The notes: generated by a model not told the origin, from the letters alone. A stretch of 64,000 nt of DNA from Mobula birostris (GCF_030028105.1 NC_092376.1:170777613-170841612); one strand, 5' to 3'; shown: positions 1 through 64,000, counted from the stretch's first letter. A program made the numbers and translations.

Positions 1-185
1 TGTCCCTGGAGCATTTTTCATCCCAAAGGGTAAAACATTATATTCATACAGTCCAGATGGTGTTGCAAAGGTAGATATTTCTCTAGCCCTTTCAGTCAAA
101 GGAACACCCCAGTATCCTTTTAACAGGTCATTTTTTGTGAGGTACTTAGCCTTTCCCACTTTATCAATACAGTCATCCACTCTCT
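1..185 (-). pseudogene. Gypsy reverse transcriptase fragment
   Basis: Hand translation of the minus strand gives DLLKGYW-like and LPFGMKNAP motifs. Not in the ORF track. Confidence 0.85.
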
Positions 186-802
186 TTCCTTTTTTTTTCT
201 TGTTTCTAATTTCTTGTTCAACCATTTTACTTTCCTCTAAATGCATTCTGTAAGGATGCTCTTTGATCAGCTGGGCTGAATTTACAATGACGTTATGCAC
301 TGCAGCTGTATACCGTCTTGGAATGTCAGGAAATAAATCTTTATGCTTGTTAATTAATTCTTTCAATTATTTTTGTGGTGCAGGCTGCAACTGATGGACC
401 TTGTCAGCAATATTTTTCAAAACAATAATGTTTGCGAGCTTTGTAAAGACTACACTGAGTACATTACAATTATCTGGTATCTCGGTACCAGCCTTCACGA
501 CTCCATTTGTTTTCATAACAGTACTCAGAGGTGCTATTCTATCAAACCAATTTTCCATTTTAATTTGAACATTCTGCAAACTCTGTTTTGCAAGGTCACC
601 AACCTTGTTAAATCATTCCCAAAATTTCAAAACATGATTAAGCACACTGACACATACTTTTGGGTTAGACCACTGCTCTGAGCAAGGTCAAAGTTCCTTT
701 GGGCCTATGGCCGAAAATGAGTTCAAACAAATTAAACCCTAATGTTTCTTGAATCGAATACCTAACAGCAAATAAGAGCATTATTTACTCATCCCAGTTT
801 TT

Positions 803-1438
803 TCACTTTTCCACACAATATGTTTTAATCATGGTCTTAAGAGTGGAGTTGAACCATTCCCAGGCTCCCTCGGACTCTGTGTGATATGCAGATGACACAC
901 TGTGCTTAGCTCCCAGTTCTCCAACTATCCCCTGGAACATTCTCGAAGTAAAGTTACTACCCTGGTCAAATTGAATCTCTTTGGGCAGACCTACCAGTGT
1001 GAAAAACTTACTGAATGCTTTAATCACAGTCTTGGCCTGGATGTTTCTGACAGACACAGCTTCAGGAAACGTAGACACAGCACACATAATTGTTAACAAG
1101 TACTGATGACCAGCTGCAGCCTTTGGCAATGGGCCAACACAATCCACTATGACCCTGGAAAAAGGTTCACCAAAAGCAGGTATCGGTTTAAGTGGTGCTA
1201 CTTGAATAACCTGATTAGGTTTCCCCTCAACCTGGCAGGTATGGCAAGTCCTGTAAAAATTCACAACATCCTTTCTTAAATTAGGCCAATAGAATTCCTT
1301 TATAACCCTGTTCACTGTCTTTCTCACTCCAAAATGTCCACCTAAAGGCATACTATGAGCCGTGTTTAAAATTTCAGCCCTGTAAACCTTTGGAACCACT
1401 ACCTGGTGCACAATAGCCCAATCCCCACTTGCAGGCAC
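803..1438 (-). pseudogene. Gypsy integrase (H2C2 zinc finger plus catalytic core)
   Basis: 211-aa ORF with AHSMPLGGHFGV, CHTC, VIVDCVGPLP, FDQGSNFTS and SAYHTESEG. Confidence 0.9.
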
Positions 1439-2545
1439 AGTGGCTGGTCTTCATTTCCTCATCAACACCCCATCTTTAAGGTAGTATCCTATTGACTTGC
1501 TCTGAACCTCCTCTTCTGTGAGAGCTGTCTCCTTTAAAGCCACCATTTCAGAATCTCAATTCCGTTCCTCTATAAATTCCTTCCTGGATAAGGACAAGCT
1601 ATTCTTATCCACCTTACTCTCATTAGCCTTCCTACCCTCTAAGTCCTGCTGGAATAGGGAAGGTAGAAAAGTCTCTGATAAATCATCATGATTTAAACCC
1701 CTGGTTTTGCTATCATGGACCTCAGCAGACTTTCTAAACATGCTTCAAGTGACTGCGCATGTGGGATAAATTTCAGTCTTTCTGTGTGGATCATTAGCAA
1801 CAGCTTTGCTCGTTAGCTGAACTGCTGAATCAACATTACCTTGAATAGGTTTTAACCTCCCCGCAATGTTTACTAAACTCAGCACTATCACCAGACTCAC
1901 AAAAACCATGTGTATGTTGTGAAAAATGCCAAACAATCCATTTATTTTGTTCCTACAAACTTTATCTCGATTTGTCTCCATAGTAATCTCTTTAAATGGC
2001 TTCTCAAAACCAAAACAATCCCCTTTCTCCACATCACAATCGTGAACAACATCATAACCTTGAAGGTATTTACATCCAAATGTTAAAACAAAATTCACCA
2101 GAGTGGCACATACTTCCTCAGCAGGCCCTTGTCCTGCAAGCAGGGTCAAAGGTTATGAAACCAATCCAACCTTCACAAGTACTTTATTCAAAAGTCCAGA
2201 AACAACACTTTTCTCAATATCTTCAGTAACACTTACCTCATCAATTTTCATCTCATCACTAACTTTTTGAACACCGTATAATACAAATGACTGAGAATCC
2301 TCAATTTCCACTGGTACCAAGGTTAACCCCTCATTCACTGAACCAAAACCATCTGACACAAAAGAACTGTGTTCATTTCCAACCGAGTCAGACACCTCAG
2401 ACCTTAACTGAGTTTCAACACAAGGTTCAGTACCCTGTGAATCCACAGGTACTTCAACAACCTGAACACAGGCAATCGGGACAGCTGCCTCTCCTGGGCT
2501 TTCATCACTGGCCCCAGTTTCAAATTCAAGGTCACCCCAAATCTC

Positions 2546-3189
2546 TCAGCTACTCTCTGACAAACTCTCATCCAGAGCAAACTCAACCTCGTGAGTTAAA
2601 GCAAACTCGTCTGCTGCCTTAGCAGACCCCCGCAGGGTGGCAGCATCCTCTTCATCTAGGCAGACCCTTACATCCGCAGGTACACAACTTTTAAATTTTC
2701 CAATCATAGCCAGCTCTTCCAAGCTGTAAAAATCAGCAGGGTGTAACACTAAACCTCTTTGCTGCAACATCTCCCTCTCGAACTGTCTCTGTCTTTCTGC
2801 TTCTCTCTGCTTCACTGCCCCTTCCCTCTGCTTGTCTGCCTCTCTAGCCTCGAGCTGTTTCAGTTGCAACTCATGCTGTCTTTTCCTATTCTCAGCCTCC
2901 AGCCTGAATTGCTCTACCTGAAGCTGAATCTCAGCCTCAGTAGATTTACCTTCAGCGAATAACTCTATAACACCTCCTCTTCAAACTTTCCCTTAGCTAT
3001 ATAATGCTGGGCTATGACCGTCTGCATCTGAGCTTTCCTCATTTTAGTGGTTACCTTTAGTCTTAACTTTTGAGCGATTGCCAACAGCACAACCCTTGTA
3101 GCATCATCCAATGCCTCAGGAGTTGGTTCCAACAGAAACCTCTCAACACTAATGTCCATTTCTGCTGTTTTTCCACACAAGCAAATCAA
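2546..3189 (-). pseudogene. Gmr1-type gag fragments (coiled coil plus SCAN-like capsid remnant)
   Basis: MDISVERFLLEPTPEAL... N-terminus, an E/R/Q-rich coiled coil, and KFKSCVPADVRVCLDEEDAATLRGSAKAADEFALTH. Confidence 0.7.
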
Positions 3190-3284
3190 AAGGGATTTTC
3201 CCCAATCAATTCAAATAAGCTCCCACACAATTTTTAGAATTGCTCCCACCAATTTGTTCATTTCCCGGATGCAGGCCCTAATTT

Positions 3285-3446
3285 TGTCACATACCCCATG
3301 GCGGGTTAAAGAACCATAACACCATCTCCAAGCAATCTTTGCCCCTCTCTCTCTTAATAACAAGGTGTCTGTGTTGGACACCTCTCTCTTTCTCTCTTTC
3401 TCTTTTGAAAGCACAGTTCATAGGGATAATTCAGAATCCCGTCACA
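3285..3446 (-). repeat. 5' LTR (162 bp) of the Gmr1-like element, followed by a degenerate tRNA-Pro PBS at 3263..3284
   Basis: Minus strand reads TGTGAC...GTGACA, then AAATTAGGGCCTGCATCCGGGA, which resembles the TGGGGGCTCGTCCGGGA Pro PBS. Confidence 0.65.
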
Positions 3447-3551
3447 GATCCAAGTGCTGATAACGGGCTCATCCCGAGTTCAGTTCGAGCCTGATCATTG
3501 GATGGTAAATGTCACCACCCACTCTGAATCTCATTGGTCTGTTTCTCACAG

Positions 3552-3731
3552 TTGAGGCGGGACCACGGTGGACTGTGGAGGGCAGTGATGTCACCCTCAG
3601 CTGTACCATCTCCAGACTCCCAGATACCGTCAGTCTCCACTGGAAACCAGTGGGCTCATCCCAGCAGAACAGGAGAAACACTGATCAGATCCGGCTCAAT
3701 AACATCGTCTATCTGATGGTCCGACACATTA
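3552..3731 (+). pseudogene. 3'-truncated paralogous Ig C2 exon (copy of exon 62437..62706)
   Basis: Acceptor tttctcacag at 3551, then VEAGPRWTVEGSDVTLSCTISRLPDTVSLHWKPVGSSQQNRRNTDQIRLNN. Homology to 62355..62615 includes 82 nt of intron and stops abruptly near 3731, before the second Cys and with no donor site. Confidence 0.9.
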
Positions 3732-4087
3732 AGTGTGATTAGATATTAATGAGGCTCTATTGTCATTGGTGGCTCAAGTGATAGTGCTTTGGGAGAACAG
3801 GGAAGACTGGTACAATGTTGTGCTGGTGCACCATTACCGGAGATACAAATAACTCTGAATCAGTTCCATAGCTGGGATATTGTCTGATCCCTTTTCCCTT
3901 TGTTGTACACAATATTCTCAGCCAACTCTTAACACCAAAAGTTTGAAGGATAGTTTGTAAACTAAACTAACCAGGTTATGTATCTAACAAAGGACCTTGG
4001 ACACAGTTATTTCTGTACCGTGTGTCTATCAGCAGGCAGCAGATCCACAGTGGACTGTAGACTGTGGCCAAGTGTCCTCATGCATAA

Positions 4088-4640
4088 ATAGCAATGTTCA
4101 AAAGGAACAACACACACAAAATGCTGGAGAAACTCAGAAGGTCAGACAGCTTCTATGGAGGGAAATAAAGAGTGGATGTTTTGGGCTGAGACCCTTCATC
4201 GGGATTGGAAACAAAAGGGAAGAAGTCAGAGTAAGGTGGTGTGGGAAGTTGTTAAACGTACAATCTGGCAGGTGATAGGTGAGACTAGGTTCGGGCGGTG
4301 GAGTGGGGGTAAACTGGATGGGTGAGGGATGGGGGATGAAATAAGAAGATGCAAGTTGATTGGTGGAAGAGAATAAAGGATGAAGAAGAAGGAAGGTGAC
4401 AAGAAAGGACAGTGGGTCATGGAAGAAAGGGAGGGAAGTGGAATACTAGAGTGAGGTGATGGGCAGGTGGGCAGGTGAGGAGAGAGAATAGATGAGAGGA
4501 GAACCAGAATTGGAAGTAGAAAAGGAGAGTGGGGGGTGGGGGAGAGAAATTACCAGAAGTTAGAAAAATGGATGTTCATGCCATGAGGACGGAATATGAG
4601 GTGTTGCTTCTCCAACCTGTGTGTTGGCCTCATTCTAGCA
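4088..4640 (-). mobile_element. Penelope-like element 3' remnant
   Basis: GIY-YIG C-terminal motif RLEKQHLIFR..GMNIHFSNF, a purine-rich tract, and a pseudo-LTR end (aaaatgctggagaaactcag...). Confidence 0.75.
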
Positions 4641-4644
4641 GTAA

Positions 4645-5805
4645 TTGTTGCAGACCGCAGTTGGTTTGGATTGGCAATAACATCTCCTCCATGATCTCCA
4701 TCAGCACAGGTGCACCACAAGGCTGTGTGCTTAGTCCCTTGTCCCATACTTTCCACTTTACACTTATGACTGTGTGGCTGAACACAGCTTCGATGCCATA
4801 CTCAAGTTTGCTGACAACATCACTGTCATATGCTGAATCAAACGTGGAGATGAGTCAGCATATGTATAGGAGGGTGATTGAAAATCTGGCTGAGTGTTGC
4901 CATAACAATAACTTCTTTACTCAACGTCAGCAAGACCAAAGTGATGATTATTGTCTTCAAGAGGAGGAAATCAGAGGTCCATAAACCAGTCCTCATTGGA
5001 GGATCAGACATGAAGAGTGTCAGCATCTTTAAATCTGTCAGTGAAATTATGATGGAGAACCTACCTGAGCCCAGCTCGTAAATGTAATTATGAAGAAAAC
5101 ACAACAGTGCTTCTTCTTCCTGAGGAGTTTGTGAAGATTCGGCATGACATCTAAAACCTTGACACACATCTATAGATATGTATATTGACTGGCTGCATCA
5201 CAGCCTGTTATGGAAACACTCATGCCCTTGAACAGAAAATCCTACATAAAGTAGGTAAAAAGTGCTCAATGGGTAAGGGCCTTCCACCACTGAGCACATC
5301 TACACAGGAAGTTAGTGTCAGAAAGAAATATCCACGATCAGGGACCACCACCACCCCAGTCATGCTCTCTTGTCACTGCTGCCGTCAGGAAGAAGATGCA
5401 GGAATCTAAGGACTCATAGAACCAGGTTCAGATACAGTTATTGCCCTTCAACCGTCAGGCTCTTGAACCACTGGGGATAACTTTACTCAATTTCACATGC
5501 CCCATCATTGAAATGTACTCACAACTAAGAGACTTACTTTCATGTTCTCATCATCTCATGCTTTTGATATTTATTTCTTATTTTTTATTGTTATTATTAT
5601 TATTATTATTTATTTCTGTATTTGCATAGTTTGTTGCCTTTTGCAAAATTTTCAAACATCCAAGTTAGTGTGGTCTTTCATTGATTCTACTATGGTTATT
5701 AATCTATGAAGGATTTATTGAGTATGTCTACAAGAAAATGAATCTCAGCATTGTATATGCTGGCATATATGTATTGTGATAATAAATTTACTTTGAATTT
5801 TGAAC
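4645..5805 (+). mobile_element. Rex1/Babar-type LINE, 5'-truncated
   Basis: WIGNNISSMISISTGAPQGCVLSPL, NVSKTK and TGCITACYGN motifs; 3' tail aataaatttactttgaattttgaa. Confidence 0.75.
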
Positions 5806-5809
5806 CCTC

Positions 5810-6430
5810 TGTAAAAGTTGCTACTCAAGTCCCTTTTAATTCTTTCCTCTGTTATCATAGATCTATGTCCTCTAGATTTAAACTCCCCTACCCTGAAGAA
5901 AGTACAAAGTCCATAAGACCATTAAGTATCGGAGTAAAATCAGCCTATTCAACTCATTGAGCTCCATTGTTCTATCATGGCTGATTTATGATCCATGTTA
6001 ACCCCATTCTCCTGCCTTTTCCCTGTAACCTTTGACACTGACATGACCATCACAGTCAACTGTGGCAATCAATTCAACAGATACAACACACATTGACAAA
6101 AGAAATTCCTCATTATCTCTATTTTAAGGGGCATCCTTCTATTTAGAGTTGAGGCCCTCTGGATCTATACTCTCCCACAATGGGAAACATCATCTCCAGG
6201 TCCACTCTAACTAGGCATTTGAATTTTTAATAGGTTTCAATGAGAAGCCCCTCCCACCACCTTATCCTACTGTGAGTGCAGGCCCAGAGCCATCAAACAC
6301 TCCTCATACGTAAACCCTTTCGTTCCCAGGTCATTCTCGTGAACTTCCTCTAGATCAGGGATTCCCAATCCTTTTTATTCCATGGACCCCAGGTTGGGAA
6401 TCCCTGCTCTAGACCCTCTCCAATGTTACC
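5810..6430 (-). mobile_element. CR1 3' remnant
   Basis: CR1 tail (cataagaccattaag...) and decayed RT C-terminal sequence. Confidence 0.6.
6356..6406. mobile_element. 51-bp hAT (Charlie/Buster-type) MITE
   Basis: Perfect 13-bp TIRs CAGGGATTCCCAA / TTGGGAATCCCTG; 8-bp TSD ctctagat (6348..6355) / ctctagac (6407..6414), fitting the nTCTAGAn Charlie-type target. Confidence 0.9.
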
Positions 6431-6440
6431 GGTAGTTACA

Positions 6441-6636
6441 GTCGTACCATGGTAGCATCGTGTTTTGGTGATGCTATTACAGCTCGGAGTGTTCTTCAGT
6501 TTGGAGTTCAATTCAGGCGCTGTCTGTAAGGAGTCTGTACATTCTCCATAGGAACTACATGATTTTCCTCCCACAATCCAAAGACATACCAGTCAGTAAG
6601 TTAATTGGTCATTGTAAATTGTCCTGTGATTAGGCC
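6441..6636 (+). mobile_element. tRNA-derived V-SINE (HE1-like)
   Basis: A-box-like ggtagcatcgtg, B-box-like ggagttcaattc, and V-domain core ttcctcccacaatccaaagac. Confidence 0.65.
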
Positions 6637-6769
6637 GATGTCTGTTACTTCCTCAAAGAATTCCAACAGGTAATACTTCCCTTCAAAGAAACTAGGCTAA
6701 CTTCGTCCTTTTTTGTCACGTGCCTCCAAGTACCATGAAACAAAGGGAGGGTGAACAGCCAAAAGCCTT

Positions 6770-7230
6770 CGTACTTATTGGCACCAATGATCTTGGTAGA
6801 AAAAACAAGGAGGCCCTGAAGAGAGAATTTAGGGAGAAAGCTGAAAAGCAGGACCTCCAGGGTAGTCATCTTTAGGTTTCCCACCTCTGCCACACGCCAG
6901 TGAGGGTAGGAATAGGATAACTTGGCAGATGAATACATGGCTAAGAATCTGGTGCAAGGGGCAGGGTTAGAGATTTCTGGACATTGGGATACCTTCTGGG
7001 GAAGTCATGTGATGTGCACAAAAGGGAAAGTTACACCTGAACCTGAGGGAGGGGTGAATGTCCTTGTAGGCAGCTTTGCTGGAGCATTTGGTGAGGGTTT
7101 AAATTAATTTGTTAGGGAGTTGGAATTGGAATAATAAGGCTGATGATAGCTTATAAGCAAAGGAAAAGTGTGGTGGGGCTGTCAGGAAGGACAGGGAGAT
7201 GATTGGGCAAAATTGCAGTCAGTGGGATGA
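6770..7230 (+). mobile_element. CR1 ORF1 esterase fragment
   Basis: Decayed copy of the region at 37280..37650 (IGTND-like motif, VVI.G, W..FWG, HLN-like segment). Confidence 0.55.
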
Positions 7231-7244
7231 GTTGCAGTGTAAAA

Positions 7245-10200
7245 ACATAGAAACATACAAAGAGAAAATAGCTGCAGGAGTAGGCTATTTGGTCCTTCGA
7301 GACTGCACCACCATTCTGTACGATCATGGCTGATCATCCAACTTAGAACCTGCTTTCTCTCCATACCCCCGATCCCTTTAGCCCAGGGGTCCCCAACCTT
7401 TTTCACACTGCGGACCGGTTTCATATTGAGAATATTCTTGTGGACTGGCCGACCGGGGGGGACAGTGTGGTGGTAGGGTTGCCAACGGACAAGAGTAGCA
7501 GTCAAATACGCTCTGTTTTCCCCATGAAAAGCTACAATGACCATGAAGCCTTGCGCTGGCACCAGTGCGCATGCGTGATTTGACATGCGTGTACTATTTT
7601 TCTACAAATTGCTTTTGGCGATTCTGCTCGGGGGGGGGGGGGTCTTATTCACGACCGGAATATCGGTGATAAGTGGCTAATACACTCAATTTCCTTTATA
7701 AAAGGGTTTACCTAACGAATTTAATATTAAACACACAGCGCATATTTTCCTCACATGAATATAGTGATAAGTCAATTATCAGGGGAGCTTGAAGTAAGTG
7801 TTGAAGTGGTAGAGGCAGGTTCGATATTATCATTCAAAGGAAAATTAGAATAGCGTTAAAGTTAGAGTAGGTGAGAGTAGCGTTCGGCACGGACTAGAAG
7901 GGGAGAGATGGCCTGTTTCCGTGCTGTAATTGTTATATGGTTATATAAGTCAATAGCATCATAACATTTTAAGTAATGTTTGGATATTAAACACGCAGCA
8001 CATATTTTCCCCTATGAACATATAAAATCATTGCAACACACCAATATCGCTGAATCAGTGGGAGCCCTGGGCTTGTTTTCCTGCAACAACACGGTCCTGT
8101 CGAAGGGTGATGGGAGACAGCGATAGTCGAACGGGTTTCCTTATGTCCAGTCTGTTCCGCAGTTTAGTTTTCGTTGCATTCATTGCAGAGTTATGTTGGA
8201 AATGGAAGCAACGTTTTCAGTGCTTTCGTGGCTACCTTAGCCTTGACTTTGATCCAGAATGCCAGCAGAGATGTTATGTCAAACATACTTTCCAGCCCGC
8301 CGTCATTTGCAAGCTCGAGGAGTTGATCTCCTTCCTGCGCTGACATGAATGACGCGTGGGTAATGACCTCGCGTGCGTTCAAGTTCAACAGTGGCCGTGA
8401 CAGGGAATGAGGGAAGGTGCAGCTAACTCATATCGCCAAATCATATCGCTTCCTCGCGGCCCGGTAGCGCATGCTTTGCGACCTGGTACCGGTCCGTGGC
8501 CTGGTGGTTGGGGACCGCTGCTTTAGCCACAAGGACCATATCTAACTCCCTGTTAAATATAGCCAGTGAACTGGCCTCAACTGTTTCCTGTGGCAGAGAA
8601 TTCCACAGATTCACCACTCTCTGTGTGAAGAAGTTTTTCCTCATCTCGGTCCTAAAAGGCTTCCCCTTTATCCTCAAACTGTGACCCCTCGTTCTGGACT
8701 TCCCAAACATCGGGAACAATCTTCCTGCATCTAGCCTGTCCAATCCCTTTAGAATTTTATATGTTTCAATAAGATCCCCCCTCAATCGTCTAAATTCCAG
8801 AGAGTATAAGCCTAGTCGATCCAGTCTTTCATCATATGAAAGTCCTGCCATCCCAGGAATCAATCTGGTGAACCTACTTAGTACCCCCTCTATGGCAAGA
8901 ATGTCTTTCCTCAGATTAGGGGACCAAAATTGCACACAATACTCTAGGTGTGGTCTCACCAAGGCCTTGTACAACTGCAGTAGTACCTCCCTGCTCCTGT
9001 ACTCGAATCCTCTTGCTATGAATGCCAGCATACCATTCGCCTTTTTCACCGCCTGCTGTACCTGCATGACCACTTTCAATGATTAGTGTACAATGACACC
9101 CAGGTCTCGTTGCACCTCCCCTTTTCCTAATCGGCCACCATTCAGATAATAATCTGTTTTCCTGTTCTTGCCACCAAAGTGGATAACCTCACATTTATCC
9201 ACATTAAATTACATCTGCCATGAATTTGCCCATTCACCTAAACTATCCAAGTCACCCTGTATCCTCTTAGCATCCTCCTCACAGCTAACACTGCCGCCCA
9301 GCTTCATGTCATTCGCAAACTTGGAAATGCTGCATTTAATTCCATCGTCTAAGTCATTAATATATATTGTAAACAACTGGGGTCCCAGCACTGAGCCTTG
9401 CGGTACCCCACTAGTCACTGCCTGTCACTCTGAAAAGGTCCCGTTTATTCCCACTCTTTGCTTCCTGTCTTCCAACCAATTCTCTATCCACATCAATACC
9501 ATGCCCTCAATACCGTGTGCTTTAAGTTTGCACACTAATCTCCTGTGTGGAACCTTGTCAAAAGCCTTTTGAAAATCCAAATATACCACATCCACTGGTT
9601 CTCCCCTATCCACTCTACTAGTTACATCCTCAAAAATTTCTATGAGATTCGTCAGACATGATTTTCCTTTCACAAATCCATGCTGACTTTGTCCGACGAT
9701 TTCACCGCTTTCCAAATGTGCTGTTATCACATCTTTGATAACTGACTCTAGCAGTTTCCCCACCACTGATATCAGGCTTACTGGTCTGTAATTCCCCGGT
9801 TTCTCTCTCCCTCATTTTTTAAAAAGCGGGGTTACATTAGCCTCCCTCCAATCCTCAGGAAGTAATCCAAAATCTAAAGAGTTTTGAAAAATTATCACTA
9901 GTGCATCCACTATTTCTTGGGCTACTTCCTTAAGCACTCTGGAATGCAGACCATCTGGCCCTGGGGATTTATCTGCCTTCAGTCCCTTCAACTTACCTAA
10001 CACCACTTCCCTACTAACATGTATTTCCCTCAGTTCCTCCATCTCACTAGACCCTCGGTCCCCTACTATTTCCAGAAGATTATTTATGTCCTCCTTAGTG
10101 AAGGCAGAACCAAAGTAGTTATTCAATTGGTCTGCCATGTCCTTGTTCCCCATGATCAATTCACCTGTTTCTGTCTGTAAGGGGCCTACATTTGTCTTAA

Positions 10201-10660
10201 CCAATCCTTTTTTTGTCACATATCTATAAAAGCTTTTACAGTCAGTTTTTATGTTCCCTGCCAGCTTTCTCTCATAAACTTTTTTCCCTGTCCTAATTAA
10301 GCCCTTTGTCCTCCTCTGCTGGACTCTGAATTTCTCCCAGTCCTCAGGTGTGACGCTTTTTCTGGCTAATTTGTATGTTTCTTCTTTGGAATTAATACTA
10401 TCCCTAATTTCCCTTGTCAGCCATGGGCACACTACCCTCCCTGGTTTATTCTTTTGCCAAACTGGGATGAACAATTGTTGTAGTTCATCCATGTGACCTT
10501 TAAATGCTTGCCATTGCATATCCACCATCAACCCTTTCAGTATCATTTGCCAGTCTATTTTAGCTAATTCACGTCTCATACCTTCAAAGTTACCCTTCTT
10601 TAAGTTCAGAACCTTTGTTTCCGAATTAACTATATCACTCTCCATTTTAATGAAGGATTC
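7245..10660 (-). mobile_element. CR1 LINE, 5'-truncated, interrupted by a hAT element
   Basis: ORF2 pieces 9812..10771, 9425..9766, 9209..9418 and 8441..9079 (YLDFQKAFDKVPH, SGVPQGSVLGP, FANDMKL, RPHLEYC); (catagaaa)-type tail near 7245. Confidence 0.92.
7384..8520 (-). mobile_element. Non-autonomous hAT (Buster/Charlie) transposon with a transposase C-terminal remnant at 8055..8390
   Basis: TIRs CAGGGGTCCCCAACC / GGTTGGGGACCGCTG (14/15); perfect 8-bp TSD ctttagcc (7376..7383, 8521..8528); dimerisation-domain remnant DQLLELANDGG..FWIK..ATKALKTLLPFPT...TKTKLRNRLD...KQAQGSH*. Confidence 0.95.
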
Positions 10661-10754
10661 CACCATATTAAGAAAGGTGGACAAAATCGAAAAAGGTGAT
10701 GGATAAAGCACTGAAGGTGTTATTTGTTTGCACACAGGACACAGAATAAGGAAG

Positions 10755-12660
10755 AAGATCTTATAGTGCAATTTGAGATTGGCAAGTATGACTTTGTGAG
10801 CATCACTGAGCTGTGGATGAAAGAAGATTATAGTTAGGAGCTTTACCTCCTAGGATACACATTGTATCAAAAGGACAGCTCTGTAGGCTGAAGTGTTACT
10901 GTGGCTCTGTTGGAAAGAAAAAGAAATCAAATCCTTAGTAGGAGGGCATAGGATTGGAAGACGTGGAACACATATGGGTAGTGTTCGGAAATTGTAAGGG
11001 TAAAAAGACTGATGGGAGATACATATATTCAGGGCTCTGAACAATAGCCAAGATATGATCTACAGGTTACAATAGGAAATAAAAAAAGCATGTCAAGATG
11101 CAAGATTCAAGATTCAAGGTACAAGTGCATTTATTATCAAAGAATGTATAAATTATACAGCTGGAGATTAGATTTGCTTGCTCAATGGTAGCCACAAAGC
11201 AAGAAACTCGAAAGAACCCAATTAAAGACATGAAAAGAATAAAAATAAAAGACCAATGCCCGATGTGCAAGAGAAAGAAAGACAAATAAATAAAAGGGCA
11301 ATGTTACAACACTCATGCGGGATTTCAATCCACAGTTACATTGGGAAAATCAGTTTGGCGCAGGATCTCAAGAGAGAGAATTTCTAGAATGAAATGCCGG
11401 CAAGACAGCTTTTTGGACCAGCTTGTCCTTAAGCCCACAAGGGGATCATCTGCTCTTGATTGGGTGCTGTGCAATAAACCTGATTTCATAAGGAAGTATA
11501 TGGTAAAGGAACCCTAAGGAGTCAGCAATCACAATATGATAGAATTCACCCGCAATTTGATAAAGTGAAGTTTGAATCAAATGTATTAGTATTACAGTGG
11601 AGTAAAGGGAATTACAGAGGCATGAGACAGCAGCTGACTAAATTTGATTGGGAGGGGACACGAGCAGGGCTGACAGCAGAGTGGCAATAGTTGGAGTTTC
11701 TGGGAGCAATTTGGAAGGCACAGGACAGATAGATCCCTAAGAAGAAGAATCATTCTAAAGGCAGGATGCTGCAACCATGACTGACAGGGGAAGTCAAAGC
11801 CAACATAAGAGCAACAAAGAGAGCATAGAGCAAATATTAGTGGGAAGTTGTAGGATTGGGAAACTTTTAAAAACTAACAGAAGGCAACTAAATAACCATA
11901 AAGGTGGAAAAGATGAAATAAGAAGGTAAGCTAGCCAACAATATCGAAGAGGATACCAAATGTTATTTTAGATACGTAAAGAGTAAAAGAGAGGCAAGAG
12001 TAGATATTGAAGCACTGGAGAATGCCTCTGGAGAGGTAGTAATGGGAGCAAGAACATGGTAAATAAATTGAATAAGTTTTTTGCATCATTCTTCACTGTG
12101 GGAGACAATAACAGTATGCCACAAGATTGAGAGTGTCATGGGACAGAAGTGAGTGTAGTCGCTATTACTAGTGAGAAGATACTTGGGAAACTGGAAGTTC
12201 TGGAGGTAGATAAATTACTTGAACCAGATGATCTACACCCCAGGGTTCTGAAAGAGGTAACCGAAGAGACTGTGGAGGCATGAGTAATGATCTTTCAAGT
12301 ATCACTAGATTCTGAAATGGTTCCGAAAGACTGGAAATTGTAAATGTTACTCCTCTCTTGAAGAAGGGAGGGAGGCATATGAAAGGAAATAATAGACCAG
12401 TTAGCCTGACCTCAATAGTTGGGACGATGTTGGAGTTGATTGTTAAGGATATGGTTTTGGGGTACTTGGAGGCACAAGATAAAATAGGCCGAAGTCAGCA
12501 TGGTTGCCTGAAGGGAAAATCTAGTCTGAAAAATCTGTTGGAATTCTTTGAAGAAATAGTAAGCAGGATAGACAACGAAGAAGCAGTTGATGTTGTGTAC
12601 TTGAATTTTCAGAAGGCAAGGTGCCACACATGAGGCTGCTTAGCAAGATAACAAGGCTGC
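10755..12660 (+). mobile_element. Old decayed CR1 (endonuclease to RT), with a Rex-type tail inserted at about 11095..11290
   Basis: ITELWMK, GNNRPVSLTS and VVYLNFQKA motifs, with many stops. Confidence 0.75.
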
Positions 12661-12699
12661 TTGAAAGACACAAGTATCGATAGAGGAAAGGCTGACTTT

Positions 12700-14690
12700 C
12701 ATATTTCATCTTTCTCTCATTGCTTTTTTATTTGCCCTCTGTTGGTTTTTAAACTCATTCCAAACCTCTAGGTTCCCACTATTTTTGCTTTATTATATGC
12801 CCACTCTTGCTTTTATACTATCTTTGACTTTCTTTGTCGGCCAAGACTGCATCATCCACCCTTTAGAATACTGTGCTTGTCTCCTTTCTTCTTCATCTTT
12901 GGGATGAATCCAGCCCGTGCCTTCTGAGTTGCACCCATAAATTCCAGCCATTGCTGTTCTGCCATCATTCTTGCTAGTGTCCCCTTCAATCAACTTTGAC
13001 CAGACCCTCCCTCATGCCTCTGTAATTCCCTTTACTCTACTGTAATACTGACTTATCTGATTTTAGCTTCTCCCTTTGAAACTGCATGGTGAATTCTATC
13101 AAATTATGTCCACTGCCTTCTGATGGGGCTCCTTAACTTGCTAAACAAATTTGTTTCATTATCCAACCCCTAATGCACTATTTCATTTTCCTTGGTTGGC
13201 TCAACCACAAGCATGTCTAAAAAGCTATTTTACAGACATTCCCCATAATCCTTCTCTTGGGATCCAGCACCAACCTGATTTTCCCAATTTAAATGCATAT
13301 TGAAATCCCCCATGATGATCATAACGTTGCCCTTTTACATGCCTCTTCCATCTGCCATTGTAATTTGAATCCTATTTCATGGCTACTGTTCTCCCATCAG
13401 GGTAATTTCTTAATACTATCCACAAGGATTCTGCAGCTTCTGATCCTACGACATCTCTTTCTAAGGGTTTGATTTCAATTTTTCACCAATGACGCCATGC
13501 CACCCCCTCTACCTGCCCATGCTTTTGATGCAATGGGTATCCTTGGATGCTAAATTCCCAACTACAATCTTTTCTCATCCATGACTCTGTGATACCCACA
13601 AAATCATACCCGCTAATTTCTAACTGTGCTACAAGATATCTACTTTATTCTGTTTACTATGTGCATTCAAATATAATATCCTCAGTCCTGTATTCATCAA
13701 CCTTTTCAATTTTGCCTGTATGTTACCAGAAATTAAATTCTTATTCTTTCTAACATTTTTATTTTTTCATTCATACTGCAGACTTTTACCACCTCTCCTG
13801 CACTTTCTTTCCCTTTTACTTTATCCTCACTTTTGCAAACTGTTGATCTGGTGCACCTATTATTTAATTTAAAGACAAAGACACACTTCAACAATTCCCA
13901 CTGACTGCAACTCTGTCCCATCAAATACCTGTCCTTCCTCAGTCTCACTACACAATGCATCCACTTGTATACTATTGCCCCGTCCTCTGCCCTGTCACTC
14001 TGGTTCCCATCTCCCTGCAAAATTAGTTTAAAAACCATCCCCAGGAGATCTAGCAAACCTGCCTACGAGTATATTGGTTCCCCTCAAGTTTGGGTGTAAC
14101 CTGTCCTTTTTAGATAGGTCATAGCTTCCCCAGAAGAGATCCCAATGATCCCTGCAAGTAATCTGAAACTCTGCCCCCTGCATGATTTTCTCATCCATCG
14201 GTCACTTCATCCTATTCTTACCCTCACTAGCCCATGGCAAAGTCAGCAATCCAGAGATTCCTACCCTTGAGGTCCTGCTTTTTAGCTTTCTACCTCTTCA
14301 GAACCTCATCTCTTTTCCTACCAGCATGTACTACAACTTCTGGCTGCTCAGCTTGCCCTTTAGAATACTGTGGACCTGATCCCATCACCTGAGAAGCAAC
14401 TCATCATCCGAGTGTCTCTTTCACGTCCACAGAATCTCCTGTCTGCTGTTCCAACTAATTAAATCACCTATTACTACATCATTCCTCTTCTCTCCATTCC
14501 CTTCTTAGCCACAGAGACAGAATCAGTGCCTGAAATATGGTCATATGGTGGTGATGGTGAGCTATAAGCTGCTATGTTGTTGTAAACCCCACCTGGTTCA
14601 CTCCAATATTTCAGATGAGCAAATTTCACCTGGTCTGGCATACCTGTGACTCCACACTGTGACGAAGAGTGCTCGGTAAACTTACTCTGT
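12700..14690 (-). mobile_element. Old decayed CR1 (ORF1 esterase to endonuclease)
   Basis: CR1-like endonuclease/linker remnants and the esterase C-terminal segment; no long ORF. Confidence 0.65.
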
Positions 14691-17040
14691 ATATATATAT
14701 ATATACACACTCACATTGCCTTGTCATTTTGCTGTTGTTGTGCTGAACGCATGCACTTCAATGTCTTCCCCAATATATTCTTTTAATGGGTTGGCTTTAT
14801 GATGCCTTTCCTGCCAAACACGTGGAACATTCTATTTCCTCGGTAATGGGGATGTGTATATATTGTTTGTACACTGTATTTAAGGTAGATACTTCTGTTT
14901 ATTTTGTAATATGATTGTAACTACATTGTGGAGTGTATCATATTCTAATTCATGTATTATCCTAAGTTAACTTTGTGGGTAATTAAACTTGGCATGCCAA
15001 GGTACCTGGGTCAGTTTTCTCTCAGTAAGAGAGCTACCAGGAATTCACACTGGACGGAGTTCGGAGCTTTTATTATGTTTTCTGTTAGATACCTTTTTGT
15101 ACATATTGGCAGATTTCTTTTCCATACTTTCGCAAATTTTTGTAAGCTTGATTTCTTGATGCACCAAATAAGTACTCTTATACGAAAATGTTAAGTGACC
15201 CCAGTCATGTTTTCTTCAGTCATAAGCCACATCTCATAACACACACCTACAGCAATGTGGTTGACTTTTATGAGCACCTTGAAATGTCACAGCCCTCCAC
15301 TCTGCTCAGAATTTGTTGGGCATGGGCAATAAATGCTGGCTTTGTAGCAGCTTCCACATCCCCAGTATCTCCAAAAAGGTTTGTCAAAGTGAAATAGTAT
15401 ATATTCTACAAGTGAAGACTTTTCAGTCGGGCTGTACCATGAATAGATTTTAGAAAAGAGGCAGTAAATGTGTGGGTGATGAACTGACACTTCCATAAAT
15501 GAAGGTCACATCAGTCATGTTAAAAACTGTGATATTGATGGTACATTCTGTGATGTTAGAGGTGAGGAACAATAAAAGATGCATCAGAACAGTAGTTAAT
15601 AATAAACAGTGTGGCACAAAGTTTCAACCTTGGGTGAAATTTGCAGTGCTGGGACAAAGAGTACACAATTTCACAAACTGCTTTAAATTCAAGTGTCCAT
15701 CTGTACTTCACTGACCCTAAAGCATGCCCCAAACCAGCACAATCAGAAGAGTTTGAAGATGTAAATGGACCAATCAAATGGCCAGGCAGTATGTATGGAC
15801 ATTTTGGATTGACATTGGGACACGAGCATTCAAACTTGAGCTGTGTGCTTGGTAATGCAAATTGGGAGGGTAATCAAAGCAACTCATATCAGGACAGTGA
15901 GGGACAGCAAGGTCTCATGGAGCATGTGTACCAATTCCTATTCACATCAGGACAGGTAGGCAAGATAGTCAAGGAATCATGTGGGATTTTTGCCTGAATT
16001 GTCAGATTCATTTTATACAGGAGCAGGGAAGTACAAGAAAGGCATTTAGATAGGCACATGAATACACTTTCAGTTTCTTAATTCGCCCATCTTCCCATCC
16101 CATCTATCCGCCTTCTCCCTCACCTGCTCTCATCTATCAGCTGCCAACTTGTACTCAAGTTCAAGGTTAATTGTCATATAGCCATACGTGTATAGACATG
16201 AAAACAGCCAAAGGAAACAATGTTCCTCTAGAATAGCTATGGCTGGAATTTCTGGGTGCAACTCGGAAAGGATAAGATAGGTTCATCCCAAAGAAGAAGT
16301 GTTTAAAGGGGGGAGGGAGGAGGTCACCAGGCTGACAAGGGAAGTCAAAGACAGCATAAAAGAAGGGAAGATAGCAGTAATATACTGTATGCACTCCGGT
16401 CCTAGAGCCTCCTCATCATAGGAAACATCTTCTCCCCATCCACACAATATACACCTAGCAAAATTCGATAAGTTTCAATGAAATTTCTTCTACTTCTTCT
16501 AAATTACAGTGAGCAAAGGCAAAGAGTGGTTGTTCGTTCCTCATACAATAAACCTTTCATTCCTGGAATAACTCCCGTGAAGTTCCATTTAACCCGCTCC
16601 AGTGTCAGCACATCCTTTTTTCAATGAAGGGCCCAAACAGGAGAAAACATGCGGTGCTGGAAATCCAAAGCAATCCACACAAAATGCTGGAGGAACTCAG
16701 CAAGCTGGGCAGCATCTATGGAAAACAATAAACAGTCAACATATGTGCTTACTTTGGAGCGGGTCTAGAGCAGGGTTTAGTGATTGGATATCAAAGATTA
16801 CAGGGAGAAAGCAGAAGAATGGGATTGAGATGGATAATAAATCAGCCATGATGGAATGATAGAGCAGACTTGATGAGCTGAATAGTTTAATTCTGTTTCT
16901 ATAGTATATATTATGATATTTTGGTCTGAGTATTATCCTCAGGGTAAAAGAGTCCAAATTTAAAGGATATAGATTTACAGTAATAGAAAAAACATAAAGT
17001 AAGTTGAAGAACAACTTTTCCACGCAGAGAGTAAAGTCCA

Positions 17041-20000
17041 AAGTTCAAAGTAAATTTATTATCAGAGTACGTACATATCATCATATACAACTCCGAGACT
17101 CATTTTCTTGGGGGCATACTCAATAAGTCCATCATAGAAAAATAATATAATAGAACCAATGAAAGACCGCATTGTGTTCAACCAGTGTGCGAAAGAAAAC
17201 AAATCGTACAAAAAGAAAAGCGATATAAATAATAATAAAACATAAATAAGCAATAAATATCAAGAACATGAGATGAAGTGTACTTGAAAGTAAATCCAGT
17301 TTGTGTGAACAGTCAAATGATGGAACAAATGGAGTTGAATTAAGTTATCCCCTTTGGTTCAAGAAGCTGATGGTTGAGGGGTAATGACTGTTCCTGAAGC
17401 TGGTGGTGTAAGTCCTGAGGCTCTTGTACCTTCTATCTAATGGCAGCAGTGAGAAGAGAAGAAGAACTGGGTGGTGGATGCTGCTTTCCTGCAACAATGC
17501 TTCATGTAGATGTGCTGGGGAAGGCTTTACCTACAATAGACTAGGGTGTATGCATTACTTTTTGTAGGATTTTTCATTCAAGGGCACTGGTGTTTCCATA
17601 CCAGGCTGTAATGTAGCCAGCCAATATACTGTCCACCACACATCTATAGAAGTTTGTCAAAGTTTTTAATGTCATACGGAATCTTTGCAAACTCCTCATA
17701 ATGTAGGGATGCTGTCGTGGTTGATTCATAATTGCACGTTCGTGCTGGGCCCAGGACAGAGTCTCCGAAATAATAACACTGAGGAATTTAAAGTTGCTGA
17801 CCCGCTTCCGCTCTGACCCTGCAATGAGAACTGGCTCATGGACCACTGCTTTTCTCCTCCTGAAGTTAATAATCAGCTCCTTGGTCTTGTTGACATTGAC
17901 TAAGAGGTTGTTATTATGATACTGCTCAGCCAGATTTTCAGTCTCCCTCCTATATACTGATTCATCATCACCTTCAATTCTGCCTACAACAGTGGAGTTA
18001 GAAAACTTCAATATGGCACACAGTCAAAAGTGTGAAACAAGTACTGCAGGGGGCTAAGCACACAGCTTTGTGGTGCATCTGTGCTGATGGAGATCAAGGA
18101 GGAGATGTTGTTGCCAATCTGAACTGACTGGTGTCAACAAGTGAGGAAATCGAGGAACCAACTGCAAAAGCAGTTATTGAAGGCAATGACGAGGAGCTTG
18201 TTGATTAGATTTGCAGAGACGATGGTATTGAATGTTGACCTGTAGTCAATAAACAGTGTCATTGCTGTCTAGATGTTAAGTGAAGAGCCAATGGGATGGT
18301 ATCTGCTTCAGTAGGCAAACTGGAGTGTATCTAAGTCACTTCTCAGGCAGGAGTTGATATGTTTCATCACCGGTCTCTGAAAGCATTTCATCACTGTGGA
18401 TGTCAGTGCTACAGGATGATAGTTATTAAGACAGATCACAGTATTCTTCTTGGGCACCAATATAATTGAAGCCTGCTTGAAGCAGGTGGATACCTCAGAC
18501 TGCTGAAGTGAAAAGTTAAAAATCTCAGTGAACACTCCAGCCAGTTGATCAGATCAGGTTTTTTAGGACTTGGTCAAGTACCCAGTCTGGGCAAAATACT
18601 TTTCGTGGGTTCACCCTCCAGAAGGCTGTTCGCACGTCTGCCTCAGAGACTGAAATCATAGGGTAGTTGTGGGCAATTGGAGTTTGTGATGGTTCCTCCA
18701 TCTTTTCACAGGCAAAGTGAGCATGGATGGCACTGAACTCATCTAGAAGCGAAGCCTTGCCGTCACCTATGTTGTTTGATTCAACTTTATAAGAGGTGCC
18801 CAGACCGAATTGTCAAACACCCTTCATTGACTATAAGACCATAAGACCATAAGATATAGGAGCAGAAGTAGGCCATTTGACCCATTGAGTCTGCTCCACC
18901 ATTCAATCTTGGGCTGATCAAATTCTTCCAGTCATCCCCACTCCCCTACCTTCTCCCCATACCCTTTGATGCCCTGGCTAATCAGAAACCTATCTATCTC
19001 TGCCTTAAATATACACAATGACTTGGCCTCTGCAAGAGGACAAGAGGGCACAAGAAGTTCCACAGATTCACCATCGTCGGACAAAAGTAATTTCACCGCA
19101 TCTCGGTTCTAAATGGACGTCCTTCAATCCTGAAGTTGTGCCCTCTTGTCCTCGAATCCCCTACCACGGGAAATAACTTTGCCATATTAAATCTGTTCAG
19201 ACCCTTTAACATTCGGAATGTTTCTATCAGATTCCCGCTCATTCTCCTGAACTCCAGAGAATACAGTCCAAATACTGCCAGGCGTTCCTCATACGGTAAC
19301 CGTTTCATTCCTGGAATCAATCTTGTGAATTTTCTCTGAATCATCTCCAATGTCAGTATATCCTTTCTAAATTAAGGAGCACAAAACTGCACACAATACT
19401 CCAAGTGTGGTCTCACGAGTACCTTCTAGAGGCTCAACATCACATCCCTGCTCTTATATTCTATACCTATGGAAATGAATACCTACATTGCATTAGCCTG
19501 CTTCACCACCGACTCAACCTGGACTCCCAAGTCCCTTTGCACCTCTGCATTTTGAATTCTCTCTCCATCTAAATAATAGTCTGCCTGTTTACTTCTTCCA
19601 CCAAATTGCATGACCATACACTTTCCAACATTGTATTTCATTTGCCACTTCTTTACCCATTCCCCTAAACTATCTAAGCCTCTCTGCAGGCTCTGTTTCC
19701 TCAACACTACCTGCTCCTCCACCTGTCTTTGTATCATTGACAAATTTAGCCACAAATCCATTAATCCTATAATCCAAATCATTGACATTCATCGTAAAAA
19801 GCAGCGGTCCCAACATCGACCCCTGTGAAACTCCACTGGTAAACAGCAGCCAACCGGAATAGGATCCCTTTATTCCCACTCTCTGTTTTCTGCTGATCAG
19901 CCAATGCTCCACCCATGCTAGCAACTTCCCTGTAATTCCACAGGCTCTTATCTTGCTAAGCAGCCTCATGTGCGACACCTTGTTAAAGGCCTTCTGAAAA

Positions 20001-21190
20001 TTCAAGTACACTCTGTCTACTGTATCTCCTTTGTCTTCCTTGCTTGTAACTTCCTCAAAGAATTGAAGTAGGTTTGTCTGGCAGGATTTTCCTTTCAGGA
20101 AACCATGCTGACTTTGACCTATCTTGTCATGTGCCCCCAGGTACTACATAATCTCAGCCCCAACAATCGATTCCAACAACTTACCAACCACTGATGTCAG
20201 GCTAGCAGGCCTACAGTTTCCTTTCTGCTGCCTCCCACCCTCCTTAAATAGCAGAGTAACATTTGCAATTTTCCAGTCATCCAGTACAATGCCAGAATCT
20301 ATCGATCCTTTAAAGATAATCATTAATATCTCTGCAATCTCTCCAGCGACTTCCTTCAGAACCCAAGGGTGCATTTCATCAGGTCCAGGAGATTTATCCA
20401 CCCTCAGACCACTAAGCTTCCTTAGCACCTCTCAGTCATAATTTTCACTGCACAAACTTCACTTCCCTGACACTCTTGAATGTTTGGTATAGTGCAGATG
20501 TCTTCCACGGTGAAGACTGATGCAAAATACATATTCAGTTCCTCTTGCCATCTCTTTAACTCTCATTACAATATCTCCAGCATCATTTTCCATTGGTCCT
20601 ATATCTACCTTCGACTCTCCTTTACTCTTTATATACTTAAAAAAGCTTTTAGTATCTTCTTTGATATGAGTAACCAGCTTCCTTTCATAATTTATCCTTT
20701 CCTTCCTAATGGACTTAGTTTCCTTCTGCAAGTTTTTAAAAGCTTGCCAATTCTCTATCTTCCCACCTGCTCTGGCTTACTTATATGCCCTCTTTTTTGC
20801 TTTTACTTTGGCTCTGACTTCACTCCTCAGCCACGGTAGTGTGCTTCTTCCCTTCGAAAATTTCTTATTTGGAATATATCTATCTTGCACTTCTCTCACT
20901 TTTCGCAGAAACTCGACTTCAGTTTAGTCCGGAATTCTCACCTCACTCTTGACTTGGCTTTGCAGGGATTGTATTTGGATCTCTTGTAACTTTCTGAGGA
21001 ACACTCTGAATGATTTTGTGGGGACACACTCATCTACAACTGTTTTTATGAAGCCCTTGAGAACTAGCATATTCATTCAAATCCACAGATGAGTCCTTAA
21101 ACATAACTCAGTCTACTGACTCGAACCAATCCCATAGCCACCCCTCTGCCACCCGCAACGATGTCTTTGCTGTCCTAAACTCTGGAGCTT
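17041..21190 (-). mobile_element. Rex1/Babar-type LINE split by a CR1 insertion
   Basis: ORFs 18308..18535 (FNFSLQQSEVSTCFKQASII.VPKK...PVALTS) and 17574..18011 (NVNKTKELIINFR); tail aataaatttactttgaactt; related sequence resumes at about 20920. Confidence 0.75.
18833..20915 (-). mobile_element. CR1 LINE, 5'-truncated
   Basis: (ataagacc)n tail and ORF2 fragments (SPGPDEMHP, YLNFQKAFNKV, SGVSQGSMLGP). Confidence 0.9.
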
Positions 21191-21345
21191 TTCTCCTTCA
21201 CAAAACAGAAGGAAAATGCAGAAGAAAGATGTGTGTGAGGAAATGGTAATTAACAATAAATACTTAGCACAGTCAGAGATCTACAACTGCTGAGAAATTG
21301 TATCTGAGTCAACATAAAATGAGGAACAAACTTCACTACCCATTT

Positions 21346-21579
21346 TAAAACCGCAAACACAAGGAATTCTGCAGATGCTGGAAATTCAAGCAACACACAT
21401 CAAAGTTGCTGGTGAACACAGCAGGTCAGGCAGCATCTCTAGGAAGAGGTACAGTCGACGTTTCAGGCTGGGACCCTTCTTCAGGACTGGCGAAGGGTCC
21501 CGGCCTGAAACGTCAACTGTACCTCTTCCTAGAGATGCTGCCTGACCTGCTGCATTCACCAGCAACTTTGATGTGTGTT
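21346..21579. mobile_element. Penelope pseudo-LTR-derived inverted-repeat insertion
   Basis: Arms 21392..21479 and 21492..21579 (88 bp, 84/88 complementary, 12-nt loop), flanked by a perfect 16-bp direct repeat acttcactacccattt (21330..21345, 21580..21595). Confidence 0.85.
21452..21489 (-). ncRNA. Minimal type I hammerhead ribozyme motif (Penelope-associated)
   Basis: Minus strand reads CAGUC-CUGAAGA-AGGGUCCCAGCCU-GAAAC-GUC-GACUG: 5-bp stem I, CUGANGA core, stem II, GAAA, a loopless palindromic stem III (ACGU) and a GUC triplet. Confidence 0.75.
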
Positions 21580-22804
21580 ACTTCACTACCCATTTCCTCA
21601 TTTTGTTAACCGGAAATGTCTTTTGAAATGGGGTGTTAACTGTTCACATTGTTCACACTATTAACATCAGTGGATCAGATGGACACCGGCTCGGCTGTGT
21701 AGGTCACTAAGGGTGAGTGACTTTGGCAACTATGGAAATTGAGTGCGAGCAGGTCAGCGGGGCCTGGAATATCACTCTAATGTGGGGCCAAGTCAATGGG
21801 TATATTTGAAGTGGAGATGGCTAGGTTCTCGATGAGTAAGGGTGTAAAAAGTCACAATGAGAAGGCAGGAGAACAGAGTTAAGAGAGATAATAAATCAGC
21901 CGTGATGGAATGTGGAATAGACATGCTGGATTGAATGGTCTAAATCTGCACCTTTGTATTATTGCTGAATGGATAGACAGTAATGTTTCACAGCTGTAGT
22001 TTTTCAGTTGAGGAAGTGGTCAGAATAGATTTGAAACTTTGACAAATCAACACCCTGAACCGAAGTTAGCAGAGCCAACAATTTTTATTCCATTTTTAAT
22101 AGCATTTTTATACAATCAAGAGTATTTCTTGATTTCATTTAAAGTAAGATCTGTGCAGTTCTTTTAATACTGTTCAAAAAGAATATTGGACTCAGACAAT
22201 GAATAAATATTCTTAAAATTTGATTTGGTTTATTTGGGAGTAACCAGACCTTTAATAAATGAAAATTATTTTTCAAATCAACATTACCTTGAATTGGGAT
22301 TGGGGCAAAGAAGATCACAAGTTACTCTCAAAAGCTGTGAAGGTCTTGGGGCAATCTGTGAGGTTCTATATGGGAAACACTAAAAGATACAGGAGAAAAT
22401 TGTATCATTATGAAGATGTTGGCTGAAACTTCTGCCTTAGTTAAAACTGGAAACACACAGTCAATATTAGATTAACTTGCAAAATCTTTTATTACCTTAA
22501 ATAAAAAATCAATCTCACTTGTCTCTTTTTTCAACCTATAGTTCACCATGTGGTGTTGTGTCTGCATACAGTTTAAAACTATCAGACCACCACAATTCAT
22601 TAAGAAACATAGAACCCAACAAAACTGACCACGTTCCTTTCATTATGGCATATTCTGTCATTTACCATTACCTTGCACATTTGATGCCCTCCCAAACCCT
22701 TTAAAATAATGATGTTCCAAGTCTAAATTCTTCCAATACATTTTTGAGTTCAGTAACGTCCTGTTTGTGGATTGTCCAAGTTAGCTATTCCAAGCTGATT
22801 TTTC

Positions 22805-23002
22805 ATTGGCTCAAACACACTTAACACGAGTCATTGCTGAACCCTGAGCTGAAGAGGAAGAGGAAGCTCGACGGCCCTGTGGTTTTTCTTGAGATGCTGT
22901 CACTCACGATGCGGAGTCTGGGGAATTCAGCCTGTTGTGTGTCACCGTATTCGTAACTTTCATGTCAGTCTGTGGACTCCTTCACGAGTATCTTCCCACA
23001 AG
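22805..23002 (+). promoter_or_regulatory. Candidate promoter and first exon (leader-like, frameshifted) ending at a consensus donor
   Basis: Non-repetitive sequence with AAG|GTAAGT at 23002/23003, reverse CCAAT at 22805, tandem GAGGAAG (Ets-like) at 22854..22866, TGTGGTT (RUNX-like) at 22878, and a hydrophobic reading frame. Such short motifs are weak evidence alone. Confidence 0.5.
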
Positions 23003-23852
23003 GTAAGTGACCTCACTGTAATCTCACTTCAAGGAAAGGAGATCATTAAATGAGGTCAAACAATTGAACTCAGTGTTAATTATCTTATACTCTTTGATAT
23101 TTCACTCTTTCAATCAGTTCTACTGTTGCGTTCTGTCTCGCTGTCGATTAAACAAGGGCTTTAAGACATTATTTATTTGTTCTTTTACTTAGTTTTCTCT
23201 CAATTGCAATAAAGGAGAGTTCTCACAGATCAATGACCAGAATTCCATATTATACTCATTTTAAGCTTCCCTTCTTGTTGCCTGGTCAATACAACACTTT
23301 CAAAGTCAAAATGGATTTAATTTTTCCTGTTTCCCCGCCAGCGGTTCCCTGGGACCGTTTGAGATTTTCATTCTCCCTCACCATTCTGCTGCCTGTTCAG
23401 TTCATGGCCTGAGCAGTGAGTTCAAACTTACCTGGAACCATTTTGCTGGGAAGAGTGTAGATGAACATCTCAGACAAACTGAATGGGCAGCTCCTTAAGG
23501 TGGGATTGAAATTACAGATCGGCAACATGTAATTCTAGAATATCATCAGTTAGAAGTCGTATGAGTGTGCGAAAATGGTAGTGGGCAACAAGGAAGGCCA
23601 CCAAAGCTTGCAGTGGCATAGAAATCAGCTGGGAAAATGGGCTGAAAGATGGCAGATGAGATTTAATGAGATAAAACGGCTTCCGCAGATTCAACTGCCA
23701 GCAGGATCCTCAATGGCAGTTGGGGCCACTGATTGAGTGGGTGGGGACTCTGGTGTGGAGGAGCCTAGCAGTTTGGAAAGGGTTAGTTTGTAGCCTATGG
23801 CTGCTAAAGGGAGGGTGGGGGGGTTGAGATTGAAGGAGGAGGGTGGGAGACT

Positions 23853-25016
23853 GTGGAATACTCCAGAAGTAAGGGTAGCCAAAAAAGGGGTGCATCAAGT
23901 GAAAGACCTGAAGTAATGGGGGACAACAAATTGAGGAAAATAAGTGAATTGGAGGAATTTATAGTTCTGTATAAAATTAAAGGTCAGAAGGAAGAGGAAG
24001 GAGGATTTAGAGCCCTTAATCCTTTGAAAGTGGCAGCAGCGTTCGAGAACCAAATAGGTAAAGGATTCCAGGCCAAGATTTTGTCTAATGGATTGCTGAA
24101 AATTTGTTGCAAAGATATTGACCAATATAACAGTGCTAAAACGTTGGGAAAATTGGTTGTGAAAGTGGAGTGTATTACTCTGAAAGAAAGGAAGGGAGTT
24201 AAGGGGGTAATGCATGATCTTTGGTCTGGCATGACTGAAAAGGCAATTTTGGACAATATTAAAGTGATTGAAGTGACAATATGTCGAGTGATTGAAGCCA
24301 AACGATTAAAATTGAGAGAAGGTGGTAACTGGGATTCTCCTGTTCTTCTGGCTTTTGCAGGTGTTGTTCTTCCAACTAGAGTCTATCTTGGGTGCATGTC
24401 TTATCAAGTTAGAGAATACATTAGACTTCCCTCACGCTGTTATAATTGCCAGAGATTTGGACATGTTGCTGGTTCATGTCGAGGTAAAAGAAGATGTATG
24501 AAATGTGGAGAGGATCATGATATTAAAGCATGTAAGGCAGTGGTGCCTAAATGCAGTAACTGTGGAGGGGACCATACAGCGGCATTCAGAGGATGTGAGT
24601 ATTTTAGTAAGGCAAAGCAGATTCAGGATGTTAGAATCCAACAAAAGATATCATATGCTGAGGCAGCAAAGAAAGTTGATAGAGAGCAAAGGATAAGTAA
24701 AGAAAAGATTGGAATGATGGGGAGTCAATTCATTCCTAGTTATCCAACTATGGTTCCTTCAGGCATATTGTTGATGACAAAAGAGTCTTTTTTGGCGTTT
24801 GTTGTTGATGTACTGGTCAGGGCTAAAACTACAGTCAAGAGGTCGGATATGATAAAAGTAGTTGTTGGAGCTGCAGAGGGATTCCTTGATATAAAACAGA
24901 TTTTGCTGGAAAAATTACATGAGTATATGACAGACAAACAATCACTGAATACTTCCCAGTTGTTGGGATCAGAGAGTACGGAGGAGCTTTATGTGGATGA
25001 AGAGGCCAATAATTAG
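23853..25016 (+). CDS. Nimb ORF1 nucleic-acid-binding protein (open; first ATG at 23916)
   Basis: Uninterrupted 387 codons containing CYNCQRFGHVAGSC, CMKCGEDHDIKAC and CSNCGGDHTAAFRGC. Confidence 0.85.
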   Translation: MEYSRSKGSQKRGASSERPEVMGDNKLRKISELEEFIVLYKIKGQKEEEGGFRALNPLKVAAAFENQIGKGFQAKILSNGLLKICCKDIDQYNSAKTLGKLVVKVECITLKERKGVKGVMHDLWSGMTEKAILDNIKVIEVTICRVIEAKRLKLREGGNWDSPVLLAFAGVVLPTRVYLGCMSYQVREYIRLPSRCYNCQRFGHVAGSCRGKRRCMKCGEDHDIKACKAVVPKCSNCGGDHTAAFRGCEYFSKAKQIQDVRIQQKISYAEAAKKVDREQRISKEKIGMMGSQFIPSYPTMVPSGILLMTKESFLAFVVDVLVRAKTTVKRSDMIKVVVGAAEGFLDIKQILLEKLHEYMTDKQSLNTSQLLGSESTEELYVDEEANN

Positions 25017-25029
25017 TATTTGGATGTTT

Positions 25030-28000
25030 TTATATTACAATGGAATGCAGAAAGTTTATCTGCAAATGGTTAAGAATTAAAAAGATTTGTTGGAACTTTT
25101 AAAGACAAGCCTGATTTAATCTGTATAGAGGAGACAGGTTGAAGCCTCATTTCGATTTTGTGATCCCTGGATATGATAGTTTGAGAGCTGACAGAATGGG
25201 TAAATCTGGTGGAGGGTGTGCAACTTTCATAAAAACAGGACTCCAGTTTAGAAGACTTGATTTTAAATCTCACCTTGAAATTATGGCTGTGGAGGTTTGG
25301 TGCTCTCGTGGACAAATAACTTTGATTAACTTTTATAAACTAGGTAATATGATGTTATCAGATTTGGATGAAATTATGAATAAGGTAAAATCCCCAGTAA
25401 TCTGGGTTGGAGATTTCAATGTCCATAATCCTATATGGGGTAATGAAAGTAAAGATAGTAATGGAGCGGTAGTAGAGGAGCTTCTAGATAAATACAACAT
25501 GGTACTGCTAAATGACGGAAGGCCTACAAGATTTAATATTGTAAAGAGTACCTGTAGTCAATTAGACTTATCTATCACTTCTTCAAACTTAGCTAGGTTT
25601 GGGGAATGGGATGTTATGGACAGATACACACTAGGATTATTATATAGATTATGTAGATTTGGTAGAAATTTGATAGTAGAAGTTGAGGAGAGGTCTGATA
25701 GGTATAATTTTGCTTTGGCTCATTGGGATGAGTACCAGGAGAAAGCTGTGGATATCGCAGAGGAAGTTAATAGTGAGTGCTCCATAGACGATTGGAATGA
25801 ATCCCTCTGTTCTATAATTCATAAAGTTGCTCAGTTGACTATTCCGCTACAGAATGTTCCTAAGGCTCAAGCACTAGTTCCCTGGTGGAATAAAAATTGT
25901 GATATAGCAACAAGAAACAGAAATAGAGTTTACAGGATATTAAGAAAGTACCCAGTGTCAGATAATGTTATGGAGTATAAAAAGGAAAGAGCAGTAGCAA
26001 GGAGAGTAATTAAAAATGCAAAGAGGGATAGTTGGAGAAGATTTCGTGGAACCCTGAGCCCTGAGGCACCTATAAAGCAGCTATGGACGATCATTCACAG
26101 AATGTCAGGGATATATAGGAGACCATCCATCCCAGCTTTGCTGGAAGGAGATATTGAAGCTGTAACCAATAAGGAAAAGGCTGATATGTTTGTAGAGGTG
26201 TTCCAAGCATTACACTGTTCTGGAGAGTTAGGTGATTTGAGAAAGGAAATTATGTTAAAGGAAAGTTGGAAATTGGACAGGAGTTTGGATGATAATAGCT
26301 CCATAAATTTCTTTTTCTCCCTTCAGGAATTGCAGGAAGCTGTGCAATCAGGTTCAAACACTTCTCCTGGTAGGGATGGACTGTGTTATGAATTGCTTAA
26401 GCATTTAGATAACTCTATTAATAGAAATTCTAGCATTGTTTAATTCAGTGTGGAAAGAAGGAAAATTACCAGTAGAATGGAAGCATGAGATGGTAGTTCC
26501 AGTTTTAAAGCAAGGTAAGGACGTGTCTAGTCCTAGTTTGTATCAGCCTATAGCTTTAACGTCAGGGCTTTGTAAAATTGTGGAACGAATGGTCACCAAC
26601 AGACTTGTTTATTTTTTGGAAAATAAGGGACTTTTTGCTGCCTATCAAAAATGGTTTTAGAACTGGAAGATCAACAATGGAATCTGTTGCCCTTTTATGT
26701 TAGTAGATCATGATATTAAAAAAGTGTTTAAATTAGAGAAGTGATGGTATATGTATTTCTAGATATTGAAAGAGCATATGACTCACTATGGAGGGATGGT
26801 TTATTAAGTAAACTTTATGATGTGGGAATTAGAGGTAGAATGTTTAATTGGATCAAAGATTTCCTTAAGGAAAGGACAATTCAAGTAAGGATAGGCGAAA
26901 CAAGCTCCAAGTCAGTTAAAATAGGTAATGTTACCCCTCAAGGAAGTGTCATTAGTCCAATTCTTTTTAATGTCATGATAAATGATTTCTTTGATCAGGC
27001 AGGGACAGGATTTGGCAGATCATTGTTTGCAGACGATGGTGCAATCTGGAAAAGAGGAAGAAATATCAAGTATATATTAAGGCAGGTACAAAAGGCTTTA
27101 AGATCAGTTGAAAACTGGGCTAATAAATGGGATTTTAGGATTTCTGCTTCTAAGTCCAAATATATAATTTTTGGCTTTAGAAGAAAGATTCCTGATTGTG
27201 AATTGTATCTATATGATTCTCCACGAGAATAAGTCAAGGTATTCAAGTTTTTAGGTGTCTGGTTTGATGAAAAACTTACTTGGAGGGTTCATATAGATAA
27301 AACAATTGGAAAGTGTGAGAAAGTTTTAAATGTTATGAGAAGTATTGCTGGATGTGACTGGGGAGCAGGGCGGGAAACTATGTACTTAATATAGTATTAG
27401 CTATGCTTAGATCAGTTATAGATTATGGTTGTATTGCTTATGGTTCCGCTGCTACAGCAGTGCTTGGAAAACTAGACACTGTGCAGTCCAAAGCACTTAG
27501 ACTCTGTTATGGAGCTTTTAGAACAACATCAGTTCTGGCATTATGTGTGGAGATGGGAGAAGTGCCTCTGCACTTAAGACGAATTCAGCTGGGCCTGCAG
27601 TATTGGGCAAAACTAAATGGATTCAATCACAGCTGTCCTCCAAAGTGTCTTTTGCAGGGGAAGTTGGAGTGCCAAAGTAAAATTAAAAGATACCCATTTT
27701 TAGATTTGGTTAATAACTGGGCTGTGAAATTGAAACTGACTGAGGAAGACATAATTGACCAAATTTGCTTGCCACCCATCCCTTTTTGGCTCTTTCCAGA
27801 ACCAGAAGTAGACCTATTCCTCCTTTTTTAGCTTCAAGGAAGCAGTGCAATTTTATCAGCGTTGATCACAATGAATATTTAAATAATAAATGGGGATTTT
27901 ATCTGAAGATTTTTACTGATGGCTCTGTGGAACCAGAGAGCGGTAGGACTGGATTTGGGATGTGTGTGTCTCAATTTGGAGTTAAGATTGGTCACTGGGT

Positions 28001-28769
28001 TTCAGATGGTGTTTCTGTCTTTGCAACAGAATTATTAGCAATCCTCTGGGCCTTATGGTGGATAGAAGGTTCTTGACCACGAAGGGTTATCATCTGTTCA
28101 GATTCTGTTGCTGCCTTAGAGTCTATAAAAGGGAGTAAATCAAAAGCTCATCCTGACATAGTTATTGAGATTCTCTTAGTGTTGTTTAGAGTAGGGAAGA
28201 TGGGCTGTGCAGTTAGATTTTCATGGATACCTGGGCATGCTGGGGTGGGGGGAAATGAAATTGTGGATGGCATTGCAAAGCCTTCCTTACAGAGCAGGCA
28301 AGTAGAAATTAGAGTTCCCCTAGGCAGAGCAGAATTGAGAAGTAGGATTAAAAATGGTATAGAGAAGATGTGGCAGGAGGATTGGAAAAATGAATTAAGG
28401 GACAGGTATTATTTTTCTAGTCACTCACTAGTTAAAAATGTCTCTGAATGTTAACTTTTAAGTTGTAGAGATATGGTGAAATTAACAAGACTTAGGTTGG
28501 GGCATTGTGGGTTAAACTATTACTTAAAGATAACAAGAAAACATCCTACTGGATTATGTGACTGTGGTAGTCCAGAGACAGTCCAGCATGTTTTGCTGAG
28601 CTGTAATCGATACAAAATTGAAAGAAGCACATTATTCAAGAGGCTATTTGGCTTGAATTTATTTTGGTTTTCTATCAAATCTTTGTTTGCCCATCAAGAG
28701 AATCAACATCTGATTGAAGAGTTTATTATTCAATTTATATGTGAGACTAGGTTATATTCGAGAATTTGA
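25030..28769 (+). pseudogene. Nimb ORF2 (endonuclease-RT-RNase H), broken by stops and frameshifts
   Basis: ILQWNAE, VGDFNVHN, FLDIERAYD, TPQGSVISP, LFADDG, IFTDGS, WIPGHAGVGGNEIVD and CDCGSPETVQHVLLSC. Confidence 0.92.
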
Positions 28770-29132
28770 GTTCCTTGAAGTTCTATAATTAATTATACAT
28801 GCTGTGGAGGGCTGTAATATGCCTAGATGCATCTAAACAGCCGGAAATAGAAAAAGAAGAAGAAGAAGAAGAAGAAAAGAAGAAGAAGAGATTTGATGCA
28901 GACAAGTGTGAGGTGTTGCACTTTGGGAGGACAAACCAGTGCAGGTCTTTCACTGTGAATGGTAGTGCATTGAGGAATGTGGTAGAGAAAAGGGATCCGA
29001 ATATACAGATTTATAATTCCGTGCAAGTGTCTTTACAGTTAGACAGGTTCTTAAAGAGAGCTTTTGGTACATTGGCTTTCATAGATCAGAATATTGGATA
29101 GAGGAGTTGAAACGTTTTGTTGGAATTGTGTC

Positions 29133-29681
29133 TGTAATGGCTTCTCTGTAATGTTCACTGCTGAGGTAAGGGTTTCTCTGTAGCAGCAATATTTGGGTTA
29201 TGGCTGTAGATAACAGGGCTGTAGGATGCATGTTAGCCAATTGGAGATTGTTGCTTTGTCTTGTATATCTGGAAGAATATTTTTTTCCCGGTCTTTGTGT
29301 CGAGGAGAGATGAAGAGGGAAGACGCGTGTGGAGAGAGCTGGTAGACCACCAGACAGAGTGGACTGGGATCTGAGGGTCCGAAGGTCGGCGACGTTCGGA
29401 GGAGACCGATGGTGGAAGAATGACTACTGAGTGAGCTCCAACGTGAACTTTTGACTTGAATTGGGCCTTTTTTAATTTTCATTACTCACCCTATATTCAG
29501 ATTAAGATTCATAAAGTTCAATCTTTTAATTGCATATGGTGTACTGTCTGATATTTTGCATTGTGGGTTTGTAACTGGGGGTACATTACACAGCATACAC
29601 ACAAACGTGATTACGCAGTTTTGCGGGGTAGATGGCTGATTCCCCGAGACAAACACGAGCTGGGTAAGTCTGGGGGTTACA
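29133..29681 (+). repeat. 5' LTR (549 bp)
   Basis: TGTAA/TTACA termini; the last 98 bp align without gaps to 34715..34812. Confidence 0.85.
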
Positions 29682-29752
29682 ATTGTAAGGGCTATGTCCT
29701 GGATTGCTTTTGTTGGATGCTGTGTGATTGCCCTGTTTGAATCTGTGCTGGT

Positions 29753-31100
29753 ATGGATGCTGCGGGGGTGGAACGTTGGTGTGCCTCTGTGGGGTTGCCG
29801 GTAATTAATGCATGCGTGTTGAGTGGGGTGGATATTCGTATCCCAGATGAATTGTTAATTAGATTTTTGCGTATGGGCAAAGCTGTTGGCAAAGTTGAAA
29901 TCGCAGCGCGAATGTTTGATGGAATGGTGGGCTCAGACATCGTTTTAGTTCAGACTAGCGCTAACGTAACGGCGGTGGGACTGCCAGCGTCTATCAGTGA
30001 CCCAGCTGAGGTGGGGCCATGGCCTGTCCATGCTGTCAGGGAGGAGGAGGAGGGAGCCCAGCAGGCTGGGTCACAAGCTGAGTTGCCCATAGTTGGGGGC
30101 TGACATTTCAGAGACAGGGTTCTATTGTTTCTGAGGAGTGAGGGGACAGGGTGTTTGGATTTGGAAAGTTTAATTAGTGCCCGTCCACCAGTGAAGAGTG
30201 AGGGTTCTGAGCTGGCATCAACCCTTACCTCCCTGGCGAATAAATAGGCCAGTACACAGGCAGAGGGTCCCCACTGGAAGCTAAGAATTTTCTCTGGAAT
30301 AGTGCCCACCATCCCCGAGGGGGAAGAGGAGTATGAGAGGTGTGTGGAGCAGACCTCTCAGATGTTGGATGAGTGGCAATGCTCTGACGACAAAAAGCAA
30401 CAGAGATTGGTTGAAAGTTTGAAGCGGTTGGTGGCTGATGTAGTAAGAGCCGTGAAGGTTAACCAACCCTCTGCTCCCGTTGCTGAGTATCTAGACGCAT
30501 TAGAGAGCGCTTTCGGTACGATGGGGAGCACACTGGAGTTCGTGGGGTGGTTTCAAAACAGGAGAAGGGGGAGAAGCTTTCCGTGTATATTTTTCAGCTA
30601 GAGAGACTGCTAAATTGTTTGCGGTGCCTGGGGGTCATTCAGCCGGCTGAGATGCGTAAGTTAAGGATGAGCCAGTTAGCCAAGGGCGCCCAGTCCCAAG
30701 ACATGATTGCTTGGAGTCTTCGACAGTCCCGTAAAATGCGCACCCTCCCTCATTTGTTCAGCTGATCAGAGAGGTGCGGGAGGAGGAGAACGCATCCGTC
30801 AGCAGGGCACAGTCCTCGGTAGTAGCCCCTTGTGGTAAAGTGACCGGGGCCAGTCCAACCCGGGAAATGGTAAAGGAGATGGTAGCAGAGCTGAGAACTG
30901 AGATATCCCGGTGTTAACAGAGGGTGTGCATCCTCCGTATGATAGGGCTGGTAGAGAGGCGCCCCTCCAAGGGGACGGTCTACGCAGAGGGCTGCGGGTC
31001 GCCGGGGTTCCATGAGAAGAGGGGCGGCTGGTAGCGTGTGCTATATCTGTGGGGAAGAGGGACACTTCCAGTGGGAATGTGAGCGGCAGGAAGCCCCTCG
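29753..31100 (+). pseudogene. PNMA/Ma-family gag remnant
   Basis: IFSGIVPT.PEGEEEYE..VEQTSQMLDEWQCSD..K.QRLVESL...YLDALESAFG; knuckle CYICGEEGHFQWEC. Confidence 0.85.
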
Positions 31101-34100
31101 GAGAGCGAGCCCCTGGGTATCTAAGCAGGGAGAGGTGTCGGGAAACTTAGAGGAGACCCAGCGGGTGAACAGCCTGGTATCTCTAGGGAAACACGGTACC
31201 AAGGAACTCCTGAAAGCAAAAGACCCTATTCCTGAAGGCTTAGTGGGACCACGCTCTGGTGTGTCGCTAAGGATAGAGGGTATATATGCTAAAGCCAAAC
31301 TCGACACTGGGTCGCAGGTCACGTTACTGTACTGCTCATTTTACAACCGGTATCTGAAGCATTTACCCTTGACACCATTCAGTGCACTGAAGATTTGGGG
31401 TCTCAGGGCTGGTGATTATCCAAACGACGGTTATTTGTCAGTGAAACTGGAGTTCTCGGAGGCCGATGTGGGAGTGTCTGAGGTTCTTGATACAATAGTG
31501 CTGGTTTGTCTGGACCCTGTTGAGAGGGGTGGTGTTTCAATTCTGGTGGGAACCAACACCGCTCTTGTGAGGAGGCTCATGGGGGCCTGCATGGAGAAGG
31601 CTGGCAAGAGCTTTCTGGGAACATTGTCCATGCACCCGGTGTTTTGAGCTGCTTTTGAGGAAATGCGTGGCAGCATTGGGCCAGATACCAAATTTAAATG
31701 AGGGTCTGTGAGGGACTGTGCCGGCTCGTGGCGTAGTGGCATCAGCGCTGGACGAATCCGGCCGACTCCCTTGCACACTCTCCATTCTTAACAAAAAAAA
31801 ACCTGGAGAGGGATGGACTCCGTCAGGTTTCAGATGCTCAAGACATGCCGTACGATGAGCATATCAACAAAGCTTCTCATGACGGTGACCTGACGACTCC
31901 ACCAGGAGTTAAGGGCGCATACACATGCACACACACACGCACACACGCACTGTGTGGTTCACCCAGTCGAAGCCAATGGTAGTACAGCCTGGGGAAGTAG
32001 CGAGAGTGATGGGGACCCCCAAATTTCCCGGAGTGCCTGAGGGCGAAGCCCTCTTAGTGGACGCTCCCGATGACCACAAGGGGGAGTGGGGGTTCCCTGC
32101 TCGGGTACTGGCAAGGCCCAAACTGCAGAAGCCGTTGGTTGTATAGGCGAGCAGGGTGGCAGTGATCATCAGAAACACTACGAAGAGGGAGGTCATCCTC
32201 AAACGGGGATGCACCTGGTGCATCTGTTCCCAGTGACGGTAATATCTAGTGCCCCCCGTGAGGCACGCCAGGGAGAAACTTTTGGAAAAGGGGTAAAAGT
32301 TGAGCACTGAGTTATTCAACTTCAGGGACTCTTCAGTGCCGCCGGATTGGAAAAGGAGGCTGGTAGAGAAGGTGTTGAAGCTAGAAAGTGTCTTTTCCAT
32401 TGGCGAGTTTGATGTGAGTTGTTCCAAGAGCAGTTTGACCGAGGACACCCCGTTTAGAGAGAGGTCGTGGCAACTGGTCCCTGCAGACATGGAAGATATG
32501 TGGCAGCACTTGTGTAAGTTGAAGGAAGCTGGGATCAACTCTGAGTCCCAAAGTCCCTATGTGTCCTCAATAGTAGTGGACCAGAAGAAGAACGGGAATG
32601 TACCCATGTGTGTGGACTATAGGATTCTGAACAGGCCAGTGTGTGGTCCTGAGAGTCAAAGACGCCTGGCTTGTCTGAGTGGTGTGAAATGGTTCAGTGT
32701 GCTGGGTTTGAAGAGTGAATATTACCAGATCCCTATGAGTGAGGCTGACAAAGAGAAGACGGTTCTTATCTGTCCCCTGGGATTCTTCCAGTTCGAAAGG
32801 ATGCCCCAGGGGATATCGGGAGCCCCTGCAACCTTTCAGCGGGTTATGGAGAAGACAGTGGGAGATCTGAACTTGCTTGAGGTGTTGTTGTATTTGGATG
32901 ACCTCATAGTATTTCGATCCACCTTAGAAGAACATGAAGCAAGGCTACTGAAGGTGGTCGGCCACCTGAAAGCTGAAGGGTTAAAACTTTCCCTGGACAA
33001 GTGCCAGTTCTGCAAAACATTTGTTAGCTATGTTGGACACATAATCTCATGATTGGAGTATCTACAGACCCAGCTAATAGGAGCACTGACCACTTGGCCA
33101 AGACCCCAGACTGTGAGCGTTCTGCGCTCATTCCTTCGGTTCTGTGGTTATTATCGGAGATTCATGAAGGGCTGCGCCAGTGAGTCACCCCTTGAATCAG
33201 CTTCTGTGTGGTTATCCTCCCTTGGGGAAGAAAGGGAGGAAGAAAAAAGGACAGTAGGGTGGAGAACATCTAAACCCGTTGGAGCCCTTTGGACAGAGGT
33301 GGGATGTAAAATGTGAGGAGGCTTTTCAGTCACTGAAGGAGCTGCTGACCCAGACGCCGGTCTGGCTTTTGCGGACCCACGATTGCCATATGTACTGCAC
33401 ACAGATGCCAGCCAAGAGGGTTTAGGGAGCGTCCTGTATGAGAATCAGGGCATTGGGTTGAGGCCTGTGGCGTTTGTCAGCCAGAGTTTGTCGCTCTCTG
33501 AGAGAAACTATCCCACGCACAAGTTGGAATTCCTGGCATTGAAATGGGTGGTGGTGGATAATCTGAGTGACTATCTCTACAGGGCCAAGTTTGAGGTGAG
33601 GACAGACAACAACTCACTAACTGACCTCGGCGAAAATGAATCCCACAGGCCATTGGTGGTTGGCAGACTTGTCTGCCTATGATTTCAGCCTGAAGTACTG
33701 GTTCGGGGAGCCTAAACATTGGTTTGTCCCGACAGGTGCATGAGGAACTGGAGAGGGCCGAGGAATGGGGGAGTGTTCCTGCCCCTGAGGTGAAGGCCAT
33801 GTGTCAGTTTGCCATCAGCATGAAAGCAGAGGAAAAGGAGGGGCAGGATCGAACAGTGGATCAATTGGGGGCTTCTGATGATACCATACCACAAGTTTAC
33901 TGTAACCTGACTGCTCTGAAAACCAATCAGCTGTCGGAATTGAGATCCAGGGAAGTGGCAGCTGCTGAGCGAGATGATCCGGGCATTGGCACTATTTTGG
34001 TCCACTGTTGAAAAGGGAGACGTGGCTCAGGTGGAGAAGACGAAACACGCTTCGGTGCCTCCACTACTGAAAGAATGGCCTCGGTTGGAGTTGAAGAACT

Positions 34101-34714
34101 AAATCTTATACCGGGTCACATCACCCCCAGACCGACCTCAGCATTGCCAGCTGGTTCTGCCCTAAAAGTATCGGAGGATTGCATTGAAGTCACTTCATGA
34201 TGATTCTGGCCATTTGTGGGTGGAAAAGACCTATGGATTGTTCAGAGACCGGTTTTACTGGCCTGGAATGAAGTTGGAGGTTGAAGAATACTGCAAGTCG
34301 TGCATTCACTGCATACGGCGGAAGACACTACCTACGTGGGCAGCTCCTTTGTCCCACTTGCAGAGCGCAGGGCCCCTGGACAAGTGTGTATGGATTTCCT
34401 GTCCATAGAACCCGATGCCAGCAACATGGCGAATGTATTAGTCATCATGGACCACTACACCAGATATGCTCAGGCTTTTCCTACAAGGACCAGAGGGTGA
34501 CTATGTTGGAAAAGTGTTATGGGAGAAATATTTCATTTATTATGGCCTTCCCAGGCGGATACATAATGGCCAGGGACGGGACTTTGAGAGCAGACTCATC
34601 TATGAGTGACTGGGCATGCTTGGAGTTGAGGTGTCGAGAACCACGCTCTATCACCTGCAGGGCAATCCCCAGCCTGAGAGGTTTAATTGGACCTTGCTAG
34701 ACATGCTCGGGACC
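31101..34714 (+). pseudogene. Gypsy pol (protease-RT-RNase H-integrase) remnant
   Basis: ORFs 31012..31647, 32300..33052, 33383..33682 and 34184..34500 carry the canonical motifs. Confidence 0.88.
31711..31949 (+). mobile_element. tRNA-headed SINE with (CA)n tail inserted in Gypsy pol
   Basis: A-box TGGCGTAGTGG at 31729..31739, CA-repeat tail and 5-bp TSD ctgtg. Removing it restores GSVWFTQSK. Confidence 0.7.
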
Positions 34715-35989
34715 CATTACACAGCATCCACACAAACGTGATTACCCACTTTGGTGGGGTTGAGGGCTGTTTCCCCTGGACGAGCACAAGCTGGCCGAAC
34801 CTCAGGGTTACATGTCAGATGTGGGTGAGGCCAAATTTGGAGTATTGGATGCAGTTTGAGTCACCTACGTACAGAAGAGTTATCAATGAGATTGAAAAAA
34901 CGCAGAGTAAATTTACAATGACTTTGCTGGGACTTGAGGACCTGAGAGCTAAGGAAAGATAGAATAGGTTAGTACTTTGTTCCCTGGGGTGTAGGCGAAT
35001 GAGGGGTGATTTGATAGAGTTAAACAAATCATGAGGAGGATAGATAGGTAAGTGCATGCAGACTCTTTCCTCTGTGGTTTGGTGAGACTGGAACTAGAGG
35101 TCATAAGTTATGAGTGAAAGTTGAATTATTTGAGGGAAACCTGACAGGGAGCTTCTTCACTCAGTGGATGGTGAGTGTGGAACAAGATGTCAGCAGATGT
35201 GATGGATGTAGATCTTATTGAATAATTTAAGAGAAGTTTGGATAAATACATGGATGGGAGGGCTATGGTCCGGGTGCAGGTTGATGGGACTTTGCAGAAT
35301 AATAGTTTGTCATGAACTGGATGGAGTGCTGTTCTTGTTTCTGCTGTAGTGCTCTGTGAATCTCTGTGAATCTGTGATTTCAATTGCAACATTTAAGAGG
35401 AGTTAGCAAAGGTACGTGGATGAAGAGCGGCATGGAGGGCTATGGACTGAATGCAGATAGAAGGCAAAACACCAGGCTGGCTCAGACAAATGGGCCAAAA
35501 GGCCTGTTTCAGTGTTAGTGATGACCATGAAACTCTTGTAAAAAATTACTAAGTTTCATTCTATTCCAGCCACGCCCAGCCTGGACTATACCCCATATGA
35601 TTCATAAAATGTGATTGACTCCAAACTTGTTTCACAGTCCCTTCAATTCACAAGTAATTCAGGGTTGGCACTAAATGTCAACCTCATCAGTGATGCACAT
35701 AAACACTCAGTCTCAGTTGCTACTCACAAGAGTGGAGCTTGCTGTGGTCCTCTGCTGCTGTAGCCATTCCACATCAAGGTTCGAAACGTTGTGCATCCAG
35801 AAATGTTCCTGCACACCACTGTTGTAACACGCTTAATGAAGAATAATTTGCCAAACTTGTAACTCACTTCAGGCTCTCTACAGTGAAACTCGGCGGTGGG
35901 GGGCGCTGACTCGTGCTGTCTGTGGGCTCCGGTGGGTTCCTGCTGCTCAGTCTAAAACTGCACTTCATCTCTTACAGGAAACCCACAAA

Positions 35990-36077
35990 ATGAGGCTGAG
36001 GTTTCACTGCAGAACTTTGCCAGCTGGTTTGATGTTTAATTTCTTTGTTCTACTACTTCATCCTGTTTCCACTCAAA
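35990..36077 (+). CDS. IgSF gene leader (signal peptide) exon
   Basis: Acceptor tcttacag at 35977; ATG at 35990 encodes MRLRFHCRTLPAGLMFNFFVLLLHPVSTQ; phase-1 donor A|GTAAGT; joins in frame to 54519. Confidence 0.75.
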
Positions 36078-36159
36078 GTAAGTGGTTTTTCTTCACCAAT
36101 CACAACCACATTGTTTTATTATTGTCCATGTAAACTCGCTGCCGATTTTCAAACTTACA

Positions 36160-36800
36160 TTGCTCTCTGAGTCCCTGAATGTGCTGCTGTCTCACAATCC
36201 ATCACATTATTAACAGAGTTCCATTTCTGAGCTCCTTCCACCAGGACTCTTCCCTTCTGCACCAACACAGTTCCTGTCCCAGTGAGCATGTTGCTAAGGG
36301 AAACTCTCCCTCTTTATCCTGTCCAATCTGTCTGCAGACTTTGATAAGTTGTCCACAATATCTCCTCCAACAACTCCCCACCACAGTCCAGCGGAGTGGA
36401 ACTGCTCTCACCTTGCTGATCCATTTGTAGCTTGAGACTCACCCGCAATTTCTTCACTTCATCTCCTGCACATTTTCCCCTGGGTCCCTCTGACAACCTA
36501 TCCTGGGATCCTCTTAATTCTCATTTTATAGCACTCTTTGATGACGCCAACCGAAAACTGATTCTTGCTTCCAATAGTCAACTGTCAACACCTCCTCGAG
36601 CTTGCCAACCCCTCTCTGAAACCCTCCACAATCTCCAAACTTGCGGATGGCATATGGAGTGCCTGATACAGGAAGAGCAAATATTACACACACACAAATC
36701 ATTCAACACTATTTCCTTGCAGAATGATGATATCTCCTGGCAACTGTCTGAGGCTAAAAACACAATAGCAAACATCGTGCCATATTTACCAGGAGATCGG
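36160..36800 (+). mobile_element. Ancient L2-like LINE RT remnant
   Basis: Frameshifted LS..FD..., LLQQL.TTVQRSGTAL and ILGSSx/PQGSILGP-like segments. Confidence 0.5.
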
Positions 36801-36819
36801 CTTCCATCCACAAAGACAG

Positions 36820-39800
36820 TGGGAGATAAGAGACCGCGTTGGGGAACTGGAGCTGCAGCTCGATGACCTTCATCTGGTCAGGGAGAGTGAGGAGTGGATA
36901 GAGAGGAGTTACAGGCAGATGGGCACACCGGGGCCACAGGAGGCAGACAAGTGGGTCACGGTTAGGAGGGGGAAGAGGAAGAGTCAGGTAATAGACAGTA
37001 CCACAGTGGCTGTGCCCCTTGATAATAGGTACTCCTGTTTGAGTACTGTTGAGGGGGACAGCTTACCTGGGGGGAAGCAACAGTGGCCATGCCTCCGGCA
37101 CAGAATCCGGCCCTGTAGCTCAGAAGGGTAGGGAAAGGAAGAGGAGGGCAGTAGTAATAGGGGACTCCATAGCAAGGGGCGATTCTGTGGACGCAGTCAG
37201 GAGACCCAGTTGGTAGTTTGCCTCCCTGGTGCCAGAGTCCGGGATGTTTCTGATCGCGTCCAAGATATCCTGAAGTGGGAGGGTGAGGAGCCAGAGGTCA
37301 TCGTACATATAGGTACCAAAGACATAGGTAGGAGAAGGGGAGAGTTCCTGAAAGGAAAATATAGGGAGTTAGGAAGGGAATTGAGAAAAAGGACCGCAAA
37401 GGTAGTAATCTCAGGATTATTGCCTGTGCTATGTGACAGTGAGAGTAGGAATGCAATGAGGTGGAGGATAAATGCGTGGCTGAGGGATTGGAGCAGGGGG
37501 CAGGGATTCAAGTTTTTGGATCATTGGGACCTCTTTTGGCGCAGTTGTGACCTGTACAAAAAGGACGGATTACACTTGAATCTTAGGGGGACCAATATCC
37601 TAGTGGGGAGATTTGCGAGGGCTACTGAGGTGACTTTAAACTAGAATGGTTGGGGGGTGGGAATCAAATTAAAGAGACTAGGAGAAAGGAGGTTAGATCA
37701 CAAATAGAGAAAGCTAGTAGACAGTGTGTGAGGGAGGATAGGCAGGGGACAGAGATCAGGAGCACTCAGACCAAAGATGTAGGGGACAAGGAAGAAAAAG
37801 ATAACAAAGTTGTTTACTCCATTAAGGATAAAAAGAGAGTAAGAGGTGGAGAGTTTCTTAAATGAATCTATTTTAATGCTAGGAGCATTGTAAGAAAGGT
37901 GGATGAGCTTAGAACATGGATTGATACCTGGAAATATGATGTTGTAGCTACTAGTGAAACGTGGTTGCAGGAGGGGTGTGATTGGCAACTAAATATTCCA
38001 GGATTTTGTTGCTTCAGGTGTGATAGAATAGGAGGGGCAAGAGAAGGGAGGTGTTGCATTGCTTGTCAGAGAAAATATAACAGCGGTCCTCTGGCAGGAT
38101 AGATTAGTGGATGCGTCCAGGGAGGCTATTTGGATGGAATTGAAGAATAGGAAAGGTGTTGTGACGCATATCGGGGTGTATTATAGACCACCTAATGGGG
38201 ACCGAGAAGTGGAGGAGCAAATTTGTAAGGAGATAGCAGATATTTCTAGTAAGCACAAGGTTGCGATTGTGGGAGATCTTAATTTTCCACACGTAGACTG
38301 GGAAGCCCATTCTGTAAAAGGGCTGGATGGTTTGGAGTTTGTCAAATGTGTGCAAGATAGTTTTTTGCAGCAATACATAGAGGTACCAACTGGAGAAGGG
38401 GCAATGTTGGATTTCCTGTTAGGGCATGAGATAGGGCAGGTAACAGAGATACGCGGTGGGGAACAATTCGGGTCCAGTGATCACAATACCATTAGTTTCA
38501 ATATAATTATGGAGAAGGATAGGGCTGGACCCAGGGTTGAGATTTTTGATTGGAGAAAGGCTAACTTTGAGGAGATGCGAAAGGATTTAGAAGGAGTGGA
38601 TTCGGACAATTTGTTTCATGGGAAGGATGTAATAGAGAAATGGAGGTCATTTAAAGGTGAAATTTTGAGGGTACAGGATCTTTATGTTCCTGTTAGGTTG
38701 AAAGGAAAGGTTAAAAGTTTGAGAGAGCCATGGTTTTCAAGAGATATAGGAAACTTGGTTCGGGAAAAGAGAGGGATTTACAATAAATATAGGCAGCTTC
38801 GAGTTAATGAGGTGCTCGAGGAATATAAAGAATGTAAAAAGAATCTTAAAAAAGAAATTAGAAAAGCTAAAAGACACAGCTTTAGCAAGTAAGGTGAAAA
38901 TAAATCCAAAGGGTTTCTACAGTTACATAAATAGCAAAAGGATAGTGAGGGATAAAATTGGTCCCTTAGAAAATCAGAGTGGACAGCTATGTGCGGAGCC
39001 AAAAGAGATGGGGGGGATTGTGAGCAATTTCTTTTCTTCGGTATTCACTAAGGAAAAGGATATTGAATTGTGTAAGGTAAAGGAAACAAGAAGGGTACTT
39101 ATGGAAAGTATAACGATTAAAGAAGAGGAAGTACTGGTGCTTTTAAGGAATATAAAAGTGGATAAGTCTCCGGGTCCAGACAAAATATTCCCTAGGACCT
39201 TGAGGGAAGTTAGCGTGGAAATAGCAGGGGCTCTGACAGAAATATTTCAAATGTTATCAGAAAAGGAGATGGTGCCGGAGGATTGGCGTATGCTCATGTG
39301 GTTCCATTGTTTAAAAAGGGTTCTAAGAGTAAACCTGACAATTATCAGCCTGTGAGTTTGACATCAGTGGTGGGTAAATTGATGGAAAGTATTCTTAGAG
39401 ATGGTATATATAATTATCTGGATAGACAGGGTCTGATTAGGAACAGTCAACATGGATTTGGAACGTCATGTTTGACAAATCTTATTAAATGTTTTGATGA
39501 GGTTACTAGGAAAGTTGACAAGGGTAAAGCGGTGGATGTTGTCTATATGGACTTCAGTAAGGCCTTTGACAAGGTTCCACACAGAAGGTTAGTTAGGAAG
39601 GTTCAATCGTTAGGCATTAATATCAAAGTATTAAAATGGATTCAGCAGTGGCTGGATGGGAGATGCCAGAGAGTAGTGGTGGATAACTGTGTGTCAGATT
39701 GGAGGTTGGTGACTAGTGGTGTGCCTCAGGGATCTGTACTGGTTCCAATGTTGTTTGTCATATATATTAATGATCTGGATGATGGCGTGATAAATTGGAT

Positions 39801-40725
39801 GAGTAAGTATGCAGGTGATACTAAGATAGGTGGAGTTGTGGATAATGAAGTAGGTTTTCAAAGCTTGCAGGGAGATTCAGGCCAGTTGGAAGAGTGGGCT
39901 GAAAGATGGCAGATGGAGCTTAATGCTGATAAATGTGAGGTGCTACACTTTGGTAGGACTAATCAAAATTGGACATACATGGTAAATGGCAGGGCATTGA
40001 ACAATGCAGTAGAACAGAGGGATCTAGGAATAATGGTGCATAGTTCCCTGAAGGTGGAATGTCATGTGGATAGGGTGGTGAAGAAAGCTTTTGGTATGCT
40101 GGCCTTTATAAATCAGAGTATTGAGTATAGGAGTTGGGTTGTAATGTTGAAATTGTATAAGGCATTGGTAAGGCCAAATTTGGAGTATTGTGTACAGTTC
40201 TGGTCACCGAATTATAGGAAAGATGTCAATAAAATTGAGAGAGTCCAGAGGAGGTTTACTAAAATGTTGCCTGGGTTTCATCTCCTAAGTTACAGAGAAA
40301 GGTAAAACAAGTTAGGTCTTTATTCTTTGGAGTGCAGAAGGTTGAGAGGGGACTTGATAGAGGTGTTTAAAATTATGAGGGGGATTGATAGAGTTGACAT
40401 GGATAGACTTTTTCCATTGAGAGTTGGGGGGATTCAAACAAGAGGACATGAGTTGAAAGTTAAAGGGAAAAAGTTTAGGGATAACATGAGGGGGAACTTC
40501 TTTACTCTGAGAGTGGTGGCTGTGTGGAACGAGCTTCCAGCAGAAGTGGTTGAGGCAGGTTCAATGTTGTCGTTTAAAGTTAAATTGGATAGATATATGG
40601 ACAGGAAGGGAATGGAGGGTTATGGACTGAGTGTAGGTCGGTGGGACAAGGTGAGAGTAGGAGTTCGGCACGGACTAGAAGGGCCGAGATGGCCTGTTTC
40701 CGTGCTGTAATTTTTATATGGTTTA
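36820..40725 (+). mobile_element. CR1 LINE, truncated within ORF1
   Basis: ORF1 esterase, then ORF2 pieces 37899..40710 (ETWL, GDLNFPH, SDHN, YMDFSKAFDKVPH, SGVPQGS); 3' end ccgtgctgtaat..tatatgg. Confidence 0.95.
37150..37644 (+). pseudogene. CR1 ORF1 SGNH/GDSL esterase domain
   Basis: VVIGDSIARG, PGA, HIGTKD and DGLHLN blocks. Confidence 0.9.
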
Positions 40726-41974
40726 TAAAGGAAAAGAACATGAGGAGATTATGAAAATTGTAATTGTAACAGGTTCTTGAGTTGGTATTATTAATCACCT
40801 CAATATTGACCAGAACAATGTAGTGCTGATGTTTAAATCGCACCATATTAGTTATGTGCATCCAACACAGTTTTTGACATAGTATATGAATATTGTAAAA
40901 GAGGCCAGACTGGACATTATATTTGGAAATGAGCCTTGCCATGTGAGGTTTGTGTTGGAGGGGGGTGAGCTGGAAAGTTGGCGCATTTTGGGAACAGCAA
41001 TCACAACTCTATAAATATTCAAATTGCTATCTATATTGGGAAGACTGGAACTCGGGGCAAATTGCTAAATCAGTGAAACGGTAATTAGAACAGTATTATG
41101 CAGGAGCTGGGGAAAGTTACTTGAGAGCAACAGTTATTGTGTAAGTCCACATCAAACACGTGAGAAATGGTTAAAAGTGAAATGATCAGGATTCGTGAGA
41201 GAGAAAAAAAGTGGAGATTAGCAGGGTTAATAAACATTAGGTGACAAAAGATACTTCAAATTTAGTCAAAAAGCCAAAAATCTCCATGAAATACCCTTGG
41301 TAGATGGGAATAAAGATGATTACAAGGAATTTTGCACAAACATTAAAAACAACAGAGTAACTAGGACGGAGTAGCACCACTCAATGATAAAGGAGGAAAC
41401 TTTTGTCTGAAGCACATAGAGATGTCCTTTATTTGTAGTATCAAAATGACATTTTGGTCTGTTAGAAAATGGAGCCTCTATCGTGTTAGAGTGCTTTGTT
41501 AATAACATTTGTGTAATAATATGCCAATGCACCTTGAAAATATGACAAACTGCAGATAGACAAGCAGGTGCAAATGCTTTCAGCATCCAGTGACCCTGTG
41601 GTCTCTGTATGATGAGAGACCTGGGCAAGGATGGTCAGGACGCATGTGCTAGAGTATCCAAGACTCGATACGAGACTGAAATGGGAACAGGGTTCTAAAC
41701 CAGACACTGGATGAGAATCCAACATAGATCTGACGATTGATCAGTTCAGGTGCCCTTTAAATATTAAAATCCTGGCACCAAATCATGACTGCCAATTAGT
41801 AGGGTGGTCCTGCATTTTTAAAAGGGCCGTGCCAGCTATCCACAATCCAGAGAGTCAGAGTGTTTAAATTGCAGAAGCTAGCACGTTTGAGTGCTTATTG
41901 TAACAGGACTCCCTCCCCTACAGCCAACTCTTGACAGCCCTGGTTGCTCAGAGAGATGATGATGGTAGTCATGG

Positions 41975-42115
41975 ATAAGAGCTAAATCAGGGATATCCCT
42001 TTCTGGAACCCAGCATAGTTTCTCGGGTCCAAATCCTTTCCAGTCCGTGAGGAACTGCCAAGTACTCTGAACAGTTGGTGAATTCAGAAGTGTTTTTACA
42101 GTGAAGACCTCTTTC
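41975..42115 (-). pseudogene. Integrase C-terminal chromodomain
   Basis: Hand translation KEVFTVKTLLNS...QFLTDWKGFGPEKLCWVPERDIPDLALI. Confidence 0.85.
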
Positions 42116-44244
42116 CATTGACAAACCTATCTGGCGGCGGGGCTAAAGAGCTGGTGGCAGGGCTAAAGAACTGGTGCTTCCATGTTTTAATTTGGATATG
42201 TGGAAAGTGGGATTGATCTTGAGGGTCTTGGGATCTTGCAAAGTGTAATCTACTGGGGGAACTTTCTTGAGAACCTTGAAAGGTCCAGTGAAATAGGGCA
42301 CCGATTTCCTAGACTCCATCCAGAGTTGCTGATCCTAAGTAGACAGCCAGACCTATTGCCAAGGCTACAAAGCTGGTCCCTGTCTTCTCTTGTGATTATC
42401 CTTCATTTCAGCCTAGTGGGTAGAGGCCAAAAAAATCTCTCTTGCCCTACTCCATTTTGCCCTGTTGCAGGAACACCAACCTCATTCTCCTTCTCAGGGA
42501 AGGGTGGTGGAGAATTCCCTAAGTGGCATTTGAACGGGGACATTCTGTGCACAGAATGCTGTAAAGTATTGTGGGCGACCTCTGCCCACATCAAATGGTC
42601 ACACCTCTCATCTGGTTTCTCTGACGACAGGCGTTCCTTCCATATCCTGGCTCACCCACTCTGTCTGGCTGTTAAGCTGCAGGTGAAACCCAGAGGAAAG
42701 AATCGCTGTGGTCTTGATCAGCATACCGAATGCCCTGTATGCCAAGCACACAGAATGGTGGACCCTGATCCAACACAATTTCCACTGGAAATCCATGGAA
42801 CCAGAATACTGGATGCAGGACAAGCTCAGCCATTTCCACCACTGACGGCAGTTTGCGCAACACGAAGAATTTGTAGGCTTTTGAAAAACAATCTACCATG
42901 GTGATGGTCTTCTGTTTGGAAGATGAAAGACCCATGACAAAATCCATGGAGATGTGTGCCCATAGTCTTTTCGGAATAGGTAGAAGATGAAGGCGCCCAT
43001 GAGGTTGGATGAGGTGTTCCTTGTTCCGGCCACACACCTTGCAAGCCTGCAGGTATTGTTGGACCTCTTTACCCATTCCTAATCATCAGTAGTTTCTCTT
43101 TAATAAACTCAAAGTTCCTGGTAACCCCTGGGTGAGTGGTCCTTCTAGATGTGTGTACCCATTGAAGTACCTTAGGCCTGACAAAACTTGGGATGAACAG
43201 ATGACCCAGAGTACCATTCTTGGGAATCACCCATTGCGGCTGGGCCTTGTGAACAAGCGTGTCGAATCCCCAACGTATGAGTGCTATCATCTTAACTTGG
43301 GACAAAATGGTGGAAGGTTGCTCCTCTCTTTCAGGTTCATTGAACTGATGAGATAAGGCATCCGGTTTTTAATTCTTTGACCCCCGGTCGATTGGTCAGA
43401 ACAAAATTTAACTGGTTAAAGAAAAGAGAACTCCAGTAAACTTTCTGCAAAAGTTGGCAAATCCCAGGAATCATTGGATTTGCTTCATATTGGATGGTTG
43501 TGGCCAATCTCTGACTGCTTGAGCCTTACTAGGGTCCATCTTGAGACTGGTATTGGAGATGGTAAAACCAAAAAATGAAATGCTGATTTTGTGAAATTTG
43601 GTTTTCTCCAGCTTGACATAAAGTCCATGATCTAGAAGTCTCTTTAAAATTTCTCTGAGATTAGCAACAAGCTCCTCCACGTACTTTGAGAAAATTAGGT
43701 TGTCATCCAAGTTAACAAAGGCACAGTTATAGAGAACATCCCGAAGGACATAATTTATAAAGGCCTGAAAAACTGCTGGAGCATTTGGGAGGCCAAATGC
43801 ATGCCTCATAGTGCTTTGTCAGTGTGTTGAATGTAGTGTCCACTTGTCACCCTCTTTTCTGTGGACCAGATTGTATGCACTCCACAAGTCCAGCTTTAAG
43901 AATGCTCTTGCCCCTTGGAGAATCCCAAAGGCAATGTTCATGAGTGGAAGTGGGTAACAATTCTTGGCCATTATGCAATTCAGTTCTCTATAATCAATGC
44001 ACGACCACAGGCCGCCCTTCCTTTTTCTGTATGAAGGAGAAGCCTGCAACCTCTGTTGAGGTGGAGGGTCGAATGAATCCCATGGCAAGAACTTCTTTTA
44101 TATACTCCTACAAAGCACTTCCCTGCAAGCTTGAGAGTGCATGCAATCAACCTCATTGTGGACAAGTCCCAGGCAGTAGATCTTTTGAACAATTGTAGGG
44201 TTGTGCAGTGAAAGAGTCGTGGCCTTTGCCTTGCTGAAGACCTA

Positions 44245-47200
44245 CATAGAACACAGAACATAGAATAGTACAGCACAGTACAGGCCCTTTGGCCCACAAT
44301 GTTGTGCTGACCCTCAAACCCTGCCTCCCATATAACCCCCCACCTTAAACTTCACTAGTGTATCTGCCTCCATCACTGACTCAGGCAGTACATTCACGCA
44401 CAAACCACTCTCTGAGTAAAAAAACCTTCCTCTAATATCCCCCTTGAACTTCCCACCCCTTACCTTAAAGCCATGTCCTCTTGTATTGAGCAGTGGTGCC
44501 CTGAGGGAGAGGCGCTGGCTATCCACTCTATCTATTCCTCTTAATATCTTGTATACCTCTATCATGTCTCCTCTCATCCTCCTTCTCTCCAGAGAGTAAA
44601 GCCCTAGCTCCCTTAATCTCTGATCATAATCCATACTCAATAAACCAGGCAGAATCCTGGTAAATCTCCTCTGTACCCTTTCCAATGCTTCCACATCTTT
44701 CCTATAATGAGGCGACCAGAACTGGACACAGTACTCCAAGTGTGGCCAAACCAGAGTTTTATAGAGCTGTATCATTACCTCGTGACTCTTAAACTCCATC
44801 CTTCCACTGATGAAAGCTAACACCCCATAAGCTTTCTTAACTACCCTATCTATCTGTGAGGCAACTTTCAAGGATCTGTGGACATGTACCCCAAGATCCC
44901 TCTGCTCCTCCACACTACCAAGTATCCTGCCATTTACTTTGTACTCTGCCTTGGAGTTTCTCCTTCCAAAGTGTACCACCTCACACTTCTCTGGGTTGAA
45001 TTCCATCTGCCACTTCTCAACCCACTTCTGCATCCTATCAATGTCTCTCTGCAATCTTCGACAATCCTCTACACTATCTACAACACCAGCAACCTTTGTG
45101 TTGTCTGCAAACTTGCCAACCCACTCTTCTACCCCCACATCTAGGTCGTCAATAAAAATCATAAAAAATAGAGGTCCCAGAACAAATCCTTGTGGGACAG
45201 CATAAGTCACAACCCTCCAATCCAAATGTGCTCCTTCCACCATGACACTCTGCCTTCTGCAGGCCAGCAAATTCTGTATCCACCTGGCCAAACTTCCCTG
45301 AATCCCATGGCTTCTGACTTTCTGAATAAGCCTACCGTGTGGAACCTTGTCAAATGCCTTACTAAAATCCATGTAGATCACATCCACTACACTACCCTCA
45401 TTTATATGCCTGGTCACCTCCTCAAAGAACTCTATCAGGCTTGTTAGACATGGTCTGCCCTTCACAAAGCCATGCTGACTGTCCCTGATCAGACCATGAT
45501 TCTCTGAATGCCCATAGATCCTATCTCTAAGAATCTTTTCCAACAGCTTTCCCACCACAGACGTAAGGCTTATTGGTCTATAATTACCCGGACTATCCCT
45601 ACTATCTTTTTTGAACAAGGGGACAACATTCACCTCCCTCAATCCTCCGGTACCATTCCCGTAGACAACAAGGACATAAAGATCCTAGCCAGAGGCTTAG
45701 CATTCTCTTCCTATGCCTAGTGGAGCAGCCTAGGAAATATTCTGTCAGGCCCCGGGAAATTATCCATCTTAATATATTTGAACAACTCCAATACTTCCTC
45801 TCCCTTAATATCAACATGCTCCAGAACATCAACCTCACTCATATTGTCCTCACCGTCATCAATTTCCCTCTCATTGGTGAATACCGAAGAGAAGTATTCT
45901 GTGAGGACCTCACTCACTTCCACAGCCTCCAGGCACATCTTCCCACCTTTATCTCTAATCAGTCCTACCTTCACTCCTGTCATCCTTTTGTTCTTCACAT
46001 AATTGAAGAATGCCCTGGGGTTTTCCTTTACCCTACTCACCAAGGCCTTCTCATGCCCCCTTCTTGCTCTTCTCAGCCCCTTCTTAAGCTCCTATCTTGC
46101 TACCCTACATTCCTCAATAGACCCATCTGATCCTTGCTTCCTAAACCTCATGTATGCTGCCTTCTTCCACCTGACTAGATTTTCCACCTCACTTGTCACC
46201 AATGGTTCCTTCACCGTACCATTCTTTATCTTCCTCACCGGGACAAATTTATCCCTAACGTCCTGCAAGAGATCTCTAAACATCCACCACGTGTCCATAG
46301 TACATTTCCCTGCAAAAACATCATCCCAATTCACACCTGCAAGTTCTAGCCTTATAGCCTCATAATTTGCCCTTGCCCAATTAAATTTTTTTCTGTCCTC
46401 TCTGATTCTAGCCTTTTCCATGATAATGCTGAAGGCCAGGGAGCGGTGGTCACTGTCCCCCAGATGGTCACCCACTGAGAGATCTGTGACCTGACCCGGT
46501 TTGTTACCTAATACTAGATCTAGTATGTCATTCCCCCTAGTCGGCCTGTCAACATACTGTGACAGGAATCCGTCCTGGATACACTTTACACACTCTGCCC
46601 CGTCTAAACCCTTGGAACTAATCAGGTGCCAATCAATATTAGGGAAGTTAAAGTCACCCATGATAACAACCCAGTTATTTTTGCACCTTTCCAAAATCTG
46701 CCTCCCAATCTGCTCCTCTGTATCTCTGCTGATACCAGGGGGCCTATAGAATACCCCCAATAGAGTAACTGCTCCCTTCCTGTTACATTACTCACCCTTT
46801 CTGTAGCTGTAATAGTATCCCTGACCAGTAATACTACCCCTCCTCCCCTTTTTCCCCCTTCTCTATCCCTTTTAAAGCACTGGAATCCAGGATTATTGAG
46901 AATCCATTCCTGCCCTGGTGCCAGCCAAGTTTCTGTAATGGCCACTACATCATAATTCCATGTATGTTTCCAAGCTCTCAGTTCATCACCTTTGTTCCTG
47001 ATTCTTCTTGCATTGAAGTACATGCACTTTAGCCCTTCTACCTTACTACCTTTACACCCTTTATTCTGTTTCTCTTTCCTTAAAGTCTCTCTGTATGTTA
47101 GATCTGGCTTTACTCCATGCACTTCTTTCACTGTTCTATCATTCCGGGTCCCATCCCCCTCGCAAATTAGTTTAAACCCTCCCGAACCATGCTAGCAAAC

Positions 47201-48105
47201 CTACCTGCAAGGACATTGCTCCCCTTCGAGTTCAGGTGCAACCCATCCAAACTGTACAGGTCCCACCTTCCCCAGAAGAGATCCCAATGATTCAAAAATC
47301 TAAAACCCTGCCCCCTACACCAACTCCTCAGCCACGCATTCAACTGCCATCTCCTCCAATTCTTACCATCACAGTATCGAGGACGGTAAACTTATTATTC
47401 AGGGGAATGGCTACAGGGGTGCTCTGCACTACCTGTCTACTCACCTTCGCTTTCCCCCCTTGACTGACACCCAACGACCTGCTTCCGGCAGCCTAGTTGT
47501 GACTACCTCCCTGTAGCTCTCACCTCTGACTGTCTCATTCTCCCTCATGTGCCGAAGGTCATCCAGCTGCTGCTCCAGGTTCCTTACACAGTCTTCCAGA
47601 TCGCTCAGCTGCATGCTCTTCTGGCAGATGTGACTCTGCGGGAGAGGGGAGTTCCCCCAAAACTGCCACATCTCACATGAGAGGCACATCACCTTTTTAG
47701 GAGACATTGTAAAGCCTAACTGGGAGCAAGCTCGTCCTCCGCCTCTTCTCGTCGAAGCCTCTCGAGTCAAAGCCTTAAAGCTCCACTCGTTCACTGGCCC
47801 ACTCACTCACTGGCCGCTCCGCTTGAGCTACCTCTCTATTTATTGAGCTACCTCTCTATTTATTTGAGCTTTTCAAACTGCTTTGTCACCTGACCTCGAT
47901 TGCCCAATCAGCTGCTTTCTGTTGTCTGAGCTATTCAAATCTTGATTGTCTAATCAACTGCTTTCTACTGAGCTATTCAAATCTTGATTAACTTGATTGC
48001 ACAGTCCAACGGCCAAAACTGCTTGAATCTCTCGAGTCAAAGCCTCAAAGCTCCACTCCTTCACTGGCCCACTCACTCATTGGTCGCTTTCCACAGCACA
48101 GCACT
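44245..48105 (-). mobile_element. Near full-length CR1 with internal deletions
   Basis: Repetitive 5' UTR, ORF1 N-terminus (CLSCEMW...ICQK..LEQQLDDL), ORF2 including a 442-aa open RT segment at 44314..45642, and a (catagaa) tail. Confidence 0.95.
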
Positions 48106-48175
48106 TCTTCCAAACCCTTGTAGATGGAAGGGATTTCAACTGGCTTGGGTGTTACAACTGCTCCTGAACATTCCT

Positions 48176-50535
48176 CTTTGCAGCAATACTTAGAGGTACC
48201 AATCAGAGAAGTGGCAGTGTTGGATCTCCTGTTAGAGAATGAGATAGGTCAGATAACAGAAGTTTGTGTTGGGGAGAACTTCGGGTCCAGTGATCACAAT
48301 GCTATTAGTTTCAATATAATTATGGAGAAGGATGGATCTGGACCCAGGGTTGAGATTTTTGATTGGAGAAAGGCTAACTTTGAGGAGATGTGAAAGGATT
48401 TAGAAGGAGTGGACTGGGACAATTTGTTTCATGGGAGGATGTAATAGAGAAATGGAGGTCATTTAAAGGTGAAATTGTGAGAGTGCAGAATCTTCATGTT
48501 CCTGTTAGGTTGAAAGGAAAGGTTAAAAGTTTGAGAGAGCAATGGTTTTCAAAGGATATTGGAAACTTGGTTCAGAAAAAAAGAGAGATCTACAATAAAT
48601 ATAGACAGCATGGAATAAATGAGGTGTTCGAGGGATATAAAGAATGTAAAAAGAACCTGAAGAAAGAAATTAGAAAGGCTAAAAGAAGATATGAGGTTGC
48701 TTTGGCAAGTAAGGTGAAAATAAATCACAAGGGTTTCTACTGTTATACAAATAGCAAAAGAATAGTGAGGGATAAAATTGGTCCCTGAGAGAATCAGAGT
48801 GGACGGCTATGTGTGGAGCCAAAAGAAATGGGGGAGATTCTTAACAATTTCTTTTCTTCGGTATTCACTAAGGAGAAGGATATTGAATTGTGTAAGATAA
48901 GGGAAATGGGTAGGGAAGTTATGGAAACTATGATGATTAAAGAAGAAGTGGTACTGGAGCTTTTAAGGAATATAAAGGTGGATAAGTCTCCGGGTCCTGA
49001 CAGGATATTCCCTTAGACATGGAGGGAAGTTAGTGTGGAAATAGCAGGGGCTTTGACAGAAATATTCAAATGTCTTTAGAAACGGGGATGGTGCCGGAGG
49101 ATTGGCATATTGCTCATGTTGTTCCATTGTTTAAAAAGGGTTCTAAGAGTAAACCTAGCAATTATCGGCCTGTAAGTTTGACATCGGTGGTGGGTAAATG
49201 GATAGAAAGTATTCTTAGAGATGGTATATATAATTATCTGGATAGACAGGGTCTGATTAGGAACAATCAACATGGATTTGTGCGTGGAAGGTCATGTTTG
49301 ACAAAGCTTATTGAATTTTTTGAAGAGGTTACTAGGAATGTTGATGAGGGTACTGCGGTGGATGTTGTCTATATGGACTTCAGTAAGGTCTTTGACAAGG
49401 TCCCGCATGGATGGTTGGTTAGGAAGGTTCAATCGTTAGGTATTAATATTGAAGTAGTAAAATGGATTCAGCAGTGGCTGGATGGGAGGCGCCAGAGAGT
49501 AGTGGTGGAAGACTGTTTGTCAGATTGGAGCCTGGTGACTAGTGGTGTGACTCAGGAATCTGTACTGGGTCCAGTGTTATTCGTCATATACATTAATGAT
49601 CTGGATGATGGGGTGGTAAATTGGATGAGTAAGTATGCAAATGATACTAAGATAGGTGTAGTTGTGGATAATGAAGTAGGTTTTCAAAGCTTGCAGAGAT
49701 ATCTAGGCCAGTTGGAAGAGTGGGCTGAAAGATGGCAGATGGAGTTTAATGCTGATAAATGTGAGATGCTACACTTTGGTAGGACTAATCAAAATTGGAC
49801 ATACGTGGTAAATGGTAGGGCATTGAAGAATGCAGTAGAACAGAGAGATCTAGGAATAATGGTACATAGTTCCCTGAAGGTGGAATCTCATGTGGATAGG
49901 GTGGTGAAGAATGCTTTTGGTATGCTGGTCTTTACAAATCAGAGCATTGAGTATAGGAGTTGGGATGTAATATTGAAATTGTATAAGGCATTGGTGAGGC
50001 CAAATTTGGAGTACTGTTTACAGTTTTGGTCTCAAAATTGTAGGAAAGATGTCAACAAAATAGAGAGAGAAAGAAAAGGTTTACTAGAATGTTACCTGGG
50101 TTTCATCACCTAAGTTAGAGAGGAAGGTTGAACAAGTTGGGTCTTTATTGTTTGGAACGTAGAAGGTTGAGGGGGAACTTGATAGAGGTATTTAAGATTA
50201 TGAGATGGACGGATAGAGTTGATGTGGATAGGCTTTTTCCATTGAGAGTGAGGGAGATTCAAACAAGAAGACATGAGTTGAGAGTTAAAGGGCAAAAGTT
50301 TATGGGTAACATGAGGGGTAACTTCTTTACTCAGAGAGTGGTGGCTGTTTGGAATGAGCTTCCAGCAGAAGTGGTTGAGGCAGGTTCAATGTTGTCGTTT
50401 AAAGTTAAACTGGTCAGCTATATGGACAGGAAAGGAATGGAGGGTTATGGGCTGAGTGCAGTTCGGTGGGACTAAGTGAGGGTAAGAGTTCGGCACGGAC
50501 TAGAAGGGCCAAGATGGCCTGTTTCTGTGCTGTAA
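48176..50535 (+). mobile_element. CR1 LINE, 5'-truncated (same subfamily as 36820..40725)
   Basis: Closely matches 38360..40720; 347-aa RT ORF at 49070..50113; (gttatatg)n tail. Confidence 0.95.
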
Positions 50536-52084
50536 TGGTTATATGGTTATCTGGTTAGGATAACTCCTGGGGCTCCTTAGGTAGCAGGGGTGATTCGGTA
50601 GAGTCTCTTCCATAGGTTTACAAGAATCTTTTGTTCAGACAGAGAACAAATCAGTCTTCAAATCCTCATCCTTATCCTCAGACAATGCTAATGAAGCACT
50701 ACAAATGGACTTCGTGCTCCTGGGACTAGGCTGTCAAGCGACTACATTTAGGAGCCTTTCTCTTAGATGGGCATGGCGATGGGTTCCCTTAGGCTTGGCT
50801 ACTAGGGCTTCAGACCGCTTGAGCACCACCTTGGTGGGCCTTTTGGCTTGCTTCTGAAATAATTACCCTCTCTCTGCAGTTCCAGTGCACCCCCGACTAG
50901 ACATGGTCGGGACACACATGGTACTGTTGACTGGAGCTGGCTTGTTTTCCCTTGGACGCTGAATTGGGTCTTCCAAAGGCTCCAGGCTACTCTGAGCAAA
51001 AGTCTGCCTCCTTGTCGGCCGAGGCCCCAGGGGAGTCTGGGGGTCAGAATACCAAAGCAAACACATTCCCTCTTGCAACGACTTGATAATGCAATGATTT
51101 TCCCATCCTTTCAGTTCATGGAAGGGTTATATCTAGAAGATCTCTGCTTTCAGCTTGACACCAGAATCAGTAGGATTGGGAGTAGTGGCTTCTACCATCA
51201 CAGTCTGCTTGACACTGCACAATCTTAGCAGTTTTTCCAATGGCTGCAACCCCCCTTTTGTCTGGGCAGATCCTGCAGTAGGAATTGCTTTTATAAATGC
51301 CAATAGGGGAGTATTCGGACATTCAGCCTGCATGTGACCTGTTTCCCTACAGTAATAGCAATAATCTCGACTCCGACACCTAGACCTCTCATCAGTGAGA
51401 GTCTTGTGCAGCCGATTTGCATTGGCTCGACAGGATCTTGTGCAGGAGACATGCTGGTCATTGAATGAGGGCAGAAATGGAGCAATGAAGCGAGGCTTGG
51501 GCAAGTCCTCTTCAACCTCTGGAGAAAGTGTTCAGCCAAGTGATTATTGAAGCTGATGAACTGATCAATTGGAGCCTCTAAGACCTTTACCAGCTTTCCT
51601 AAGGCAAAGGCATCCATGAATTCAATTCAGAATCCGTGGCAATACAGAGGGGGCCAAAGCTTCCCCGTTCCAGCCACAGTCCTCACCCAAAGGCCGAAAC
51701 TCAGTAGCACAGTTGACTGCTGACCAACTACCTTGACGCATGTTCATCAAATGGTTCGAGGCTCTGTTTACGCTGGTGGGATGATGGCGCACCCTCTTCA
51801 TGGCGTTCATGAATTCTTCCAAATCAAGAACAGATTTTTAACCTCCATTCCCAATGTGGAATGGCCTAGGCCAGGCCTCACTGACCATCACTGCCTATGG
51901 TCGCTCCGAAGTTTTGTCAACACATCCAAGTGGGCACATGGGGAGACAGCATACTCGACCACTGCTACTCTCCCTTCCACAACGCTTATAAAGCGCTCCT
52001 CCACCCACCGTTTGGAAAATCCGATCATTTCTCCATCTTCCTGCTGCTGAGTACAGCCAGAAGCTGAAACAAGAGGCACCCATA

Positions 52085-54145
52085 GTTAAAACCGTCCACT
52101 GTTGGTCCAACCAATTGGTCTCTATGTTACAGAATTGCTTTGATGACATCAACTGGAATGTCTTTTGTGATGAGGTTGACTCCGAGTTTTATCCGGATGA
52201 GGATGACTCACAAGCTTCATCTGGAAGTGTATTGAGGATGTTGTCCCTCAAAAATCGGTCGGGGTCTATCCAAACCAGAAACCCTGGATCAACAGTTTTG
52301 TGCGTGCCGCACTTACCACGCGAGACAGAGCTTACGCCGTCAGGAACCAACAGGAACTCAAGAAATGCAACTACGATCTACCCAAAGTCATCAAGGCAGC
52401 AAAATAACACTACAGGAACAAGATCCAGATACAACTCTCCACCAACACACGTAGCTTATGGCAAGGTCTGCATGCCATAGCAGACTTCAAAGCTAAACAC
52501 AGTGGAGTTTCCAACATTGTTGCCTCTCTGGCAGATGAGATAAATCTTTTTTACACTCAGTTCAATGTTGCCACCATTGCGTCCCTGAGGAGAGCCATCG
52601 AAGCGACCTACACCTTGGTCATCTCTGAGACTGAAGTACGCAGGATGAGCGGACAGTCACAAGGCTGTGGGACTGGACAACATCCCAGGGCGGGTACTCA
52701 GAGTGTGCGTAGCACAGCTGTCAGATGTGTTTATAGACATTTTTAATCTCTCCCTCTCCCAGTGTAGAGTGCCCTCCTGCTTCAAAACATCCACCATTGT
52801 TCCTGTACCTAAAAAGACCAAAGTAACATGTCTGAACGACCGGAGTCCTGAAGCACTCTCCTCAAAAATAAGCAAGTGCTTTGAGAGGCTGGTCAAGGAC
52901 TATCACCCACACTAGAACCCCTACAATTCACCAACTGACACAACTGATCAACAGATAACACAAAAGCCACAGCTCTACACACCGTCCTTACACATCTGGA
53001 GGAAAAGGATGCTTACGTGAGAATGCTGTTCTTAGATGACAGTTCAGCATTCCACATTATACTTCCCTCCAGACGACAAGAAGCTCAGAGACCTTGGCCT
53101 TCACCCTGCCTTGTGTAGCTGGATCCTGGACTTCCTCTCAGATCGCTGGCAGGTGGTAAGAGTGGGCTCCCTCACATCCACCCCTCTGAATTTCAACACA
53201 GGTGCCCCTCAGAGCTGTGTCCTAAGCCCCCTCCTTTATGCTCTGTATATTCATCACTGTGTCACCACCCACAGCTCCAATCTGCTAATTATATTTGCTG
53301 ATGATACTACATTGATTGGCCTTATCTAAAATAATAAAAAGGCAGCCTACAGAGAAATCATCACCCTGACACAGTGATGTTAAGAAAACATTCTCTTCCT
53401 CAGTGTCACAAAAACAAAGGAGCTGCTTGTGGACTACGGGAGGAATGGAGGAATGGAGACTGGCTAACTCCTATTGATAGCAATGGATCTGGGATTGATT
53501 AAGTGAGCAGCTTTCAGTTCCTCAACATACACATCGCCAAGGATCTCATGTGGTCTGTACATACTGGCTGTGTGGTGAAAAAAGCACAACGGCTCCTCGT
53601 TCACCTCAGACAGTTGAAGAGGTTCGGCATGAGTCCCAGATCCTAAGTACTTTCTACAGGGGCACAATTGAGAGCATCTTGACTGGCTGCATCACTACCT
53701 GGTACGGGAACTGTACTTCCCTCAATTGCAGGACTCTGCAGAGAGTGGAGCTGACAGCACACTGCATCTGTAGATGTGAACTTCCCACTATTCAGGATAT
53801 TTAAAGAGACAGATGCATAAAAAGGGCCCAAAGGATCATTGCGGACCTAGTCACCTCAATCACAAACTGTTCCAGCTGCTGCCATCCAGGAAACAGTACC
53901 GCAGCATAAAAGCCAGGACCAACAGGCTCCGGAACAGCTCCTTCCACCAGGCCATCAGACTGATTAATTCATGCTGACACAACTGAATTTCTATGTTATA
54001 TTGACTTCCCTGTTGTACATATTATTTATTATAAATTACTATAAATTGCACATTGCACATTCAGACAGACATATAACATAAATATTTTTACTCCTCATGT
54101 CAGTGAAGGATGTAAGAAATAAAGCCGTTTTAGTTCAATTCTGGA
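52085..54145 (+). mobile_element. Rex1/Babar-type LINE
   Basis: [57 protein letters not shown] and ESILTGCITTWYGN; aataaag tail. Confidence 0.88.
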
Positions 54146-54518
54146 TAAAGGAGCGAGTTGATTCTGTCTCAGGTCTTGCCTGACAAGGGCTAGCAGTGCA
54201 GTGTGGTGTGTGCAGGATCCACCTGATCCCCACGCATCTCAAGAAACCCCGTCACAGGGTAGAGCAGATGGAGATCCAGCACAACCATCTTCCACCTCAG
54301 TCTGTCTTCAACTTGCTCCTCTCCTGTCATGAAATATCTTTGGATTCAGCTGGGTTATTCTAGACAGACAGATCTTCACAAGCTGCATCTGCCTCACTGA
54401 AGGTTCTGTAGAAGATCAAAAAGAATGGGAAAAAAAAGTTCAACATTAATGACCTACTTGGGGTAAAGGAAATATGTCTTAAATATTCATTCAGTTGTTG
54501 TTGTTTCTCTTTATACAG

Positions 54519-54851
54519 AAAACAGAGATCAGGTTTATTTCTTGGAAAAAAATTATGATGTCATTATACTCGAAAGACCAGACAATCCTGGAAATGGCAC
54601 TTTTGTCTTGGAATGGAAACCACACTCAGAGCAGCACACCTACCAAATGTGGACTTTCACCAGAATCTCAGGACAGTGGATTGGAAATTGGAACGATGAC
54701 TGGAGATCGCTTAACTTGTACCAGGAAATGAGATTGGATTATAGTACTGGTAATCTGATAATTAATGGACCCAACTTTAAATTTGCAGGATTATTCACTT
54801 TAACTCAAGCACAGAAAATCGTGAAGCAATATGAAATATTTGGAATCAAAG
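54519..54851 (+). CDS. IgSF gene exon, D1 (V-set-like, no cysteines)
   Basis: Polypyrimidine tract plus tacag acceptor; 333 nt open, phase 1-1; AAG|GTAAGT donor; LEWK, NLII and FAGLFTL at the V-set C, E and F strand positions. Confidence 0.85.
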
Positions 54852-55063
54852 GTAAGTGGGGAAGACAAGAATTTCTGATTATCTTCAAATAATTTCATGT
54901 AAAATGATGAGAGGTTGTGAGAATCATGAGATTTCTTTCACCCAGTGAAGAGTGAATCTCCCATTAAAACAAATAGGGGGAAGATTCTTGATATCTGCTT
55001 GTGAAATTTTTGTCAGGAGCAAATATCGTTTGATCATTTTACCAGATACAGCAAGGAAAAGAA

Positions 55064-56640
55064 GCAACAAAAACAAAATGCTGGAGGAACTCAACAGGTC
55101 AGCTAGCATCTATAATTTGAAATGAACTGTCTATGTTTCGTTCTAAGACCCTTCATGAGAACAGGAAAGGAAAAGGGCAGAAGAGTAAAAGACTGGGGTA
55201 GAGGGAGGAGCGACAGCTGGTAGAACATAGAACAGTACAGCACAGTACAGGCCCTTCGGCCCACAATGTTGTGCCGACCCTTAAATCCTGCCTCCCATAT
55301 AACCCCCCACCTCAATTTCCTCCATGTACCTGTCAAGTAGTCTCTTAAATTTCACTAGTGTATCTGCCTCCACCACTGACTCAGGTAGTGCATTCCACGC
55401 ACCAGCCACTCTCTGAGTGAAAAACCTTCCACTAATATCCCCCTTGAACTTCCCACCCCTTACCTTAAAGCCATGTCCTCTTGTATTGAGCAGTGGTGCC
55501 CTGGGGAAGGAGCGCTGGCTATCCACTCTATCTATTCCTTTTAATATCTTGTATACCTCTATCATGTCTCCTCTCATCCTCCTTCCCCCCAGAGAGTAAA
55601 ACCCTAGCTCCCTTAATGTCTGATCATAATGCATACTCTCTAAACCAGGCAGCATCCTGGTAAATCTCCTCTGTACCCTTCCACATCCTTCCTATAGTGA
55701 GGGGACCAGAACTGGACACAGTACTCCAAGTGTGGCCGAACCAGAGTTTTACAGAGCTGCATCATTACCCCATGACTCTTAAACTCTATTCCTCCAATCT
55801 TTGTGTCGTCTGCAAACTTGCCAACCCCCTCCTCCATCCCCACATCCAGGTCATTAATAAAAGTCATGAAAAATAGAGGTCCCAGAACCGATCCTTGTGG
55901 GACACCACTAGTCACAACCCTCCAATTCGAATGTACTGCCTCCACCACGACACTCTGCTTTCTGCAGGCAAGCCAATTCTGAATCCACCTGGCCAAACTT
56001 CCCTGGATCCCATGCCTTCTGATTTTCTGAATAAGCCTACCATGTGGAACCTTGTCAAATGCCTTACTAAAATCCATGTAGATCACATCCACTGCACTAC
56101 CCTCATCTATATGCCTGGTCACCTCCTCAAAGAACTCTATCAGGCTTGTTAGATACGATCTGCCCTTCACAAAGCCATGCTGACTGTCCCTGATCAGACC
56201 ATGATTCTCTAAATGCCCATAGATCCTATCTCTAAGAATCCTTTCCAACAGCTTTCCCACCACAGACGTAAGGCTCTCTGGTCTATAAGTGAATCCACGG
56301 GAGGAGAGTGGGTACGTGTGAAAGGGAGGGAATGACGTGAGAAGCTGGGCTGTGATAGGTGGAAGAGGCAATGGGCTGAGGCAGATGGAAGCTGATACGA
56401 GAGGACTGTGGAGCATGGAATAAGGGGGAGGAGATGGGAAACAGGGGAGGAAGGTGTGGGTAATGTGCAGCTCACAGAGGCTGGTGAGGGAAAAGGGACT
56501 GGGAAGGGCTTGTTGTCTGGGAATGGAAACCAGACTCATGGCTAGACATCTGGAAACTGAGGCCTTTCCAATGAACAGACAAGGCCTGGTGGAACAGGGT
56601 GTCTCACTGGAGAATGAGACACAGTGTACCAGCAGATGGA
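55064..56640 (-). mobile_element. Penelope remnant split by an internally deleted CR1 (about 55213..56290, minus strand)
   Basis: Pseudo-LTR end at 55064..55212 and purine-rich tract from 56290; the CR1 piece matches the 44245 copy. Confidence 0.75.
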
Positions 56641-57974
56641 TCTGGATTCTGGCACCATTAATTTGAGAATTAGTAAATACACCTGTGAACTTGCTGTATT
56701 GTCCACTCTGAGTCAAACACAGCCAAGGAAACGAATTCAGAAATAATATGAAAACTTTGGGATTAAAGGTGAGTGGGCCAGACGAAGATCAATAACATGT
56801 TTCCATGCAAATAATTAGAGTACTTCTCCCACTAAAACAACTAAGAGAAAAAGTATTTGTTCATTGCCTCTGACATAAAAATGGTTTGTCAATTTTCTGC
56901 AAGAACAGGAAGCCATGGAATCTACCCCACAGTGAGTATTATGGTCTGTTTACTGTCATGGTGTAAAATGCACTGAATTGTGTTGTGAAACATGTCGATG
57001 ACTTCTAATGAATCTCAGCACAGTGGGTCCGGGGTGAGACTAGACATTGAAACTACTGATCAGTGTTATCCAGTGGACCATGTCAATGGCTCGCTTGGTC
57101 AAGATTAATGAGGAAGCCAATTTTCTGTGGAGTTTGGACTCTGTCAGAGAGTTCACTCCATAAGGGCAACTTCACAAAGGGATATATGTATTAATTCAGT
57201 TGCATCTCAAACTTGTTTGCATTCTTGAATCAAAATTACCATGCGGAGACCAAAAAAAAGAGAACAGCTGGAATTTCCCTATGTGAAATGTGAATAAATA
57301 AAGGACTTCCAGTGCTGTGTTTCCTAAGGTGAAATTCCCAGCTTGCTGGCATTTACAGGAGGTGAATCTGCTGGCACTCTCAATTACTGCACTCTACACG
57401 TACAACCAGGATTTTGTAGGAATACACTGATATTCCCGGCATTGACAGTTGGAAAAACTGTTGGTGGTCCTGGTGCGAGGTCACTCATTTCACTGGGGAA
57501 TTTACAGGGTGTGGAGGAAAGGGTGGAAGAAAGTAAATTACTTGATTCTGTGAGTTTGTGTTTAGATGAATTTGTTCATTTATAAGTATTTTCAAATGAT
57601 ATTATATGTTAAATATTTATTAAATGAAAATATCTATTTATTTAATATTAATATAATTGGTGCCATTCAGAAACATTCCAACACTCTGGCAGCTTCAGCA
57701 GGGGACAAACCTGGGGGTGTGACTCTACCTCCTGTGGACAATTCTCCACAGTTGTGCAGGTGGGGCTAGTCTGTCCCATCTATATGACATAAAGCCAGTC
57801 AGTTAGACCTTGCCACCATATATGGCATTGCCAATTGGCTCCAGGTTGCTCCCAGCCAATCTTTGTCCTCTGGAGAATCAGAGCTGTGAGCTACACAACC
57901 CAGCCCAATCCTGTCTGTTAGCCTAAAATTAGTGCTGCATGCTGGGTTGGTGAGGGGAAAGCTTACTGTCTCAT

Positions 57975-58125
57975 GGAGACACAAAAGACTGCAGATGCTG
58001 AAATCTGGAGAAGTGCACAGTGCTGGAGGAACTCAACAGCTCAGGCAGCACCAATGCAGAGAAATGCACAGTCTGTGTCCATTTCTCTCCAGAGATGCTA
58101 CCTGACCTGCTGAGTTCCTTTGGCT
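57975..58125. repeat. Decayed Penelope-derived inverted repeat
   Basis: ggaactcaacagctcaggcagca ... gatgctacctgacctgctgagttcc; same family as 21346..21579. Confidence 0.6.
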
Positions 58126-58639
58126 TATAATGTGTCACTGTCAGACAGACTAAGGAACAGTAGAGTTGGGTCCTGAAGTGCCATCCTGACCAAAGGACTG
58201 GCCTCAGACCTTTGATCTTGGAATGAAATTGCACCAGATTGAATTCACCACAGCAGAATATCCGTTAACTTAAACACCCCTGGATTTCATTATTTCTTGC
58301 CATCTTCCAGGATGGACAAAGTCAGGGAATTCTTCTAGAGAACCAGCCTCTCTCGGAGAGAATTTCTTCATGGAGGGTCAATAATTGGAGACCTGCCCAG
58401 GTACATTAAATAGAGTCAAAGAGTCTTGGAAAAGTACAGCAGAGAAACAGGCCCTTCGGACAAACTAGTCCATTCCAAAACCATTCAAACAGCCTACTTT
58501 CATTGACCTACACCAGGACCATAGCCCTCTATCCCCTACCCTTTCATGTTTTTGTCCACACTTGGCTTAAACGTTGAAATCGCATGCACCACCTTGTATT
58601 GGCAGCTCATTTCACACACTGACGACTTTCCTGTCATGT

Positions 58640-61495
58640 TCCCCTTAAGAGGGCATTGATGGCAGTTACATACAGGCCTCCCAACAGTGGCTGGGATGTG
58701 GACCACAGGTTACAAAAGAAAATAGAAAAGGTGAGTGTAAAGAACAACGTTATGGTAGTCATGGGAGATTTTAACATGCTAGTTGATTGGGAAAATTAGG
58801 ATGGTATTGGATCTCAAGAGAATGAGCTTGTTGAATGCCTAAGAGATAGCTTTTCAGAGCTGTTTGTCATTGAGCCTACTAGGGGATCACCTATACTGGA
58901 TTGAGTGTTATGTAATGAACCAGAGGCCATTAGGGAGCTTAATGTAAACGAACCCCGAGGAACCAGTGATCACAATATGATTGTGTTCAACTTGAAATTT
59001 GATAGGAAGAATGTAAAGTCTGATGTAGCAATACTTCAGTGGAGTAAGGGAAATTACAGTGGTTTGAGAGAGGAGATGGCCAAAGTAAATTGGAAGGAGC
59101 TGCTGGCGGGGACGTCAGCCGAGCAGCAATGGCATGAATTTCTTGGAAAAATGAGAAAGGTGCAGGACATTGAATTTTAAAAATGAAGAAATACTCAAAT
59201 GGTAAAATAGTACAACTGTAGCTGATAAGGGAAGAGTTTGGACCAGCTTCTTTCCAACTGTGATAAGACTGCCTGACGGGTCCTGACCTGGATCTGGGCC
59301 ATACCCTCCAAATATCCGGACCTGCTTCTTGGATTTTTTGCACTACCTTACTTTCACTTTTCTATTTTCTATTTATGATTTATAATTTAAACTTTTAATA
59401 TTTACTATCGATTTGTACTCCAGGGAGCATGAAGCACAGAATCAAATATCACTCTAGTATCAATTGCTTGGCGACAATAAAGTATAAAGTAAGGGAAGTC
59501 AAAACTAATGTAAAATCAGAAGAGAGGGCATACAACAAAGCAAAAATGAGTGAGAAGACAGAGGATTATGAAGCTTTTAAAACCCTACCGAGAGCAACTG
59601 AAAGAATTATTAGGATAGAAAGGATGAACTATGAAAGCAAGCTAGCAAATAATATCGAAGAGGACAGTGAAAGTTTTTTAAAGTATGTAAAAAATAAAAG
59701 AAAAATGAGGGTGGATAAGGGCCGCTAGAAAATGACGCCAGAAAAATAATAACGGGACAAAGAGATGGCTGATGAACGAAATGTGTATTTTGCATCAGTT
59801 TTCACTATGGAAGACACTGGCAGTACGCCTGATGTTGTAGTCTGTGAAGGAAGAGAAGTGGGTACAGTTACTATTACAAGAGAGAAAGTGCTCAAAAAGC
59901 TGAAAGATCTAAAGGTACGTAGGTCACCTGAACCAGAGGAAAAGCACCCTAGGTTTCTGAAAGAGGTAACGTTAGAGTTTGTGGTGGCACTAGAAATGAC
60001 CTTTCAAAAATCATTGTACTCTAGCATGGTGCCAGAGTACTTGTCAATTGCAAATGTCACTCCACTCTTGATGAAAGGAGGAAGGCAGCAGAAAGGAAAT
60101 CATAGACCAATTAGCCTGTTCTCAGTGGTTGGGAAGATATTAGAGTCAATTGCTAAGGATGAAGTTATGGAGTACTTGATGACACAAGACAAGATAGTAC
60201 AAAGTCAGCATGGTTTCCTTCAGGAAAATCCTGCCTGACGAACCTGTTGGAATACTTTGAGGATATTACAAGTAGGATAGATAAAGGGGATGCAATACAT
60301 GTTGTATATTTGGAATTTCAGAAGGCCTTTGACAAGGAGCCACACATGAGGCTGTTTACCAAATTAAGAGCCCATGGTATTACAGGAAAGTTACTAACAT
60401 GGTTAGAGCATTAGCTGATTGATAGGAGGCTGTGAGTGAGAATAAAAGGATCCTTTTCTGGTTGGCTGCCAGTGACTAGTGGTATTCCACAGGGGTTAGC
60501 ATTGGGACCACTTCCTTTCATGCTGTATATATATGATTTCGATGATGCAACAGATAGCTTTGCTGCCAAGTTTGTAGATGATACAAAGATTGGTGGAGGG
60601 GCAGGTAGTGTTAAGGAATCAGGTAGGATGCAGAAGGACTTACAGTAGGAGAATGGACAAGAAATTGGTAAATGAAATACAATTTTGGATATGCACGGTC
60701 ATGCACTTTGGCAGTAAAATAAATGTGTGGACTAATTTCTAAATGGGGAGAAGATCCAGGAATCTAAGATGCAGAGCGACTTGTGCAGAACACCCTGAAG
60801 GTTAACTTGCAGGTTGGTGGTGAGGAAGGCAAATGCCATATTGGCATTCATTTCAAGAGGTCTAGAATAAAAGAGCAAGGATATGATGCTGAGGCTTTAT
60901 AAAGCACTAGTGAGGTCTCACCTTGAGTATTGTGAACAGTTTTGGGCCCCTCATCTTAAAAAAGATGTGCTGCCATTGGAGAGGGTCCAGAGGAGGTTCA
61001 CAGGAATGATTCTAGGAATGAAAGGGTTATCATACGAGGAACGTTTGATGGCTCTGGGTCTGTACTCGCTGGAATTTAGAAAGATGAGGGGGGATCTTAT
61101 TGAAACCTTCCAAATGTTGAAAGGCCTAGACAGAGTAGATGTGGAAAAGATGTTTCCCATTGTGGGAGAGTCTAGGACAAGAGGGCACGGCATCAGGATA
61201 GAAGGGCACCCTTTCAAAACAGAGATGCGGAAAAATTTTTTTAGCCAGAGGGTGGTGAATTTGTGGAATTTGTTGCCTGATGCAGCTGTGGAGGCCAGGT
61301 GATTGGGAGTATATAAGGCAGAGATTGTTAGGTTCTTGATTGGACATGACATCAAAGATTACAGGGAGAAGGCCGGGAACTGGGTTTGAGGAGGAGATAG
61401 AGAAAAAAGATGAGCCATGATTGAATAATGAAGCAGACTCGATGAGACAGATGGCCTAATTCTACTCCTATGTCTTATGTTCTTATGGTCTTAAA
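58640..61495 (+). mobile_element. CR1 LINE (endonuclease to 3' end), decayed
   Basis: TSDHNMI, GNHRPISL, SGIPQG, FVDDTK and RSHLEYC; tail ctcctatgtcttatgttcttatggtctt. Confidence 0.9.
59235..59489 (+). mobile_element. 255-bp Rex/L2-like 3' tail insertion inside the CR1
   Basis: 9-bp TSD taagggaag (59226..59234, 59490..59498); aataaagtataaag end. Confidence 0.75.
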
Positions 61496-62436
61496 CTTTT
61501 CACATTTCACCCTTGACCCATGCCCTCTGGTTGTAGTCCACCCCAACCTTAGTCGAAAAAAGCCTTCTTGCATATACCTTATCTATACCCGTCAAATCTC
61601 ACAATCTTCTACATTCTAAGGAATAAAGTCCAGAAATGTTCCATCTTTCCTTATAATTCAAGTCTTCCAGACCTGGCAACATCCTTGTAAGTTTTTCTCT
61701 GTTGTCTCTACTTTTTCTGCAATATTTCCAACTTTCCTGTAGATTGGTGACCAAAACTGCACACAGTACTCTGCAGGTGGCCTCACCAACGTCCTGTACA
61801 ATTTCAACATTCTGTAACTTCAAAGATATTTGATGTTAATCTTGTCCATAGTCTCCCAGCGCATGTGTCAGGTTGACTTACTGAAGTGTGCTGGCACCTT
61901 GAGGACAGAGTCAGACTGGTGACTTTTCCATGTAATACGGTAATCCTGGTAAGACAGTCGTTACAGTTCCAGTGCACCTTCCGCTGGTGAGATTCAATCT
62001 CCTGCCTACTGGGGTGTCGAAAGTTACAAACCTCTTCAAACGGTGTGTCCCTGAGCCGAACTCTGACACTCCAGTGGGTTTAGGGGAAAGGTCACTGGTT
62101 CTGCTCGGCCTCATTAACCCAGGTTGAGCTGGGCTGAGTTTCAATGGCCCTGCTGTGCAATTCCATGACGTGAATGCACACATTAATGCAGAACTGCTGA
62201 GAACAGAAACATCCTGAGGTCAAAACAGAAAATGCTGGAAAACCCAGCAGATCAGGCAGCATTTGTGGAACAATTAATGATTTCAGTCAAACACACATCA
62301 TCGGAGTAGTTTATATTTCAGATTTCCAGCACCTGCCGTTTTCCTTGATGGTCACATCCTGAGTTCAGTTCGAGCCCGATCATTGGACTGTACACGTCAC
62401 CACTCACTCTGAATCTGATTGGTCTGTTTCTCACAG

Positions 62437-62706
62437 TTGAGACGAGTTCACAGCAGCCTCTGTTGGGCAGTGACGTCACCCTCAGCTGTACCATCTCCAG
62501 ACTCCCAGATACCGTCAGTCTCCACTGGAAACCAGTGGGCTCATCCCAGCAGAACAGGAGAAACACTGATCAGATCCGCCTGAATAACACCGCCTATCTG
62601 ATGGTCCGACACGTTACAGTGAAGGATGGGAAGTTGTATCAGTGTGAAGTGCGGGAAAACGGAAACATTGTTCTCACAAGCAAAGCAGATTTTACTGTAG
62701 GCACAG
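62437..62706 (+). CDS. IgSF gene exon, D2 (C2-set-like)
   Basis: tttctcacag acceptor; 270 nt, phase 1-1; VTLSC..LHWK..LYQC; CAG|GTAAGT donor. Confidence 0.93.
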
Positions 62707-63052
62707 GTAAGTGTTGTTATCAAATGCTGGATATTAAAATTGCACTTGTATCATCAGTGGTTCATGTAATGTTGGGAGTGAACCCCTTGAAAGAGCATAG
62801 TCCATGATCAACTGTCCTCTGTAATTTGCATCAATAGTTAGACAGAAGCTTCTAGAAAGTCTCTCTGCGGAGTAGCTGCCTGCTTGTCTCTGTGTAACAG
62901 CCACAGCACATAGGAAGGAGGCACTTCTGTCAGATTTGTACAGAAGACACGTGTAACTAGACACGTGTAAGTGTTGTTATCAAATGTTGGATCTAAAATT
63001 ACATTTGTATAATTGGTGATTCATGTAACGTTGGGAGTGAACCCCTTGGAAA
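62707..63052 (+). repeat. Local duplication of the D2 donor and first 86 nt of the intron (62707..62792, 62967..63052)
   Basis: Both copies read gtaagtgttgttatcaaatg.tggat...gttgggagtgaacccctt. Confidence 0.9.
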
Positions 63053-63267
63053 ATTGTAGTCTTTTGAAACTAAACTGTAATAAGTACTTTTATCATATTT
63101 AATTTGCTTTTATGTGGAATTCACAAAATGCCACCTTTTAAACCTTGAACAGCTGGACAAAACATAAAACATTTTTATATAAATGTGGATGAGAATTTTT
63201 CATCATTGTCTCTGAAAATAGGCTGTTATAACAGGTGACTATGTTCTCCACTGTCTCTCTGATACAG

Positions 63268-63606
63268 CTTTATATCGGAAGCGTTACACCCTTTATCGTC
63301 CCAGCACAGATTACAGTGAACTCCACCTGGTTTGCTATTCTCGTTCTGCTTACACTCGTGGTGAGTGGACCTGGAAATCACGTCAACCACAGGACCAACA
63401 GAAACAAATAGCATCTGCAACAGTCTATCAGCCCATCAATGTCGGTAGCACCGACTTTGAGAATCGACTGATGACCTCGGTGAAAAAATTCAATGGCAAG
63501 AATTTCAGTGTGAGGATTGTCCCGGTTTTGTTTGGAGATGCCGGAGTTCACATATGTTCTCTAGGGTCAAATACATTTCCGACCATTGAGCTAATCACAG
63601 TGAAAG
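63268..63606 (+). CDS. IgSF gene exon, D3 (V-set)
   Basis: gatacag acceptor; 339 nt open, phase 1-1; LHLVC..EWTW..FSVRI..GDAGVHIC; AAG|GTAGG donor. Absent from the ORF track; translated by hand. Confidence 0.9.
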
Positions 63607-63684
63607 GTAGGAGACAGAATGTTGCAGTTGCGTTTACCAATTAAGTCGTTGTTTAGAATGTAAATAACCTGCTTGTTTCCACAG

Positions 63685-63945
63685 TCACGGCTGAACCGTC
63701 TGATCCAGTGACTGAGGGAGACACCGTTACCCTGAGCTGCTCTGTGTCTGACGTCACTGCATCAACCAGACTGGTTTGGATCAACGGAGATGGTGAAACC
63801 ATTGGAGACAAAACACTGACTGGGGAAGAGAAATCACTGAGTCTGATCATACAGAAAGCTGAGAGAGGCAGTGGGAAATGGACGTGTGGTGTGTTTGATC
63901 AAGACAGGCTCCGGATTATCGTCCCATATTATCAAGAGTGCAGTG
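63685..63945 (+). CDS. IgSF gene exon, D4 (C2-set with WxC F strand)
   Basis: tttccacag acceptor after a 78-nt intron; 261 nt, phase 1-1; VTAEPSDPVTEGDTVTLSC..LVW..GKWTC; GTG|GTGAGT donor. The gene continues beyond the window. Confidence 0.93.
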
Positions 63946-64000
63946 GTGAGTTACTGCAGGTTTGCTCTTCATATTGAGAAACATGATCACATTTTGTGTC

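Follow-up and report, generated by a model that had tools for sequence, protein, structure and literature searches.

Introduction

The closest described systems to the locus reported here are CD4 and LAG-3. CD4 is a single-copy gene coding for four Ig domains in the order V-C2-V-C2, arranged as rigid V-C2 rods in each of which strand G runs on unbroken into strand A, with WxC on the F strands of D2 and D4 and no disulfide in D3; it lies in tandem with LAG-3, and its tail bears the Cx(C/H) LCK motif. LAG-3 has the same V-C2-V-C2 fold, a long D1 loop and one (F/Y)xxL(D/E) ITIM-like motif in a tail coded by a single exon. A further receptor, G6F-like, was reportedly described by Ohashi et al. in 2010 as resembling CD4/LAG-3. 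Teleost G6F-like (G6fL) is a fish type-I receptor with four extracellular Ig-like domains (PMC3528668). It belongs to thrombocytes and has a YxN motif and an ITAM that is divided between two exons. In sharks, CD4 and LAG-3 are separate, separately annotated genes, and neither has an intron in D1 (PMC10768021).

We analysed a stretch of 64,000 nt from one strand of the Mobula birostris genome (GCF_030028105.1 NC_092376.1:170777613-170841612), hereafter the window, in which a preliminary description had placed an intact IgSF receptor gene with a CD4/LAG-3-like layout. Our results suggest that the window probably holds the 5' part of an eight-domain type-I receptor gene, built of CD4/LAG-3-like rods and likely inhibitory through ITIMs, within the large receptor family described below.

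Gene structure and surrounding sequence

The five predicted exons, all on the plus strand, were confirmed. Once joined, they gave 430 codons with no stop or frameshift, phase 1 at all junctions, GT..AG at the ends of all introns (18,441, 7,585, 561 and 78 bp) and canonical sequences at 8/8 splice sites, so that the exon set, intron lengths and reading frame of the preliminary description were fully reproduced, coordinates included. Judged on sequence, this exon set and its colinear match to annotated elasmobranch proteins are far beyond chance.

The leader exon (35978..36077; acceptor 35977|35978, start ATG at 35990) encodes a signal peptide 97% identical to the leaders of the annotated proteins P0081 and P0185 and ends in a phase-1 donor, AAA|GTAAGT, directly after 36077. 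It is followed by the D1 exon (54519..54851), whose V-type Ig domain lacks the B-F cysteine pair and any other Cys, returned no Pfam match and is 90-92% identical to D1 of P0081/P0091; the acceptor at 54519 yields the same 'STQKNRDQ' junction as in the paralogues. The D2 exon (62437..62706), covered by RNA contigs, encodes a C2/I-type domain with an ordinary YxC (LYQC; Ig_3, E=1e-8), 94% identical to D2 of P0079, P0081 and P0185. D3 (63268..63606) is a V-set domain by a weak Pfam match (E=9e-4), 87% identical to P0185, in which the F-strand Tyr is replaced by His (VHIC). Finally, the D4 exon (63685..63945; Pfam ig, E=3e-7) encodes a C2-type domain with a WxC F strand (GKWTC) and is followed at 63946 by the phase-1 donor GTGAGT. 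Pfam calls (Ig_3/ig for D2 and D4) and predicted structures (the D1-D4 model of a paralogue and that of the window's own D1) agreed on the V-C2-V-C2 order, and the D2 and D4 motifs were as previously reported.

The ATG of the leader exon is preceded, at a distance of 12 nt, by an acceptor, so one or more 5' exons lie further upstream. Two tentative candidates were found on the plus strand. The first, a possible non-coding exon at 22846..23003, showed 60% tblastn identity to residues 16-67 of P0127, a region forming the N-terminal extension of this M. hypostoma protein; the window copy contains a stop codon, and the donor AAG|GTAAGT comes next. The second, a possible transposon-derived exon at 24364..24483 with AG/GT flanks, is 88% identical to residues 1-40 of P0091, whose model has the counterpart spliced to the leader exon without a change of frame. 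The window copy lacks an ATG and is enclosed by a LINE ORF1-like ORF (23853-25016), after which an endonuclease/RT ORF occurs.

The introns are packed with LINE reverse-transcriptase ORFs. The first intron (36078..54518, no strand assigned) carries LINE copies in both orientations, with RVT_1 ORFs at 39283-40305 (+) and 44314-45642 (-); more ORFs of RT-like type lie in the 48-50 kb and 52-53 kb intervals. The paralogue debris noted earlier was located as two plus-strand pieces. Intron 2 contains a decayed D1-like pseudo-exon (56503..56794; 43-49% identity to family D1/D5 domains) with an in-frame stop and a retained 'GIK|GT' donor remnant, and an orphan D2-like half exon lies at 3473..3739. 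The latter is 82-87% identical to D2 of P0139/P0116 up to 'MVRH', with no similarity beyond, and its upstream flank is an intron remnant resembling the intron before the D2 exon.

Membership in a cartilaginous-fish receptor family

Comparison with annotated proteins showed that the product is colinear with the M. birostris paralogue P0081, with 88% identity overall (leader 97%, D1 90%, D2 94%, D3 78%, D4 91%), and keeps 54/56 strongly conserved family columns, Y325H in D3 being one of only two departures. On these grounds the gene is assigned to a large, unnamed family of immune-type IgSF receptors of cartilaginous fishes. This comprises more than 100 predicted proteins of sharks, rays and chimaeras, nearly all labelled 'uncharacterized' (53 representatives were returned by the D3 search alone, and 116 and 62 named proteins by other searches), with a minimum of 11 annotated paralogues sharing a single M. 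birostris chromosome and distant members in sturgeon, bichir, eels, cyprinids and coelacanth. No paper on this family of four- and eight-Ig-domain proteins was found in the open literature.

The family includes proteins with 4 and proteins with 8 Ig domains, which carry a tail with ITIMs (IHYxSI...VIYxQI) or a Lys- or Arg-containing transmembrane segment. In sturgeon and bichir, the motifs at the protein end are of YxN type (IYDN, IYEN). A Rhinoraja member shows the same exon-per-domain layout. D2 always carries YxC across the family and the WxC of D4 is nearly invariant. Mean identity of the product to 11 relatives was 66% for D1 and 74% for D3, against 88% for D2 and 86% for D4: divergence is faster in the V-type than in the C2-type domains.

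Transcript evidence

Transcript contigs from four public runs, which may be from another species, were aligned to the window exons. Only exonic sequence was covered, depth being zero throughout the two short introns. The joint 62705>63269 (E3/E4) was seen in four runs, and so was the joint 63604>63683 (E4/E5), which has GT..AG ends and skips the 78-bp intron; at E2/E3, a contig loose end identical to the final 19 nt of exon 2 was placed before exon 3. The E2/E3, E3/E4 and E4/E5 junctions, for which spliced RNA had been proposed as a check, are therefore common to the window model and the spliced RNA of close relatives.

No RNA contig carried the window's letter at positions 62593, 62622, 63863 and 63872, and no annotated protein identical to the product was found, despite the at least 11 paralogues annotated on the same chromosome. 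These transcripts come from paralogues or from another species, and the window copy may be silent. A recently dead or silent duplicate, open in the window, broken downstream or untranscribed and on its way to becoming debris, would account for these absences, for the conserved D3 tyrosine changed to His and for the decayed family exons at 3473-3739 and 56503-56794. We regard this reading as quite improbable, as the open frame of 430 codons, the eight canonical splice sites and the conserved positions argue against it. Moreover, two runs of probable RNA contained exact copies of 41% of the 31-mers from the D1 exon, a proportion in keeping with a transcript of about 97% identity, perhaps allelic or orthologous; if the runs come from another species, the missing letters mean little. 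The gene previously called intact deserves this name only for the part within the window, and activity of this particular copy can be regarded as putative.

Predicted fold and relationship to CD4 and LAG-3

The fold was examined on an AF2 model of D1-D4 of the closest paralogue, 88% identical to the window product (pLDDT 87.6), which showed continuous strands from D1 to D2 and from D3 to D4 (residues 100-114 and 304-319). An AF2 model of the window's own D1 (pLDDT 88.4) returned a V-set fold with Z values of 10-13 to many V domains. Foldseek searches with the paralogue model gave only CD4 or LAG-3 among the top 8 PDB and the top 18 Swiss-Prot matches. In VIA comparisons of this model, D3D4 superposed on rat CD4 D3D4 with Z 15.7 and an rmsd of 2.7 Å over 170 residues, D1D2 on CD4 D1D2 with Z 13.2 and 3.3 Å over 172, and the LAG-3 D3-D4 superposition gave Z 13.1 and 3.5 Å at 24% identity. 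The two-domain superpositions on CD4 D1D2/D3D4 and LAG-3 D3D4 thus ranged from 2.7 to 3.5 Å over 159-177 residues; among the matches listed, only nectin-1 (3sku_D) came near, with 5.7 Å over 163 residues, the other two-domain matches being at 10 Å or more. Whether compared over the full four-domain chain or by rigid V-C2 unit, the predicted ectodomain therefore finds its best match in CD4 and LAG-3.

Kinship at the sequence level appears weak. The family profile searched against PDB sequences matched LAG-3 with E=2.7e-12 (colinear over D3-D4) and CD4 with 9.4e-10, and the multi-domain proteins CEA, titin, NCAM and pIgR scored higher. The D4 profile found its best full-domain match in LAG-3 D2, over the full length and with the WxC included, the D1 profile search gave no matches, and Pfam returned no CD4-specific family match on family members.

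Like CD4, the predicted receptor combines the V-C2-V-C2 order, rigid V-C2 rods with a continuous strand, WxC in D4 and, as in shark CD4, one exon per domain, and CD4 is its top structural match in both PDB and Swiss-Prot. Its uninterrupted D1, which had been put forward as a contrast to CD4 and LAG-3, does not set it apart, since D1 of the shark genes is equally intronless (PMC10768021). On the other hand, D2 shows LYQC where CD4 has WxC, the missing disulfide is that of D1 rather than D3, sequence identity is only about 14%, and where CD4 occurs once per haploid genome, the family has many genes, for 4-domain as well as 8-domain forms. Neither a CxC nor a CxH motif occurs in the tails of P0081, P0185, P0091 and P0139, the closest relatives, which have ITIMs or charged transmembrane segments. 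LAG-3 shares with the family the fold, the D4-type domain with WxC and the expected inhibitory tail, and differs in its single ITIM-like motif, against two canonical (I/V)xYxx(I/V) ITIMs in the relatives, in its long D1 loop, absent here, and in the lack of gene multiplication and domain doubling to eight. By these comparisons the gene is neither CD4 nor LAG-3, in agreement, as regards CD4, with the earlier view of a separate expanded family of CD4-related receptors.

Comparison with other receptor families

A SLAM/CD2 receptor of the Ly9 type shares the V-C2-V-C2 order and the cysteine-less first V domain, the disulfide being absent from SLAM/CD2 V domains too. When D1 was compared on its own, 2B4, NTB-A, CD84 and CD48 matched it to roughly the same degree as other V domains did, Receptor_2B4 Pfam matches occurred in 5/30 members (E ~1e-3) and Ly-9 was among the Swiss-Prot fold matches. 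We consider such an identity very improbable, because Ly-9 (E=1.2e-14, TM 0.21) ranked under all 18 CD4/LAG-3 entries (1.6e-19, TM 0.36) and, among the matches listed, superpositions at about 3 Å over two domains were obtained with CD4 and LAG-3 only. The cysteine patterns and tail motifs also differ: a single canonical Cys pair is present in D2 and likewise in D4, with no extra C2 disulfides and with WxC in D4, and the tails of the relatives bear ITIMs and not TxYxxV/I switch motifs.

Compared by description only, G6F-like resembles the family as a type-I receptor with four Ig domains, and the sturgeon and bichir members share its YxN ending; the cartilaginous-fish members differ in having ITIM or charged-transmembrane tails and no ITAM. 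The paired clusters (KIR/LILR, teleost LITR/NITR, skate MDIR) are similar in their tandem multigene organisation, in near-identical ectodomains joined to an ITIM tail or a charged transmembrane residue, in fast-diverging membrane-distal domains and in the pseudo-exons and debris between genes. They are built of other domain types without the V-C2 rod architecture, and sequence and fold searches found none of them as close kin, NITR V domains giving a general V-fold match only.

Probable continuation of the gene beyond the window

Transmembrane and tail exons lie outside the window, as previously noted. The four domains, earlier treated as the layout of the receptor, are probably not the whole ectodomain, since the closest relatives of the product are eight-domain proteins, D1 falls in their clade and relatives' RNA joins D4 to D5. 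In the D1 tree, the window D1 grouped with those of P0081, P0091 and P0185, all with eight domains, in a clade with 100/99 support, whereas the D1s of four-domain members formed a separate 100/99 clade. The end of D4, 'PYYQECS|gt', matches the D4/D5 junction of eight-domain members, 'PYYQExS|GSGNSIYF'. Beyond 63946, a contig loose end translated as GSGNSIYFLHQ, the start of a D5 exon, in two organisms, with no transmembrane exon there. To judge from these data, the window most likely holds the front half of an eight-domain gene.

A complete four-domain gene with its own nearby post-D4 exon is unlikely. Such a gene could either use a Lys-containing transmembrane exon, as an activating receptor like P0139, P0129 and P0056, or read through into the intron (ECSGELLQVCSSY-stop) to give a secreted four-domain form. 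P0139 does fuse a similar D4 end ('PDYQERS') to a Lys-transmembrane exon, the annotated protein P0127 has four domains and stops soon after D4, and one contig of depth 13 (X4) continues past the D4 exon into intron sequence as far as 64000, with 96% identity. However, this depth compares with about 80-430 summed over the exon, most of the contigs reported beyond the D4 donor are spliced to the D5 exon (X1 and X2, two contigs each), the window D1 lies outside the four-domain clade, and a Rhinoraja eight-domain gene has no transmembrane exon between D4 and D5.

Proposed function

Our proposal starts from the exons, splicing pattern, family membership, fold and family tail types reported above. 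From the relatives and their RNA we infer the eight-domain continuation and the ITIM tail of the window copy; ligand binding by D1/D3 and the signalling are likewise inferred. A signal peptide and D1-D4, with one phase-1 exon per domain, would form the N-terminal part of a type-I membrane receptor assembled from rigid V-C2 two-domain rods in the CD4/LAG-3 style, and beyond the window the gene most likely continues with four further Ig exons for D5-D8, then with a transmembrane exon and the cytoplasmic tail. By analogy with the nearest paralogues the tail would carry two ITIMs, although the nearest sister, P0091, has a short tail with Arg in the transmembrane segment rather than ITIMs. The membrane-distal V-type domains, chiefly the cysteine-less D1, would bind the putative ligand, these being the fastest-diverging parts, and upon engagement the phosphorylated ITIM tyrosines would recruit SHP-type phosphatases and damp the cell. 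The window gene is thus likely a "switch-off" immune receptor. Sister genes with Lys or Arg in the membrane segment would pair with ITAM adaptors to opposite effect, and the coexistence of both types leads us to propose a family organised as a cluster of paired receptors, activating and inhibitory.

The family ranges from chimaeras, sharks and rays to basal ray-finned fishes and coelacanth. Tentatively, and with considerable doubt, it might represent an ancient sister lineage of CD4/LAG-3, its V-C2 modules sharing true homology with the modules found in the MHC class II co-receptors. In a sharper variant, a single locus could give both Lys-transmembrane four-domain activating forms and eight-domain ITIM inhibitory forms by choice of the post-D4 exon. 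If the family is such a sister lineage, the origin of CD4 and LAG-3 would lie in, or beside, a multigene family in which inhibitory and activating receptors are paired, and its members may themselves recognise MHC-like ligands.

Five-Exon Gene Model and Flanking Sequences

The preliminary description had proposed an intact five-exon receptor gene in the window, and translation and joining of the exons on the forward strand bore this model out. A leader exon (exon 1, 35990-36077) is followed by the exons of four immunoglobulin (Ig) domains, namely D1 (exon 2, 54519-54851), D2 (exon 3, 62437-62706), D3 (exon 4, 63268-63606) and D4 (exon 5, 63685-63945). The introns, of 18,441, 7,585, 561 and 78 bp, are all GT-AG and all in phase 1, and the joined frame returned 430 codons without a stop. 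The alternative acceptors 54495 (exon 2) and 63310 (exon 4) were ruled out, since 54519 and 63268 reproduce the junction residues of the paralogues and the joint found in RNA. Both large introns are crowded with LINE reverse-transcriptase ORFs on either strand, and the window ends 55 bases past the D4 donor. Pfam assigned D2 and D4 to Ig_3/ig and gave a weak V-set match for D3 and no match for the window's D1. D1 contains no cysteine; the corresponding F-strand motifs are LYQC in D2, VHIC in D3 and GKWTC in D4.

The leader exon has its acceptor between 35977 and 35978, 12 nt upstream of the ATG, so that the transcript start must lie further upstream. Two candidate 5' exons, 22846-23003 (+) and 24364-24483 (+), were recognised by their resemblance to N-terminal extensions in annotated paralogues; the second lies within a LINE ORF1 and would thus be transposon-derived, its use in this gene being putative. 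This 120-nt piece of the ORF1, part of the element at 23853-26443 (+), is flanked by AG/GT and matches residues 1-40 of the annotated N-terminus of P0091, a relative from the same species. The P0091 model appears to begin within an exonised piece of transposon that precedes the true signal peptide, and its N-terminus is therefore likely to be either a 5'UTR exon or an artefact of annotation.

Remnants of related genes were also observed. An orphan D2-like exon at 3473-3739 (+) shares about 195 nt with the family D2 exons at 82-87% identity, keeps a remnant of the pre-D2 intron and loses its similarity after 'MVRH'; as no other family exon occurs near it, it represents segmental-duplication debris. 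A decayed duplicate of the D1 exon with an in-frame stop lies in intron 2 (56503-56794, +), 1.7 kb 3' of its working counterpart, and retains a three-residue stretch (…QPRKRI…) lost from the working D1 here and in P0081, another M. birostris relative. The ORF at 803-1438 (-) carries an integrase zinc-binding domain and an rve core, belongs to an LTR-retroelement or related transposon and is unrelated to the gene.

Spliced Contigs from Public Sequencing Runs

Contigs from four public sequencing runs were compared with positions 62300-64000. The RNA status of these runs is a tool's guess ("RNA?"), run X1 being labelled "probably DNA", and they were taken as RNA only because their coverage is confined to exons and their contigs are spliced. 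Exons 3, 4 and 5 were covered and the 561-bp and 78-bp introns were empty. The joints 62705>63269 and 63604>63683 (GT..AG, 78 skipped) were present in all four runs, and in three of them the loose end before exon 3 corresponded to the final 19 nt of exon 2, thus indicating that the predicted junctions are those used by the gene family. Sequence differences of a few percent separate the contigs from the window: the window letter is carried by no contig at 62593, 62622, 63863 and 63872, and most differences at these sites alter the amino acid. The transcripts seen belong to close paralogues, or to the orthologue of another species, and are not attributable to the window copy itself. For the D1 exon, 41% of the exact 31-mers were found in two runs, which fits a transcript of about 97% identity.

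Two further splice forms were noticed. In organism B, the loose end at 62706 corresponds to a D2-type exon spliced straight to a transmembrane (TM) exon (…EDYSFKHTTF…), an arrangement that matches the two-domain M. hypostoma protein P0151 and thus suggests that short isoforms arise in the family through exon skipping. In organism A (run X4), one contig keeps the intron after D4 and would give a secreted four-domain form.

Comparison with Annotated Relatives

The window product was compared with three eight-domain relatives, two from M. birostris and one from M. hypostoma. P0081 (987 aa, two inhibitory ITIM motifs in its tail) shows 88% identity overall, with 97% in the leader, 90% in D1, 94% in D2, 78% in D3 and 91% in D4. 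The corresponding values, in the same order, are 93%, 92%, 93%, 73% and 88% for P0091 (957 aa, Arg-TM tail), and 97%, 89%, 94%, 87% and 91% for the M. hypostoma protein P0185 (1020 aa, ITIM tail). The best-matching relative differs by domain, which suggests exon exchange among paralogues. Within the length ranges 316-1006 and 543-1727 aa no annotated protein was identical to the window product, and this copy therefore appears, possibly, to be unannotated. It keeps 54 of the 56 strongly conserved family columns, departing from them only at L131V and at Y325H, where the F-strand Tyr of D3 is replaced. Averaged over 11 relatives, identity was 66% for D1 and 74% for D3 versus 88% for D2 and 86% for D4; divergence is much faster in the V-type than in the C2-type domains. 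The window holds a real gene segment, an ordinary member of an unstudied family that is already predicted in databases.

As the window closes shortly after D4, the number of Ig domains was evaluated from the relatives. The window gene is probably an eight-domain member, continuing into D5-D8. In a maximum-likelihood tree its D1 falls in a 100/99 clade with those of P0081, P0091 and P0185, all eight-domain proteins; a second clade, likewise 100/99, gathers the D1s of the four-domain members. Its D4 ends in PYYQECS immediately before the gt donor, which is the eight-domain type of D4/D5 junction (PYYQExS followed by GSGNSIYF…), the end in most four-domain members being PYNLEVRV. Moreover, RNA contigs on the D4 exon continue past 63946 reading GSGNSIYFLHQ, the start of a D5 exon, in both organisms. 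A gene ending after D4 would be in line with P0139, a family protein in which a similar D4 end is joined to a Lys-TM exon, and with one low-depth contig that retains the post-D4 intron. In an eight-domain gene of Rhinoraja, the gap between D4 and D5, only 1.8 kb long, contained no TM exon and no relic of a Lys-TM exon.

Extent of the Family and Types of C-Terminus

Used alone as the query against 1.8 billion representatives, D3 returned 53 proteins, and full-length relatives used as queries returned 116 and 62. Nearly every member is a prediction labelled "uncharacterized protein" from a shark, a ray, a skate or the elephant shark; one entry, from nurse shark, bears the name "obscurin-like". 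Weaker matches that are colinear come from sturgeon, paddlefish, bichir, eels, tarpon, cyprinids and coelacanth. A profile search from the bony-fish members toward G6F-like, CD4 or LAG-3 names yielded only the sturgeon, paddlefish and bichir relatives and CD22-like noise. The four domain types align well throughout the family, with little or no variation at W381 and C383 (the D4 WxC), the D3 disulfide and the D1 Trp.

The number of Ig domains per member is four or eight, and in a few cases two. Irregular or very long predicted domain strings were observed in P0087, P0001, P0182 and P0183, with the order D3-D4-D2-D3-D4 in P0087 and 12-16 Ig domains in some Scyliorhinus, Mustelus and Hemitrygon predictions; such strings reflect either additional tandem doubling or read-through in the gene models.

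Three types of C-terminus were found. In one, a plain TM precedes a long tail that bears the ITIMs IHYxSI and VIYxQI; the other two have a short tail after a TM that contains either Lys (…GYLFVKL…) or Arg (…VITRSL…). As predicted from sequence, such a set of tails marks the family as one of paired inhibitory/activating receptors. The sturgeon and bichir members P0025 and P0032 end in …IYDN…IYEN… (YxN, a Grb2-type motif), not in ITIMs, and recall the tails of G6F/G6F-like proteins. Skate MDIRs have been described as CD300/pIgR/TREM-like receptors, and no protein named MDIR was present among the family matches. In the literature on shark CD4/LAG-3, G6F-like proteins, MDIR and paired receptors, no open paper describing this family was found.

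Likeness to CD4 and LAG-3

An AF2 model of D1-D4 of P0081, calculated with the family alignment (pLDDT 87.6, pTM 0.85), showed single long strands running from D1 into D2 and from D3 into D4. When this model was searched against the PDB with Foldseek, CD4 and LAG-3 occupied places 1-8 (E 2e-16 to 4e-14), other multi-Ig proteins following from 1e-13; among Swiss-Prot models CD4 and LAG-3 filled the top 18 places, with IGSF8 and Ly-9 next. VIA superposed D3D4 on rat CD4 D3D4 with Z 15.7 and rmsd 2.7 Å over 170 of 177 residues, on human CD4 D1D2 with Z of about 14.5-15 (3.1-3.5 Å) and on LAG-3 D3D4 with Z 13.1 (3.5 Å), and D1D2 on CD4 D1D2 with Z 13.2 (3.3 Å). Nearly all the remaining VIA matches listed covered one V domain, or two domains at an rmsd of at least 10 Å, the sole exception among them being nectin-1 (5.7 Å over 163). 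The window's D1 modelled alone (pLDDT 88.4) is a generic V-set domain and resembles NITR, NTB-A and CD8 as much as it does CD4 D3. The predicted structure of the family is CD4/LAG-3-like.

At the sequence level, kinship to CD4/LAG-3 is only suggestive. The family profile matched LAG-3 (2.7e-12, colinear) and CD4 (9.4e-10), with CEA, titin, NCAM and pIgR above both, and the best full-domain alignment of the D4 profile was with LAG-3 D2, WxC included. With D1, PDB sequence searches, both singly and as a profile, gave nothing significant, and a search of the ESM Atlas gave no usable match. No CD4-specific Pfam family matched.

A true CD4 or LAG-3 orthologue was rejected: the family is multigene, the WxC hallmark of CD4/LAG-3 is found in its D4 but is missing from D2 family-wide, and the tails of the relatives lack Cx(C/H) and (F/Y)xxL(D/E). 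Furthermore, bona fide shark CD4 and LAG-3 are separate genes, annotated elsewhere under those names (PMC10768021). The proposal of a separate, expanded receptor family, rather than CD4 itself, is thus upheld, with the likeness to CD4 lying mainly in predicted structure. Part of its reasoning fell, since the single-exon D1 had been held against CD4 and LAG-3, and both have a D1 without an intron in sharks (PMC10768021). The gene uses a CD4/LAG-3-like scaffold and stands outside CD4 and LAG-3 proper.

Discussion

The signal peptide, the succession of V-C2-V-C2 modules and the family tails, with ITIM or charged TM, suggest how such a receptor might work. The product would be a type-I membrane protein whose Ig domains, probably eight in number, form four stiff rods, and whose fast-evolving V-type domains, D1 foremost, may bind a putative ligand. 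An ITIM tail would recruit SHP-type phosphatases and thereby inhibit the cell, and the charged-TM paralogues might signal via ITAM adaptors.

The single locus adds little beyond another copy, possibly unannotated and only half inside the window, and its activity is putative. The family is large and unstudied, extends from chimaeras to coelacanth and employs a V-C2 rod scaffold, sometimes doubled to eight domains, for both ITIM and putatively activating charged-TM receptors. For a long time it was disputed whether cartilaginous fish possess CD4, and how the CD4/LAG-3 pair arose is debated to this day. If the likeness reflects common descent, the family would be the nearest outgroup for the origin of the MHC class II co-receptors, and its members would also be candidates for paired receptors of NK-like or myeloid type among the oldest jawed vertebrates. 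For the question of how CD4/LAG-3 and paired receptors arose, the family merits specialist attention.
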